64,000 bases of DNA, from the NCBI GenBank assembly GCA_963824385.1, contig CAWGPD010000003.1, positions 32,001 through 96,000 on the forward strand, read 5' to 3'. Below, piece after piece: positions 1-64,000 of this stretch. The notes under the pieces were generated by a model. The model searched no databases, was not told the origin of the DNA, and saw only the letters and a program-made list of their open reading frames with translations. Every line of letters starts with the position of its first letter. Within the stretch, counting starts at the first letter, position 1. The position numbers were made by a program, and so were the translations under genes. Origin of the DNA: an uncultured Nitrososphaerota archaeon (lineage in GTDB: Archaea; Thermoproteota; Nitrososphaeria; Nitrososphaerales; Nitrosopumilaceae).

Positions 1-148
1 TATCATAGGGACATACGTCTTTCACTTACTAATAAAATTAAGTCTAAGAAATCTAATTGTAAATTATTAACATCGATCTAAATCAGACAGTTGGGTATTC
101 CTCAATGACCTATTGTTATTATGTTTGAAAAAGACTTACATTGCTAGG

Positions 149-283
149 ATGATAACTCAGATTCTAATGGTGGATGAGAAAAAAGGTGTTTCAGTTATGA
201 AGAGGTATGAATTTGTACAAATAGAATCTAGATCAAATGATCAAAGTAAATGGTTAACAGAATTGATCGATCGATCCCTTTAG
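149..283 (+). CDS. possible 44-aa small hypothetical protein
   Basis: ATG149..TAG283 (MITQILMVDEKKGVSVMKRYEFVQ...), directly upstream of GINS; below the ORF-track cutoff; no recognised motif. Confidence 0.25.
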   Translation: MITQILMVDEKKGVSVMKRYEFVQIESRSNDQSKWLTELIDRSL

Positions 284-307
284 AGGCCTGAAGGAGGATC
301 GAGTAAA

Positions 308-823
308 TTGAACATATCAGAACTCATACAGGTGCATAGTATAGGATACCGATTACAAGATGTTAAAGTCAATTTTGTATATGATCTCAAAATAGAGGCA
401 CCTACAGTATCAGTAGAATCTAAACAAGGTGAGATAATGAGTGTCTCTAGATGGGTAGCCGAAGTATTATCCGCAGAAAAACTTGTCCAAGTACAAGACA
501 TGGATATGGTAGTTGCTTTGAAACAAGCAGTTATGAAAGAAAATGTTCAGGGGGATTTTGATCTTTCTACATTGGAATTGGACTTTTACATCAAAGTCAA
601 TTCGTTCACACAAAGACTTCCACAAGAAGATCGTGATAAAATAGAAAGCATGTTGAACTCTCTTATTCGTAAAAGACAAGGAAAAATAATCCGATTAGCA
701 GATTCATCAAAGATGACATCTGATTTAGCAAAGAAATTGACAATTGAAGAACGCACACTATTTGATTATATTCATAATAACAGCACTGAATTTAAAAAAC
801 AAATACTAGGTGATAAAAATTGA
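308..823 (+). CDS. GINS complex subunit (Gins23/Psf2-like)
   Basis: 171 aa; 'SVSRWVAEVL' and 'LDFY' GINS-like motifs; overlaps the mcm start, the conserved archaeal gins-mcm arrangement. Confidence 0.8.
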   Translation: MNISELIQVHSIGYRLQDVKVNFVYDLKIEAPTVSVESKQGEIMSVSRWVAEVLSAEKLVQVQDMDMVVALKQAVMKENVQGDFDLSTLELDFYIKVNSFTQRLPQEDRDKIESMLNSLIRKRQGKIIRLADSSKMTSDLAKKLTIEERTLFDYIHNNSTEFKKQILGDKN

Positions 824-2901
824 CTGTACAATCAGAATCTATTTCAAAAAGTAAACTTCAAGATCAAGTAAAAGAATTTTTAAGTCAATTTAAAGACAAA
901 TCTGGGTCTTACAAATATGTTGATGAAATAGATCAAATGATGGCAAAGAAAACACAATACATTGTAGCTGATTATAATGATCTAGTATCAAATCCTGAAA
1001 TTGAATCTGTGTTTAATGTTGATCCTGATGAAATTCTTAGAGCCTTTGGCGGTGCAATAAAAGATATTCTTAAAGAAAGATTTCCACAATATGCAGAAAA
1101 AATTCGTCATGATATTAGAGCCAGAATCTCAAATTATCCATCTCAACGTAGTTTGCGTGAAGTAAATGCAGAAGTTATTGGAAAAATGATAAGTGTATCT
1201 GGAATGGTTGTTCGATCTTCTGAAATTAAACCTCTTGCAAAAGAACTAGTCTACTTTTGTCCAGATAATCACAAAACTGTAAGAGTCCAAGAAAAAGGTC
1301 TAGAGTTTAAGGAACCACTCAAATGTGATAATGGAAAATGTACTCATAGAGATCTTGAGATAAGTCCTGAACAAAGCAAGTTTATTGATTTTCAGATGGT
1401 AAGACTACAAGAATTACCAGAGGACTTGCCTCCTGGACAATTACCTCATTACCTTGATGTTACAGTCCTGCAAGATTTGGTTGACAACGCAAGACCTGGA
1501 GATCGTATTATCCTAACAGGAATTGTAAGAATCGAACAGGAACACATCCCTACTATGAGAGGCAAGAGTGGGATTTACAGATTAAGAATTCAGGGAAATA
1601 ATATAGAGTTTCACAGGGGACGTGGAAACAAGGCTTCTAGAAGTACTGAAAGAGAAGAAATTTCTCCTGATGAAGAAAGAATAATCAAATCACTTGTCAA
1701 AAATCCTGATATTTATGATAGGCTTATAGCTTCATTTGCACCCCATGTGAGCGGACATGATATAATCAAGGAAGCTATCTTGTTGTTAATTGTAGGTTCA
1801 ACTCAAAAACTTCTTGCAGATGGTGCTAAAATTCGTGGTGATATCAACGTCTTTTTGGTGGGTGATCCAGGTACCGCAAAAAGTGAGATGTTAAAATTCT
1901 GTGCAAGAATTGCTCCTAGAGGACTTTACACATCTGGAAGAGGTTCTACTGCTGCAGGACTTACAGCAGCAGTTGTAAGGGATAAAATTGGTATAATGAT
2001 GCTTGAGGCAGGGGCAGTAGTCTTGGGTGATCAAGGTCTTGTCTGTATAGATGAATTTGATAAAATGAAACCTGAAGATAGAAGTGCATTACATGAAACT
2101 ATGGAACAACAGTCTGTAAGTATTGCAAAAGGTGGAATTGTTGCAACCCTGAACGCAAGGACTTCAATTTTAGCAGCTGCAAACCCAATGTATGGAAAAT
2201 ATGATCCTTTCAAGAATATTACGGAGAACGTTAACCTTCCAGTTCCACTTCTAACACGTTTTGATCTTATTTTTGTTGTGAGAGATATTCCATCAAAAGA
2301 AAGAGATACAAGAATAGCACGACACATATTGAACTTACATAGGGTTTCAGGAACTGATACAAAATCGTTAATTGATGTTGATATTCTTACAAAATATCTG
2401 TCATATGCAAAGAGATCTGATCCAAATCTTACTCCAGAAGCAGAAGATAAGATTCTGAATTACTATATGACCATGAGAAACGTGGAATCTGAAGGAATGA
2501 TTACAGTAACACCTAGACAACTAGAAGGACTTGTAAGATTAGCCACCGCAAGAGCTAGACTATTAATGAAAACACAAGTTGATGGCGAAGATGCAGAAAG
2601 AGCCATCTTTCTCATACAAAGTATGCTACAAGATGCAGGAGTTGATGTAAATACAGGAAAAGTTGATCTTGGAGTCCTTCAGGGACGTCCTCACAGCGAA
2701 GTCTCAAAAATGCAATTATTCATGGATGTAATGAAATCACTTGAAGGAGACGAAAAGAGACCTGTTGAGGAAAAAACTTTTGTCAAAGAATTGGTCAAGA
2801 CTGGCAAATTCACAGAAGAAGATGCAAGAAAGTATATGAAAAAATTGCAAAGAGAGTCAGCTATTTATGAATCAAAACCTGGTCATTATAACCGGGTATG
2901 A
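820..2901 (+). CDS. mcm: MCM replicative helicase
   Basis: Walker A GDPGTAKS, Walker B IDEFDKM, TRFDL arginine finger, zinc-finger Cys residues. Confidence 0.98.
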   Translation: MTVQSESISKSKLQDQVKEFLSQFKDKSGSYKYVDEIDQMMAKKTQYIVADYNDLVSNPEIESVFNVDPDEILRAFGGAIKDILKERFPQYAEKIRHDIRARISNYPSQRSLREVNAEVIGKMISVSGMVVRSSEIKPLAKELVYFCPDNHKTVRVQEKGLEFKEPLKCDNGKCTHRDLEISPEQSKFIDFQMVRLQELPEDLPPGQLPHYLDVTVLQDLVDNARPGDRIILTGIVRIEQEHIPTMRGKSGIYRLRIQGNNIEFHRGRGNKASRSTEREEISPDEERIIKSLVKNPDIYDRLIASFAPHVSGHDIIKEAILLLIVGSTQKLLADGAKIRGDINVFLVGDPGTAKSEMLKFCARIAPRGLYTSGRGSTAAGLTAAVVRDKIGIMMLEAGAVVLGDQGLVCIDEFDKMKPEDRSALHETMEQQSVSIAKGGIVATLNARTSILAAANPMYGKYDPFKNITENVNLPVPLLTRFDLIFVVRDIPSKERDTRIARHILNLHRVSGTDTKSLIDVDILTKYLSYAKRSDPNLTPEAEDKILNYYMTMRNVESEGMITVTPRQLEGLVRLATARARLLMKTQVDGEDAERAIFLIQSMLQDAGVDVNTGKVDLGVLQGRPHSEVSKMQLFMDVMKSLEGDEKRPVEEKTFVKELVKTGKFTEEDARKYMKKLQRESAIYESKPGHYNRV

Positions 2902-5022
2902 AAATAGAGCAGTTAGACATTCCTTCCTCTGCAATTGAATTTCTGCAAAAAAATGGATATGTAAATCTGTATCCTCCTCAAGAAAAAACAATCAAAGCTG
3001 GATTGCTTGAAAGAAAAAGTATCTTAGTCTCTGCTCCAACTGCAAGTGGTAAGACATTGCTTGCAATGCTTGCTATAATAAAACATCTTTCTGAAAAAAA
3101 AGGCAAGATTGTATATCTTAGTCCTCTAAAGGCACTAGCATCTGAAAAATTTAATGAATTTAAAAAACTTGAATCTGTTGACCTTGGAAAGGATTTAAAA
3201 ATTCAAATATCAACTGGGGATTTTGACATATCTGACAAAAGTCTTGGTCAAAATGACATTCTTGTGTTAACTAATGAAAAAATGGATTCTATCATAAGAC
3301 AAGGTGCAGAATGGATAGATGAAATAAGTCTTGTAATTGCTGATGAAGTTCATTTGTTGGGTGATGATGATAGAGGTCCCACCCTTGAAATTGTGCTTAC
3401 GAAACTAAAATTATTGCCACAAAAACCCCAGATACTGGCTCTTAGTGCTACTGTTACTAACGCTGACGAAATCTCTGACTGGTTAGAATGTACACTTGTA
3501 CATAGTGAATGGAGACCAGTTCCTTTGTCAGAAGGAGTGTATGATCAAGGTGTAGTAACCATGCAAGACAGAAAAAAATTTGAAATTGAAACAAGTATAA
3601 GAGGTCCACCAGTTGACTTGGGATTAGATTCGCTAAAGAATGGAGGTCAAGCCATTTTGTTTGCAGAAACAAGAACTCGTTCAGTATCGCTTGCTACAAA
3701 GGCATCAGAAGCAGTATACAGGACTCTAAACACTGATGAAAAAGAATCATTAGAAAAAATCTCACAAAAAATTCTAAATGATAATGAACAAACTGAACTT
3801 GTCAAGACCTTGGCAACTCTAGTTAAAAATGGAGTAGCATTTCACCATGCCGGTCTTAATCAGAACTGCAGAGATCTAATCGAGTCTGAATTTAGAAATA
3901 AAAGAATAAAAATTCTAGCATCCACTCCCACCTTGGCTGCAGGAGTGAATCTTCCTGCAAGAAGAGTAGTTGTTGCTAATGTGACTAGATTTGATGCAAA
4001 GTATGGGGCTAACAAACCAATTAGCATACTTGAATACAAGCAGCTATGTGGTCGTGCAGGTAGACCACAATATGATGAATATGGGGAGGCAATCATCGTT
4101 GCTAACTCAAATAGTGAAGAAATTTTTGATTATTACATAAATGGAATTCCGGAACCAATTTCTTCAAAGCTTACTGGAGACAAGGCATTAAGGATACATC
4201 TTCTTAGGCTTTGTATCTACCAGTCCTGGTATCAAAGGAGAGGATATAGTAGAATTTTTTTCAAAGACACTTTCAGGTTCTCAAGAACGAAAGACTACAA
4301 TAAAATTTCATGTTCAAATTACTCTGAGATATCTTGAATCTGAAGAACTTGTAAAACAAAAAGGAAACAGGTATATCGCAACAGAATTTGGTAAAAAAAC
4401 TTCTACATTGTATATTGATCCTCTAACTGCAGTTCTATTTAGAAAATCAATTGAAAAAATTTCAAAAAAAGAACATACGCTTGGTTTGTTACATATAATT
4501 ACTAGCTCTGAAGATTTTTTCCCAAAGTTTTCACTGAGAAATAAAGATTATGAACTTGTAGGTACTTTGATTGAAAATTATGCTGATCAATTAATTGAAA
4601 ATATTTCAGAATATGATTGTAATCGAAGTCTTCTTGCAATACATGCTTGGATTAATGAATCCAGTGAAATATTTCTCTCTGATAACTTTGGTATCGAATC
4701 TGGTGATATGCATAGAATATCTGAAAGTGCAGACTGGCTTGTTCATGCACTTTATGAGATTGCAAAACTAGAGAAAAAAGATGAAATCCTCGATGAAATT
4801 GATACTTTGAGGTCCAGAATTACATATGGAATCAAAAAAGAGCTTGTTGATTTGGTACGTGTAAAAGGAATTGGACGAGTTAGAGCCAGAATACTCTTCA
4901 AAAATGGCATAAAAACTACAGAGGATCTAAATGAAATCACTACTGAAAAACTTGCAAAATTAGACAAGATAGGGCCAATTATCGCAGAAAACATAAAGAC
5001 ACACCTGAAAAAGATAAGATAA
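2898..5022 (+). CDS. hel308: Hel308/Ski2-like DEAD/H helicase (1-nt insertion at ~4207, probable sequencing error)
   Basis: APTASGKT, DEVH, GRAGRP in the first ORF; C-terminal HhH 'KGIGRVRAR' in the +1 frame; restoring AGGCT 4206-4210 to AGCT joins the two ORFs. Confidence 0.9.
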
Positions 5023-6008
5023 TGCTGGATAGAACAATCGCAGGAATACTGATCTCAACAATAGCATTTGTTACTGTTTATGCAATTACTCCTGGTCTGA
5101 TTAATACTCTTACAAAGAGAAACATGGTTGTAAAAGATTATAATAAAGAGGTTGCAACAACGGTCGCTCGCCCTGGAGGACCTTCAATACTTGCAGGAAT
5201 TTTGGCTTCTGAATTTGTACTCTACACATTCTTTCCTTCTACAGCAATATTGGCAATTATAATTACAACTTCACTTGCTTTTCTTGTAGGTTTTGCCGAT
5301 GACAGAAAAGTCCTTAGTGGATGGTTCAAACCTTTAGCTCTTGCGGGAACTGCAATACCTATAATTTTACTTGGTGTATATTATCCACATCTTGCATTTC
5401 CATTGTTTGGTTCAGTGCATATACCCGAACTCTATTTAGCGTTGATAATTTTTATGATTTCTATAACAGGAAATGCAATAAACTCTATTGATGTGCTCAA
5501 TGGTGTTGCAAGTGGATTTATGACAATTGCAAGTTTTGCACTTACAATTTGTCTTGTCATTGTACATAATTATGATATTGCACTAGCAAGTTTACCTCTA
5601 GGATTTGTCTCTCTTGCATTTTACAAATATCATAAAGTTCCAAGTAGAATATTTCCTGGAGATTCTGGAGTTATAACTATGGGAGCAATGTTTGGTACAT
5701 TAGCTATTGTTGGTCATGTTGAAGTTATTGCAGCAGTTGCATTACTTCCTGCTGTGATAAACTCTTTTCTATTTCTCTCAAGTGTGAAAAGAGTAATTGA
5801 ACATAGGCAGATTAAAGCAAAGCCTGTAGTTCATACAGAAGACTTCAGACTAATGGCAAGTGATGATAAATCAGCACCAGTAACTCTTGTTAGATTGATT
5901 TTAGCAAATGGACCTATGACTGAAAAGCAAGTGGGATTTGTAATTTTTAAACTAGCCTTTTTCTCTGCAGCATTGGCAATCATTACAGCTTTTATGATGA
6001 GGGCCTAA
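5022..6008 (+). CDS. glycosyltransferase family 4 (UDP-GlcNAc:dolichol/polyprenol-phosphate GlcNAc-1-P transferase, AglH/GPT-like)
   Basis: multi-TM protein; GFADD, NAINSIDVLNG and IFPGDSG motifs of the MraY/WecA/GPT family. Confidence 0.88.
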   Translation: MLDRTIAGILISTIAFVTVYAITPGLINTLTKRNMVVKDYNKEVATTVARPGGPSILAGILASEFVLYTFFPSTAILAIIITTSLAFLVGFADDRKVLSGWFKPLALAGTAIPIILLGVYYPHLAFPLFGSVHIPELYLALIIFMISITGNAINSIDVLNGVASGFMTIASFALTICLVIVHNYDIALASLPLGFVSLAFYKYHKVPSRIFPGDSGVITMGAMFGTLAIVGHVEVIAAVALLPAVINSFLFLSSVKRVIEHRQIKAKPVVHTEDFRLMASDDKSAPVTLVRLILANGPMTEKQVGFVIFKLAFFSAALAIITAFMMRA

Positions 6009-6011
6009 AAT

Positions 6012-6245
6012 ATGAAAGCAAAACCTGTCTACATCTACATTTTGCTAATGTGGACACTGATTATTGCTGGAGGAGGATTGCTTGTCCTAATTGTAGAACA
6101 TATTTCAATACATGGATTTGGAGCGTTTGATCATATACTGGATTCAATTGTAAAAGCAGCTATTGCAATGATACTAGTGGTGCTTTGGGTTTTGTTAATG
6201 TCAAAAATAAAGAACTGGATTTTCCAAAAAGAAATGAGTCACTAG
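6012..6245 (+). CDS. small two-TM membrane protein
   Basis: 77 aa with two hydrophobic segments; 3 nt downstream of the GT4 gene. Confidence 0.7.
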
Positions 6246-6720
6246 CCTCTCTTCCCAGTTCTTCTTCTTCTTGTCATATTCTTCTCTTGAATACTTGACT
6301 TTTGCTGGAACTCCAACTACAACACAATTGGGTGGAACATCCTTTGTTACCACTGCACCCATTGCTACCACACTATTCTTACCTATTCTAACTCCTGCCT
6401 TAATTACTGCCTTGGAACCTATGACAGACTCCATCTTCTATGGTAACTCCTATCATCTTTTTACTGGCAGGATATGGATCATTGGTTAGTGCTGCAGCCG
6501 GACCAATGAAAACATTTTTTCCAATTATGGAAAGAGGTGGTATGTAAACAAGTCCCTCTATCATAGTATTTTCTCCTATCTTTACATTGTAATCTACATG
6601 TGCAAGAGAACCAATCTTGACATTATCCCCAATCTCTGCATTATCTCCTACATAAGCAAAATGCCATATCCTTACATTTTTCCCAAGTTTTGCTTTTTCA
6701 GAAATGAAATTTGTTACCAT
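6242..6720 (-). CDS. hexapeptide-repeat sugar N-acetyltransferase (WbpD/WlbB-like); frameshift at ~6428; the 3' end is 6242 or 6201
   Basis: left-handed beta-helix repeats, 'LTNDPYP' and 'VVVGVPAK'; restoring AGCT at 6426-6430 gives ...[13 protein letters not shown]. Confidence 0.85.
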
Positions 6721-6726
6721 TTTATA

Positions 6727-6996
6727 TCACAAGTGCCATGGAGAGCCTTTTGAAACTATCTTATCAGGAAGAGTATTTTTGAACTTGTTTAAGAATTCAA
6801 TATCTTGATTTTTGTCTCGCAGTTCATCAGGCAACATTATAGGAATCTCTTCTATTATTGGATAATATCTTGAGCACTTTGAACAAAATATTACGCCGTC
6901 AGAAATAATTTCGTCTTTGGAATTAAATTCTACAAGCTCAAGTGGAAAGTGTTTGTCTATTGGACACGCTAAAATCTCTATCAGTTTTCTGTTCAT
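6727..6996 (-). CDS. Trm112-like methyltransferase activator
   Basis: 'LACPIDK...CSKCSRYYPIIEEIPIML' Trm112 signature. Confidence 0.9.
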   Translation of the reverse strand: MNRKLIEILACPIDKHFPLELVEFNSKDEIISDGVIFCSKCSRYYPIIEEIPIMLPDELRDKNQDIEFLNKFKNTLPDKIVSKGSPWHL

Positions 6997-7928
6997 TTTA
7001 GGTCTAGATAGATTGGAGTTCCTTTTTGGCTAGATAAAAGTGCCGCTTCTGCAATTTTGGTGGTATTCAAAGCATCTTCTGCTCTTACTCTTATGGGTTC
7101 TTTTCCCTCTATTGCAGAAATGAAATTCTTTATCTCTAAAAGCAATGGCTCTTCCATATCCTTGCGAGGTATTTCAGCTCCTGAACTGGTTTCAATTTTT
7201 ACCTCTTGTGTAATAAAATCTGAAGAAATTATTGCATCTCCACATACAGCATTGAATTTTCTTACACGTATTGGAGTAATCCAGTTTGATGATATGATTG
7301 CAACTCTGTTATCTTTGAAGCCTAGCATAATTGTTGCAAAATCCTCATGTTCGTGTCTTATTTTTCCAGATCTTGCAAATACGACTTCTGGCACATCATC
7401 AAATAACCACATGGCGGTATCTATGTCATGAACTGAAGTATCGTAAATGATTCCTACATCTTTTATGTGATTGGGCATTCTGTTTTCTCTATGAAATTCA
7501 AGCATTATCAATTCGCCATACTTCTTTGTCTTGACATATTCTTTGACAAGTGAGACAGCAGGATTGAATCTCTCTATGTAGCCACTTGTAAGAACCACCT
7601 TATTTTTCTTGGCTAGTTTGAGTAACTCTTCACCTTCATGTGAGAGATAAGTCATAGGTTTTTCTACAAAGACATTTTTCTTTTGCTCCAAGAGTTTTTT
7701 TGCTATCTCAAAATGAGTTGAGGTAGGTGTGCAAACAAATGCTGCATCAAATTGCTCAGAATCCATAAGTGAATCTAGGGATGAATAATAATTTACAGAA
7801 TATTTTTTGCCAAATTCTTCTGCACGGGATGTATTCATGTCACATATTGCAGAAAGAACTCCAAAATGAGAAAGAATTCTGGCGTGATTTTTTCCAAAGC
7901 CGCCAGTACCTATCTGAACTATTTTCAT
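6993..7928 (-). CDS. Gfo/Idh/MocA oxidoreductase (WbpB-like)
   Basis: GTGGFG Rossmann motif, EKP, ERFNP, DTSVHDID. Confidence 0.9.
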   Translation of the reverse strand: MKIVQIGTGGFGKNHARILSHFGVLSAICDMNTSRAEEFGKKYSVNYYSSLDSLMDSEQFDAAFVCTPTSTHFEIAKKLLEQKKNVFVEKPMTYLSHEGEELLKLAKKNKVVLTSGYIERFNPAVSLVKEYVKTKKYGELIMLEFHRENRMPNHIKDVGIIYDTSVHDIDTAMWLFDDVPEVVFARSGKIRHEHEDFATIMLGFKDNRVAIISSNWITPIRVRKFNAVCGDAIISSDFITQEVKIETSSGAEIPRKDMEEPLLLEIKNFISAIEGKEPIRVRAEDALNTTKIAEAALLSSQKGTPIYLDLK

Positions 7929-7929
7929 C

Positions 7930-8847
7930 TCAATACACCGATGTTATCCATTTTGAGTATTTTTTATTTTTGCCCATGGTGATATCTGAATAGATTGTTC
8001 GAAGCTTTTCTGTAATCTTGCCTACTTTGCCATCTCCAACCTTTTTATCATCTATTGAAATAACTGGAGTTATCTCTGCAGCTGTTCCTGTCAAAAATAC
8101 CTCATCAGCAAAATAAATCTCGGTTCTAGGAATTTCGCGTTCAATTGTTTGATAACCAAGATCTTTTGCTATCTTAATGACAGAATCTTTTGTTATCCCT
8201 TCCAATGCTGATGAGCTAGGTGGAGGAGTTAACAACTTTCCATTTCTTATAATAAAGATATTTTCTCCAGGCGCCTCACTTATGTTTCCTAGATGATCTA
8301 ATAATATGGCTTCATCGTAACCATTTCTCTTTGATTCCTGTGTCGCTAGTATGGAATTAAGATAATTTCCGCCCATTTTTGCAAGTGGCGGTGTAGACAT
8401 ATCGCTAATTCGTCTCCAAGAAGATATGCCAGTCTTTATTCCATTTTTGTTGAACAGTTCTCCAAAAGGAAACATGACTACAGCTGCATGTGTTGGGGTA
8501 TCTTTAGTTACATGTAGATTGATTCCATGTATGCCTACGAAATAAAATGGCCTTATGTAGCATGATTCTTTTACATTATTTTTTTTACAAAGATCAATTA
8601 TGGCATTAGCTATTTCTTTATCTGTAAATCTCAAAGAAATTGAATATACCTTACCTGAATTTCTAAATCTCTTTATGTGATCTTCAAGTCTGAAAATATA
8701 CAAATTTTTGGAATTCCAGTATCCTCGAAGTCCCTCAAAAACTGAAGTTCCGTAATGTATGGCGTGAGTCATAACTGGAACCTTTGCATCTTCATCCTTT
8801 ACAATTTTTCCATCAAACCAGACAAATTTTGGCACAAAAGGTTTCAT
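7930..8847 (-). CDS. ilvE: branched-chain amino acid aminotransferase
   Basis: HYGTSVFEG, AKMGGNY, LEGIT, EVFLTGTAAEITP. Confidence 0.95.
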   Translation of the reverse strand: MKPFVPKFVWFDGKIVKDEDAKVPVMTHAIHYGTSVFEGLRGYWNSKNLYIFRLEDHIKRFRNSGKVYSISLRFTDKEIANAIIDLCKKNNVKESCYIRPFYFVGIHGINLHVTKDTPTHAAVVMFPFGELFNKNGIKTGISSWRRISDMSTPPLAKMGGNYLNSILATQESKRNGYDEAILLDHLGNISEAPGENIFIIRNGKLLTPPPSSSALEGITKDSVIKIAKDLGYQTIEREIPRTEIYFADEVFLTGTAAEITPVISIDDKKVGDGKVGKITEKLRTIYSDITMGKNKKYSKWITSVY

Positions 8848-8883
8848 ATTGAAAAACCCAATCCGTCTATAATTAATCTATTT

Positions 8884-9480
8884 CTACCAAAATCCAATGC
8901 TTGGGAATTTCATTCCTAATACACGATATGTGAGATCCTTAGCATTTGCAAATTTCTTTACAATATCCCAGTTTTTGCGTATTATTTGTACTACTTCAGG
9001 TTCGACATAATTTTCCCAATCTGTATCTTTTCCCATTGCTGTCTCAAACATCTTTTGTTTTACAGAAGATGCCGAAGTTTCCTTTCTCTTTCCTATTCTA
9101 GGATTAAGCCCATAGAGTTTGAGCACAAAACCCTCAGCTTTGTCTCCGGTATACGTGAAATAATCTTTAGTTACTTCATCAAGAATTTGTTTTTTTATTT
9201 TCCATGAATAGGGAGATAACATGGGAGGCATGTATTTTGCAAATGGTGCATAGAACGTATAATTTGGTAAAACAGTAATACTGTCACCAAATACTGCTTT
9301 GAGCATTCTCTTTCTCAAGTCATAACTGAATGGAAAACTTCTACTGTTGATTTCTTTACCATCCTTCATGAATATAACTGGCAATACTCTTACCTCATTT
9401 TCATTTTTTAATTCATTGATAATTTCTACGTGAGCCTTGGTTACGGGATTCAAATGTGCAAGATATATTGCAATTGTCAA
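8884..9480 (-). CDS. HIGH-superfamily nucleotidyltransferase-like protein
   Basis: N-terminal 'HLNPVTKAH', 'PFSYDLRKRM' and C-terminal 'SASSVK...WENYVEPEV' resemble the NMNAT/cytidylyltransferase fold. Confidence 0.6.
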   Translation of the reverse strand: MTIAIYLAHLNPVTKAHVEIINELKNENEVRVLPVIFMKDGKEINSRSFPFSYDLRKRMLKAVFGDSITVLPNYTFYAPFAKYMPPMLSPYSWKIKKQILDEVTKDYFTYTGDKAEGFVLKLYGLNPRIGKRKETSASSVKQKMFETAMGKDTDWENYVEPEVVQIIRKNWDIVKKFANAKDLTYRVLGMKFPSIGFW

Positions 9481-9544
9481 CTGGCTTCAGTATTTTCATG
9501 GCATATTTCAATCATTTAGAATTGTGAGAAAATTCTCAAGAATA

Positions 9545-9618
9545 TAGGGACGATGGGACTTGAACCCACGACATCCAGCGCCCGAGGCTGGCAGTCTACC
9601 AAGTTAACCTACGTCCCT
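9545..9618 (-). tRNA. tRNA-Pro(CGG)
   Basis: reverse complement folds as a cloverleaf; anticodon arm CCAGC-CTCGGGC-GCTGG; T-loop TTCAAGT. Confidence 0.93.
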
Positions 9619-9667
9619 GTAGACTCGCCAAAGTAATAGAATATTATTCTTTCAAAGAATGCTTTTT

Positions 9668-10510
9668 TTATCCGTATGATTCGTATTTGATCTCAAAGCT
9701 TTTGTCTGCTCGCTTGGTTCTTTCTGTGACAAAGCCTTTTGGTGTTAAAACATCCATACACCCATCAATAGTTCCTTGCCATCCACAAATGAAGAATACA
9801 GTATTGTCTTTTGTGATTTTCTCACCAACCATCTTTTCAAGTGTCGACATTTCTCCATCTTTTGATTGTAAGAAACTCTCTACTCTTCCTTTATTGCCAT
9901 TCCAAGTTCTGTTGAACCATTCATCTGGTCTACTAATAGTAGCCCTGTATTTGAAATTCCATTTGTCTTTTCCTCTATCCAGACTTTCCTCTTCTAGTCG
10001 AGTTAATTCTTCTCTGTAACCTAATTCATCAACATAACTAACTCCGTGAAATACTACGACTTCTCTTTTACTTCCTATTGCATGAAGATGTTTTGCATAA
10101 CTTACAAATGGTGCAAGACCTGTGCCACCGCCAAGACATACTATTCTTCTATTGTCAGGTTCACCATCTGGTTTCTTATCTTCTATAGTAAAAGGACCAG
10201 TTGGTTTTAACCAAATTATTTCATCTCCTTCTTTTGCACTAAACAAAACTGTAGTAAGACGTCCTGGAAGTGGTTTTCTAACCCATCTTATGTATAATTC
10301 AATATATTTTCTGTTTTCTGGATTTGATGCAATTGAGTATGCTCTTCGAATAACTTTATTCTCTGCTGGAATATGCGCTCCAAGTGTAAGAAATTGTCCA
10401 GCTTTGTATTGTGGAACTTCACCGCCATCTTTTGGTTTGAATCTGAAAACTCCTAAATCTTCTTTCTGAATTTGGATGTAGGAAATTATCGCTTTACTGT
10501 CTACGACCAC
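9668..10510 (-). CDS. ferredoxin--NADP(+) reductase
   Basis: RRAYSIAS, GGTGLAPF, FICG, C-terminal aromatic residue. Confidence 0.9.
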   Translation of the reverse strand: MVVDSKAIISYIQIQKEDLGVFRFKPKDGGEVPQYKAGQFLTLGAHIPAENKVIRRAYSIASNPENRKYIELYIRWVRKPLPGRLTTVLFSAKEGDEIIWLKPTGPFTIEDKKPDGEPDNRRIVCLGGGTGLAPFVSYAKHLHAIGSKREVVVFHGVSYVDELGYREELTRLEEESLDRGKDKWNFKYRATISRPDEWFNRTWNGNKGRVESFLQSKDGEMSTLEKMVGEKITKDNTVFFICGWQGTIDGCMDVLTPKGFVTERTKRADKSFEIKYESYG

Positions 10511-10641
10511 GTGAAGTTTTTGATTTAGAAGGTTAAATATCTTATGCTGTTATTTTGCATACAAATTTTGATTCACGCTAAACGTTAATAACCTCTCAAA
10601 AAAAGTTAATGCAAATCAGATGTAATATTCTGATTGAATAT

Positions 10642-10715
10642 GGGCCGGTCGTCTAGCCTAGTAGGATACGCCCTTGGCATGGGTGAGATCGTGGGTTCAA
10701 ATCCCACCCGGTCCA
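10642..10715 (+). tRNA. tRNA-Ala(GGC)
   Basis: G3:U70 acceptor pair; anticodon loop TTGGCAT; T-arm GTGGG-TTCAAAT-CCCAC. Confidence 0.95.
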
Positions 10716-10720
10716 CTTTT

Positions 10721-11137
10721 TTAAGTTACAGTAATTTCATGAGTAAGCATTGGAGCAAGTGGATTGATGTCTTGCAAATTATCCCAAACAAAAATTTCAA
10801 TTTTATAATCTCCTCTTGTATGTGGTGTCCATGAAAGTGCTGCTTCAAGAGTCTGATTTTTTACAATAGATCCAGTGGCATAATTTAGATCAGATATTGC
10901 ATCATCTGAATTAACTACCTTTACTATGTATGCCCAATCTATGTTCTTATCACTTGAATTCTTTAAAGAAGTTTGTAAGTTAAGCTGCTGATCAACAACA
11001 GGAGATGTGATATCTTCCCCAAGAGAATTTACTATTCTGAAATCTGTTGTTGAAATCTCCTGATATCCATAAGCGGAACTAATTCCAATCATCGCTATTC
11101 CGAAAACTATGAACAGTAAAAACTTCAATGCGTCCAA
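10721..11137 (-). CDS. secreted hypothetical protein (Ig-like beta-sandwich, inferred)
   Basis: signal peptide ending SAYG; 'LSWTP...GDYKIEIFVW' motif typical of AOA surface domains. Confidence 0.7.
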   Translation of the reverse strand: MDALKFLLFIVFGIAMIGISSAYGYQEISTTDFRIVNSLGEDITSPVVDQQLNLQTSLKNSSDKNIDWAYIVKVVNSDDAISDLNYATGSIVKNQTLEAALSWTPHTRGDYKIEIFVWDNLQDINPLAPMLTHEITVT

Positions 11138-11181
11138 TTTTTCATTCTTAGATTTAAATTATCCCAAATCATACTTGATGT

Positions 11182-11466
11182 ATGTCCGAATCTAGAGACA
11201 TAATCTACATAGGAAAGAAGCCTCTGATGGCGTATGTTACTTCTGCGCTCATACAGTTGGCAAATCAACCAAAAATATCAATCAAGGCAAGAGGACTTAG
11301 TATCGGCGCTGCAGTCGACGTAGCACAAATTATTGCGCGAAAGACAGAAAATGCAGGCTTTGCCGTGGGAAACATCACAATAGGCTCAGAACCAATGCAA
11401 TCACAAGATGGACGCACTAGAAATGTTTCTACTATAGAAATAGAAGTAAAGAGAACAAACTCTTAG
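11182..11466 (+). CDS. alba: Alba DNA/RNA-binding protein
   Basis: IYIGKKPLMAYV, KARG, RNVSTIEI. Confidence 0.95.
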   Translation: MSESRDIIYIGKKPLMAYVTSALIQLANQPKISIKARGLSIGAAVDVAQIIARKTENAGFAVGNITIGSEPMQSQDGRTRNVSTIEIEVKRTNS

Positions 11467-11503
11467 ATAGGATACCTTGAAAGACTCTTTTCTTTTTTGT
11501 TAA

Positions 11504-12364
11504 TTATTTTGTCGAATACTTGTTTTCCATCTTTTTGAATTTTGTAAGATCTACAATATCGTTAAACTCGTCAAAATTAACAAGAGATTCTTTAAACTTT
11601 ATAGTTGTTCCAGACTTTTTTAATTCTTTTAGAATCTTTAATGTTGCAAATGTGTTTGCATAAAGCACCGATAACGGATATAAAATTAGATTAAATCCCA
11701 TCTTATGCAGTTCATTGGATGAAAGAACAGGTGTCGCTCCACCCTCTATCATATTTGCAACCAAGGGAGCTTTAATCGATTTTCCTATTTTCTTCATCTC
11801 ATCAATTGATTTTGGAGCTTCAACAAAAATTGCATCTGCTCCAATTTCTTTATACAGTAAACCTCTTTCTATTGCAGCATCAATACCTTCAGTAGCTCTG
11901 GCATCTGTCCTTGCAACAATTATAAAATCTTTACTTTTTCTAGCATCAACTGCAGCACGAAGTTTTTCAACATATTCTTCTTTTGGAATTACTTCTTTAC
12001 CGGACATATGTCCGCATCTTTTTGGCCATTTCTGATCTTCAAGAAATATTCCAGATGCTCCAACTGCCTCTAATTCATTTACAAGTTTCCATACACTCAA
12101 TGGATTTCCATAACCTGTGTCTGCATCTACTATAACTGGAACAGAGACTGATTTGCATATTCTTGTTGCATTTTCAATTGTCTCTTTAGATCCGATGAAA
12201 CCATAATCTGGCATACCAAGAAGTGCTGCAGATGTTCCATATCCTGTTTGAAACATTGCTTCAAAACCTACTTTCTGGGCTATTCTTGCAGTTATTGCAT
12301 CGTATACTCCTGGAAAAACAAGAGGTTTTGATTTGTCTAATAATAATTTTCTAATGTTTTTCAA
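11504..12364 (-). CDS. isocitrate lyase/PEP mutase family (2-methylisocitrate lyase-like)
   Basis: DADTGYG, EDQ, KRCGH, ARTDA. Confidence 0.9.
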   Translation of the reverse strand: MKNIRKLLLDKSKPLVFPGVYDAITARIAQKVGFEAMFQTGYGTSAALLGMPDYGFIGSKETIENATRICKSVSVPVIVDADTGYGNPLSVWKLVNELEAVGASGIFLEDQKWPKRCGHMSGKEVIPKEEYVEKLRAAVDARKSKDFIIVARTDARATEGIDAAIERGLLYKEIGADAIFVEAPKSIDEMKKIGKSIKAPLVANMIEGGATPVLSSNELHKMGFNLILYPLSVLYANTFATLKILKELKKSGTTIKFKESLVNFDEFNDIVDLTKFKKMENKYSTK

Positions 12365-12511
12365 CTGTGACTATAATGTTCTACAATTATTTATTACTTG
12401 GTCGAACTTCCATTTTTTCATATTCCTAGATAACACAGAGAATTATGTATCAAGAGGGTGTAGATTCTTCACAAGACATATTTATGAAGCCTGAAAAGTA
12501 GAATTCGAATA

Positions 12512-14224
12512 ATGGTTAACAGCATAGAGCTTGATCTCTTGATAGTAGGTTCTGGTCTTGCTGGTCTTAGGGCCGCAATTCAAGCAGCTAAAGTTAGTTC
12601 AAAGTTAAAGATAGGAGTAATTTCAAAGCTTCAAGTTATGCGTTCACATTCTGTATCTGCCGAAGGTGGAACAGCAGCTGTTCTATATCCTGAAGATGGA
12701 GATTCTATTGAATCTCATGTTTATGATACTGTTAAGGGAAGTGACTTTCTTGGGGATCAGGATGTCATTGAAAGACTTGTACAGGAAATGCCATCTGAAA
12801 TATACCAGCTTGAACATTGGGGAATGCCTTGGTCAAGAAGAGAGGATGGAAGAATTGGTCAAAGGCCATTTGGAGGTTATAGCTTTAGCCGAGCAACATA
12901 TGCTCAGGATAAAGTTGGATTCTATGAGATGCAGACTCTTTATGACACTTGTCAGAAATTTGATAACATAGAATTTTACAATGAATGGTTTGTTACATCT
13001 GTGGTCCATGACGGTCAGAGTTTCTGTGGTATTACAGCAATCGAACTTTCAAGTGGTAATTTCTACATATTCAAGGCAAAAGCGCTAATCATTGCAACTG
13101 GTGGAGCAGGACGAGTTTATAGTTTCTCAACTTATTCATTAGCTTCAACTCCTGATGGTTTGGACATGGCGTATCGTGCAGGAATGGCATTGAAAGACAT
13201 GGAATTTGTTCAGTTTCATCCAACTGGGATATTGCCATCTGGAATTCTAATTACAGAAGCTGCTAGAGGTGAGGGAGGTTATCTGATTAACAAGGATGGT
13301 GAGCGATTTATGAAAAAATACGCACCAAACAAACTTGAACTTGCATCAAGAGATGTTGTTTCGCGTGCAATGATGACAGAAATTAACGAAGGTAGAGGAT
13401 TCAAAAATGAGACTGGAGTAGAATGTCTAAAATTAGATTTAACACATCTTGGCAAAGAAGTAATTATAGGAAAACTTCCTGCCATCCGAGAGATATCGCT
13501 AAAATTCTCTGGTATAGATCCAGTAACTGAACCAATTGATGTAAGACCTGTATGTCACTATATGATGGGTGGAATTCATACAAACATAGACGGTGCAACA
13601 GAAATCCAAGGAATATGGGCAGCTGGCGAAGCTGCATGTAACAGTGTTCATGGCGCAAATAGATTAGGAGCAAACTCAACATCTGAATGTCTTGTTTGGG
13701 GAAAGATAACAGGAGATCTGGCTGCAAAATATGTTCTTGAAGGTAAATCACAACCGCCATTTCCAATGCACTTGATTGCTGCAGAAGAAAAGAGAATCTA
13801 TGATGGAATTTTCAGAGGAAGTGGAAGTGTAAACCCGTATGAAGTACGTCAAGAGTTAACTGATATTATGACTTCCAAAGCTTACGTCTATAGGACTGAA
13901 AGTAACCTAGTTGAAGGATTAAAACAAGTACGACAATTACACCAAAAAACTTGGAAGCATGTGGATGATAAAGCTAAAGAGTATAACACTAACTTTTCAA
14001 ATGTCATGGAACTTGATTCAATGTTTCGTGTAGCTGAAGTTATTCTAATGGGTGCAATTGCAAGAAAGGAATCTAGAGGTGCTCATGCAAGAGTTGATTA
14101 TCCTGATAGGGATGATAAGAACTTCTTACATCATACGCTTGTTTACTATGACACAAAGGAACCTGTTCTTAAGACACATCCAGTAACTATTACTAAATAC
14201 AAGCCAGTGGAGAGGAAATACTAG
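12512..14224 (+). CDS. sdhA: succinate dehydrogenase flavoprotein subunit
   Basis: RSHSVSAEGG FAD-His motif, QFHPTG, HGANRLG, ESRGAH. Confidence 0.97.
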   Translation: MVNSIELDLLIVGSGLAGLRAAIQAAKVSSKLKIGVISKLQVMRSHSVSAEGGTAAVLYPEDGDSIESHVYDTVKGSDFLGDQDVIERLVQEMPSEIYQLEHWGMPWSRREDGRIGQRPFGGYSFSRATYAQDKVGFYEMQTLYDTCQKFDNIEFYNEWFVTSVVHDGQSFCGITAIELSSGNFYIFKAKALIIATGGAGRVYSFSTYSLASTPDGLDMAYRAGMALKDMEFVQFHPTGILPSGILITEAARGEGGYLINKDGERFMKKYAPNKLELASRDVVSRAMMTEINEGRGFKNETGVECLKLDLTHLGKEVIIGKLPAIREISLKFSGIDPVTEPIDVRPVCHYMMGGIHTNIDGATEIQGIWAAGEAACNSVHGANRLGANSTSECLVWGKITGDLAAKYVLEGKSQPPFPMHLIAAEEKRIYDGIFRGSGSVNPYEVRQELTDIMTSKAYVYRTESNLVEGLKQVRQLHQKTWKHVDDKAKEYNTNFSNVMELDSMFRVAEVILMGAIARKESRGAHARVDYPDRDDKNFLHHTLVYYDTKEPVLKTHPVTITKYKPVERKY

Positions 14225-14658
14225 TGACAGAAAGATTGTCAAACCGTGAAGGCATAAAGGGAATGGCAAATCCTACTCGATATGGAATAGAACGAGTCGC
14301 ATATTGGCTACAGAGACTCACTGGACTTGGTTTACTTGCTTATTTGATAGGGCATATTATAGAAACAAGCACAATTGTTCATGGAAAAGTTGCATGGGAT
14401 AAAATGTTAGAATTTACACAGACACCGCAAGGGCATATCATCCTTACACTAGTCATTGGCATGTGTGTTTTTCACACTGCAAATGGAATTAGAGTAATGC
14501 TTGGTCATGGAGGTATAGGAGTTGGAAAACCTGGACAACCAGAATATCCATACAAAGCATCATCATTAAACTATAAACAAAGACTTTGCATCTGGGTCTC
14601 TATCGGACTTGCAGCTCTTGCCATGATGTACGGTGCATCAGTTCTATTTGGTGATTAA
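14224..14658 (+). CDS. sdhC: succinate dehydrogenase cytochrome b subunit
   Basis: QRLTG, FHTANGIR; operon position. Confidence 0.88.
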   Translation: MTERLSNREGIKGMANPTRYGIERVAYWLQRLTGLGLLAYLIGHIIETSTIVHGKVAWDKMLEFTQTPQGHIILTLVIGMCVFHTANGIRVMLGHGGIGVGKPGQPEYPYKASSLNYKQRLCIWVSIGLAALAMMYGASVLFGD

Positions 14659-14659
14659 G

Positions 14660-15004
14660 ATGCGAGAAAGTATTATCATGAAAATACATTATGGAACAGC
14701 ATTAGGAGCTGTAGTACTTGTAGCTGTGCACATCTTAATGAGGATGACACAAAACTTTAGTCAGTCATTACAATATCAAAATGTAATTGCAAATTATCAC
14801 TTTTTACCATATGCGTTAATGCTCGAAGCTGTATTGATACTGTTATCTGTACATGGTTTTAATGGTCTGCGAGTAATTCTTTTGGAGCTAAAACAAGGAT
14901 CAGGTTATGAAAAAATGGTCAACTATGGATCTCTTGCATCTATGGTGATTTTGATTGCTTATGGCTCAAGAACTATATTGATGGCGGGAATGGGGGTTTC
15001 TTAG
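14660..15004 (+). CDS. sdhD: succinate dehydrogenase membrane anchor subunit
   Basis: three TM segments, HGFNGLR; ATG at 14660 just after the sdhC stop. Confidence 0.85.
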   Translation: MRESIIMKIHYGTALGAVVLVAVHILMRMTQNFSQSLQYQNVIANYHFLPYALMLEAVLILLSVHGFNGLRVILLELKQGSGYEKMVNYGSLASMVILIAYGSRTILMAGMGVS

Positions 15005-15006
15005 AC

Positions 15007-15786
15007 ATGGCAGTTGTAACAGAACCTACACCATCCGAAGAATTAATCACAATTAAAAAAACATCCGGTGAACTAGACACTATAACTCTAAGAATAGCAA
15101 GATCCAATCCTGCAGAAGGACATGAGACCACCTACTCTGAATTCAAGGTTCCAGTAAAGAAATGGACTACAGTTCTAGAAGCAATCTTGTACGTAAAACA
15201 AAATCTTGATCATGCTGTAGCAGTAAGGTACTCTTGTAGACAAGCATCCTGTGGTTCTTGTGGTATGAAGATTAATGGAAAACCTTCACTTGCTTGTTAC
15301 ACAAAGGTTTCAGAATTACACTCAAACGTTATCACAGTTGAACCTATGAATAATTTTCCAATAATTAGGGATCTTGCAGTTGACTTTAAACAACTAATCT
15401 CAAACCATAAAAAAATGAAGCCATTTATTATAAGAGAAGATTCCGAAGTAACACCTGGAACTAAAGAATTTAATCAAACTCCAAAGGACCTTGAAAAATT
15501 TCTCCAGTTCTCATACTGTATCAAGTGTGGTTTGTGTAACTCTGCATGTCCAACAATGGCTACCGATACCTCATTTATTGGTCCACAGGGACTTGCACAG
15601 GCCTACAGATACGTAGCAGATAACCGAGATAAAGGAAAAGAGGAAAGGCTGAAAATCGTAGATACTTCTCATGGAATCTGGCGATGTCACTTTTCTGGAT
15701 CTTGTAGTCACGTTTGTCCAAAAGGTGTTGATCCTGCAATGGCAATACAATTGCTTAGAGGATACATGTTAGGATTTCAAAAATAA
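15007..15786 (+). CDS. sdhB: succinate dehydrogenase iron-sulfur subunit
   Basis: SCRQASCGSC, CIKCGLCNSACP, CHFSGSCSHVCP. Confidence 0.97.
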   Translation: MAVVTEPTPSEELITIKKTSGELDTITLRIARSNPAEGHETTYSEFKVPVKKWTTVLEAILYVKQNLDHAVAVRYSCRQASCGSCGMKINGKPSLACYTKVSELHSNVITVEPMNNFPIIRDLAVDFKQLISNHKKMKPFIIREDSEVTPGTKEFNQTPKDLEKFLQFSYCIKCGLCNSACPTMATDTSFIGPQGLAQAYRYVADNRDKGKEERLKIVDTSHGIWRCHFSGSCSHVCPKGVDPAMAIQLLRGYMLGFQK

Positions 15787-15790
15787 TATT

Positions 15791-16111
15791 TTAAGGCTTT
15801 TTAGGATTCTTACTAGAGTTGACTTGATTGTTTATGGCTTCTGCCATGAAATGATTTGAAACGTTTACTTTTACATCATCAATACCGTCTATCTTGAGCA
15901 AATAGTCGTGTACATCTTGTGCAATCTTGAATCCAAATATTGCTGGACAAAAAGGACTTGTCAAATGTATGTCAATTTTAACTTCAGGTCCAATAATGTC
16001 AATATTGTCTACTAGTTCAAGCTCCATTATCGAGACATTAATTTCTGGATCAACTACTTTAGTTAGTTCATCAAAAATTTGTCTTCTCAGGTCTTGAGAT
16101 GCCTGTGACAT
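15791..16111 (-). CDS. DUF59/SufT/MIP18-like Fe-S assembly protein
   Basis: VVDPEI and LTSPFCP motifs. Confidence 0.9.
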   Translation of the reverse strand: MSQASQDLRRQIFDELTKVVDPEINVSIMELELVDNIDIIGPEVKIDIHLTSPFCPAIFGFKIAQDVHDYLLKIDGIDDVKVNVSNHFMAEAINNQVNSSKNPKKP

Positions 16112-16158
16112 AAATAAAAAAAGCGTCTACGCTATATATAACCATTCTAATTCTTAAA

Positions 16159-17631
16159 TTGGTGTACAGATCAAGATTAGAAGGGAAATTGGATGAAAAC
16201 ACTTTAGAATTTCTCTCGTCAATCTCTGATGATTTTCAAATTGCCTTGTATGATATTCTAGGAAGCCAAGCTCACACTTTGATGCTTTTAGAAAATAAAA
16301 TTATTACAAAACCAGAAGCAACAAAAATTCTCAGTGCCCTTGAGAAACTCAAAAAAGAAGAATTTTCTGAGAAATCTGAATCTGAAGATATTCATGAACT
16401 AATCGAATCTTTAGTGATTAAAAAAGCAGGAAAAGAATCTGGGGGAAAAATGCATACTGCACGCTCAAGAAATGACCAAGTTACACTTGACATACGTATG
16501 AAGATACGTGATGATATCAATATCATCTGTTTTTGTCTAAATGAAGTCATTTCTACGCTAATACAACTAGCAGAAAAGTATCAAAATACCATAATGCCTC
16601 TGTATACTCATCTCCAGCAAGCCCAAGTGGGATTATTCTCTCACTTTCTTCTTGCATATGCAGACGCACTTTTCCGCGATCTTGATAGATTCTATGTGAC
16701 GTATGGTCGCGTCAATGAGTCACCTCTTGGTGCAGGCCCAGTTGGTGGAACGAGTATTCCAATTGATAGGCAATCTACTGCAAAAATGCTTGGATTCAAA
16801 GGACTAGTAGAGAACTCAATTGACGCAACTTCATCACGAGACTTTGTTGCAGAATACGTCGGAAACTGTTCCATCCTAATGACAAACTTGAGTAGAATGG
16901 CAGAAGATTTTATCATATGGTCTACCTCTGAATTTTCTTTTCTTGAATTGTCAGATAAATTTACATCTACATCTAGTGTTATGCCACAAAAGAAAAATCC
17001 TGATATTCTTGAGCTAATCCGTGGTAAAACCGCTCAAGTAATAGGATATCAAATGGCTATCTTGTCAAATCTAAAGGGATTACCATCTGGATACAACCGA
17101 GATCTTCAACAAATCAAAGTTTCTATCTGGCCAACTTCTAAGATAATTATATCATCATTACTTGTAGTAAATTCTCTTCTTAAAACTATGAATGTAAATG
17201 AGAAAAAACTAAGACAAGCAATAGACAAAGGATTTTCTATATCACTTGATATTGCAGAACATCTGGTACGAAAAGGAATACCCTTTAGAGTGTCACACAA
17301 AATAGTTGGGCATCTAGTCCAATTAGCTGTAAATTCAAAAAAATCTTTATCACTACTATCTTTGTCAGAAATAAAAAAAACAATTCCATCCAAAGAAATT
17401 GATGCAAAAGAACTCTACAAAATTATCCAGGCAACAACTCCTGAATCATCATTAGATACTAGAAGGTCGCAAGGATCTTCTGGCAAACATGAACAACAGA
17501 GAATGATTGCAGACAGGAAAAGAAAAATTCAGGCATATGTGGTTGGTACCACTAAGAGAACAAACGAAGTAAGGGCTGCAATAGAATACCTTGAAAGTAA
17601 ATTACAAGTCTTGATAAGAAACAAAGCCTAA
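16159..17631 (+). CDS. argH: argininosuccinate lyase
   Basis: HTARSRNDQ, THLQQAQ, SSVMPQKKNPD, GYNRDLQ. Confidence 0.97.
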   Translation: MVYRSRLEGKLDENTLEFLSSISDDFQIALYDILGSQAHTLMLLENKIITKPEATKILSALEKLKKEEFSEKSESEDIHELIESLVIKKAGKESGGKMHTARSRNDQVTLDIRMKIRDDINIICFCLNEVISTLIQLAEKYQNTIMPLYTHLQQAQVGLFSHFLLAYADALFRDLDRFYVTYGRVNESPLGAGPVGGTSIPIDRQSTAKMLGFKGLVENSIDATSSRDFVAEYVGNCSILMTNLSRMAEDFIIWSTSEFSFLELSDKFTSTSSVMPQKKNPDILELIRGKTAQVIGYQMAILSNLKGLPSGYNRDLQQIKVSIWPTSKIIISSLLVVNSLLKTMNVNEKKLRQAIDKGFSISLDIAEHLVRKGIPFRVSHKIVGHLVQLAVNSKKSLSLLSLSEIKKTIPSKEIDAKELYKIIQATTPESSLDTRRSQGSSGKHEQQRMIADRKRKIQAYVVGTTKRTNEVRAAIEYLESKLQVLIRNKA

Positions 17632-17773
17632 AATATATCAGAAACATAGGAAAATCGAAATTTTTATAGGTAAAACTTGTAATTACTTGAATTTAATGTA
17701 GGAAATTTGACTTTAATATTTATTTTACTTAACATATGGGCAAATAACGAATTTTCGCGCATTACGTCTCAAC

Positions 17774-17986
17774 ATGTATCAATTCGTACAACCGCAATCA
17801 AACAACCCTAACTACACTGCGGGTCAAACATGGGGCGCACTCAAAAAAGCCTGGCGAGGATACAAAATCGCAAAGGTTCAGAGTGATAATCCCAGAATGG
17901 CCGAATATGCAAAGAAGATTAGAACACTTCAGCATGACTTGGGAATCAAGCAAGCAGAGTTTCCAGAACTGCATCTAAGTAGTTAG
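17774..17986 (+). CDS. small conserved hypothetical protein
   Basis: 70-aa ORF with an upstream AT-rich promoter region and downstream T-tract; basic helical composition. Confidence 0.75.
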   Translation: MYQFVQPQSNNPNYTAGQTWGALKKAWRGYKIAKVQSDNPRMAEYAKKIRTLQHDLGIKQAEFPELHLSS

Positions 17987-18063
17987 AAAACCTCTCTTTT
18001 TGAAGTTACATTCTAAACGAAAATGACATTTTTCATATCATAAATTAATTTGCTAATTTTAAG

Positions 18064-18137
18064 CGGGTTCGCGGGGATTCGGACCCCGGACAGCCGGATT
18101 AAAAGTCCGGTACTCTACCTGGCTGAGCTACGAACCC
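18064..18137 (-). tRNA. tRNA-Lys(UUU)
   Basis: reverse complement GGGTTCGTAGCTCAGCCAGGTAGAG...; anticodon arm CCGGA-CTTTTAA-TCCGG. Confidence 0.95.
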
Positions 18138-18236
18138 ATGACAAAACGTCATAGTTGTGTATAATTTAGTCTTTTACAAAATTTTTTGAAGAAAAGAAAG
18201 ACTTTAAACTCATATTTTCTTCCACAATATTTTAAC

Positions 18237-18346
18237 GCCCTTGTAGTATAGAGAGGATGCGGTTAATTCCAATCCTCGTAAAGCCCGGTCTAGAATGGGG
18301 CCCTGTCACGGCCTCGACGCGTGTTCAAATCCCGCCAAGGGCGCCA
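18237..18346 (+). tRNA. tRNA-Asp(GUC) with a 32-nt D-loop intron (18252-18283, position 15/16) and encoded CCA
   Basis: acceptor stem GCCCTTG/CAAGGGC; anticodon loop CTGTCAC; removing the insert restores GTATAG-CCCGGTCTAGAAT. Confidence 0.9.
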
Positions 18347-18371
18347 TAAATTTTTCTCAGAAATTAAAATC

Positions 18372-19184
18372 TCAAATCTTGGATGATAATCCAAGTTTTT
18401 TCATTATATCAACAAGTGTTTCCTTATTTGCAGCAGCTATGAATGAGATTCTCTTATCATAACTTAATTTCGAGTCAAGTGGCATACCGTTTTCATCAAC
18501 TACAAATCCACCAGCTTCTAAAGCTATTAGATATCCTGCTGCAACATCTGTTATCCTTAATTTCCTTCTAAGATCTACAAATACATCAACTAGTCCACGA
18601 GCAAATATTGCAAGTTCAAGAGCTACTGCTCCAAAATGCCTTACATGATTTGATGCTGCAAGAATTGGTGCTAATTGAGGTAGAGCCTCTGACGAAATTC
18701 CTGAAATGTCAACTCCCACAACAAAGTAAATCGGTTTGTCTTTGTGAACATGAATCTTTTTTCCATTTACATATGCACCGTTGCCTTTTGACGCAGAATA
18801 CAAATCTCCATTATGTAGATCCATGATTACTCCATCTGTGACAGAACTTAGATTATCCTCAGGTGCAAATGCAAGCGAACAGCAAAAGAAAGGTAATCCT
18901 CTTACTGCATTAGTAGAGCCATCAATGGCATCCATTATTACAAATCCTCTAGGATTTGGAGATAATTCGACCATGCCGCACTCTTCTCCAAAAACAGTAC
19001 ATTCAAAATTTATCTCTCGCAGATAATCCAAAACTGTCTTTTCTGCTACAATGTCAATTCGTCGTGATATGTCTCCACCTGCTCCCATTCCGTGGTCTGC
19101 ACCAGATTCCGCTGTTCCTGCAAGATCCTTTACATTGTTATGTACCCTCTTTGCAGCCTCTTCTAAAATTTCTATTACTTTCAC
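18372..19184 (-). CDS. inositol monophosphatase / FBPase class IV
   Basis: GEE, DAIDGSTN, DVAAGYLI motifs. Confidence 0.92.
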   Translation of the reverse strand: MKVIEILEEAAKRVHNNVKDLAGTAESGADHGMGAGGDISRRIDIVAEKTVLDYLREINFECTVFGEECGMVELSPNPRGFVIMDAIDGSTNAVRGLPFFCCSLAFAPEDNLSSVTDGVIMDLHNGDLYSASKGNGAYVNGKKIHVHKDKPIYFVVGVDISGISSEALPQLAPILAASNHVRHFGAVALELAIFARGLVDVFVDLRRKLRITDVAAGYLIALEAGGFVVDENGMPLDSKLSYDKRISFIAAANKETLVDIMKKLGLSSKI

Positions 19185-19258
19185 AAGTTTTTCTTTTCCA
19201 AGTCCTAATTTATTTTAAGTAATAAAAAAGTAGGCTTAATGCATAAATAGCAAAAAAG

Positions 19259-20389
19259 TTGTGCCATTGTGTGAGTAGTAAAGATGATTCTATTTTTAGC
19301 AAAGAGGCTCTTCTATCCACTAAACCAGGCAAGGACATAGTCAAGCAGGCATTATTCAAAAGCAAAGGATATAGATTATTTGACAAGTACAAGAAGGAAG
19401 CAGAAGATGAATTTCCAAAATTCACCAAAAGATTCACTGAAGATCTATTAAATGAGATCAAATCCGATCCTAATCCATTTGAAACTCAGGAAAAATTTTC
19501 CAAAGAAGTTGGCTCTACAGAGATTATTCTACAGAAATCGCAAATAGATGAGGTCAAAAAGAGACTAGAAAATTATGAGACTCTTCTAGATAGAGTCTCA
19601 AGAATTCTTAATTCTAACTTTGTTAAAATGACATTTCCAGTTTTTAGTGTGTTATATGATGCATCATCTCAATATTTTGGCGATGTCGAAGATGGTAAGA
19701 AAAAAACAGATATCATTGATGGTCATATCATCGCAATTGATCTAAGTGAACCAATGGATAGGATAATGGACAAAGACGAAGATGTAGAATTTCTAGACGA
19801 TTACAAGTTAATGAATCCATATATCTTGAAGCTTGCAAGAGACAAGATTTCTGTTGGTGGCAAAGAAGTTTTAGAAGAATTTGAGAGGGGTTTCAAAGAT
19901 GCACGAATCGGACAATATATTGATTTTAAATTAAAAATGAATCCTAAGAGTATATCTGAAGAAGAGATGATTTCGTGCTACAAAAAATATAGAGCAGTAA
20001 TGGGAACTGCAGGAAAAAATATGACTCTTGCAAGATTTCCACTTGGAGAAATTTTCTATCTTGGAATGGCAAAAGCTGCAGAATCAGTTGGATGTGGAAA
20101 TGAAATTGAAGATTCTATAAAAAATAAATTTGTAAAAGTTCCTTCCTGGCCTCTATATTACACATTTCTTACAGGTGATGTTCAAAAAGGATTTGATTTT
20201 ACAATGAAAAAAAGTGACATTTACCTAAGTGAGGCACGACTTGCTTTGGAACTATTGCCAGAAAGTTTCTCACACAAAGATTTTCTTGAGTTTCTCTTTT
20301 TAACAGTAGAGCATTACAATCTGTATTGGTTTAATCAACTTTCAAAAGAAAAATTATGGAAAGAATTTGAATCCAAAATTCCAAAGTGA
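19259..20389 (+). CDS. conserved hypothetical protein (start probably GTG 19271)
   Basis: long ORF with typical codon usage; first gene of the run leading to rfcL and acc. Confidence 0.8.
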   Translation: MCHCVSSKDDSIFSKEALLSTKPGKDIVKQALFKSKGYRLFDKYKKEAEDEFPKFTKRFTEDLLNEIKSDPNPFETQEKFSKEVGSTEIILQKSQIDEVKKRLENYETLLDRVSRILNSNFVKMTFPVFSVLYDASSQYFGDVEDGKKKTDIIDGHIIAIDLSEPMDRIMDKDEDVEFLDDYKLMNPYILKLARDKISVGGKEVLEEFERGFKDARIGQYIDFKLKMNPKSISEEEMISCYKKYRAVMGTAGKNMTLARFPLGEIFYLGMAKAAESVGCGNEIEDSIKNKFVKVPSWPLYYTFLTGDVQKGFDFTMKKSDIYLSEARLALELLPESFSHKDFLEFLFLTVEHYNLYWFNQLSKEKLWKEFESKIPK

Positions 20390-20395
20390 TTTGAA

Positions 20396-21556
20396 ATGAT
20401 GTGGTCTGATAAGTATAGACCAAAGAATTTGCTTGAAATGGTAGGAAATGAAGAAGCAAAGGAATCTTTTGTAAAATGGCTTGGAAAATGGATCAAGGGA
20501 ACAAAACCTCTTCTTTTAGTTGGTCCGCCAGGAATTGGAAAAACTACCATGGCAACCTTGAGTGCAAAACAATTTGGTTATGATTTAATCAGTATGAATG
20601 CAAGTGATGTGAGAAACAAGCAGAAAATTCAAGAAATTCTCAATCCTATTCTTGGTAATCGGAATCTACTTGGAAATCCTATGATCTTCGTTGATGAAGT
20701 CGATGGAATACATGGAAGATCTGATTTTGGTGGCGTAGAAGCATTGATTGACATACTAAAAGAGCCAACTGTTCCAATAATTCTTGCAGCAAATTCTGAT
20801 ATATCTGACAAAATGAAATCCATAAAAAAAGCTGTAACTACTGTAAAACTTAAACCTCTTCCTCCTAGGTTAATGAGACTATATCTTGAAGAAATTCTAA
20901 GGCGAGAAGATGCATCGATAAAAATTGGAAGTATGATAAAAGTGATTATAGATTCACGTGGTGATATAAGATCAATTTTAAATTCTGCCCAAGCATTGGC
21001 TGGTGGATTTGAGCCTGAACTTGATAAATCCAACCTCACTACTAATGTGGAAGAATCAATAAATTCATTTTTTAATGCAAAATCATTTGATGAGGCAAAA
21101 ATAATACTTTATTCTTTACGTATTGATCCTAGAGAAAAAATTAATGCATTTTATTCAAGTGTAATTACAAGTACTCTTCCAAAAGATACTCTAAAAGAAA
21201 TGTTGGGAATACTTTCTGAAGCTGATATGTTATACGGAAAAATAATGAGGCATCAAGAATGGCGACTCTTACGATATCTAGATAACATATTATTGAAATT
21301 ATACAAACAAGGAACAGCAATAAAATATTCTCAATTTAATCTTCCATGGCCTACTCTTAATAGAATCAGATGGGATGGGAGAGCAATAAAAGGACTAACT
21401 AGTAATCTTGCAAAACAAATGCATGTTTCACGTAGTGTATTTTCAACTTTCTATCTTCCATATCTTCTTTTTTGTATAAAAAATAAATCTCTAGAAATGA
21501 ACCTAAATGAAACAGATTATGAAATTGTACAAAAAGAATTGGATATGATGAAATGA
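20396..21556 (+). CDS. rfcL: replication factor C large subunit
   Basis: WSDKYRP, GPPGIGKT, NASD, DEVDG, GDIRS. Confidence 0.9.
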   Translation: MMWSDKYRPKNLLEMVGNEEAKESFVKWLGKWIKGTKPLLLVGPPGIGKTTMATLSAKQFGYDLISMNASDVRNKQKIQEILNPILGNRNLLGNPMIFVDEVDGIHGRSDFGGVEALIDILKEPTVPIILAANSDISDKMKSIKKAVTTVKLKPLPPRLMRLYLEEILRREDASIKIGSMIKVIIDSRGDIRSILNSAQALAGGFEPELDKSNLTTNVEESINSFFNAKSFDEAKIILYSLRIDPREKINAFYSSVITSTLPKDTLKEMLGILSEADMLYGKIMRHQEWRLLRYLDNILLKLYKQGTAIKYSQFNLPWPTLNRIRWDGRAIKGLTSNLAKQMHVSRSVFSTFYLPYLLFCIKNKSLEMNLNETDYEIVQKELDMMK

Positions 21557-21870
21557 GCTGGCGAGCAATTCCTATGAAGTTTCCAGGAACATGTACAGTC
21601 TGCAAAAAAAAGATTGAAATCAATGAAGTTGCTTTGTGGGCAAAAGGATTGGGTGTAAAACATCAGACATGCGCAGAAGTTTTACAACTAAAATGTATAG
21701 TCTGTGGAGGCCCAGCAGGCTGTCCTGACTGTGAATTTGCAGATAACTGTGATCTGATCAAAGTCTCACAGATGTGTATTTGTAAGAAATGTAGTGATAC
21801 AAAAGATGCTTTTTTACTCTATCAAAGTTCTGTAGTGAAACGATATCCCATGCTAAATCTTAAAATCTAA
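21553..21870 (+). CDS. Cys-rich putative zinc-binding hypothetical protein
   Basis: multiple CxxC pairs in 105 aa; start overlaps the rfcL stop. Confidence 0.75.
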   Translation: MSWRAIPMKFPGTCTVCKKKIEINEVALWAKGLGVKHQTCAEVLQLKCIVCGGPAGCPDCEFADNCDLIKVSQMCICKKCSDTKDAFLLYQSSVVKRYPMLNLKI

Positions 21871-21890
21871 CCCTTCAGATTGAGAAACCA

Positions 21891-22163
21891 ATGGCAAAGC
21901 CTACTACAAAGATTGCACCATTAGATCCAGCCTTTCATGGGGAATCAAACTATGAGGTAGGATTGGAAGATCTCCTTACGGAGAATCGAAATTTAGTTGC
22001 AAAATTAGAAGCCGATCCACAGACTAGTCAAGAAACATTACAGTCTGCAAGGGAAGCACTTCAAGTCGTAGAGGGACTTTGGCAAAATTATCACATTGGC
22101 ATGAATGTTTTTCGTAACGCCAAGGGTGGCCGAGACGGTATTCGAGAAATAAAAACTGATTAA
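21891..22163 (+). CDS. hypothetical protein
   Basis: 90-aa ORF co-oriented immediately upstream of the carboxylase genes. Confidence 0.7.
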   Translation: MAKPTTKIAPLDPAFHGESNYEVGLEDLLTENRNLVAKLEADPQTSQETLQSAREALQVVEGLWQNYHIGMNVFRNAKGGRDGIREIKTD

Positions 22164-22198
22164 ATTAATATAGGTTGCAGACAGTTCTAATTCGAATC

Positions 22199-23747
22199 AT
22201 GCATTCTGAAAAGATTAAGAATTTTTTACATAAAAGACGACAGGCAGAACAGAGTGGTGGAGAAGAAAGAGTTCAGGCTCAACATGATAAAGGCAAGCTA
22301 ACTGCAAGAGAACGAATTGACCTGCTTCTCGATGAAGGAAGTTTTCATGAAATCGATGCAATGACAACTCATCATTACTATGAATTTGATATGCAGGACA
22401 AAAAATTCTTTGGAGATGGAGTTGTTACAGGATATGGAACTATACACGGAAAACAAGTTTTTCTTTTTGCTTATGATTTTACAGTTCTTGGTGGAACACT
22501 TAGTGAGATGGGTGCCAAGAAAATTACAAAAATTATGGAGCATGCTACAAATGTTGGTTCTCCAATTATTGGAATAGCTGATTCAGGGGGAGCAAGAATT
22601 CAAGAAGGAATTCTAAGTCTTGATGGTTTTGCAAATATATTTTATCATAATCAACTTGCATCTGGAGTAGTTCCTCAAATTACCATTAGTGTGGGACCAT
22701 CCGCAGGAGGTGCAGTATATTCACCTGCAATGACAGATTTTGTAATAATGGCTGATAAGATTGCGACAATGTTTGTAACAGGTCCAGAGGTTGTCAAGAC
22801 AGTCCTTGGAGAAGATGTATCTTTTGATGAGCTTGGCGGTGCAATGTCACATGGAAAGAATAGTGGTGTTGCCCACTTTGTTGCAAAGAATGAATATCAG
22901 TGCATGGATATTGTCAAGACTCTCTTATCATATCTTCCTCAAAATAGCACAGAAGAACCACCAATTGTAGAAACTGGTGATGATCCAAACAGACTAGACA
23001 ATAATCTCATAAACATAATTCCAGAAAACCCTCTACAACCATATGATATGAAAGAAATCATTAGTTCTATAGTTGACAATCACATATTCTTTGAGATACA
23101 TGAATTATTTGCACCAAATGTCGTAATTGGATTTGCTAGACTACATGGAAGGACAATTGGAATTGTTGCAAACCAACCAATGGTACTTGCAGGTGCTTTG
23201 GATATTGACTCATCAAACAAGGCAGCAAGATTCATCCGATTCTGTGACTGCTATAGTATTCCAATTATTACTCTAGTAGATACTCCTGGGTATATGCCTG
23301 GGACACAACAGGAACATGCTGGAATCATCCGTCACGGAAGTAAACTCTTGTATGCATACTGTGAGGCTACAGTTCCAAAGATAACACTAATCATTGGAAA
23401 AGCCTACGGTGGAGCCTACATCGCAATGTCTAGCAAGAATTTAGGAACAGACATGAATTATGCTTGGCCAACTGCACAGATAGTCTGTACTAGGTTCTGA
23501 AGCAGCGGTACGGATAATGAACAGAAAAGAACTTGATGCTGCAAAAGATTCTGCTGCATTAAAAAAACAACTTGTAGATAATTTCACTGAAAAATTTGCA
23601 AACCCCTACGTAGCTGCATCTTATGGTACTATTGATTCAGTTATTGATCCTGCTGAAACCCGACCTGCACTAATACGAGCCTTGGATGCTTTAGCAAATA
23701 AAAGAGAGAGAAGAATTCCACGAAAGCATGGGAACATTAATCTTTAG
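22199..23747 (+). CDS. acetyl-/propionyl-CoA carboxylase carboxyltransferase subunit (3HP/4HB cycle); frameshift at ~23484
   Basis: DSGGARIQEG, GGAVYSPA, KAYGGAY, C-terminal RKHGNINL; restoring AGCT at 23482-23486 gives WPTAQIAVLGSEAAV. Confidence 0.93.
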
Positions 23748-23753
23748 AATGAT

Positions 23754-25247
23754 ATGATCAAGAAAATTTTAATCGCAAACAGGGGAGAAATCGCAATACG
23801 TGTAATCAAGACATGTAATGCATTAGGAATTAAATCAGTTGCAGTTTATTCCGATGAAGATGTAAATTCAAAGCATGTTAAGATGGCTTCTGAGGCATAT
23901 CACATTGGTGCTGCATCTCCTTCACAAAGTTATCTTAACATGGAAAAAATAGCAGAGACTGCAATTAGCTCTGGTGCTGATGCAATTCATCCTGGATATG
24001 GTTTTCTTTCAGAAAATGCAGATTTTGCAGATCTATGTGAGAAAAAGAAGATCAACTTCATTGGACCTTCTGGAAAATCAATGAGACTATGTGGTGATAA
24101 AATGGAATGTAAGAATGCAATGATGAAAGCAAATGTACCAACTGTACCAGGAAGTCCTGGAATTGTGGAAGAAGTTGAAAAGGCATTAGATATTGCTAAC
24201 AAAATTGGTTATCCTGTTTTACTAAAGTCGGTTTTTGGAGGAGGAGGCAGAGGAATAAGACTAGTGCATGATGAAAAAGAGCTCAGAGAAGCTTTTGAGA
24301 TGGCATCTGGAGAATCAAAAGCAGCGTTTGGCAAGTCTGCACTATTAGTTGAGAAATTCCTTCCAAAAATTCGTCATATTGAATTTCAGCTAGCACGTGA
24401 CAAACATGGAAATGCACTACATATCTTTGAGAGAGAGTGTTCAATCCAGAGAAGACATCAAAAGCTCATAGAGATGTCGCCCTCGCCAGTTGTTGACCAA
24501 AAGGTACGTGATGAAATTGGAGAACTTGCAGTAAAAGCCGCAGTAGCTGTAGATTATACAAATGCAGGAACTGCGGAATTTCTAAGATTGGATGATGGAA
24601 CTTTTTACTTTATAGAAATAAATGCAAGATTACAAGTTGAACATCCTGTAACAGAATTAGTTTCAGGACTTGATCTTGTAAAATTACAAATTGATATTGC
24701 AAATGGAAAAGAAATTCCTTTCAAACAAAAAGATCTCAAAGTAAATGGCTGCGCAATAGAGTGCAGAATTAATGCAGAGGATACATTTCTAGACTTTGCT
24801 CCTTCAACAGGAAAAATCTTTGATGTAAATATTCCTTCAGGTCCGGGAGTCCGAGTAGACACTTATCTATATCCGGGATGTACTGTCTCACCTTATTATG
24901 ACTCACTCATGGGTAAACTAATCACTTGGGGACAAAACTTTGAGGAGGCTAGACAGAGAATGACACTTGCATTATCTGATTTCTATATAGAAGGAGTTGA
25001 AACTGCAATTCCGTTATACAAGACTATTTTGGATAGTAAAGAATTCATCAGTGGTGATTTATCAACTGACTTTCTTGATAGATTCAAAATTCTTGATAGA
25101 CTACGTGATGATATGAAAAAAGAAGCATCAAGTAAATCTGAAGCTGCACTAGCTGCAACCTTGATACATTCAGAATTTCTCAAAAACAGGATAAAATCGC
25201 ATAAAGAACACAGTATTAGATGGAAAACACAAGTGGATAGGCATTAA
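23754..25247 (+). CDS. accC: biotin carboxylase subunit
   Basis: ANRGEIA, HPGYGFLSEN, GGGGRG, RECSIQRRHQK, NARLQVEH. Confidence 0.97.
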   Translation: MIKKILIANRGEIAIRVIKTCNALGIKSVAVYSDEDVNSKHVKMASEAYHIGAASPSQSYLNMEKIAETAISSGADAIHPGYGFLSENADFADLCEKKKINFIGPSGKSMRLCGDKMECKNAMMKANVPTVPGSPGIVEEVEKALDIANKIGYPVLLKSVFGGGGRGIRLVHDEKELREAFEMASGESKAAFGKSALLVEKFLPKIRHIEFQLARDKHGNALHIFERECSIQRRHQKLIEMSPSPVVDQKVRDEIGELAVKAAVAVDYTNAGTAEFLRLDDGTFYFIEINARLQVEHPVTELVSGLDLVKLQIDIANGKEIPFKQKDLKVNGCAIECRINAEDTFLDFAPSTGKIFDVNIPSGPGVRVDTYLYPGCTVSPYYDSLMGKLITWGQNFEEARQRMTLALSDFYIEGVETAIPLYKTILDSKEFISGDLSTDFLDRFKILDRLRDDMKKEASSKSEAALAATLIHSEFLKNRIKSHKEHSIRWKTQVDRH

Positions 25248-25248
25248 C

Positions 25249-25761
25249 ATGAAATTCAAACTAGAAAATACGGATGAAAACATGGATGGAGAAATTGTAA
25301 AGTCAGTTGGTAATAACGAATTTGTCTTGAAAATCCAAGGAAAAGAACGTGACCTCAAAATAATTACAATGACTCACGATAAAGTTGAGTTTATGTTGGA
25401 TAGTATTTATCATATCACAAAATATCTTGAAAACAGTACTAATCGAATAACACTAGTTATCGATGGAGTAAAGATCACATTTAACAAACGTCCCGAGATG
25501 GACAAGATTGTATACAAAAACTCTGGAGCTGATTTCACTGCAGACTCTCAAATAAATCTCAAAAGTCAAATTCCTGGTAGAGTAGTATCGATAAATGTGT
25601 CTACTGGAGATAATATCAAAAAAGGAGATGTGGTATGTGTCTTGGAATCTATGAAAATGCAAATCTCAATTAAATCTCATAAAGACGGTGTTGTAAAATC
25701 CATGAAATTAAAACAGGGTGCATCAGTTGCAAAAAATGATGTGCTTGCAGAGATTGAATAA
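25249..25761 (+). CDS. accB: biotin carboxyl carrier protein
   Basis: ESMKM biotinylation motif. Confidence 0.93.
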   Translation: MKFKLENTDENMDGEIVKSVGNNEFVLKIQGKERDLKIITMTHDKVEFMLDSIYHITKYLENSTNRITLVIDGVKITFNKRPEMDKIVYKNSGADFTADSQINLKSQIPGRVVSINVSTGDNIKKGDVVCVLESMKMQISIKSHKDGVVKSMKLKQGASVAKNDVLAEIE

Positions 25762-25789
25762 ATATTTTTAAAAATAAATTAAAAGGAAT

Positions 25790-26260
25790 TTAATTTCCTT
25801 TTTTTAGAAAATCTATGATCTCTGGATAGTTTGGTTCTATCAATGGATTATCTGAAACCCATTTGTAGACTATTGTTCCATTTGCATCTACAATGAACAC
25901 AGATCTCTTGGCTGCATCGTAACCTTTCACATGCAACAAGTCAGGCATTAAAATATCATAATCTCTTATTGTCTGACTTTTGTAGTCTCCAAGTACGGGA
26001 AAATTGAGATGTTGTGCTTCTGCAAATGCTTTATTTGCAAATGGACCGTCATTACTAATTCCTATTACTTGGGCACCAAGTTTTGATATCTGATTCCATT
26101 CATCTCTGAAGGTACACATTTCTTTTGTACATACAGGAGAACTTGCTGCTACAAAGAATGAAAGAACTACTTTTTTGCCTTTAAATTCATCCAAACTTCG
26201 CATTTTCAGTTCTGTATCTACTAAAGTAAAAGGTGGTGCCTTTTGTCCTATATTTACCAT
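25790..26260 (-). CDS. peroxiredoxin (BCP/PrxQ-like)
   Basis: SPVCTKEMC, AKRSVFIVD thioredoxin-fold motifs. Confidence 0.9.
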   Translation of the reverse strand: MVNIGQKAPPFTLVDTELKMRSLDEFKGKKVVLSFFVAASSPVCTKEMCTFRDEWNQISKLGAQVIGISNDGPFANKAFAEAQHLNFPVLGDYKSQTIRDYDILMPDLLHVKGYDAAKRSVFIVDANGTIVYKWVSDNPLIEPNYPEIIDFLKKGN

Positions 26261-26447
26261 GATAAAGTTTCATTATTGACATATATCAATCATTTTAGAA
26301 ATTTAAAATGGTTGAAATCTATTATAATTAAAAATTGAAGATATTACTTGATTTCAAAGAAATTATTGAAAAATTTGCTTACAATGAAAATTTTGATCGT
26401 ATAATGTGAATAGATTTTTATACTCTGTGACTGGCTTGTTAGCTACT

Positions 26448-26822
26448 TTGGTAGGAGAAGCTGCTAGTAGTTTCAGCCCAATTTTACTATTATTCATATT
26501 TGCAATAGTAGCAACAGGTCCAACCCTAATTCTTTCTAGAATGATCGCACCCAGACGTACTCCAAACCCTGTGAAATTCCTACCAATGGAATCTGGTCAA
26601 GTCCCACAAGGTGAAGGACGTACTCATTTCATGATGCAGTATTACTCGTATGTCTTGATGTTTGTTGTATTTGATGTGGCATCAATCTTTTTGTATGCCT
26701 GGGGAAGTAGTATTCTTAATTTGCCCAAGTCTGAAACTCTTCCAATTATAGGATTTCTAGCTATAATCTTTGCAGCTTTTGCCTTTGCACTGTATCAAGC
26801 GGGGAGACGAGACATTTGGTAA
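26448..26822 (+). CDS. nuoA: complex I subunit A (probable TTG start at 26448)
   Basis: ESG, FVVFDV; three TM segments; first gene of the nuo operon. Confidence 0.92.
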   Translation: MVGEAASSFSPILLLFIFAIVATGPTLILSRMIAPRRTPNPVKFLPMESGQVPQGEGRTHFMMQYYSYVLMFVVFDVASIFLYAWGSSILNLPKSETLPIIGFLAIIFAAFAFALYQAGRRDIW

Positions 26823-26865
26823 CTTTTAAATCGAATGCGGGAAAGGTTTCGGATGGAGAAGAAAA

Positions 26866-27393
26866 ATGCTAAAAGAACTATTTAATCAAGATACTGCACC
26901 ACATGCAACTAATGTTTTAATTGGAAAGCTTGGCGATGTATTAATCAAAGCAGTTGGAAAACCATTTGACATGGCAATAAACTGGGGCAGAATTTACTCT
27001 TTATGGCCAGTCCATCTTGAGACAGCATGTTGTAGTGTAGAATTTGGAGCTGCATCTAGTCCTCGTTATGACGTTGAAAGATTTGGTATCATAGAAGCAT
27101 TTGGTTCTCTCAGACAATGTGATCTTATTGTTGTCATGGGAACAATTACCAGAAAGATGGCTCCTAGATTAAGAATGGTATATGATCAGATGCCTGATCC
27201 AAAATATGTCATAGCAATGGGGGCATGTGCAATTACTGGAGGATTATACTTTGACTCGTATAACGTACTACCAGGAATCGATGGGGTTCTTCCCGTTGAT
27301 GTTTATGTTCCAGGTTGTCCACCTCGACCAGAAACACTAATCCAAGGATGTATGTTACTTCAAGAAAAAATAAAACGGATGAAGGCTAAATAG
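26866..27393 (+). CDS. nuoB: complex I subunit B
   Basis: TACCSVE, GACAITGG, PGCPPRPE. Confidence 0.97.
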   Translation: MLKELFNQDTAPHATNVLIGKLGDVLIKAVGKPFDMAINWGRIYSLWPVHLETACCSVEFGAASSPRYDVERFGIIEAFGSLRQCDLIVVMGTITRKMAPRLRMVYDQMPDPKYVIAMGACAITGGLYFDSYNVLPGIDGVLPVDVYVPGCPPRPETLIQGCMLLQEKIKRMKAK

Positions 27394-27395
27394 CC

Positions 27396-28052
27396 ATGAG
27401 CTCTGGAACTGAAGAGGGCGAAGTTAAAGATACTGCTGAAGAGCATACTGATGAAAATACATCAAGTTCAGATTCCATGTCAAAAGAGGAGGCAAAGAAA
27501 TTTTATGAAGAAAAAGGACTTGACTTATCTCCAGACGTTCCTGTTAAACCAAAACCTATTCCTGAATTTGAAAAGTCTTTAGCAGATAAAATTTCTTCAA
27601 AATTTGGCGATAAGATACACGTAGACTATATACGATCTGATAGAATTAGGGTAACTACTAAAAGAGAAGACATTGTAGATGTCGCTAAATTTATTCGAGA
27701 TGAACTAAAGTACGATCATGCAGAATCCGTATCTGGAGTTGACTATCCTGATGCACGTGAAATCGAAGTTGTATATCACTTGGGATCTTATACTGATGAA
27801 AGACTCGGACGCCAAATTTTTGCACTTGCAACTAGAGTTCCAAGAGAAGATGTTCCAAATCCAGGTTCAGATGGAACCAGAATGTCATCATTACGTGATG
27901 TATTCTATAGTGTAGAGTTTCACGAAAGAGAATGTTTTGAAATGTTTGGTGTTTATTTTGAAGGTCATCCTGATATGCGAAGATTACTCCTCCCAGAAGA
28001 TTGGGCAGATATACCGCCTTTTAGAAAAGATTTCAAGATAAAGGGACGATAA
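27396..28052 (+). CDS. nuoC: complex I subunit C
   Basis: ERECFEMFGVYFEGHPDMRRLL, PFRKDF. Confidence 0.95.
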   Translation: MSSGTEEGEVKDTAEEHTDENTSSSDSMSKEEAKKFYEEKGLDLSPDVPVKPKPIPEFEKSLADKISSKFGDKIHVDYIRSDRIRVTTKREDIVDVAKFIRDELKYDHAESVSGVDYPDAREIEVVYHLGSYTDERLGRQIFALATRVPREDVPNPGSDGTRMSSLRDVFYSVEFHERECFEMFGVYFEGHPDMRRLLLPEDWADIPPFRKDFKIKGR

Positions 28053-28054
28053 AA

Positions 28055-29188
28055 ATGACAACACAACTACCTCCGGGAATGCATATTGAGACCGTGGACG
28101 AAAAAATAATGACGCTCAATGTTGGACCTCAACATCCAGGTTCTGGACATATGAGATTAATTATCAAAGTTGACGGTGATTACATTGTTTCATGTGATCC
28201 TGATCCAGGTTATGTACATCGAGGAGAAGAAAAAATGGCCGAATACAGAAATTATATTCAAAATATTCCTCACCTTGAAAGACCTGTAATCCACGACTCT
28301 TCTAATATCTTGTATCCGTATTGTCTTGGAGTAGAAGAATTATTGGGAATTGAAGTTCCAGAGAGAGCAAAATACATCCGAGTCATTGCAGCAGAACTGA
28401 ATCGTTGTATCTATATTTTATACTGGTTGGCAATCTATGGAATATTCTTAGGTCACTCTACCATGTTTATGTGGCCTGCAGGTGATAGAGAACTTTTCAT
28501 TGATCTTTTAGAAGCAATGTCTGGTGCAAGAGTAACTCATGCATATCTAGTACCTGGAGGAGTACGAAATGATTTACCATCTAACTTTGAAGAGCGATGT
28601 TTAAGACAAGTTGCATATTTTGAAAAGAGACTAAAAGAGTATGAGGCTATTTTTTATCAGAATCCTCTCTTGAAAGCAAGAACAGAAGGTAGTGGAATAT
28701 TATCAAGAACAGATGCTATCAGACTTGGAACAACTGGTTCAGTACTGCGAGCATCTGGTGTTGATTTTGATGTAAGAAAAAAAGAACCATATGATGTTTA
28801 TGAAAATCTAGACTTTCAAACAATAGTGATGAAAGAGGGTGATTCCTATGCACGTTCCCGTATACCTTATCTTGAGATGTTTGAGAGTTGCAGAATAATT
28901 AAGGACGCATTAAAAAAGATGCCAAAGTCAGGCTCTGTGCGTACAAAATTAAAACCAAATCCAAAAGGTGGTAACGATGAAGTTTATCGTAGAGTAGAGT
29001 CTGGTAGAGGAGCAATTGGATATTACATTGTGTCTAACAACCGACCTGAACCTTATAGAGTAAAAATAAGCGTTGGATCATTTAGAAACTTGATCTGTAT
29101 GCCGTATTTGTTAAAGGGAGAAAAATTAGGTAACATGCCAGCAGTCTACTGGGGTCTTAATTATTGGCCTGTGGAGGCAGATCGATAA
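28055..29188 (+). CDS. nuoD: complex I subunit D
   Basis: NVGPQHP, GYVHRGEEK, C-terminal EADR. Confidence 0.97.
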   Translation: MTTQLPPGMHIETVDEKIMTLNVGPQHPGSGHMRLIIKVDGDYIVSCDPDPGYVHRGEEKMAEYRNYIQNIPHLERPVIHDSSNILYPYCLGVEELLGIEVPERAKYIRVIAAELNRCIYILYWLAIYGIFLGHSTMFMWPAGDRELFIDLLEAMSGARVTHAYLVPGGVRNDLPSNFEERCLRQVAYFEKRLKEYEAIFYQNPLLKARTEGSGILSRTDAIRLGTTGSVLRASGVDFDVRKKEPYDVYENLDFQTIVMKEGDSYARSRIPYLEMFESCRIIKDALKKMPKSGSVRTKLKPNPKGGNDEVYRRVESGRGAIGYYIVSNNRPEPYRVKISVGSFRNLICMPYLLKGEKLGNMPAVYWGLNYWPVEADR

Positions 29189-30491
29189 ATGTCTACTATC
29201 GCACCGCAGTTTAGATTCAGTAGATTCATTGCATCTCTATTTGATTTAATATTTTGGGTACTTCTGATCTTCAGTCTAGTTGGATTGCCCATAGTCTTTG
29301 TTATACTGTTTTACATCAAGCTTCCAATAATCAACGGTCAACTCATGACCCCATATCTTTCAATTACCTGGATTGCTGACCCATCACGTACTCTTCCAAT
29401 TGTCAAAAATTTCATTCATACAACTATCTTCAGAGTGATGGTATTTCCCGGATTTGGATTTGCTGCTTTACTTGCAGCTGCAACAATATTTGTAGAAAGA
29501 AAGTTTCTTGCAAAAATACAGCTCAGAGTAGGTCCACTTTATTGTGGAAAAATAGAAGGAATTCTACAACTGATGGGTGATGGTTTTAAGCTAATGAGTA
29601 AAGAGATCATAATACCTGCAAAAGCAGACAAACCAATTTTCTGGATGGGTCCATTATTGTTTGTAGGTGCAGCAGGTGCCTTTGTTTCTCTGATTCCAGT
29701 TGCTCCTGGATGGGTAGTTGCAAATCCTTCCGTTGGTCTTTTAGCAGTATTTGCAATCATAGGTTTCTTTCCAATAATTGCTGTACTCACAGCATGGGCA
29801 GCAAATAGCAAATGGACATTCATTGGTGGTCTTAGAGCACTTCATCAAATGGTTGCTTTTGAAATTCCATTAATTTTGTCACTTCTTGGAGTAGTGATAC
29901 TCTCTGGAAGTCTAAATCTTTCGCAAATTGTTGAATCACAACAACACTTTTGGTGGATTACTTTTGTACCGATTGGCGCAATAGTCTTTTTCATTACAAT
30001 CTTTGCAGAACTTGAAAGAATTCCATTTGATCTTCCAGAAGCAGAAAGTGAAATTGTTGCAGGATGGTTAACAGAGTTCTCTGGAATGATGTATGGATTA
30101 ATTCAGCTTGGAACTTATCTAAAATTATATGCATTTGCCGGATTGTTTGTTGTATTATTCCTTGGTGGTTGGAACGGTCCTATGGTTTGGCCACCCTTCC
30201 CACAAGATATCATAACTAATGGAATTACAATTGGTCCTGTAACTGCTAAAATCCCTGGATTGCCGCTCTTTGATCAACAAATGCTTAATGGCACACTGTG
30301 GTTTGTGATAAAGACTGTAGGAGTTATACTCTTGATTCTACTACCTCGTGGAGTTTTCCCAAGAGTTAGAATGGATATAGCATTACACACTGGTTGGTAC
30401 AAACTAATCGGTCTTGCTTTCATTAACATCTTTATAGACTCTCGGATTGCTATACGCAGGTGTCTTGGGACCTGGAGGATTGTTACAATGA
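29189..30491 (+). CDS. nuoH: complex I subunit H (frameshift at ~30438 near the C-terminus)
   Basis: ERK...QLRVGP, PFDLPEAESE; restoring AGCT at 30436-30440 gives IFIALGLLYAGVLGPGGLLQ*, ending in an ATGA overlap with nuoI. Confidence 0.93.
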
Positions 30492-30986
30492 GTAATGTTA
30501 TCGGAATAATCCGCGCATTAAATTCCGGAGTTAAACATCTTGCAGTAAAGAGATTCACATTACGATATCCTGAGCAGAAATTAAAATTTGTAGGTGATGG
30601 ATTTCAATTCAATCCGGAGACCGGAGTGGGAATAGCTGGATTAAGAGGTCGACACATATTGTTCCATGAACATTGTACTGGTTGTCAGACTTTGTTCTGT
30701 AGCATGTGAGGGAATAGCAGAGGCCATAAGTATGGTCAAGATAGCTGAAACGTGGAAACATAACAAGAAAGCAATAATGCCACAGATTGATTATGGTAAA
30801 TGTGTATTCTGTGGACTATGCGTAGATGCTTGTCCGTTTTATGCACTATACATGACAAATGACTATGAGCTTTCTTCGTTTACCAAATCTGCTCTTATTT
30901 ACACCCCTGCTCAGCTTGCTATCAAACCAAATATTTCACAAGATGTTGAAATAAAAATAAGTGACAGGGGTGCTTCACATGGTTGA
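30488..30986 (+). CDS. nuoI: complex I subunit I (frameshift at ~30689)
   Basis: TLRYPEQK; restoring AGCT at 30687-30691 rebuilds CTGCQLCSVAC; second cluster CVFCGLCVDACP. Confidence 0.93.
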
Positions 30987-31491
30987 TTCTGTATTTCTAG
31001 CTCTGTCTGTTCTAACAATTGGTTCTGCTATTGTAGCACTTGAGATACGATCTCTGATATATGGTTCAATAGCATTAATGATAACATTATCAGGAGTAGC
31101 TGGATTCTTTTTGCTTTTGGATGCACCATTTGTAGCAATGTTCCAACTTTCAGTTTATGTAGGTTCCATCGCGGTTCTAATATTATTCACAGTTATGCTA
31201 GTTCGACGAGAACTTATTTTCAATAAGGTTGAAGATAAACGTCGAAGATATGCTGGCATAGGACTGATGCTTGCACTTATGCTAGGCATAGGAACAATAA
31301 TCATTGGTTCTGGACTGAAAACCATGGATACCAATTCACCTATGGTAGATTACAAAAAAATAGGAGAAGACTTTCTGACATATTATTCGCCTGCATTAAT
31401 CGTTATGGCACTAATTTTGGCTTCATCAATTACTGGAGCAATGACACTGGCAAGAAGGGAGGATGCAATAGATGACCAACGCGCTGATTGA
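30979..31491 (+). CDS. nuoJ: complex I subunit J
   Basis: QLSVYVGSIAVLILF; ATG at 30979. Confidence 0.92.
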   Translation: MVDSVFLALSVLTIGSAIVALEIRSLIYGSIALMITLSGVAGFFLLLDAPFVAMFQLSVYVGSIAVLILFTVMLVRRELIFNKVEDKRRRYAGIGLMLALMLGIGTIIIGSGLKTMDTNSPMVDYKKIGEDFLTYYSPALIVMALILASSITGAMTLARREDAIDDQRAD

Positions 31492-31777
31492 TTTTATTTT
31501 GGTTTCAGTGGCACTCCTTGCCATTGGAATCTATGGGATGGCTGTAAAGAGAAATGCAATCCGTATGCTTTTTGGTGTTGAAATGATAATTAATTCAGCC
31601 AATCTCAATTTGGTTGCATTTTCTAGGTATATACCAAATAGTCAGGGTCAGACACTTGCTCTCTTTTCTATTGCAATAGCAGCTGCAGAAGTTGCAGTGG
31701 GATTAGCACTTGTAATTGTAGCCTATAGAATGTACAGAAACATTGACATTGCAGACTTTAGGAGTTTAAAAGGATAA
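31472..31777 (+). CDS. nuoK: complex I subunit K
   Basis: AIAAAEVAVGLA. Confidence 0.95.
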   Translation: MTNALIDFILVSVALLAIGIYGMAVKRNAIRMLFGVEMIINSANLNLVAFSRYIPNSQGQTLALFSIAIAAAEVAVGLALVIVAYRMYRNIDIADFRSLKG

Positions 31778-33333
31778 TGCAATTCGTATTATTACAGGCT
31801 CTTTTCTTACCTTTGCTACTTTCTCCTGTAGCATATTACTTGGGGCGAAAATCAGGACCTAATGTTGCAGCCTGGTTTACTTTTGGATTATTATTGTATT
31901 GTACTGTACTAGTAATTGTTCCTGCACTTTCAGGAAGTTATGAGGAACACTACAAGTGGACTCAATTATTTGGTGAATTTGGACTGTTAATTGATGGTCT
32001 TGCATCTCCATTTGCAATCATAATTTATGTAATATCTACAGTACTTGTATTATTTTCAAAACCTTACATGGTTTCAAGAATTACTACCATGTTTGAAGAA
32101 CGAATGAGTTCTGAAAAACATTTGGTGGGAGGCGGTACCGAAGTCATAGAATCTTCCTCTCTGAAAGAACATCTGAATCATCAGATTGGAGCATACTATG
32201 CACTCTTTCTTGTCATGGCCATGGGAATGCTTGGAACTATCCTTGCAACTAATCTAATAGAATTTTATGTCTTCTTTGAGCTGATGTTAATTCCTGCATT
32301 CTTCATGTTGGCAATATGGGGATATGAAGGAAGAAGAAGAGTAGCACTACTGTTCCTTTTCTGGACTCATGTAGGAGCTGTAATTCTTTTACTTGGTTTT
32401 CTTTCAATTGGTCTAAGTGTTGGAAGCTTCAACTATGCTGATATCAAATCACATGGCATACCGCCACATGTTTTAGGTCTTGCAGCTGTTGCTATAATTG
32501 TAGGTCTTTCAGTAAAAATGGCAGCATTTGTAGTACACATGTGGCTTCCGCATGTTTATCGAGCTTCACCAACACCGCTCAATGCATTATCTTCTGGAGC
32601 AATGCTTGGAGTTGGTGCATATGGATTCTTTAGATTAATAGTAATGTTGATGCCTGGTCAATACGAACATCTTGCACTAGCCCTAAACATTTGGGGCTTG
32701 GCAACAATGATCTACGGTGGAGCAATGGCACTAGTGCAAGACGACATCAGAAAGCTGTTTGCTTATTCTAGTATTAGTCAAATGGGTTACATTATGTTTG
32801 GAATTGGAACTGTTTCCGTACTCGGACTCTCTGGTTCTGAAATGATGTTTGTTTCTCATAGTTTAGGTAAAGTAATTTTATTCATGATGGTTGGTGCAAT
32901 AATTTTGCAAGTCAAAACTCGTAGCCTCACAAAGATGGGAGGTCTTGCAGGAAAAATGCCAATAACAGCAGTTTGTGCAATGATTGGAGCACTTACTCTA
33001 ATGGGAGTTCCCCCAACCAGTGGATTCATGGCAGAATGGACCATGTTCTATGGTGCACTTCAAACTGCTATCCAACAAGGCTCTATGATTAGGATGGTTA
33101 CATTTGGTTTAGGTTTGGTTGCAACTGTTATCACAATGGCATACATACTATGGATGATAAAACGAGTTTTCTTTGGAAAACTTCCAGAAAATCTAGAGAA
33201 TACCAAAGAAGCAAACTGGTATGTTACAGGCCCAATGATGGTCCTAGCAGGATTTAGTGTCGTTATCGGAATATATCCTGACATATTCTTTAATCAAATA
33301 ATTCCTTTCATGAAAGGATTGGTGGGAGTTTAG
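31777..33333 (+). CDS. nuoM: complex I subunit M
   Basis: FYVFFELMLIP, HMWLP, AYSSISQMG, GFMAEW. Confidence 0.92.
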   Translation: MQFVLLQALFLPLLLSPVAYYLGRKSGPNVAAWFTFGLLLYCTVLVIVPALSGSYEEHYKWTQLFGEFGLLIDGLASPFAIIIYVISTVLVLFSKPYMVSRITTMFEERMSSEKHLVGGGTEVIESSSLKEHLNHQIGAYYALFLVMAMGMLGTILATNLIEFYVFFELMLIPAFFMLAIWGYEGRRRVALLFLFWTHVGAVILLLGFLSIGLSVGSFNYADIKSHGIPPHVLGLAAVAIIVGLSVKMAAFVVHMWLPHVYRASPTPLNALSSGAMLGVGAYGFFRLIVMLMPGQYEHLALALNIWGLATMIYGGAMALVQDDIRKLFAYSSISQMGYIMFGIGTVSVLGLSGSEMMFVSHSLGKVILFMMVGAIILQVKTRSLTKMGGLAGKMPITAVCAMIGALTLMGVPPTSGFMAEWTMFYGALQTAIQQGSMIRMVTFGLGLVATVITMAYILWMIKRVFFGKLPENLENTKEANWYVTGPMMVLAGFSVVIGIYPDIFFNQIIPFMKGLVGV

Positions 33334-33336
33334 ATA

Positions 33337-35421
33337 ATGGCTATTTTACCTTTTGATTTTGGTATTGGATTAGGAGCATTACGTGTATGGGGTATCTGGA
33401 TATTGCCATTTGTTGCAGCTGTGATAATTCCAGCTATTGCAAAAGGATCAAAGCGTGCAACAGGGTGGGTGGCAGTAGCATTTGCTCTGGCAAGTGCAGT
33501 TTCAGCTCTATCTCTTCTTCCAGCAGCTCTTGGTAATCACGAAATTCACAACCAAATTCCTTGGATATCATCAATTGGACTCAAGGCAGGAGTACTTGCA
33601 GATCCTCTTGCTGTCATGATGAGTAATGTTGTTGCATGGATTTCATTTTTGATCTTTGTCTATAGTACCGGTTACATGAAAGGGGACAAAGACCTAACTA
33701 GATTCTTCTTCTGGATGGCATTCTTCTTGGGATCCATGCAGCTTATTGTTTTATCTGATAATTTCTTGCAACTTTTCTTTGGATGGGAAGGAGTAGGTCT
33801 GGCATCATATGCATTGGTAGGATTTTGGTATAAAGACAAGAAGAAAGATTATGTTGGAACCGAAGGCCGACATGTACTTGGCTTGATGGATTACTACTCT
33901 CCTACTCATTCAGGAATAAAGGCATTCATCATGACAAAAGTTGGTGATGTTATGATGCTAGCAGGAATGTTTCTAATCTTTGCGTTTGCAGGTACTTTTG
34001 GATTTAGAGAACTAACTGCAAATACAAGTTGGGCCACTGCCATGGCTTCACAACACTTGCTTATTCCAGCTGCAGTTTTGTTATTTGGTGGTGCGATAGG
34101 AAAGTCTGCACAATTTCCATTAAATGAGTGGTTACTTGAGGCAATGACTGGACCTACAGCAGTATCAGCATTAATTCATGCTGCTACAATGGTAAAGGCT
34201 GGTGTGTTCTTAGTAGCTAGACTCACTCCTCTATTCTTTGCATTAGCGGCAATTGGAATTAACATGGATCAATTCTTTGAAGTGATTGCATGGGTTGGAG
34301 CAATAACTGCACTTCTTCTAGCTACTCAAGGAATGGTACATCCTGAGATCAAGAAAGTTCTTGCATATTCTACTGGTTCACAGATAGGCTATATGATGAT
34401 GGCACTTGGTGTTGCTGGTCTTTCAAGACAATTCGTTGATGGTTATACTGCAGGATTTTTCCATTTGATTTCACATGCTATGTTCAAGGCATCATTATTC
34501 ATGGCCGCGGGTTCTATACTCCATGTCGTAGGTTCTAGATTCATGACTGATATGGGTGGTCTTAGAAAATACATGAAAAAGACTTATGTTTTCATGTGGG
34601 CAGCCGGTCTTGGATTAATGGGTGCTCCGTTTATCACTACTGGTTTCTGGAGTAAGGATGCTATCTTTGGAGCAATTTATCAATCTGGTAATACTTGGGC
34701 TCTACCACTATTTTCAATAGCAGTTATTACTGCAGTAATTACCGCGTTCTATACAACTAGAATGATAGGACTGGTCTTCTTTGGTAATAAGAGTAAACAT
34801 ATTGAAGAAATGGAAAAAGAGGGACACCATATTCATGAAGCAAGTCCTTCAATGTGGGTTCCATATGGAATTCTTGCAGTGTTAACAATTGGAGTAGGTG
34901 TAATGGGTCTTGCATTTGAGCACCAAATTCATGATCTCTTTGTCAATTACTTGAGTTCTACATTTGGAATACAATCTAATGTAGGAGCAGTTGCAACAGA
35001 ATCTCAACCATTACTTGGTGGATTCCTAGAAGGTGTTAACCCTGTAGCCCTTATAGCATCACTATCTGCATTTGCCATTGGATTTGGACTAGGATATGTT
35101 TTCTATATTGGAAGATTTGCCGATCCTGTAAAATTTGTAAATTCAAACATATTCTTTTACGCTGTTCACAAATTCTTCTTAAACAGATGGTACCTTAACG
35201 CATTGATTTATTGGGCATTTGTAGTAGCTCCATTATACATTGCTAGAGGTGTTTACAAGTACTTTGAGAATTTTGTATTGGAAGGATTCAACGTGGTCCC
35301 AGAAAAAACTATGGCTGGCGGTGCAAGAATAATGCAAGCAACACAAACAGGAGTTTCACAATCATATCTTTACATTTTTGGAGTAGGTATACTCGTAGTA
35401 GTATTCCTATTGTTAATTTAG
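33337..35421 (+). CDS. nuoL: complex I subunit L
   Basis: GKSAQFP, AMTGPTAVSALIHAATMV, HAMFKASLF. Confidence 0.95.
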   Translation: MAILPFDFGIGLGALRVWGIWILPFVAAVIIPAIAKGSKRATGWVAVAFALASAVSALSLLPAALGNHEIHNQIPWISSIGLKAGVLADPLAVMMSNVVAWISFLIFVYSTGYMKGDKDLTRFFFWMAFFLGSMQLIVLSDNFLQLFFGWEGVGLASYALVGFWYKDKKKDYVGTEGRHVLGLMDYYSPTHSGIKAFIMTKVGDVMMLAGMFLIFAFAGTFGFRELTANTSWATAMASQHLLIPAAVLLFGGAIGKSAQFPLNEWLLEAMTGPTAVSALIHAATMVKAGVFLVARLTPLFFALAAIGINMDQFFEVIAWVGAITALLLATQGMVHPEIKKVLAYSTGSQIGYMMMALGVAGLSRQFVDGYTAGFFHLISHAMFKASLFMAAGSILHVVGSRFMTDMGGLRKYMKKTYVFMWAAGLGLMGAPFITTGFWSKDAIFGAIYQSGNTWALPLFSIAVITAVITAFYTTRMIGLVFFGNKSKHIEEMEKEGHHIHEASPSMWVPYGILAVLTIGVGVMGLAFEHQIHDLFVNYLSSTFGIQSNVGAVATESQPLLGGFLEGVNPVALIASLSAFAIGFGLGYVFYIGRFADPVKFVNSNIFFYAVHKFFLNRWYLNALIYWAFVVAPLYIARGVYKYFENFVLEGFNVVPEKTMAGGARIMQATQTGVSQSYLYIFGVGILVVVFLLLI

Positions 35422-35431
35422 GAGATAAAAA

Positions 35432-36919
35432 ATGATAGAATTTACATCAACACCAATTTTGTTAACTCTGATACTTGGAGCAGTTGGAGTAATAATTCCA
35501 GTAATTAATGCAGCAAGAAAAGAGAAAGGTTCCTCACTTTATGGAGTTATAACTTTTGGAGCCCTGTTATCTGCTATTGGAGTTGTAATCTATCAAATAC
35601 TTGCCAAGAACGTTACACCATCTGCAATATTTTCACAGAATGTTCTTGTTGATGACAGATTTGGATCATTCTTTGCAATAGCAATGCTGATTGTTGGAAT
35701 TATGACAACAGTTGGCTCATTTAACTACATGAGAGGAAGAGCAAACCCTGCTGTATACTATTCACTAATTCTACTTTCATCAATTGGAATGATACTGATT
35801 GCATACTCTACTGATCTAGTAATGTTATTTGTAGCATGGGAACTCATGAGCATTCCAACATATGTCTTGGCAGGATATCTCAAAAAGGATCCTTCATCAA
35901 ATGAAGCTGCAATCAAGTACTTTTTGTTTGGAGCTTTATCATCTGGTATCATAATTTATGGAATCTCAATTGCATATGGTCTAACAGGTTCTACCAATAT
36001 AGAACAAGTAATAGCTGGATTTTCAAAACTCAGTCCTGACATGATGCCACTTGGAATTTTAGCAGTAGGTATGTTCATAGCTGGATTTGGATTCAAAATT
36101 GGTCTAGTTCCATTCCACATGTGGTTACCTGACGCATACGAAGGTGCTCCACCTACAATTGCCGCATTACTTGCTGCTGGTACAAAGAAAGCTGGCTTTG
36201 CAGCAGTGTTAAGGGTAGTAATTATGGGCGCAATAGCACTAAATCTTCACTGGGCATTTGCACTTGCTATAATTGCTATTGTAACTATGACAGTAGGAAA
36301 TTTGGCTGCAATAAAACAGAGAAATCTCACAAGAATGCTTGCCTATTCCAGTATTGGTCAAGCCGGATATATTTTGATTGGTCTTAGTGTGGCACCAGTT
36401 TCACCAATTGGAATTCAAGCTGCATTATTCCATATCATGAATCACTCCGTAATGAAGGCCGCTGCATTCATTGCTGTTGCAGGGATAGTAACAACTCTTG
36501 GCGTAACTCACATTGAGAAAATTAAAGGTCTTGGCAAAAGAATGCCTATTACTGCACTTGGTCTTACGATATCATTACTAGCATTAGCTGGCGTACCTCC
36601 TCTTAATGGATTTTGGAGTAAACTGATGTTATTTGGATCAGCAATAGATGCAGGTCGCACTTTATCATGGGCCCCATATTTGGCCGTGGCAGGAGTTCTT
36701 AACAGTGCGCTTTCACTTGCTTACTATGGTTGGATAATAAGAAAAATGTATTTCGAAGAGGGAGAATCAAACAAGAGACTAAAAGAACCAAAATCCATAA
36801 TAGCAGTTATGATATTCTCAATTATATTTATGGTAGGAATTGGAGTATATCCAGATCCACTTATACAATTTGCAAAATCAGCTGTTCCTATTCTAAGCGG
36901 ATTGCCAGCTATACACTAA
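35432..36919 (+). CDS. nuoN: complex I subunit N
   Basis: EAAIKYF, PFHMWLPDAYEGAP, RMLAYSSI. Confidence 0.95.
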   Translation: MIEFTSTPILLTLILGAVGVIIPVINAARKEKGSSLYGVITFGALLSAIGVVIYQILAKNVTPSAIFSQNVLVDDRFGSFFAIAMLIVGIMTTVGSFNYMRGRANPAVYYSLILLSSIGMILIAYSTDLVMLFVAWELMSIPTYVLAGYLKKDPSSNEAAIKYFLFGALSSGIIIYGISIAYGLTGSTNIEQVIAGFSKLSPDMMPLGILAVGMFIAGFGFKIGLVPFHMWLPDAYEGAPPTIAALLAAGTKKAGFAAVLRVVIMGAIALNLHWAFALAIIAIVTMTVGNLAAIKQRNLTRMLAYSSIGQAGYILIGLSVAPVSPIGIQAALFHIMNHSVMKAAAFIAVAGIVTTLGVTHIEKIKGLGKRMPITALGLTISLLALAGVPPLNGFWSKLMLFGSAIDAGRTLSWAPYLAVAGVLNSALSLAYYGWIIRKMYFEEGESNKRLKEPKSIIAVMIFSIIFMVGIGVYPDPLIQFAKSAVPILSGLPAIH

Positions 36920-37760
36920 GCATAGTCAAGTCTAGAAGACTTTCCAACCTCATTCTTGCAGGACCGTCGTTAATTTTTCTTAATGCTAACTTTGCTTTAC
37001 TGGAATAATTCTTTAGCATTTCATCCATACGGTCAAATACGATTCGTGGATCAGAACTTTTCTTTATCAGTATATTAAATAATTTATCTTCGTTATTCCA
37101 ATCTTGTAAATCATCTCTAATCTGATATGCGATTCCCATATTCTTACCATATTCTGCAAATGCCATGATTTGTTCTTCATTACCTCCACCTAATATGGCT
37201 CCAATCTTTGCAGCTGCTTCAAATGCAGTAGCAGTTTTGTATTCCATGACCTTTACGTAATCATCAAAAGTAACATCATCACTGGTCTCTAGTCTAGTTT
37301 CAAGCATTTCTCCCTCACTCATCATCATTGCAGTAATTGCAAGCTCTCTTGCCATTCTTGCATTATCTAGACGAGATGATATGTTCAAAATCAAACCAAG
37401 AACAAAATCGCCAGTAATTATGCTTGTATTGTATCCATATTTTATGTGAAAAGGATCCTTTCTCCTTCTTAGAATTTCATTATCAATAATGTCATCATGA
37501 ATCACGGATTCTGTATGTAAAAATTCCACGGCACATGATGCAGTATATGCATTTTCATCACATTTTCCAATGCTTTCTGCTGCTAGGATGAGAATCAAAG
37601 GTCTTATCCTCTTTCCTCCTTCCAAAGCATACTGTAATGGTTCGAAGAATTCTGAGGCAGAATACAGTTCTAATTCATGCTTAATTGCATTATTGACTTT
37701 ACCGATGTATATTTCAAAGTCTTTTATGAGTGGATTTATCTCGAAATTCTTTCTATCCAA
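36909..37760 (-). CDS. polyprenyl (geranylgeranyl) diphosphate synthase
   Basis: GGKRIRP, FARM HDDIID, KTA, SARM QIRDDLQD. Confidence 0.93.
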   Translation of the reverse strand: MDRKNFEINPLIKDFEIYIGKVNNAIKHELELYSASEFFEPLQYALEGGKRIRPLILILAAESIGKCDENAYTASCAVEFLHTESVIHDDIIDNEILRRRKDPFHIKYGYNTSIITGDFVLGLILNISSRLDNARMARELAITAMMMSEGEMLETRLETSDDVTFDDYVKVMEYKTATAFEAAAKIGAILGGGNEEQIMAFAEYGKNMGIAYQIRDDLQDWNNEDKLFNILIKKSSDPRIVFDRMDEMLKNYSSKAKLALRKINDGPARMRLESLLDLTMLSV

Positions 37761-37812
37761 GAATTACACTAGCAATCGTAAATCACGGTTAGGATATTAA
37801 TGCTTTTGAGAG

Positions 37813-37906
37813 TGGTGCTCCAGCCGGGATTTTCATCATTAAGAATTTGAACCCGGGTCGGAGGATTGAAAGTCCCCCATGCTTGACCGGTCTACACCAC
37901 TGGAGC
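37813..37906 (-). tRNA. tRNA-Glu(UUC) with a 16-nt T-loop intron (37830-37845, position 59/60) and encoded CCA
   Basis: acceptor stem GCTCCAG/CTGGAGC; anticodon loop CTTTCAA; perfect bulge-helix-bulge around the insert. Confidence 0.93.
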
Positions 37907-37990
37907 CCAAATTGCATCCTAATTGTTATCCATAAAATCCTTTTGCAGCCATTCAAAAGATTTTTTTATTACCCGAATTTGATAATAGCT

Positions 37991-38628
37991 ATGAGTTCTA
38001 TTATTCAGAGAATTGACAAGATAATTGATGAACAGAGTTTGTTAAAGCACAAATTCTATGTCATGTGGAATGAAGGCAAATTATCAATGGAATCTCTTAG
38101 TGGCTATTCAAAGGAATACTTTCAATTAGTAAAAGCAGTTCCCTCATTTGTAGACAACGTTCTGGTGAAAAGCCCATCTGAAATTCAGAGTAAAATTGCT
38201 TCAAATAGAGATGAAGAATCTGAGCACATAGAACCATGGGTAAAATTTTCTAGTGCACTAGGCATATCACAAAATGAACTAAGAAATTATGCCGGTCTTG
38301 ATAAAACAAAACAAGCTATTTCAAATCTTTCATGTCTTATGAATTCCTTTGAGGGTGGAGCTGCCGCAATGTATGCTTTAGAGCAGGAAATTCCAAAAAT
38401 TAGTTTATCAAAGATAGATGGATTGAGAAAATTCTATGGTTTGTCAGAAGATGATGCAATAGAATATTTCAGACTTCACGCAGAAGCTGACATAAGACAC
38501 GCACTCTTTGGCGAAAAATCTTGGAAAAAACTTCTGCATCACAAGAGGATGATTTAGTAGAAACAGCCAACAAATCCTTAGCAGCTCAAAATCTATTGCT
38601 TGATAGCTGCTATGATGCATACTGTTAA
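37991..38628 (+). CDS. PqqC/TenA/CADD-like heme-oxygenase-fold protein (1-nt deletion at ~38503)
   Basis: HKFYVMWNEGKL, DEESEH, YALE, YFRLHAEADIRH; restoring AGCT extends the frame to ...AALWRKILE...CYDAYC*. Confidence 0.8.
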
Positions 38629-38670
38629 CTCTATACTATTTTATAGCGCATCTCAATTTGCTCTTTCGTA

Positions 38671-38744
38671 GGGCCCATAACTCAGCTTGGTAGAGTAACC
38701 GGCTCATAACCGGTGAGCCAAGGGATCGAAGCCCTTTGGGCCCA
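38671..38744 (+). tRNA. tRNA with CAU anticodon, most likely tRNA-Ile2 (agmatidine-modified)
   Basis: ACCGG-CTCATAA-CCGGT; the GGGCCC acceptor start is typical of archaeal Ile tRNAs rather than initiator (A1) or elongator Met. Confidence 0.8.
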
Positions 38745-38899
38745 CTATTTAGTTCCTTTTGTTGTTACACTGTATAGATTATGACCCTTTTTCTTCATTA
38801 GTAAAATGTTAATCTAGAATTAACAACCGATAACCATGATTTTTTAAATTTTCATTTTGATATACTAATTTTAAAATAAGCAGTAAATTATCTTCATTT

Positions 38900-38963
38900 G
38901 GCCGCAATGAAGAATCAGAGTTATAACTGAACTGATGATGTTAAGGCATTTGTCTGAGCTGCC
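38900..38963 (+). ncRNA. C/D box guide sRNA, predicted 23S rRNA targets
   Basis: C box ATGAAGA 38907-13, D' CTGA 38927-30, C' ATGATGT 38935-41, D CTGA 38954-57; 12-13 nt guides; TTTTAAAA TATA-like element ~25 nt upstream. Confidence 0.82.
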
Positions 38964-39042
38964 TCTATCTTAGAAAGAATTTGATAAATTTTATACAAGA
39001 AATGTTATAGAGTATATATAAAGTGCATATATATCCACGAAA

Positions 39043-39606
39043 ATGCCTCAAACAAAACCTATTGTTAGTATAGAAAATGTTGTGGCTTCAGCTTCTGTTG
39101 ATCAAAAAATTGATCTTAATATTATAACTCAAACATTTCCTGATGTTGAATATCATCCTGAACAATTTCCTGGTTTAGTGTTTAGAATAAAGTCTCCAAA
39201 AACTGCAACATTGATCTTCAGTTCTGGAAAAATGGTTTGTACTGGAGCAAAATCTGAAGAACAATCAATCGCTGCAGTACGAACTGTTGTTCAAAAATTA
39301 AGAAAAGGTGGAATTAAGATAAAAAAAGATGCTGTAATTACAATCCAGAATATGGTTGCCTCTGCTAATCTTGGTGGCAAGATACATTTGGAACAAGCTG
39401 CTCGGAGTCTTCCAAGAAGCATGTATGAACCAGAGCAATTTCCTGGTTTAATACACAGAATGATTGATCCTAAAACTGTAATACTACTATTTGCTTCTGG
39501 CAAACTTGTATGTACTGGTGCAAAAAAAGAATCAGATGTTTACAGATCAGTACATAATCTGCACACGCTTTTAGAAGAAAAAGAACTAATGATTTACAAT
39601 ATTTAA
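39043..39606 (+). CDS. tbp: TATA-box binding protein
   Basis: two repeats of NxVAS...Y(H/E)PEQFPGL...LxFxSGKxVCTGAK. Confidence 0.98.
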   Translation: MPQTKPIVSIENVVASASVDQKIDLNIITQTFPDVEYHPEQFPGLVFRIKSPKTATLIFSSGKMVCTGAKSEEQSIAAVRTVVQKLRKGGIKIKKDAVITIQNMVASANLGGKIHLEQAARSLPRSMYEPEQFPGLIHRMIDPKTVILLFASGKLVCTGAKKESDVYRSVHNLHTLLEEKELMIYNI

Positions 39607-39619
39607 TTTAGAAAATCTG

Positions 39620-40228
39620 TTAGATTGACTTCATCTGTTTTTTAATTCTATTCAAAGTTTGTTCATCAAGAATTTTCTCAGCATGCAAAGCATTGGAAAT
39701 TGCAAGTATGTCTGTAATCTCATACATCTTTACTTTCTCTTTTTCCAAGTTTTCCCTTGCCCCTTCAAGCCTATTGACTATGACAAATGCAGAATCCACC
39801 ATTATTTTGGCATCTTTTAAGGCTCTAATGGCATTAAGTAATGAATGACCCGTCGTTCCAACATCATCTACTAGAACTACTTTTGATCCCTCTAGTATCT
39901 TTCCCTCTATGAGACTACCGGTACCATAGTCCTTTGGTTTTTGCCTGATGTAAATTAGAGGCTTTACAGTTTCTATCGCTAATGCAGATGCTATTACAAG
40001 CCCTGACGTTGGAACTGACGCTATGTAATCAAAATTGTCTAAACCTATTTTCTCTGAAATCAAGTTTTGAAGAGATTTTATCATCTTTCTAAATTGATGT
40101 GGAAAACTTGGTACTAGTCTAAGATCTATATAATATGCGCTTTCTTTTCCACTAGAAAGCTTGAAATTTCCAAATTTGATTGCACCACTTTCTTGTAAAA
40201 ATATCGCAAATTCTTTGACAAAATCCAC
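39620..40228 (-). CDS. pyrE: orotate phosphoribosyltransferase
   Basis: FKLSSGKESAYYIDLR, VLVDDVGTTG PRPP motif. Confidence 0.95.
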   Translation of the reverse strand: MDFVKEFAIFLQESGAIKFGNFKLSSGKESAYYIDLRLVPSFPHQFRKMIKSLQNLISEKIGLDNFDYIASVPTSGLVIASALAIETVKPLIYIRQKPKDYGTGSLIEGKILEGSKVVLVDDVGTTGHSLLNAIRALKDAKIMVDSAFVIVNRLEGARENLEKEKVKMYEITDILAISNALHAEKILDEQTLNRIKKQMKSI

Positions 40229-40277
40229 AGCAAAATTTACCGAACTAGATTTATTTTAACTGTCCCATCGGTATGGT

Positions 40278-41366
40278 ATGCCTGAAATTTGGCTCAGTTA
40301 TGGACCCACAGACGTAGTTCTTGATGTAAAGGCAGAGAATCTTGAAAAACAGATAATTCCAGGCGGTGTGAACTTGACTGATTCAGAGATTGTATCAAAA
40401 TTGGAATCTCTTGACATGTCAAAACCTACAGAATTTGTAATTATGGAACATTCTAAAAGTATTCAAAAAGTTATCTCAGTTTTGTTGGATATCTGTACAA
40501 AGAAATCTTTTCCAAAACCTAAATTCTTGGTAGATAAATCAAACTTACATTCTCTAAAAAATATCTTCTCTGATCCCACCATATCTATATCTGAATTTAA
40601 TGCATCTCAATTTTCTAATGTAAATCTAATTTTTATTGGTGAGATGGAATTTGATGGATTATTTGGATACAATAACATCTCTACTAAATTATTGCGAAGA
40701 TTTGGTAAAGACAACATGCTTGAAGCATATGAAAAAAGAGAAGGAAATCTTCCACTTCCTGGATATGAGTTAAAAACTATGGATGTTGCAAAAAAATTTA
40801 CTGATGGATTTGAAATATCTGCCATTGAGATAGTAGCAAATCAAACGGGGGTAGTTGACATCGCAACTGGCCATCCATCATCTACTTCTTTGCTCTCAAC
40901 ATCGCTATCATCCATTGCAATACATCAGACTGAAAAACACAGAGTGGCAATTGTCAGCACTGGCAAAGAGGCAAGCAATGAAACATTGAGCAGATCTATA
41001 TCTACCATCTGGAATTGCTCAAATGCTATAAGGGAAGAAGGATTGGTAATTCTTCTTGCAGAGTGTAAACACGGATTGGGTTCTGAGGCAATTCAGCAGT
41101 ATGTAGATGGCAGAATGAGTTTAGATCGATTAAAGAATCCTTCCAAGTACATAGACGGAATGGATGATCTTTTATTTCTAACAGAAATACATAAAAAATT
41201 TGGGATTGGCATTGTATCAATTCTTCCACATCTTTTCACAAAGGATAAACTTGGCATGATTCCATTTACTGGAGCAAAACAAGCCATTGATTATGTTCTT
41301 AAAACATATGGTGAACGACAAAAAGTTGTAATTGTTTCTGATGGTTCACATGTACTACTTAGGTAA
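40278..41366 (+). CDS. LarA/DUF2088-like protein (divergent)
   Basis: N-terminal 'LSYG' and C-terminal 'EGLVILLAECKHGLG' resemble the lactate racemase C-terminal domain. Confidence 0.55.
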   Translation: MPEIWLSYGPTDVVLDVKAENLEKQIIPGGVNLTDSEIVSKLESLDMSKPTEFVIMEHSKSIQKVISVLLDICTKKSFPKPKFLVDKSNLHSLKNIFSDPTISISEFNASQFSNVNLIFIGEMEFDGLFGYNNISTKLLRRFGKDNMLEAYEKREGNLPLPGYELKTMDVAKKFTDGFEISAIEIVANQTGVVDIATGHPSSTSLLSTSLSSIAIHQTEKHRVAIVSTGKEASNETLSRSISTIWNCSNAIREEGLVILLAECKHGLGSEAIQQYVDGRMSLDRLKNPSKYIDGMDDLLFLTEIHKKFGIGIVSILPHLFTKDKLGMIPFTGAKQAIDYVLKTYGERQKVVIVSDGSHVLLR

Positions 41367-42438
41367 AAATGGAAAATGGTAAAGGCGCACAAAGAAATGC
41401 AAGTGCAATAACTAATGCAAACATTCTTTTTCTTTTTTTAGATAATGGCGAAATGTCATCTAATGGTTTTACATCTTGACTTCTCATACTTAACACCAAA
41501 ACAAATAATGCCATTATGTAATATCCTGTAGAAGCTAGAATTCCTATACTTGCATATGTTAGAATTCTATGCCATTTCACACCAAAAGTTGCTCTAGCTA
41601 CGTGACCACCATCAAGTTGCCATGCTGGCAAAAGATTAAGAAATGTTATGAGAAATCCAAACCAAGCCGCTAACAAAACTGGTGACATTACAAGTTCTTG
41701 ATTGGGAACATGTTTTCCAACAAGAGAAATTGTTGCATCCATTAGAATGCTAGAATGTAATTCCATGAGACCAGATTTTTCTAAAAGTTCGTGGGCTTGT
41801 GAACTTGGTACCATTGGAGATATGTATGCCCCATATGTGGAAACAATTATTGCTACAATAAGGCCTGCTATAGGACCTGAGATCCCGATATCAAAAAGTA
41901 TGTTTCTATTTGCAATTAACCCACGAGACATTATGAGAGCTCCAAAAGTTGGGATGAATCCAAATACTGGAATTCCTGGGATGAAATAAGGCCAGCTGAT
42001 CTTGAGTTTGTGTATCTTTGATGCAATCATGTGACCAAGTTCATGAATCCCAAGTATTCCCATTAAGGAGATGGTGTACAGAACAGCAATGTATAGTGGG
42101 TCATCTCCTTTCACAATCAAGTTTGTACTGATGGCTCGATAGTAGCCATCAATCATTACAGTTACTATAGTTGCGGCAAACAGTGCTCTTGGGATCCAAA
42201 ATCGTCGTGACTTTGGAGGTATAAATCTAGAAATTAGTAAAAATGTTTTCCCAAAATTTGATTCTAATCTAACTATCATGTTCTTTGATTCCATTTTTTG
42301 AACTAGTTGAGGAAATTTCTTAGTTACATTATTTCCAGAAATCTCAATTTGTAGTATAGTTGGACTTTGATTAAATCCAACTATAGTAAAATATGAGGAA
42401 ACATCAGATAGGACTTCATCAAGAGTTGATATGTTCAG
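41359..42438 (-). CDS. site-2 protease (M50) family zinc metalloprotease; probable CTG start at 42438
   Basis: HELGH, GP, NLLPAWQLDGGH; the frame stays open 48 codons upstream of the ATG at 42294. Confidence 0.9.
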   Translation of the reverse strand: MNISTLDEVLSDVSSYFTIVGFNQSPTILQIEISGNNVTKKFPQLVQKMESKNMIVRLESNFGKTFLLISRFIPPKSRRFWIPRALFAATIVTVMIDGYYRAISTNLIVKGDDPLYIAVLYTISLMGILGIHELGHMIASKIHKLKISWPYFIPGIPVFGFIPTFGALIMSRGLIANRNILFDIGISGPIAGLIVAIIVSTYGAYISPMVPSSQAHELLEKSGLMELHSSILMDATISLVGKHVPNQELVMSPVLLAAWFGFLITFLNLLPAWQLDGGHVARATFGVKWHRILTYASIGILASTGYYIMALFVLVLSMRSQDVKPLDDISPLSKKRKRMFALVIALAFLCAPLPFSIFT

Positions 42439-42516
42439 ATATGCGCTCTTGGCTGGCTTTAATTATTTCCCTTATTTGCTTAAAGTTAAATAATTAATAA
42501 TTCCAGTATCATCAGG

Positions 42517-43017
42517 ATGCAGGTAGCATTAAGAGAAATTGGAAACTGTGTAATTAGAAGATGCGATCTATCTGATTTAATTTCAACCATGGAGATTAAC
42601 CTAAAAACATTACCAGAACATTATTCTGACTATTTCTATGAAAGCCTACTTGCTGAATTACCTGAAGCATTTCTAGTAGCTGAGGTAGACAAGAGACTTG
42701 TTGGATATATTATGTGTAAAATTGAATATGGCTTTTCAAACTTCAAAAAACTTGGATTTGTAAAAAAAGGTCATGTTGTATCTGTAGCAGTATTGCCAGA
42801 GTATAGACGAAAAGGAATTGGAGAAGGTCTAGTTCAAGAATCTATTGAAGGGATAAAACTGAAAAAATCTGATGAGCTCTATCTTGAGGTCAGAACTAGT
42901 AACAATGAAGCGGTAAAATTGTATGAAAAACTTGGATTTATTATAAAACAGAGACTAAAAGCCTACTATCGTGATGGCGAAGATGCGTATCTTATGGCAA
43001 TTGAGTTTGCCTACTAG
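42517..43017 (+). CDS. N-terminal acetyltransferase (Ard1/RimI-like)
   Basis: LPEHY, HVVSVAV...RRKGIG, YYRDGEDAYLM. Confidence 0.93.
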   Translation: MQVALREIGNCVIRRCDLSDLISTMEINLKTLPEHYSDYFYESLLAELPEAFLVAEVDKRLVGYIMCKIEYGFSNFKKLGFVKKGHVVSVAVLPEYRRKGIGEGLVQESIEGIKLKKSDELYLEVRTSNNEAVKLYEKLGFIIKQRLKAYYRDGEDAYLMAIEFAY

Positions 43018-43054
43018 ATTAAAATAAATAAGTCAGAAAAAGACTCTATAGCTT

Positions 43055-43276
43055 ATGACAAGACAACGAAATGTTGGAATTATGATCTTTGTCTTGGCAA
43101 TTGTAGGATTTTTTCTCTATGCATATCTACTAATGCTCTCTGAATGGAGTCCTATTGTACTACAACTCTCAGTATTAATGGCCGTGGGAGGAATTCTTGG
43201 AGTCATTTCTTGGATAGGATATAACATGGCAACATCAAGACCATCTCCATCTTCTCTTGTAACAGATGACAAGTAA
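43055..43276 (+). CDS. small two-TM membrane protein
   Basis: 73 aa hydrophobic; 'WIGYNMAT'. Confidence 0.7.
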   Translation: MTRQRNVGIMIFVLAIVGFFLYAYLLMLSEWSPIVLQLSVLMAVGGILGVISWIGYNMATSRPSPSSLVTDDK

Positions 43277-44113
43277 TCACTTGGATATCGCAGCATCAAC
43301 AACTGCTTGATAAAATCTTGGACCTACGGGTCTTACTATCTTTGCTCCTAAAATTTCTGATTTGACCTTTACAACACTTAGAAAATGCTGCGGTGCAAGT
43401 GATGCGACCTGGTCTTTCTTTTCTGCATGAATATGACAGTAATAGTGAATTATTGCTTTTTTCTTTGCTGCTTTTATGGCAGAGTCTAAAAATTCGTCTG
43501 ATCTTTCAGGTAATAACATTAAAACTCTGTCTCCTACTTCAAGCAATCTTTCTTCTATTATTTTTGTAGCATCGCCCTCTATGGATTCAACAGTTCCTTT
43601 TAGTTTGTTTAATAGTATATTCTCTGAGCATAATCTAGCTGCATCAGGATTGATATCTATATTGTAAACATGACATTTCTTTTTCTTTGCCGCAACAATA
43701 GAAAACATTCCAACACCACCAAACATATTGATTATTGTCTCTCCCTCATTGATCAATCCTGCAATTCTATCTCGCTCAGTTGAAAGTCTCGGTGAAAAAA
43801 AGGTCTTTTCCACATCCACTTTAAATCTACAACCATGTTCTTTGTATTCTGTTTCAGTCTTGTCTTCTCCTGCAAGTAACTCTAGTTTTCTTATTCTAAA
43901 ATCTCCCTCAACTGGAGATGATTGGGCATAGACTGATCTTGCAGTCTTTACTTTATCTAAAAGTACTTCACCAATTATCTTTCTTTTTTGTAAAAGAGAA
44001 TCTGGAATTCTTAATATGATTATATTTCCTATCTGATCAAAGGCACCATAAAGCTCGTCTGCCTCTACTTCTGTGAGGATTCCAATCATTGCCTGTTTTA
44101 GCATCTTTGTCAA
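43277..44113 (-). CDS. Trm5/TYW2-family tRNA methyltransferase
   Basis: FFSPRLSTER, NMFGGVG SAM motif, DINP. Confidence 0.88.
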   Translation of the reverse strand: MTKMLKQAMIGILTEVEADELYGAFDQIGNIIILRIPDSLLQKRKIIGEVLLDKVKTARSVYAQSSPVEGDFRIRKLELLAGEDKTETEYKEHGCRFKVDVEKTFFSPRLSTERDRIAGLINEGETIINMFGGVGMFSIVAAKKKKCHVYNIDINPDAARLCSENILLNKLKGTVESIEGDATKIIEERLLEVGDRVLMLLPERSDEFLDSAIKAAKKKAIIHYYCHIHAEKKDQVASLAPQHFLSVVKVKSEILGAKIVRPVGPRFYQAVVDAAISK

Positions 44114-45893
44114 TTTCTATAGTAAAACTTTCCAGATTGTTTTTGTTCTCTGTCCAGTCGACTCTCCAATTTGTTTACTCTAGGTCTCATACTTGTTTCA
44201 TCTCGTCTGTATGTCATTTCAAGAGATTTCAAGAATTCGTTCATACCCTCAACTTTAGGTTTTGGAGTTGTTGCATGACCTTCTCTTCCAGGAGTTCCAT
44301 GAAATATTACAATTGAATCAGAAATCAAATCCATAAGTTGAATATCATGGTCAACTATTATTGCAGATTTTCCATACGATCTTACATATCTTTGAATGAG
44401 TTTTGCTACAGTATTCTATCTTCAACATCCAAGAATGCAGAAGGTTCGTCAAGTGCATAAATGTCAACTTTTTGCAAAAGACATGCTCCAATTGCTACTT
44501 TTTGAAGTTCACCACCTGATAAATTCTTGACAGATTTATTGTATAATTTTTTTATCTTCATTGGATTGACTATGATTTCCTCTTCCGGAGTTTCTTCTAT
44601 TGTTCCACCATGTGCTTTTTCAAGAAGCGTAATTACCTCAACATCATAATCATTTGTTAGATATTGCGGTTTGTAGGCAATCTTTACTTTGCTTTCTATA
44701 TTTCCAGAGTCAGGCTTTTCAACACCTGCAATCATCTTCATCATTGTTGTTTTTCCTAATGCATTTGCACCTACGACGCCTAGAACTTCGCTTTTCCTTA
44801 CTCTGCCTGCTTCAATTGAAAGTGAAAAATTTGCAAATTTTTTCTCTAATTTTGGATATGTCATGATATTTTCTATAGTAACAAATTCATCTATGGTGTT
44901 AACTGCATCAAATTTGAATGCGATATCTCTGAACCTGACGTTTTCATTAGGAAGATATCCATCTAGGAATACATTGATTCCAACCTTGGTTGAGAGCATG
45001 CTTGCAACTATGCCATATGCTGCAGGCTCACCATAAAGAATCTCGATAAAATCACTAAGATAGTCTAGTAATGTTAAATCATGTTCTACTACCATCACAC
45101 TCTTTCCAATTTTTGCAAGATCTTGAATCACTCTTGCAACTCCGATTCTCTGAAAGACATCGTTATACGATGAAGGCTCGTCAAAGAAATAAAAATCTGA
45201 TTCTCTTGACGCAGCAACGGCCACGGCTATTCTTTGTAATTCTCCTCCACTCAGGTCTGCCAGTGTATTTTCTAAAGAATTTTGTAATCCAAGTTGTTGA
45301 ATCAATTCTTTTGCCTTTCCACGTTCATCATATTTTTCAAAAAGTTCTTTTGCAGTACCATCAAATACTTTTGCTAGGTTGTACACTTGCTGAGGTTTTA
45401 TGGATGCCTTTAATTCGTTATTTGCAATTTTTTCAAAATGCGGTTTAAGTTCAGTACCTTGAAAATGTTTTAAAATTTGACTCCATTCCGGAGGTGAAGC
45501 AAAATCTCCTAAGTTTGGTCTTAGATTTCCAGATAATATGCCTACAACTGTACTCTTGCCAATGCCGTTTCTTCCTAGTAGACCCATGACTTGACCTTTC
45601 TTCAAACTTGGAATTTTGTAGAGTCTAAATGCATTTTGTCCATATTGGTGAATCTTATCTGATTTTAATTCCTCTGCTAAATTGACAATTGTTATTGCAT
45701 CAAATGGACAAACCTTGACACAAATTCCACATCCGTTGCAAATGTTTTCATCGATTTGAGCCTTGGCGGTTTCTTCATTTAGAACTATACAATCTGATCC
45801 CATCTTGTTTACTGGACAATATTTGATGCATTCCAGCCCACATTTTTTTGTCTGACAACTTTCTTTATCTAAAACTGCTACTCGATGGGTCAT
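44110..45893 (-). CDS. ABCE1/Rli1 ribosome recycling ATPase (1-nt deletion at ~44411)
   Basis: N-terminal 2x[4Fe-4S] Cys motifs; two ABC domains with LSGGELQ; restoring AGCT gives EDRIAVAKLIQR...VDHDIQLMDLISD. Confidence 0.95.
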
Positions 45894-45969
45894 GTGTAAC
45901 CACTTTTTTCTGAATTTATATCTCTATCAAGTAAGATTAATACATAACATTAGAAATTAAAGAAAACAA

Positions 45970-46084
45970 GCCGGCCACAGCGTTGGGGTCCGACCCGGTC
46001 CCATTCCGAACCCGGAAGTCAAACCCAATGTCGCTACTGTGCTACTTAGGTGCGAGAGCCCTTGGGAAGCAGTAGTGCTGGCGC
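45970..46084 (+). rRNA. rrf: 5S rRNA (ends approximate)
   Basis: GGCCACAGC...CCCGGTCCCATTCCGAACCCGGAAGTCAAACC...GGGAA...GCTGGC conserved 5S blocks, followed by a T-tract. Confidence 0.95.
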
Positions 46085-46089
46085 CTTTT

Positions 46090-46347
46090 CTATTCTAGTG
46101 CTACAGAATTAGGTGTGGCATGCCATGTCGTTTCTATAGGTGTATCTTCATCAACGCCTCTTTTTTGCGAATCGTCTGGAAATTCATTGATATATTCCAA
46201 TAGTAGATCTTTGACAATTTTATCAATCTCTACAATTGATGGCGTATCTGTGAATAGAGATGGTATCTCACTACATGCTACGACATAGCCGTTTGCGTTA
46301 GGTGTTATAGTAAAGGTGATTTTGTGGGCTCTATGGTTATTTTGCAT
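46090..46347 (-). CDS. HicB/DUF1902-like protein
   Basis: 'GYVVACSEIPSLFT...SIVEI' resembles the HicB N-terminal fold; ATG at 46347 avoids overlap with the divergent ORF. Confidence 0.55.
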   Translation of the reverse strand: MQNNHRAHKITFTITPNANGYVVACSEIPSLFTDTPSIVEIDKIVKDLLLEYINEFPDDSQKRGVDEDTPIETTWHATPNSVALE

Positions 46348-46399
46348 TATATTGTATTGTATACAAAACCTAAAAAGATCTCGGTCATTTAGTAAAATC

Positions 46400-46528
46400 A
46401 TGAGCAATTGTTCTATATGTGGAGAAAAATTCTCTGATGACATTAGATTCCTAAATCATATGATGGACAAGCATGGATTTAGAAATCCAAATAGCGGAAC
46501 TCCTGACAGAAATAGTAGAGGATACTAG
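46400..46528 (+). CDS. 42-aa C2H2 zinc-finger microprotein
   Basis: MSNCSICGEKFSDDIRFLNHMMDKH = C-x2-C-x12-H-x4-H with the conserved F. Confidence 0.75.
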   Translation: MSNCSICGEKFSDDIRFLNHMMDKHGFRNPNSGTPDRNSRGY

Positions 46529-46536
46529 TAGTTCTT

Positions 46537-46926
46537 TTAAGACTTTAGAGATATTCTTTCACTATTGGAAAGCAGACTCTTTGTTCTTGTAAAAAAAGAT
46601 CTTATAGTTTTACAATCTTGACTACAACTAGAAGATGGCACGTACTCTAGTTTTGTTCTTGACTTGCCCATCAGAATGCTTTGAAGGAGAGGTAAAATTG
46701 CTGCTCTTCCACCGTAGGCAGTTTTCTTTGTTATAAACCAGAACATTATAGTAGAATCATAATCTTGCTTAAAAATCTCTGATTTTATTTTCATACCTAT
46801 ATCGGAGTAATGACCTACTAACAAGATCTTGTCTTTAGCAAAGGCATGAACAAAGCTAGCAAATTTTGAACACAGATAACATTTATCATCATAAATCACA
46901 AGGGGGACAAGTTCTCCAATATTCAT
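46537..46926 (-). CDS. DCC1-like/DUF393 thiol-disulfide oxidoreductase family protein
   Basis: 'VIYDDKCYLC' DxxCxxC motif. Confidence 0.7.
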   Translation of the reverse strand: MNIGELVPLVIYDDKCYLCSKFASFVHAFAKDKILLVGHYSDIGMKIKSEIFKQDYDSTIMFWFITKKTAYGGRAAILPLLQSILMGKSRTKLEYVPSSSCSQDCKTIRSFFTRTKSLLSNSERISLKS

Positions 46927-47043
46927 GTTTATCACAAGTTGTTTTTGGATTAATGTTTTGTGAAATAACTTTTTATTTGATACAAATACGGTAAAAATCA
47001 TGAATTTGAATTCTAGTTATAATTTTGAAATTCAAATTATGGA

Positions 47044-48717
47044 ATGGGTATGGCCCTAAATTATTATCATATTTTCAAGAGAGTAAAAGAAGCAAGAAAA
47101 CTTGTTATCAGAGGAATCACTACCGCAGGGTCTGGTCATCCAGGCGGTTCATTCTCAATGGCCGAAATTATGGGGTGCATGTATTTCAAATTCCTAAAAT
47201 ATGATCCAAAAAACCCTCTCTGGGCAGATAGAGACAGACTTGTTTTATCCAAAGGACATGCATCTCCTGGATTATTCTCAAACCTTGCAGTAGCTGGATT
47301 TTTTGACAAATCTGAGATGGAGACTCTACGAAAATTTGGAAGTAGATTACAAGGTCATCCAGACTTGAAATGTCCCGGAGTTGAGTTCTGTGGAGGATCA
47401 CTTGGATTAGGCTTGTCATTTTCAACTGGAATGGCTCTAGCAGCAAGAATTGATGGGAAAAATCATCATATCTATACCATAATAGGAGATGGTGAATCAG
47501 ATGAGGGACAAGTTTGGGAAGCTGCCATGACTGGTTCTAAATATCGCGTTGATAATCTCACTGTTTTCTTGGACAGAAATTTCATTCAGCAAGATGACTA
47601 TACTGAAAGAATAATGCCCCTAGATGAGGAGCTTGTAGGTGATGATATTTCTGAGATGTGGAAAAATGCTGCAAGGTGGAAAGTGGGAGACAAGTGGAGA
47701 TCTTTTGGATGGAATGTTTTAGAAATTGATGGTCATAGAATAGAACAAATCGTCAAGGCAGTAAACTCTGCACTTCAAACAAAAGGAACACCAACTATTA
47801 TTGTATCTCGCACAATCAAAGGCAAATCGGTAGAACACATGGAGGATAATCCAAAATGGCATGGTGTTGCACCAAATCCTCAGATATCGCCAATAATTGA
47901 TCTAGAGCTAGACTGTCAATCTTTGATATCTCCATCTGTAATTGCTGGAGATATGACAAACTTGGAAAACGAGGTTAAGAGAGCTGCACATGCACGGGCA
48001 GATTTTATTCATCTTGATGTGATGGATGGAATGTTTGTTGAGAATAAAACATTTGATCATGAAAAGATAAAACAACTAAGGCCGATTACGCCAATTCCTT
48101 TTGATACACATCTTATGATAAATGAACCTGTAAAGCATGTCAAAAACTATGTAGATGCTGGATGTGATATTATAACAGTACATGCCGAAATATGTGACGA
48201 ATCAAGTTTTGGAGAGATTCACGACATTCTTCGTTCAAACAAGGTAAGTATAGGTCTTGCAATTAATCCTAGTACTGAATTACCTCAATGGTCAGAGAAA
48301 TTTATTTCAGATTTGGATCAACTAATTATAATGTCCGTAATTCCAGGCAAATCTGGTCAAAAATACATTGAATCTACACACGAAAAGACTCAGCGAATAG
48401 CCAAATTCTTGTCTGAGAGAAAATTTGAGGGTCTAATAGAGGCCGATGGAGGTGTAGATTTGTCTAACGTTGAATCTGTTTTCTTGGACGGTGCAAGAGT
48501 GTTTGTAGGTGGTAGTGCAATAATAGGACAAAAAGATGTTCGTACAACAATACTTGAATTTAGAAAAAAGATTATGCATGCAAGAAGAAGCTTGTTAATT
48601 AACAAAGCACATACTCTTGGTGGAGTTGATCTTGTTAAAAAATGGATTGACTTACATGAAGTAGGAAAGAAAAAGACTGAACTCTTACAAATTGCCCAGG
48701 AGGCAGGTTTTGTATGA
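47044..48717 (+). CDS. transketolase N-terminal (TPP-binding) subunit fused to ribulose-phosphate 3-epimerase
   Basis: SGHPGG, LSKGH, GDGE in the N-terminal half; HLDVMDG, DTHLM, MSVIPG, ADGGV in the C-terminal half. Confidence 0.93.
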   Translation: MGMALNYYHIFKRVKEARKLVIRGITTAGSGHPGGSFSMAEIMGCMYFKFLKYDPKNPLWADRDRLVLSKGHASPGLFSNLAVAGFFDKSEMETLRKFGSRLQGHPDLKCPGVEFCGGSLGLGLSFSTGMALAARIDGKNHHIYTIIGDGESDEGQVWEAAMTGSKYRVDNLTVFLDRNFIQQDDYTERIMPLDEELVGDDISEMWKNAARWKVGDKWRSFGWNVLEIDGHRIEQIVKAVNSALQTKGTPTIIVSRTIKGKSVEHMEDNPKWHGVAPNPQISPIIDLELDCQSLISPSVIAGDMTNLENEVKRAAHARADFIHLDVMDGMFVENKTFDHEKIKQLRPITPIPFDTHLMINEPVKHVKNYVDAGCDIITVHAEICDESSFGEIHDILRSNKVSIGLAINPSTELPQWSEKFISDLDQLIIMSVIPGKSGQKYIESTHEKTQRIAKFLSERKFEGLIEADGGVDLSNVESVFLDGARVFVGGSAIIGQKDVRTTILEFRKKIMHARRSLLINKAHTLGGVDLVKKWIDLHEVGKKKTELLQIAQEAGFV

Positions 48718-49682
48718 CAGAGTTTACTGATATGAGAACAGTTTATGGAGAGACTCTAATCAAGTTAGGAGAAGAGAACACTGATGTTGTTGTAGTTGGT
48801 GCTGATACTACAGATTCATTAAAGACCAAGCCTTTTGGAAAAAAATTTCCAAATAGATTCTTCAATGTTGGAATTGCTGAAGCAAACCTGATAACTATTG
48901 CAGCAGGTCTTGCAAACGAGGGAAAAATTCCATTTGCAAGTACATATGCAGCATTTCTTCCTGGTAGATGTGTTGATCAAATACGTAATGCAATAGCATA
49001 TCCTTCAAGAAATGGTAAGAATGGATTGAATGTGAAAATGGTTGTGTCACACGGTGGCCTTAGTGTGGGTCCTGATGGTGGTTCACATCAACAAATTGAA
49101 GATATTGCAATAATGCGAGTTATTCCAAATGTTAAAGTCTTTATTCCATCTGATACTGTCACTGTAGAAAAACTAACTCGAATTTTTGCTCAAGTTTATG
49201 GTCCATGTTACATGAGATTGGCAAGATCAAAGACACCGGTAATTCATTCAAAAGAACAAGATTTTCAAATTGGTAAAGGTATTGTATTACGAGATGGTTC
49301 GGACTGTACAATTGTTGCATGTGGTATAACAGTTAGCATTGCCCTTGAGGCAGCTGATGCTTTGAAGCAGGAAGGAATAGCATGTAGAGTTATTGACATG
49401 TTCTCAATCAAACCTGTAGATTCTGAACTTTTAGAAAAAGCTGCTCGTGAGACAGGTGGAATTGTTACTTGTGAAGAACATAATATTGTAGCTGGATTTG
49501 GTTCTGCAGTTGCTGAGACCGTCTCTGATATGTACCCTGTTCCTGTAAAACGCATTGGTGCGCAAGACAAATTTGGTGAATCTGCAAGAGATGCCGAGAT
49601 TCCTCTATTACTTGAAAAACATGGTATCACATCAATTCATATATCTAATACTGTCAAGTCTATTCGGAGTCAAATCCGATGA
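48714..49682 (+). CDS. transketolase C-terminal subunit
   Basis: NVGIAEAN, GPDGGSHQ, EEHNIVAGFGS. Confidence 0.95.
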   Translation: MTEFTDMRTVYGETLIKLGEENTDVVVVGADTTDSLKTKPFGKKFPNRFFNVGIAEANLITIAAGLANEGKIPFASTYAAFLPGRCVDQIRNAIAYPSRNGKNGLNVKMVVSHGGLSVGPDGGSHQQIEDIAIMRVIPNVKVFIPSDTVTVEKLTRIFAQVYGPCYMRLARSKTPVIHSKEQDFQIGKGIVLRDGSDCTIVACGITVSIALEAADALKQEGIACRVIDMFSIKPVDSELLEKAARETGGIVTCEEHNIVAGFGSAVAETVSDMYPVPVKRIGAQDKFGESARDAEIPLLLEKHGITSIHISNTVKSIRSQIR

Positions 49683-50344
49683 AGATATTTCTTGATACTG
49701 CAAATATTTCTGCAATAAAGATGTATAATGATATGGGACTTGTAGATGGAATTACTACAAACCCCTCTCTTATGGCAAAGGAAGGCGGAGATCCTCAAAA
49801 AGTCATGGAGGAGATTGTTCGAATTATCAAAGGTGATGTAAGCTTGGAAGTGTTAAGTATGGAAACTAACGGAATGCTAGAAGAAGGCAGAAGACTAAGA
49901 AAATATGGAAACAATGTGGTTGTAAAATGTCCCATGACCCCTGAAGGTCTTAAGGCTTGCAAGACATTGACATCAGAAGGCATTCCAGTAAATGTCACAC
50001 TTTGCTTTTCAGTAAATCAAGCAATACTAGCAGTGAAAGCCGGTGCAAAATATGTTAGTCCATTTATTGGAAGACTGGATGACAATGGCCAAGATGGAAT
50101 GAATCTAATCAAAGAAATGCACCAAGTATTTCAAAATTACAAATTTAGCACACAAATTCTTGTTGCAAGTATTAGACATCCTATGCATGTAGTGGAAGCC
50201 GCAAAAATTGGAGCAGATGTAGTTACTTTACCACCTGATGTATTGGGTAAGATGTTAAAACATCCACTAACAGATGTCGGTCTGAAAAACTTTTTGTCAG
50301 ATTGGGAAAAACTCAAAAAAGATAATCCAAACATTAAGATCTAA
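49679..50344 (+). CDS. tal: transaldolase (TalC/FSA family)
   Basis: FLDTA, GITTNPSL, VVKCP, SPFIGR. Confidence 0.93.
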   Translation: MKIFLDTANISAIKMYNDMGLVDGITTNPSLMAKEGGDPQKVMEEIVRIIKGDVSLEVLSMETNGMLEEGRRLRKYGNNVVVKCPMTPEGLKACKTLTSEGIPVNVTLCFSVNQAILAVKAGAKYVSPFIGRLDDNGQDGMNLIKEMHQVFQNYKFSTQILVASIRHPMHVVEAAKIGADVVTLPPDVLGKMLKHPLTDVGLKNFLSDWEKLKKDNPNIKI

Positions 50345-50366
50345 ATTTTTTTCAATAAAATTTTTG

Positions 50367-50822
50367 CTAATGCTTTCCTATCCATTGATATCTATATTCT
50401 TCATCAAATAGTTCTGATTTTATGTCATTTTTAGACTGTCTAAATTTTATCTTGGCCTCAAAAAAACCTAGACTACCTTTGTATGGAATTGGAACTCGAA
50501 GAGCCTGCGGTTTTCTAAGCAGAAACCCGAATTTGTGACGGAAAACATCTTCGTTGAAAAGGTGTTTACCATGATCTTTTTTGAGTTCTTCTAAGGAATT
50601 GTATGATTTTACATCATAAACCTCAACTTTTCCAATAATTACTCCTATTCTTAGATTTGATTTTTCTATGCCTAATCTATCACATGCATCATCTTTGATT
50701 TTGATTGGTGCATGAATTAGACACTCTCCTCGAAACTTTGTATTCCATGTTCTTAGTTCAATAGTTTTTTTGCCATTTATTATCAAGTCGGCATAGGGTT
50801 GTGATACTGAGAGGCATTTCAT
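50367..50822 (-). CDS. ASCH domain protein
   Basis: MKCLSVSQPYADLIINGKKTIELR; GSLGFF. Confidence 0.9.
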   Translation of the reverse strand: MKCLSVSQPYADLIINGKKTIELRTWNTKFRGECLIHAPIKIKDDACDRLGIEKSNLRIGVIIGKVEVYDVKSYNSLEELKKDHGKHLFNEDVFRHKFGFLLRKPQALRVPIPYKGSLGFFEAKIKFRQSKNDIKSELFDEEYRYQWIGKH

Positions 50823-50826
50823 CTCT

Positions 50827-52393
50827 TCAGCTATTTCCCAAGACATTCAAAACTCTTTTTGGAATATCGCTTAATCTACTAACAGCAAGAGTTCGCTCAT
50901 AGCCTAATCTTCTAAGATTATTTGCAATCAATATGGCATCTTCTGTATCAGGTCCAAAGCCTATGGCGACCATCTTTATGCCAATAGATTTGAAATCTCT
51001 CATTAAATGACGAACTGCGTCAGGATCTGACGGTTCTCCATCTGTCAATGTTAAAAATATGTCTGGTTTTTTTGAACGAAGAGACGGCAATAACATGTTG
51101 TAAACTTCAGCCAGTGGTGTACTTCCATTTGCTTTTATTTGTGCAAGTCTCTTGGCAGAAATATTATTCCATTTTAAATTCTCTGGCTTTATTAGCCAAC
51201 ATACAACATGTTTTTGTTCTGTGTTAAACGCATAGACCGAAAATTTTACTTTTAAATATTCTAAAACTTCACAAAGGGCAAGTGTACGCTTTCTTGTATT
51301 GTATCTCCTGATTTGCAATACTTGAAGAGTGATCTAAAAGTATGATAATCCTGGTCTTGATTGCAATTTTTCTATCTGATATGAATGGTTTATGGTCCTC
51401 CATGTACGACTCTTCATCAAATTCATCTCCTGAAAAGACATGCTCTTCCTTCCATCCAGATTTCCATTCTTTGAATTTTGCTTTTAGGTGATTTATTAGA
51501 TCTATATCAATAATCTTTGTTTCGTCCACATTTGTTGCAGTGGGAATGTTGATTCCAATTGTTTCACTACTCAAACCTTTATTCTCTGTTCTTTTTGCTT
51601 CTTCAAGCAAAACTTTGAATTCTTCAAAAACTTCTTTGCCTTCAGAAATTTTCTGGGGATCTAATTCTCCAAAATCATCTTCACGATATTTTGCAATCTT
51701 GTTTAGAGTCTTAACAAATTCCTCTTCTGAAAGTGCCATGCCAGAACTGATTTTAGGAATTGATAGTGGGATAGTTAAAAGTGGGTCAATCTCTAAGATC
51801 TTGATTATTTCAGGTACTCTTTTTTCAAGCCAGTCTGTACCATATTTTTTTTCAATTGCCTCTTTTACTATCTCTGAGGCAAGATTGATTGCCTTTTTGA
51901 CCTTCTCAAATGCACTAAGCTGCAATTCTCCCTTGATATCCCCTAGAAGAAAGTACTGAGCAAAACCTTCCACTATTCGAGTATTTCCGAATAACGTGTT
52001 CAATAATGGTCTGTATAGCCAAGCAACTCCATATCTGAAAATAATTTCACTGTCCATTCCCTGCCAAACAGTTCTTGCAATAGTCTCAATTCTTCTTGTT
52101 TCAAGAGTATTGAGGATAAATCCAAAAGCGTGATCATTACTAAGAATTTTACTTGAATATCTGATTCTCATTGCTTCATACCACAAGGCAGTTCTGAATT
52201 GGCGATATTTTTGAAAATCAGTTCCTTGATATTTTTCTAATGGAAACATTATGACTTTATTTTCTTTTAGTTTAGTTTGTACTTCTTTTTGATCCGATAT
52301 GCTAACTATAATGGATTCTTTTCCAGACCATCTTCTAACAAGAAATGTAGATATTTCAATTAATGTGTCATTTCTAAGATGTAATGATTGCAT
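50827..52393 (-). CDS. vWA-domain protein (NorD/CbbO-like partner of the AAA ATPase); frameshift at ~51288
   Basis: MIDAS elements DHSSS, GSTP and TDGEP split across two frames; restoring AGCT gives YKKATLALCE; N-terminal 'NTLETRRIE'. Confidence 0.85.
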
Positions 52394-53190
52394 TAACTAC
52401 CAAACATCGATGTTATGATGTCATTTACTTTTTGGAATTCGACGCTACCCCATTGCAAGTATATGTTGGCAAATACTACCTCTGCCGCTTGCCTTGTTTT
52501 CATACCTGAATCAAGAATCTTTGCAAATGCTATTGTTTCACGCAAGCTTGGAGAATAGTATAACTCTTCTACTGCAGCTGCTTGTCGTAAAATATTTGCC
52601 AATTTTATTCCTTGCAAGATCTCCTTTTCATGAGATGATGATGAATACTGCTTGACTATTCGAAATTCAATATCCTCTGGTGGATAATCTAGTCTAAGTC
52701 TTATGGGGAATCTGCTTAGTAATTGTGGTGGAAGCTCTTTTGTACCAACATGTGATAACGGATTAATTGTAGCAACAACAAACCATCCTTTAGTAGCTTT
52801 TATCAATTCTCCACCCGATTCTTTTAGAACAATCTGTCTTCTATCATCAAGTGCTTCATCAAGGCGAAGAAGGACGTCTGCCTCTGCAGAATTTATCTCA
52901 TCAAGATAAAGCATGTTTCCCTCTCTCATGGATTTGACTAGGATTCCTTGCTCAAATCCAATTGCACCGTTTTCCATTGTTTTTGCTCCTACCAGATGAC
53001 TCTCACGTGTTCTTAAACTAAAATTGATTGACTCTAGCTTTATTCCTTTTCTTGTGGCAAATTCTCTTACTAGTGTAGTCTTACCTGTACCCTTGGGACC
53101 TATTATGAGAACAAATAGATCAGCGGCAAATGCTTTGTCTAGAACTTCAAATGAATTATTCCAATCAATATACAATGATTCTGTAAGCAT
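52393..53190 (-). CDS. MoxR-family AAA+ ATPase (CbbQ/NirQ/NorQ-like)
   Basis: GPKGTGKT, YLDEIN, ATINP, LLSRF, SLRE. Confidence 0.9.
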   Translation of the reverse strand: MLTESLYIDWNNSFEVLDKAFAADLFVLIIGPKGTGKTTLVREFATRKGIKLESINFSLRTRESHLVGAKTMENGAIGFEQGILVKSMREGNMLYLDEINSAEADVLLRLDEALDDRRQIVLKESGGELIKATKGWFVVATINPLSHVGTKELPPQLLSRFPIRLRLDYPPEDIEFRIVKQYSSSSHEKEILQGIKLANILRQAAAVEELYYSPSLRETIAFAKILDSGMKTRQAAEVVFANIYLQWGSVEFQKVNDIITSMFGS

Positions 53191-53327
53191 GTTTGAACAA
53201 AGTTCTTTCCTTAATTTAAAAATGTCTCATTGTTTAACACTAGGTATAGCAGAATTAATCTTCAAAGAATGTGAAAAGCAGTTCTATTCCAATTAATATT
53301 CCTTGATCTAAATATCTTTGAATTTTT

Positions 53328-54780
53328 TTATACGCCTATTTTTGCGTATGATTCATCCAAAATATGGTGTAAGGTTTTATGCCAAGCATCAAAACCATCT
53401 GGTTTCTTGGGGAAGTTGTAATAATGTTCTGTTAATGCTTTATTTTGTTGTGCAGTGAATCTAAGTCCATCTGCAAGAGTTTTGTTGAGTGCACCTCTTA
53501 TCATCATGCCTAAGCTTTCCAACAGTTCCAAAGTCTGGGTGCTCTCCTTTGCTAATTGCTTCCACGTCTAATTTTGATAAAAAGTGCTTCATTCCATAGT
53601 TTATCTGTTCATTTGTTAGAGTCTGGAGTAAACGTCTGAAAATCTCAAGACCTGCTGTTTTGTATCCATAATCATTAATAAAATCAATATTGTATTGCCA
53701 AAGACCTGCTTCGCTAACATCTCCTGCTTCAATTGCATTTACTGCATTTTTACCTAAGATAGTTGCTGCAACTATCGCTGGACCAATTCCTCCAGCATCA
53801 AGTGGTTTTGGCATCCATGCAGAATCACCAACAAGCATGTATCCATTTGTAACCAAACAATCATTTTGTCTTCTCACAGAAACTTGCCAATTACCTGTTA
53901 CATTATTGGAATCCATTGAATCGTCTGATAATTTTGGATTTATTATGGCCTTGTTCATCTTGACATAATCATTAATTAATTTAGTGACGTCATCATGTGT
54001 TCCTAATCTTTGGTTTCTTTTTATCAACTCTTTTTGTTGAACGCCCAATCCAATGTTTACCTTGTTTTTTCCTTTTGGAAATACCCATCCATATCCTCCA
54101 GGAGCTATATCTTGATCAAGATGAATTATACAATAATCTGGATCAAACTCTTTCTTGTCATCTACACCTTGATCAAATTTCATAATATGTCGTCCTGTTG
54201 ATTCTAAATCATCACGGTCAATTTTTCGCTCTATCTTGTTGCTTATGGTAAGACCGTTTCTTAACATCGAAGTAACACCAGTGGCATCAACTACAATTTT
54301 TGCAGTTTTTTTGAATGGCTCTTTTGTAAGTAGATTTGTTCCTTCTACTCCAACAACTGCACCGTTTTCATATGTTAAACCCCTTAATGCAACAGAATAT
54401 TGGATGTTAATTCCTGCTTTTTTTGCATCACGAAGCTGACGTTGGGGAAGCTGTTGTCTGTTTAACATGTATCCATCGCCATCAAAAGGAATTGATGTCT
54501 CTCTATCAGGGGAAAATGCCATCACTCCCTTTACGGGATGCTCAATCTCTGGGTTACCCCATGCAATCTTGATTCTCTCAGTCATGTAATCTACAGTATT
54601 TTTTCCAACGGCATCACCACAAACCCATCCATTGAGTGTCTTCATGCCAATGGTAATCTCGGGATTTCTATCTATTACAAGAATTGATAATTTTTGTTTT
54701 GAATAATACGCAGCAGATTGAGCAGCAATCATTCCTGCAAGACCTCCACCTGCTACAATGATATCATAATCTGTTTTCAC
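53328..54780 (-). CDS. geranylgeranyl reductase family (DGGGPL reductase-like); frameshift at ~53513
   Basis: GGGLAG, CG, PGGYGWVFPKG, GDSA...PLDAGGI; the C-terminal part continues in the 53328-53531 frame. Confidence 0.88.
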
Positions 54781-54842
54781 AGCGAAAAAACAGGATCCAC
54801 TCTATTTAAAAGAACCGTATGGAAATAGATCAAAAGGATTTT

Positions 54843-54912
54843 GGGTCGGTTCGTCGCGGCTTCTTCACAGCAGATGCTCAGACTGGAGCGGCAAAAATAT
54901 TACCTCATTCCC
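54843..54912 (-). ncRNA. candidate C/D box-type sRNA
   Basis: minus strand reads GGG-A-ATGAGGT..CTGA..GTGAAGA..CCGA-CCC; TTTAATAA TATA box at 54942-54935; T-rich tract downstream; GC-rich island in an AT-rich intergenic gap. Confidence 0.6.
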
Positions 54913-54964
54913 TTTTCTCTAGGGTTGACAAATATTATTAAACTATGCTAGGCGCTGATTTTAT

Positions 54965-55387
54965 TCAAACTGTGAGTAACTCTATGTATTTTTTTGAAAT
55001 TTCATCTTTTTTGTAGATTGGCATTTTTACCTTGATTTTTATTGCATTATTTTGTTGTAAACTAATTTCTTTATTTACAAGTTCATTCTTGCCTATCCTT
55101 AAGAAAAGTGTAGTATCTTCAAAATACAAATCTATGTTTTCTATTAGATCTTTCATCTGAGTCTTTGATATTTTGGACGCTAATTTTTTAACAAATTCTT
55201 CTCCACGTTTTTTTGATAGTGTTATCTTGGCAAGCAATATTGGATTTCCATAATGACCAAGAGTTTGTTCTATGGTAAATTCATCTTCTTTTATTTGAAA
55301 CAAGTCAAAGATGGGCTCAAAGATTTTTTTATTATCCTCTGTTGCATGTAAGATTAATTCAGCTTCTACTTCGAACTGATGTGTCAT
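54965..55387 (-). CDS. archaeal RNA-binding protein (DUF54/COG1325-like)
   Basis: HATED, GHYGNPI, FLRIGK motifs. Confidence 0.8.
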   Translation of the reverse strand: MTHQFEVEAELILHATEDNKKIFEPIFDLFQIKEDEFTIEQTLGHYGNPILLAKITLSKKRGEEFVKKLASKISKTQMKDLIENIDLYFEDTTLFLRIGKNELVNKEISLQQNNAIKIKVKMPIYKKDEISKKYIELLTV

Positions 55388-55421
55388 GTTATGTAATACC
55401 TGAAGAATAGGCTAATATCTA

Positions 55422-56036
55422 TTAGGCTTGTAACAGGGCAATCTCGCCCTCTGCAGTCCTGATGAGCTTTGCCTTTTCAATTCCTACGTGTCTTACGTGA
55501 ACTATCTTCTTGACAGCTGCCATGATATCAGAATTAATCTTTCCAAATACTGTAGCCTGGATGAACTGATCTATTGACATTTCTGGTATAGTCTTTGTCA
55601 TTACTTCCTGTGCCACCATTCTGATTGCATGCTTTCTTGACGTGTTCAACTTCTTCTGGGTCAAGGCAACTATCTTTATTCTAAAAATGTAACCATCCTT
55701 TGTCTTAAAATCTGCAATAAAACTAATCAATGAGGAACCGCGTCTTACTAAACTTCTAAGAAATTCCTTTGCATACTCAAATCTCTTGAAAATTGTAGTT
55801 GCTTTTTCACCATCTATTTTGTCAATCTGGAAATACAATTTGAACTGGTGTTGGGAAGGATCTCCTTTTAGTATATCGTGTAATGTGCATTCTATTACTC
55901 TGCCAACTGCACCCTTTTCATCAGTAATTGGAATGTAAGCAATTGGTTTTTTGTCAAACGAAGCAGGAAGTAATACTGTTACCCACTTTTTCTCTCTCCA
56001 CTTGTCTTTTACTCTTGATGTCTTTTGACGAGCCAA
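55422..56036 (-). CDS. rps3ae: 30S ribosomal protein S3Ae (eS1)
   Basis: KDKWREKKW, GRVIE, LRSLVRRGSS. Confidence 0.95.
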   Translation of the reverse strand: MARQKTSRVKDKWREKKWVTVLLPASFDKKPIAYIPITDEKGAVGRVIECTLHDILKGDPSQHQFKLYFQIDKIDGEKATTIFKRFEYAKEFLRSLVRRGSSLISFIADFKTKDGYIFRIKIVALTQKKLNTSRKHAIRMVAQEVMTKTIPEMSIDQFIQATVFGKINSDIMAAVKKIVHVRHVGIEKAKLIRTAEGEIALLQA

Positions 56037-56079
56037 CTATGATGAACTTCTGAGGCCAAAATATAAGTTGTACGACATT

Positions 56080-57343
56080 TTAGATTAGATTAGAGCCTAC
56101 GTATTTTTCTAATACCTTTGGAACTGTAATATGTCCATCTTTTGTCTGGAAATTTTCTATTATTGCAACCATAGTTCGAGTGGTTGCTACCAGTGTGCTA
56201 TTCAAGGAATGGAGATATTGTGGTTGTTCATCTGTTCTATCTCTAAATCTTATTTTTAATCTTCTTGCTTGAAAATCAAGACAATTTGAACAAGATACAA
56301 TTTCTCTATAGCTCTTCTGTCCTGCCATCCATGCTTCCAAGTCATATGTCTTGGCAGAGATCTTGCCCAAATCTCCACTTGATAATAACATGATTCTGTA
56401 CGGGATGCCAATTTTTTGATAAAATTCTTCTGCTATTGCAAGCATTTTTTCATGTTCCTTCCATGAATCCTCAGGTCTTGTAAAGACAAACTGTTCTACT
56501 TTTTCAAATTGATGTACTCGAAATATTCCCTTTTGGTCTCTACCATGAGCTCCTGCTTCTTTTCTAAAACATGTACTTACTCCTGCATATCTTAGCGGTA
56601 ATTTTTTACCATCAATAATCTCATCTGAATGCATTGATGCTACTGCATGCTCACTTGTTCCAATGAGGTAAAGATCTTCAGACTCTATCTTGTAAATCAC
56701 ATCTTCAAAATCTTGGGCAATTATAGCCCCTTCCATTGCATTTCTATTTATCAAAAATGGCGTTTGGATGGGTGTGTAACTTTTCTCAGTCAAAAAATCA
56801 AGTGCATATTGCAGTAACGCTTGATTTAACCTAACAAGTTGATTTTTGAGAAAGTAAAATCTTGCTCCTGAGACCTTGGCGGCTCTTTCCAAATCCACAA
56901 GGTCAAGATTCTGTGTCAAATCGATATGGTCTTTTATATCAAAATCAAAAGTAGGTATAGTACCCCATTTTTTTATCTCCTTGTTTGCAATGTCATCTTT
57001 TCCAATAGGAACTGATTCGTGGACCATATTGGGTAGTGTTAAAGAAAGTTTTGTGAAATTATCTTCTACCTTTATCTGAGTCTCTTCTAATCTACGGAGA
57101 TCCTCCGAAACTGTTTGCATTTGCCCAATGAGGACAGATGCATCTTCATTTGATTTTTTTTTCCTTGAAATTTCTAATGATACCTCGTTTCTTTTTTTCC
57201 TCAATTCATCAGTTTTTATAATTAGTTCTCTTCTTTCCTTGTCTAATGATATTAATTCATCAAGAGGAAATTTGACAGACTCTTGCTTCCAACATGGATT
57301 TTATTTTCTCTGGATTCTCTCGAAGAAGTTTTGGGTCAAGCAT
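56080..57343 (-). CDS. serS: seryl-tRNA synthetase (frameshift at ~57279)
   Basis: GTSE, FRKEAG...GIFRVHQFEK, EIVSCSNC; true N-terminus MLDPKLLRENPEKI from ATG 57343, joined by restoring AGCT. Confidence 0.95.
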
Positions 57344-57585
57344 CAACTAGTCACTTTGAGTATAACTTGGGTTTGTTCAAGAACTTCATCAATAGTAGAA
57401 ATCAAGGTTCGTATATTTCCTTTACCCTCAAATGTGAAAACTAGAGAGGCGTCTTTTTTTTCTATCTTAAAAGAAAGATTTTCTGGAAAATCTACATTAT
57501 CAGGCTCCAAAGACTTTCTTATGGAATCTATCCTTTTTTCTGAAAGGTTATTCAGAAACACTTCAACTTTACATTCTAGTGACAT
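57343..57585 (-). CDS. KEOPS subunit Pcc1-like
   Basis: 80 aa with 'SLEPDN'; conserved position between the RecJ-like gene and serS. Confidence 0.75.
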   Translation of the reverse strand: MSLECKVEVFLNNLSEKRIDSIRKSLEPDNVDFPENLSFKIEKKDASLVFTFEGKGNIRTLISTIDEVLEQTQVILKVTS

Positions 57586-58966
57586 TTTTTTCCAGATGAT
57601 CTAAAAATTCATCCAATTTGTCTTTTGTAATTCTTGCTCCTGCGGCTGCTGCGTGACCTCCTCCTACACCTGATACCTTTGCAGCGCATTCTCGCATTAA
57701 TAATCCCAAATTTACTTCAGATTTGCAACCAGTAGATTTGCGTGAAGAGAACTTGATCGTGCCTTCATCACCATTTGTTCGAAGTATGATTATTTTTCCA
57801 GTGTTTTTCTGTGATCCGCCAAGAAGTGACGATACTGCACCTGTCATATTCTCTGGCACAAGACCTTCGCCATTGACCATCAAGTATGAACCGTTATCAG
57901 TAATTCTCCATCTTTCACTGGAAAGTGTATTCATGTAAGTTCTCAAGAATGTTCTATATTCCACCAAAATGTTCTCACCCTCTTCTAACATCTTGGTCCT
58001 GTCTCCCATACAGATCGCAACACCTACTCCAGTTTTTCGAATTCTGCCACAAGAGTTTAACATTGTTGAAAACTCTCTTGCATCCCGAAGAAAACTTCGC
58101 TTATCTTCACCAGATAACGTGTATGTGTATCCAACTAGCTCATCAAGTATGTCACTTGCATTTTTTGTAGAGATGTATTTTGATATGGTCTGAAGTAAAG
58201 TTCTTTTTTCATCCTCTGTAAGTTCCGCAGGAACTCTCCATCTACTACCATCCTTTAATTTTATTCCTGACGAATTTAACAGTGAAAGACAGGCATCTCT
58301 ATTCCATGTTAAACCCTCTATGAAAGGCTGAGAAGTAAATGCAAGTGCGTCTGGGAGAGGTCTTGTCTCTCTTCCAACTAGTAAAATATCTAAATCAATT
58401 TCAACTTGATTGTTCTTTTTTGCAGTAGCTGCAATTTCTAAATTTAGTCCTGTAAAAGATTTCTTTTCGCCTTGGTCTTGCCTGTCCCCTAATGCTGCAA
58501 CAACTGCAATCCATGCCAAATCTGTGTTCTCTTTGTGAAGCGCTTTTGATACAAGATATGCCATACCTCCTGCAGACACATCCTTGCCGCCATCCACATC
58601 ATACTTCCAAGCATTGATGACTTTTTGATTATCAAATTCTTCTTGTGGTATTTGGTGATGATCAACTACTATCCACTCCTCGCCTAGGGCATTGTCAATA
58701 TCCTTTGCAAATCCTCCGCCAAGATCAGTAACTATATGAAATTGTCTTGAATCGCTTTTCATTTTTTCAAGAATGTTTTTACTAAATTCATTAACTGTGC
58801 GGACAGTACACTTGGCACCTGCCCTAATCAATGATTTTGTTACAATACTGCCAGAAGTTATGCCATCACAATCAAGATGAGTGATAACTGAAATGTTTTT
58901 TCCTGTTTTGATACAATCAGAAACTCTGTCATGAAAATAAGATAATGCTTGGTCTAACTTTGCCAT
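57569..58966 (-). CDS. DHH/DHHA1 phosphoesterase, RecJ/Cdc45-like (GAN-type)
   Basis: HLDCDG, TDLG, VDHH, GGGHAAAAG; S15-RecJ-Pcc1-S3Ae neighbourhood. Confidence 0.88.
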   Translation of the reverse strand: MAKLDQALSYFHDRVSDCIKTGKNISVITHLDCDGITSGSIVTKSLIRAGAKCTVRTVNEFSKNILEKMKSDSRQFHIVTDLGGGFAKDIDNALGEEWIVVDHHQIPQEEFDNQKVINAWKYDVDGGKDVSAGGMAYLVSKALHKENTDLAWIAVVAALGDRQDQGEKKSFTGLNLEIAATAKKNNQVEIDLDILLVGRETRPLPDALAFTSQPFIEGLTWNRDACLSLLNSSGIKLKDGSRWRVPAELTEDEKRTLLQTISKYISTKNASDILDELVGYTYTLSGEDKRSFLRDAREFSTMLNSCGRIRKTGVGVAICMGDRTKMLEEGENILVEYRTFLRTYMNTLSSERWRITDNGSYLMVNGEGLVPENMTGAVSSLLGGSQKNTGKIIILRTNGDEGTIKFSSRKSTGCKSEVNLGLLMRECAAKVSGVGGGHAAAAGARITKDKLDEFLDHLEKNVTRM

Positions 58967-59415
58967 TATTCGAGTTGAGCAATGACTGCCTTATATTTCC
59001 AAGTTTTAGGAATTTTGCCCATTTTCTTGTAATATGAAGAAAGTCTATGGACCTTTGCCTCTAAGAGCTCAAGTGATCTGACATTTCTTTTATCTGATCT
59101 ATGTTCTTTCAAATGTTTTTGAAGACCCAGTGCCTTTGTTACTAGATTATTAAGATCTTCAGGCATGTCTGTTTTTACTCCCTTCTCTTCAAGAATCTCT
59201 GTAATTGACTTTTTGACAAGTTGTCTTGTGATCGGTATTGCGTATTGATCACGTAGTTTTATTCCGATCTTGCTTGGGGTGAGACCTTCTTTTGCATATT
59301 TTACAACCAGTTCCTCGATCTCTGCCGGACTTTGTTTTACCCATGTAGGTGCACTAGGAGTGATCGGTCTTGTTGAATGTGACTTGCCATGTCGGTGTGA
59401 ATGAAGTCGTCCCAC
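58966..59415 (-). CDS. rps15: 30S ribosomal protein S15 (uS15/S13e)
   Basis: MGRLHSHRHGKSHSTRP, IGIKLRDQ, PEDL, RLSSYYK. Confidence 0.96.
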   Translation of the reverse strand: MGRLHSHRHGKSHSTRPITPSAPTWVKQSPAEIEELVVKYAKEGLTPSKIGIKLRDQYAIPITRQLVKKSITEILEEKGVKTDMPEDLNNLVTKALGLQKHLKEHRSDKRNVRSLELLEAKVHRLSSYYKKMGKIPKTWKYKAVIAQLE

Positions 59416-59522
59416 GAAGCGCTTGTTTTTTAACGAAACATAAATGTTACTTGGGTCTGCGCAAGCCTGATAATCACATAAAAGTTAAATATATACGGAA
59501 TAGAATCACAATAGGTATTCAT

Positions 59523-59828
59523 ATGAAAACACCAATAATTATTGGAACAGTACTCCTGGCTCTATTTGCAGTCTCGACGTTTGTTCCGTTTGCTGCGGCA
59601 CAATACGTGCCAGGCGGTGGAATCAACAGTCTAGAAGAAGATTTGAAACTCGCTCGAGCTAAAGTACAGGCAGTACAAGATAATCCGCACGCAGGTTCCG
59701 GTACTCCATACCTTGATGCAAACGGTGTAGTCGGTGCAACAATCATTTCAGGTGGAATATTCGGTGGAATCTTCATTGCATTTGTCGTAAAAGCAAAGCA
59801 AGCGGAAAAAGCAAAGAGATCTCAATAA
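59523..59828 (+). CDS. candidate ammonia monooxygenase subunit AmoZ
   Basis: signal peptide (AAAQ), helical ectodomain, 'GSGTPYL', one C-terminal TM helix; paired with the downstream single-TM gene; recognised from memory, not confirmed by search. Confidence 0.6.
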   Translation: MKTPIIIGTVLLALFAVSTFVPFAAAQYVPGGGINSLEEDLKLARAKVQAVQDNPHAGSGTPYLDANGVVGATIISGGIFGGIFIAFVVKAKQAEKAKRSQ

Positions 59829-59934
59829 TTCTTCTCTTTTTCTTATTTTATTAATTCATGAACAAATCTAATTTTGATCTCATTTTTTATGTGCTTACAG
59901 AAATGTATATATCGCACCTAAAGTGTTTTCAATT

Positions 59935-60204
59935 ATGATGAGCACAATATTCACTATGCTCGTAGGTATACTGTCAAACTTTGCAGGTCAGATAGGTCCA
60001 AACTACGACCCGCTATTTTATGATGTGATGGTCTACATATTCGCAACCATCATGTTCTCAGTATTCCTTCTCGGAGTAATTGCATTCTGGCTCAGAGTGC
60101 ACGGTCTTGGTGGCGACACAAGAGAAAGATGGGTCGCAGAACTCAACAAGCACTTTGAAAGAGAAGGCATTGGTCTGATCCCAGACAACGGTAAATACTG
60201 GTAA
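59935..60204 (+). CDS. candidate ammonia monooxygenase subunit AmoY
   Basis: 89 aa, one central TM ('PLFYDVMVYIFATIMFSVFLLGVIAFWLR'); TATATAT ~25 nt upstream of ATG 59935; C-ending codon bias. Confidence 0.55.
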   Translation: MMSTIFTMLVGILSNFAGQIGPNYDPLFYDVMVYIFATIMFSVFLLGVIAFWLRVHGLGGDTRERWVAELNKHFEREGIGLIPDNGKYW

Positions 60205-60299
60205 ACTCCAAAACCTTTTTCCTTATTTTTAATTAATCTCTAAATTATATAATTTTGAATAAATTTTACTTGAAGTCTAGTTCTAATTTATTTTAAAGT

Positions 60300-60812
60300 C
60301 TAACTTGGAGGTGTAAAGGTTGGGGCTCCGGCGTTCTTTGTGACAAATTCTGCCCTGTAATGAGACCCATCATGAACTATGGCATGGATAAATTGAGATG
60401 ACTCTACACCATTTTCATATATTATTGATTTGGTCTCATCCATGTCTCGTAAAGGAAAACCTGACAACCATAGAAATTGCCCTACCTCAAATGGATATTC
60501 ACTTTGCCATGCACCAGTAATTGTTCCATCATCGGCAAAGACCATAGACCTTTGACAATTAGCTGGAATATCCGTAGTACTAATTGGCCTTATCCATTTT
60601 TTACCATCAACTAGAACTTCTAGCGTGGCAGATACATGATATTGGATATTCAATCCATTGAGACATTTATGATAAAGAGGATCTTGTAACTTTATCTGTG
60701 AAATGACTGTAGTACTAATCAATACGACTGCTACTCCTACAGCGGCTGAAATTGCAAGAAACTTGAGCGTTTTTTTACGTTTGGAAGGATCTCCCATTCC
60801 AGGCCAGAACAT
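60300..60812 (-). CDS. membrane-anchored hypothetical protein
   Basis: basic N-terminus plus one TM helix; two Cys residues in the predicted ectodomain. Confidence 0.7.
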   Translation of the reverse strand: MFWPGMGDPSKRKKTLKFLAISAAVGVAVVLISTTVISQIKLQDPLYHKCLNGLNIQYHVSATLEVLVDGKKWIRPISTTDIPANCQRSMVFADDGTITGAWQSEYPFEVGQFLWLSGFPLRDMDETKSIIYENGVESSQFIHAIVHDGSHYRAEFVTKNAGAPTFTPPS

Positions 60813-60886
60813 GACTTTGCTGCGGTTTCTGGAGTTATATAGATTGAGATATTTTTTATTAAATAATTAAAATATATAAAAGAAAT

Positions 60887-61234
60887 TTAGAGTGAGGATT
60901 CGCCGCGTTTTTTGGTTCCTACATCTACTGCATCTGCTACATCATAGATGAAGATCTTTCCTTCTCCAGCTTGACCAGTACCTGCATGAGAAGTTATTGC
61001 ATCTATTACTTTGTCCACCATACTGTCCTTTACAACTGTAATGATGATAGCATTCACATTGTGTGTAGCTTCTACACGTCCTCCTCTGCCCGATGAAACC
61101 ATTTCTCTTTTCCTTTGACCTCTGCCCTTGACATTAAAATACGTAAATCCTCCAATGTCAAGATCTACCAGAGCATAGAAGACGGAATCCAATTTTTCTT
61201 CTGGAATTACAGCCTCGATTTTTTTCATGGTCAT
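60887..61234 (-). CDS. nitrogen regulatory protein PII (GlnB/GlnK family)
   Basis: MKKIEAVI, GRG T-loop, TGQAGEGKIFI B-loop. Confidence 0.93.
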   Translation of the reverse strand: MTMKKIEAVIPEEKLDSVFYALVDLDIGGFTYFNVKGRGQRKREMVSSGRGGRVEATHNVNAIIITVVKDSMVDKVIDAITSHAGTGQAGEGKIFIYDVADAVDVGTKKRGESSL

Positions 61235-61301
61235 GATTCATTGCACATATGAAATGCTTTTATTAAAATCATTGCTTAAAATATTCCAAAATAAAGAATA
61301 T

Positions 61302-61346
61302 TATCATAAAATAACTATTTTAGGATAAAATACCTTTTATAGATGA
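61302..61346 (+). promoter_or_regulatory. duplicated promoter block, copy 1 (TTTTATAG TATA box)
   Basis: 42/45 identical to 63806-63850; the ATG lies 20 nt after the block end. Confidence 0.8.
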
Positions 61347-61365
61347 AATCCCTCTTTTCAAAAGA

Positions 61366-62115
61366 ATGACAGAATCCAAAGCTCACTACAAAAAAGCAAA
61401 GATAATTGGAAAAGTTCAAGACAAACTTAAGGAAGGAATTGAAAACTACCGTGCGGCATCTGATTCACCGCCTCGAGTAGATGTTTACGATGTCATTGAA
61501 CAAGTCTTTGCAGCACTTAATCCAAAAGTAGCTGATGAAGGAAAGATCTCAGTAGATGAGGTAAGCGGTTGTTTAAGATTTGCATACCTTGATCGAAAGG
61601 ATCCGTCTGAAAGCAATCACAAACAGATGGTGTCAAAGATAATGAAAAAGAGCGCATTTAGTATAATGGAAAAACCGCTTGATGGTCAACTCGATGCAGG
61701 TTCTAACGTAAAGATTGTCGGTAGAGCTGATAGAGTTGAAGATGAAGTGGTGATGCTCTTTAGAGGTTCAGAAAAATTACCTGAAATGCCATATCCGGCA
61801 GATTTCATACATCTGAACTCCTATCTATTCATGTTTGACAAACCAGAAGGAGTGATTGTCTACTTTGATAGGGAAGGAAATGAAATGGAATTCAACGTTC
61901 CAAAAAGTGAGAAACTCTTAAACGAAACAAAACGTAGAGCAAAAATTCTCAATACCTTGCTGACAAACAACATTGCTCCTGCAATCGAACCATCTGAGAA
62001 ATGCATGGAATGTCCTCACAATGAGAAATGTTACTATGCAAATGAAGACAAACAGAAATGGGGATTCTGGGCTCGTGGCAAGTGGCGTGAACTCAAATCA
62101 AAATCCATCCTATAA
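61366..62115 (+). CDS. solo Cas4-like / PD-(D/E)XK protein with four Fe-S Cys residues and a degenerate active site
   Basis: 'SGCLRFAY', 'IVGRAD' and C-terminal CMECPHNEKC; no ExK motif. Confidence 0.7.
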   Translation: MTESKAHYKKAKIIGKVQDKLKEGIENYRAASDSPPRVDVYDVIEQVFAALNPKVADEGKISVDEVSGCLRFAYLDRKDPSESNHKQMVSKIMKKSAFSIMEKPLDGQLDAGSNVKIVGRADRVEDEVVMLFRGSEKLPEMPYPADFIHLNSYLFMFDKPEGVIVYFDREGNEMEFNVPKSEKLLNETKRRAKILNTLLTNNIAPAIEPSEKCMECPHNEKCYYANEDKQKWGFWARGKWRELKSKSIL

Positions 62116-62165
62116 TCACACACTTTTTTCATTTTAATTTTATTATTATCTAGAGATGATTCTAA

Positions 62166-62393
62166 TTATTTGAGAGATTCTGATTCTTCTGGATTTAGAA
62201 AAACGCGTGTCTTGAAGGGTTTTTCAGAATCTTTGTGAAAATAAAAAATCTTGATGCCATGCTCAAAAGGTTTGATTTCTATTTTATCAGATAATTGGAT
62301 GGAGCTATCTTCTTGTCTGAGATATTGGTATAATTCCTCTTCATCCATCTTCAGTATTTCGCTTATCCGCTTTCTTGTTCCCATGTTGATCAA
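62166..62393 (-). CDS. hypothetical protein
   Basis: 75-aa ORF filling the gap between genes; no motif recognised. Confidence 0.55.
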   Translation of the reverse strand: MINMGTRKRISEILKMDEEELYQYLRQEDSSIQLSDKIEIKPFEHGIKIFYFHKDSEKPFKTRVFLNPEESESLK

Positions 62394-62470
62394 AATAATG
62401 TCAACTTATTTGACATCTTAACTTTTCTTATTGGAAATTTTTGCTTGCAATCTAATCATTAAATACAATC

Positions 62471-62962
62471 TTGCTTCTTGGAATTGACATGTCTGATTCA
62501 AAAATAGAGTGGTTTGAAGATCTTTTAGGCTTGGGGTATCATGTATTTGATGTACGTCCTACTGTATACCTGATATTTGATAATAAAAAAAAACTTGTTA
62601 CCGCCTGGAATCAGATAATAAAATACTGGCCAGACTATGAAATAAAAATGAGATTCTTTGAAGGAGATACTAACTATGAATTTATTCTGTATTGCCAATC
62701 TCGTATATTACAAAAAACAACTGTTTTCTTAAAATCGCTAAAACTATCGGATAACTATCAACAGTTTATGGAAGAATACAATGGGTCTGCATCATTGCAA
62801 GTTGCAAACTATTCTCCCAAGAATAAAAAATATGGGCTAGAGATATTCAAGTTCAAAAAGAAGGTAATTGACGTACAATTCCTAAAAAAAGAAGATACAG
62901 TTGATGATTTTGTCGTTTTACAGGCACTAAAAAGGCTCAGACAGACTCCTGAGAAAAAATAG
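62471..62962 (+). CDS. hypothetical protein (start possibly ATG 62489)
   Basis: 163-aa ORF; no motif recognised. Confidence 0.65.
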   Translation: MLLGIDMSDSKIEWFEDLLGLGYHVFDVRPTVYLIFDNKKKLVTAWNQIIKYWPDYEIKMRFFEGDTNYEFILYCQSRILQKTTVFLKSLKLSDNYQQFMEEYNGSASLQVANYSPKNKKYGLEIFKFKKKVIDVQFLKKEDTVDDFVVLQALKRLRQTPEKK

Positions 62963-62971
62963 TTTAATGCC

Positions 62972-63463
62972 TTATGGTTTTTTTAATTTTGATGCTATCA
63001 AGCCTATCCAAAGACTCCAGTCCAAATTTTTAAAAACAAGAGGTTGACGAGAAGGATAATTTGTAACCGTTTTAGAAATTCCAAAATCATATTTTTTCTC
63101 TTTTCCTTTTTCTGTAAATGTGATTCGTAAGAAATCTACATTTCTTGCTGTTATGCTTTTAACATCTGTTATGGAATTTAATGGCATTATCCAGGATTTT
63201 GGATTCTCAGTCAAATCTTCGTCAAGATCTGATTCGTTGTAATCTGACATCTTTCCTATACTTGCCTTGTCATCTTCAAAATATCTCACCTTTTCTTTTC
63301 CAGTTATCCATATGTATCGTGGAACAAAAATTACTTTTTTATTTGTAAGAACTAGAACACCTTCTTTATTTTTATGAAAGAAACCGCTTAACCCTAATGC
63401 TATTCCCCAAATCTGAGGAAGTGATGCAATAATGTACTCTTCTTCTTCAAGATTTTTTCTCAT
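62972..63463 (-). CDS. hypothetical protein, possible PH-like fold
   Basis: 'GVLVLTNKKVIF' and 'MPLNSITDV' are typical of prokaryotic PH domains. Confidence 0.6.
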   Translation of the reverse strand: MRKNLEEEEYIIASLPQIWGIALGLSGFFHKNKEGVLVLTNKKVIFVPRYIWITGKEKVRYFEDDKASIGKMSDYNESDLDEDLTENPKSWIMPLNSITDVKSITARNVDFLRITFTEKGKEKKYDFGISKTVTNYPSRQPLVFKNLDWSLWIGLIASKLKKP

Positions 63464-63543
63464 AATTTGTTTAGCAACTTTTGTGAATAAATCAATCTAT
63501 CTAATCGTGGTGATTATACAAAAATGTGGTAGAGGGTTCTGCT

Positions 63544-63705
63544 CTAGGCGTGACCTTGACCTTCGTATCTCATGCCATAGGTACCCCAAGTCTTGCCTTT
63601 CTTTGCTAAATTATACCTGTGGGCTCTTTCACCAAAGTAAATTGCTATTGTCATTGCAAGACATGCTGCAGTTGCAATGAAAATGTTTATGCCTGCTTCT
63701 GTCAT
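63544..63705 (-). CDS. 53-aa single-TM small protein (not in the ORF track)
   Basis: MTEAGINIFIATAACLAMTIAIYFGERAHRYNLAKKGKTWGTYGMRYEGQGHA*; TATA-like TTATA ~25-30 nt upstream. Confidence 0.65.
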   Translation of the reverse strand: MTEAGINIFIATAACLAMTIAIYFGERAHRYNLAKKGKTWGTYGMRYEGQGHA

Positions 63706-63805
63706 GCGTGGTTTAGTTAGGATGTTGTATAATAATTTTATTTAGAATTTTTTCAAATTCTATGATACCAAAATTTTTACAAAATTTGGATCTTAAATGG
63801 TATAA

Positions 63806-63850
63806 TATCATAAAAAAAATATTTTAGGATAAAATGCCTTTTATAGATGA
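63806..63850 (+). promoter_or_regulatory. duplicated promoter block, copy 2
   Basis: 42/45 identical to 61302-61346, with the same 20-nt offset to ATG 63870. Confidence 0.8.
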
Positions 63851-63869
63851 GAAACTTCTCTATCCAAAG

Positions 63870-64000
63870 ATGCTGGAGACAATTTCTAAATCGCCAATAC
63901 AGATAGTAACAAAACACAAATGGCCGGTAGTTTTTGTGCTCGCAGGCTTAATAGTCGGGTTATCTGGATTCACGGCAATACAGGATGCACACGCTCAGTT
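63870..64000 (+). CDS. 5' part of a signal-peptide-bearing protein (truncated by the window end)
   Basis: MLETISKSPIQIVTKHKWPVVFVLAGLIVGLSGFTAIQDAHAQ: n-, h- and c-regions with an AHA|Q cleavage site. Confidence 0.75.
   Translation, partial: MLETISKSPIQIVTKHKWPVVFVLAGLIVGLSGFTAIQDAHAQ

Follow-up and report, generated by a model that had tools for sequence, protein, structure and literature searches.

The window studied here is a 64,000-nucleotide stretch of an archaeal genome assembly (G000) whose source organism, a soil archaeon, is to judge by the names of homologues a Nitrosotalea. Ten of its genes are interrupted by an indel that a first-pass annotation had placed at a corrupted AGCT, and all ten indels are present with the spellings it gave. 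On the plus strand, the hel308 helicase gene, which starts at 2898, reads AGGCT at 4206..4210, with one base too many in AGCT; none of four same-genus relatives has the indel, three of them spell AGCT, and a one-base fix lengthens the open reading frame (ORF) from 479 to 707 aa, with Pfam matches to DEAD and Helicase_dom4_arc. The hexapeptide-repeat transferase gene on the minus strand reads AGACT at 6426..6430, one base too many, and its ORF grows from 106 to 172 aa when fixed; the indel is absent from five of five relatives, none of which spells AGCT there, and the assignment to AGCT depends on gap placement. The acyl-CoA carboxyltransferase gene (plus strand) has one base too many at 23482..23486, where it reads AGTCT; three of three relatives lack the indel, two have AGCT, and the ORF goes from 441 to 523 aa. 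Two nuo genes on the plus strand each read AGACT, again with one base too many. In nuoH (30436..30440), nine of nine relatives have AGCT and the fixed protein of 433 aa ends at its own stop. In nuoI (30687..30691), the indel lies within the first 4Fe-4S motif; it is absent from nine of nine relatives, AGCT is found in seven, and the CxxCxxCxxxC motif is back after the fix.

Comparison with contigs of the same organism

For the 20 kb from 38001 to 58000, which hold the other five of the ten indel sites, we compared the window with contigs of four public runs from three studies (X1, X2, X4 and X6), which are mostly 99+% alike. The PqqC/TenA-like gene (plus strand) reads ACT at 38503..38505, that is AGCT minus one base; the base is present in contigs of all four runs, four of four relatives lack the indel, and the fixed ORF has 260 aa. 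AGCT is also one base short in the ABCE1/RLI gene on the minus strand (AGT at 44410..44412), where the four runs have the base, five of five relatives lack the indel and the ORF is extended from 495 to 594 aa. At 51286..51290, a minus-strand gene reads ACGCT, with one base too many in AGCT; the additional base is not in X1, X2 or X4 (X6 uncovered), five of five relatives have AGCT, and the fixed ORF has 521 aa. The earlier name of this gene, vWA, found no Pfam match at E<=1e-5, whereas Pfam backed the other nine of the ten gene names. In the gene of the geranylgeranyl reductase family (GGR, minus strand, AAGCT at 53512..53516), an additional A abuts AGCT and is seen in none of the four runs; five of five relatives lack the indel, and it is the same-organism contigs, not the relatives, that spell AGCT. 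The serS gene (minus strand) reads AGACT at 57277..57281, with one base too many in AGCT that is in none of the four runs; four of four relatives have AGCT, and the ORF is restored from 374 to 421 aa.

These five are the only indels common to the run contigs against this part of the window, and every one restores AGCT: X1, X2 and X4 correct five of five and X6 corrects the four that it covers. Substitutions were also found. The assembly has CGCT at 39977..39980 and AACT at 52562..52565 where all four runs have AGCT, and a two-base substitution (AGTG, 50032..50035) and AGCC (50038..50041) where X1, X2 and X4 have AGCT and X6 is uncovered. At 42200..42203 it has AATC where X1, X2 and X4 have GATC (X6 uncovered). 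Altogether, nine of 11 difference events are at or next to AGCT (P about 4e-15) and one is at GATC. AGCT is wrong at 9/54 places (95% CI 8-29%) against 1/65 for GATC (Fisher P 0.005); the more frequent palindromes TGCA (136), CATG (95) and AATT (254) have no error in this 20-kb comparison. The contig ends of X2 and X4 carry what we take to be Tn5 adapter, as would be expected if the libraries were amplified and read in short reads. X1 and X2 are not independent of G000 because either may be the source sample. At the five sites compared, the indels are errors of the assembly, and the remaining five are likely to be so too.

Over the window as a whole, none of the ten indels occurs in any same-genus relative that covers the respective site, and at eight of the ten sites (all except 6426 and 53512) at least two relatives have AGCT. 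Runs of one base at these sites are at most 2 long, in line with the first-pass annotation, which had seen no long homopolymers there, and its claim that restoring AGCT repairs the frames held, with full-length ORFs at nine genes and the cysteine motif at NuoI. Against a same-genus comparison genome (G014), the window has 12 coding frameshift clusters, namely the ten sites and two poorly aligned stretches, so that no clean coding frameshift had been overlooked. What the earlier list did miss were the four AGCT substitution events and an eleventh, intergenic indel at 18199..18203, an additional base in AGCT (AGACT) about 60 nt upstream of tRNA-Lys (18063-18137); it lies outside the run comparison, and its support comes from the relatives, five of five of which have AGCT. 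In five fragmented relatives, 271 kb of coding sequence contain 5 frameshift clusters and AGCT is involved in none of them, as compared with 12 clusters in 58 kb in G000.

Error motifs across the genome

In 916 kb of G000 aligned to G014 we scored single-base coding frameshifts. Of 144 insertions, 98 touch AGCT (P about 1e-75 against a null of 7.3%), which bears out the predicted genome-wide enrichment, and 22 of 28 deletions do so (null 32%). In total, 120/172 frameshifts are AGCT-compatible; the claim that all frameshifts fall on AGCT thus stands for the coding frameshifts of the window but not for the genome. Among the remaining 46 insertions, 17 touch GATC (null 9.8%, P about 1e-6), and the last 29 touch neither motif, with no third motif found among them. 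AGCT and GATC are the two top motifs of 136, GATC being the weaker. The most frequent misspelling is one additional base between G and C (AGACT/AGTCT), indels account for half or more of the errors at AGCT, and about one AGCT in six is misspelt in the assembly. A net one- or two-base indel relative to G014 is found in 200 of 907 alignable genes (about 22%), an upper figure that includes some real differences. In another genome, G015, three of three frameshifts in 33 kb lie at AGCT, which hints that the error is not confined to one assembly. In L269, a named but noisy record, 4.8 kb hold 11 frameshifts, of which only one is at AGCT.

Candidate methyltransferases and the probable origin of the errors

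We found two DNA methyltransferase genes in G000, both outside the window, where the first-pass annotation had expected the responsible enzyme. Their predicted motifs, AGCT and GATC, are the same as the error motifs. One encodes a beta-class N4/N6 methyltransferase of 283 aa in an open frame (G000:C4:401980-402828; PF01555 at residues 27-260, 145.6 bits) with SPPY at 33 and DPFVGSG, a DPFxGxG motif, at 226. It sits between dehydroquinate synthase II and Alba; no restriction partner adjoins it, the neighbours being these two genes and a 67-aa ORF without a family, and it looks like an orphan methylase. A PF01555 gene is present in 40/41 genomes of the genus, single-copy in 32 of those, and 38/39 loci retrieved with the G000 protein encode one that is 76-96% identical. 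A protein named N. okcheonensis is 89% identical to the G000 enzyme, and G014 has a second paralogue, 47% identical. Several other genera have matches of 43-55%. In 15/27 genera of the family the enzyme has no match at E<=1e-25, and the majority of these genera possess another PF01555 gene; it is therefore probably not orthologous to the HG11 enzyme of Nitrosopumilales. The other gene, of the Dam family (G000:C3:101675-102422; TIGR00571, 205.7 bits, cut-off 114.85), adjoins a gene that we take to be amoC-like. PF02086 Dam is found in 35/41 genus genomes, and in G000 only the gene is itself split by one additional base at an AGCT.

The occurrence of AGCT methylation in thaumarchaea, suggested by the first-pass annotation, is documented in published work. 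Anton and Roberts (2023; PMC10609329) report persistent orphan methylases for AGCT (m4C) and GATC (m6A) in this group, a Nitrosotalea included, and SMRT data for the genome of a Nitrosarchaeum give 96% of its AGCT as m4C (PMC6329791 Table 3). Known AGCT m4C orphans of Nitrososphaerota HG19/HG11 are M.TarMY3I, M.NspBD3I and M.Nca01I (PMC10609329, PMC11033074, PMC6329791). 'Nitrosotalea species CS' is listed with HG19 (AGCT, m4C) and HG3 (GATC, m6A) in Table 3 and Table S3 of PMC10609329, the latter giving one HG19 member without locus tag; its row there bears no methylome flag, so that its AGCT specificity was a prediction by homology. The motif pair of HG19/HG11 and the Dam-like HG3 is identical to that of G000, which likewise has a conserved beta-class SPPY enzyme and a Dam-family enzyme with no restriction gene recognised alongside, and the PF01555 gene of the genus is persistent by the measure used for HG19/HG11 (at least 75% of genomes). 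The published motifs come from SMRT data, whereas those of G000 are deduced from assembly errors, and the link from the candidate to AGCT is an indirect one, given the lack of locus tags in Table S3 and the second paralogue in G014.

We argue that the consensus errors at AGCT, and less so at GATC, very probably arise from miscalls of native DNA modified by a conserved orphan N4-cytosine methyltransferase and Dam. The 283-aa enzyme would methylate AGCT and the Dam-family enzyme GATC, and the marks would cause systematic miscalls when native DNA is sequenced, probably by nanopore. The palindrome AGCT would be marked on both strands. Reads in either direction would then suffer at one and the same place, which majority polishing could not mend. 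We infer the methylation of G000 DNA, the sequencing platform and the assignment of gene to motif; a native-DNA nanopore origin would agree with the five long contigs and the error pattern. Modification-driven systematic errors in nanopore-only assemblies are a published class (PMC10687267, PMC11610603, PMC11610573). As in those cases, the errors recur at one motif and reveal it, outlast consensus polishing and are correctable from relatives or unmodified DNA. The published cases consulted concern bacterial isolates and other motifs (AGCT does not appear in PMC10687267), and most of their errors are substitutions (C>T, G>A). In G000, an archaeal species representative, single-base insertions of the AGACT/AGTCT kind break genes and are no less frequent than substitutions. 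This prevalence of substitutions in print, the 29/144 insertions at neither motif and the single AGCT among 11 frameshifts in L269 count against the proposal, as do the indirect link from gene to motif and the possible origin of X1 and X2 from the source sample.

A weakness of the basecaller or polisher in the sequence context of AGCT, unrelated to DNA modification, is improbable. The platform of G000 is only inferred, and among 84 AGACT-type events, viewed without a formal test, 17 have C before and T after (7.4 expected) and none has A before and C after (5.4 expected), which could reflect k-mer modelling. Against it, the two top-ranking motifs are those predicted for the two methyltransferases of the genome, with no third, and TGCA, CATG and AATT are free of error in the 20-kb comparison; motif errors from modification are also documented to vanish upon amplification (PMC10687267). 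We hold it equally doubtful, if anything slightly more so, that AGCT bears something else than plain m4C, be it m5C, phosphorothioate or a bulkier mark, made by another gene. The error rate is high and rich in indels, a weak AGCT modification signal besides methylations has been described in Poseidoniia (bioRxiv 10.1101/2021.05.08.442635), and further modifying genes may be missing because G000 is 86% complete. Nevertheless, PF00145 (C5 methyltransferase), dndC and Eco57I-type genes were not found in this 86%-complete genome, and SMRT in related thaumarchaea calls AGCT m4C. The sole PF02384 match, at C2:191.7 kb, is likely an RNA methyltransferase. Of the two marks first proposed, m4C or m5C, the former is thus favoured by the lack of PF00145 matches together with the SPPY motif of the candidate.

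The indels are extremely unlikely to be programmed frameshifts or genuine mutations of the source strain, such as mutagenic repair at AGCT might produce. If neither X1 nor X2 were the source, their contigs would represent a very close strain and not the same DNA. Yet four runs from three studies and all relatives concur against G000, with plain AGCT at the five compared sites in X1, X2 and X4 and at four of those in X6, and substitutions fall on AGCT too. Real mutation would also mean that about 22% of alignable genes are broken, serS, ABCE1, nuoH/I and the carboxyltransferase included, and a living cell would not tolerate the loss of such genes. The earlier judgement that pseudogenisation is implausible is upheld by the run contigs at five sites and by the relatives at all ten.

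Meaning for Nitrosotalea genomes

The finding is mostly a warning of quality, as about 200/907 alignable genes would be taken for pseudogenes or for genes of truncated proteins, and false frameshifts probably depress the completeness score (86%). It is conceivable, and we suggest it tentatively, that long-read-only archaeal assemblies are a readable methylome. The exact motif set (for G000 AGCT, then GATC, nothing else) would be recoverable from short-read contigs or relatives without raw signal, and the specificities of orphan methylases in lineages without cultured members could be worked out across whole databases. If so, the present case would provide Nitrosotalea with its first evidence of methylation and connect the 283-aa enzyme of the genus with AGCT, and among the genomes that represent species of ammonia oxidisers there would be hundreds of false pseudogenes, all with one predictable spelling.

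Neither the AGCT methylation system nor this class of artefact is new to the literature, and the role of the two persistent marks in ammonia-oxidising archaea is described as an open question (PMC10609329). The errors lend indirect support to AGCT and GATC methylation in Nitrosotalea, so far a homology prediction in the literature consulted.

Frameshifts at AGCT within the window

Ten one-base frameshifts in this window, at positions 4206, 6426, 23482, 30436, 30687, 38503, 44410, 51286, 53512 and 57277, had been read in the first-pass annotation as corrupted copies of AGCT, and all ten spellings are present in the sequence. When the window was aligned with five same-genus genomes over its full length, and with six more over 26.5–38.5 kb, each of the ten indels was specific to the genome under study (GCA_963824385.1) and absent from every relative covering the site (3/3 up to 9/9). 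The relatives spell AGCT at eight of the sites and are diverged at 6426 and 53512. Restoring AGCT, as had been proposed, repairs the frames by one-base changes and gives full-length ORFs. Nine of the gene names assigned earlier are supported by Pfam, whereas the 'vWA' gene (51286) has no Pfam match.

The alignment also showed an eleventh indel, missing from the first-pass annotation, in intergenic sequence at 18199–18203, where 5/5 relatives have AGCT. A possible twelfth site is the AGCCT at 6244, in a variable intergenic stretch where 5/5 relatives have one base fewer and mostly read AGCTT or similar. By the ORF list, the remaining indels against relatives are intergenic or placed at the end of a gene. 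The indel at 43046, which adjoins AGCT, is probably genuine, since contigs of the same organism do not contradict it.

These contigs came from four public runs of three studies (X1, X2, X4 and X6) and were compared with the assembly over 38001–58000, where 87 of the 104 records were 99% or more alike; 29 less-supported rows were left out of the differences listed. The indels common to the contigs of the four runs are five, exactly the five AGCT sites predicted for this interval (X6 gives no cover at 51287), and a sixth indel row, at 53191, is found in a single minor X1 contig only. Among the differences listed, seven substituted letters common to X1, X2 and X4 make up six events, of which four restore AGCT, one restores GATC and one, a C>T change at 52624 three bases past GATC, restores neither. 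In this interval, AGCT thus holds 9/11 of the difference events listed (P ∼ 4e-15, six-base target), and true AGCT sites are wrong in 9/54 cases (17%, CI 8–29%), compared with 1/65 for GATC. The assembly may itself derive from the sample of X1 and X2. The adapter ends in X2 and X4, which we take to be Tn5 ends, fit short-read libraries.

Motif bias of errors across the genome

We compared the whole genome with a complete same-genus relative (G014). Of 546 alignments, we retained the 159 that did not overlap and reached both 500 nt and 78% identity; they cover 916 of 1,677 kb. There were 728 gap clusters whose net length was not a multiple of three: 204 break an ORF of our genome within an intact G014 ORF, 25 show the reverse, 53 are spanned by ORFs in both genomes and 446 in neither. 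Single-base events account for 172 of the 204 (144 insertions and 28 deletions). Removing the inserted base yields AGCT in 80/144 insertions (null 5.4%), and 98/144 lie in or against AGCT (null 7.3%, P ∼ 1e-75). The claim that all frameshifts fall on AGCT stands within the window, but drops to about two thirds across the genome. GATC is involved in 17 of the other 46 insertions (null 9.8%, P ∼ 1e-6), and the last 29, at neither motif, show no enriched 4-mer. Deletions fit AGCT in 22/28 cases (null 32%). The commonest wrong spelling is AGACT/AGTCT, with 80/218 single-base events inside G014 ORFs (47 vs 33 in the two orientations). One or more indels with a net length of one or two bases occur in 200 of 907 well-aligned genes.

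AGACT-type errors favour a preceding C and a following pyrimidine (84 events: C_T 17 vs 7.4 expected, C_C 11 vs 3.8, A_C 0 vs 5.4). GTCG/CGAC and AACT/AGAT lost their enrichment once AGCT-linked events were removed and are by-products; likewise, GAAC was not enriched once GATC events were removed. At 82% identity, G014 is too diverged for its substitution spectrum to tell errors from evolution. The reverse class of 25 clusters does not make a clean control, as its 18 single-base events seem to include at least 4 AGCT errors of our genome that were mislabelled.

For five fragmented relatives, comparison with G014 gave 5 frameshift clusters, none of them at AGCT, over 271 kb of coding sequence; the window showed 12 in 58 kb. 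A four-contig relative (G015, loci L007 and L179) has three coding frameshifts in 33 kb, 3/3 of which touch AGCT, suggesting a second assembly with the same artefact. The record L269, with 11 frameshifts in 4.8 kb (six in its methyltransferase gene), is a much noisier assembly; since 1/11 of its frameshifts is at AGCT, noisy assemblies need not show the AGCT bias. Other loci compared gave 0–1 event per genome, none at AGCT, over 0.4–18 kb per genome, which gives little power.

The genome (1.68 Mb in 5 contigs, 86% complete) is taken as Nitrosotalea, an ammonia-oxidising archaeon, on the strength of homologues of one protein that bear this name at 85–95% identity. The window spans positions 32001–96000 of contig C3. 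The runs best holding the organism's DNA are soil or unspecified metagenomes. By 4-mer counts, AGCT is not depleted (observed/expected 1.05 in the window, 1.01 in the genome, 0.97 against G014); a loss of about one AGCT in six is not visible in such counts, and restriction avoidance is not indicated. The lowest-represented 4-mers genome-wide are CTTA/TAAG (0.67), GATC (0.73), GGCC (0.76) and GTAC (0.77). The extra base of an AGTCT recurs in identical sequence context at C2:877, at the start of contig C2, and at C4:698318, near the end of contig C4; these ends seem to be overlapping or duplicated, with the error repeated.

Two DNA methyltransferase genes

Searches for PF01555, PF00145, PF02086, PF02384, PF07669 and dndC found two DNA methyltransferase genes in the genome, on contigs C4 and C3. 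The former (C4:401980-402828) encodes a 283-aa beta-class N4/N6 methyltransferase with SPPY and DPFVGSG motifs, the SPPY motif being typical of m4C enzymes, and supplies a candidate for the AGCT methyltransferase that had been placed outside the window. It is flanked by dehydroquinate synthase II and Alba, and no recognisable restriction gene was found at this locus. The neighbouring dehydroquinate synthase II gene (C4 ∼400.6–401.4 kb; L011:57-895) is also disrupted: two extra bases (AGAGAGCT) abut an AGCT, and the split lies two bases from an AGCT. A further PF01555 match at C2:191.7 kb was rejected, as its best match is an RMKL-like family and it is likely an RNA methyltransferase.

A PF01555 gene is present in 40 of 41 genomes of the genus. 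A protein named N. okcheonensis, the species of which 'Nitrosotalea species CS' is presumably a strain, is 89% identical to the C4 enzyme. Matches in PDB, PADLOC and NCBIfam name the enzyme class only and give no recognition motif, and no enzyme of known specificity was reached through longer homologues, 50% representatives or cluster names. The C4 enzyme likely belongs to HG19, a published group of AGCT m4C orphan methylases; the assignment is only likely because the published table gives no locus tags and G014 carries a second paralogue, 47% identical to the conserved enzyme. That paralogue is one of two extra PF01555 genes lying 11 kb apart in G014 (C1 ∼1,911–1,924 kb), and the pair may form an acquired restriction-modification island. 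Across the wider family, the C4 enzyme is matched in 12 of 27 genera and some PF01555 gene is found in 78 of 81 genomes, a spread consistent with the two distinct groups of AGCT methylases described in PMC10609329.

The second gene, of the Dam family and with a predicted GATC specificity, lies 5.7 kb past the window (C3:101675-102422; L209:1347-2214) and occurs in 35 of 41 genomes of the genus. In our genome alone, one additional base at AGCT splits this gene; the 34 other genomes with a match have no stop within it. The gene directly upstream is presumably amoC-like, though it has no NCBIfam match. Directly downstream, a 179-aa ORF (L209:2279-2818) matches PADLOC AbiTii (E 2e-12).

Methylation as the probable source of the errors

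The AGCT methylation of thaumarchaea to which the first-pass annotation pointed is indeed published. A Nitrosarchaeum genome has 96% m4C at AGCT and 98% m6A at GATC with two matching methyltransferases (PMC6329791), and a marine study found AGCT modified at 82–91% in two thaumarchaeal genomes (bioRxiv 10.1101/2021.05.08.442635). A third report (PMC10609329) terms the AGCT and GATC enzymes of this phylum persistent orphan methylases, with a GATC methylase in 27/29 Nitrososphaerota and an AGCT methylase in 14/14 Nitrosopumilales (HG11) and 8/8 Nitrososphaerales (HG19); there, 'Nitrosotalea species CS' stands under HG19 and HG3, a Dam-like GATC m6A group, without methylome data. Modifications cause motif-bound nanopore errors, mainly substitutions, which persist after polishing and from which the motif can be recognised (PMC10687267 and PMC11610603). 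In literature outside subscription journals, we found no report of an AGCT indel footprint or of a Nitrosotalea methylome.

The errors, their motif bias and the methyltransferase genes are shown here. We infer the methylation, the platform and the link from gene to motif, and very probably the best explanation is that methylation caused nanopore consensus errors at AGCT and GATC. The DNA sequenced on nanopore would have been native, carrying m4C on both AGCT strands and m6A in GATC, the basecaller would miscall the modified sites recurrently, and the consensus would keep the error at about one AGCT in six. A context error independent of modification would ascribe the same miscalls to plain basecaller weakness. 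We consider this improbable; the strongest argument against it is that both enriched motifs match those predicted for the two enzymes of this genome and there is no third. That a different modification is responsible is quite improbable, and we regard real mutations as extremely so.

We argue that methylation is very probably the source of the errors and that the reading of the frameshift pattern in the first-pass annotation was correct, the pattern being real and strong. The AGCT footprint belongs to a known class of sequencing artefacts, and it reports a methylation system that has already been described for the phylum and predicted for the genus.
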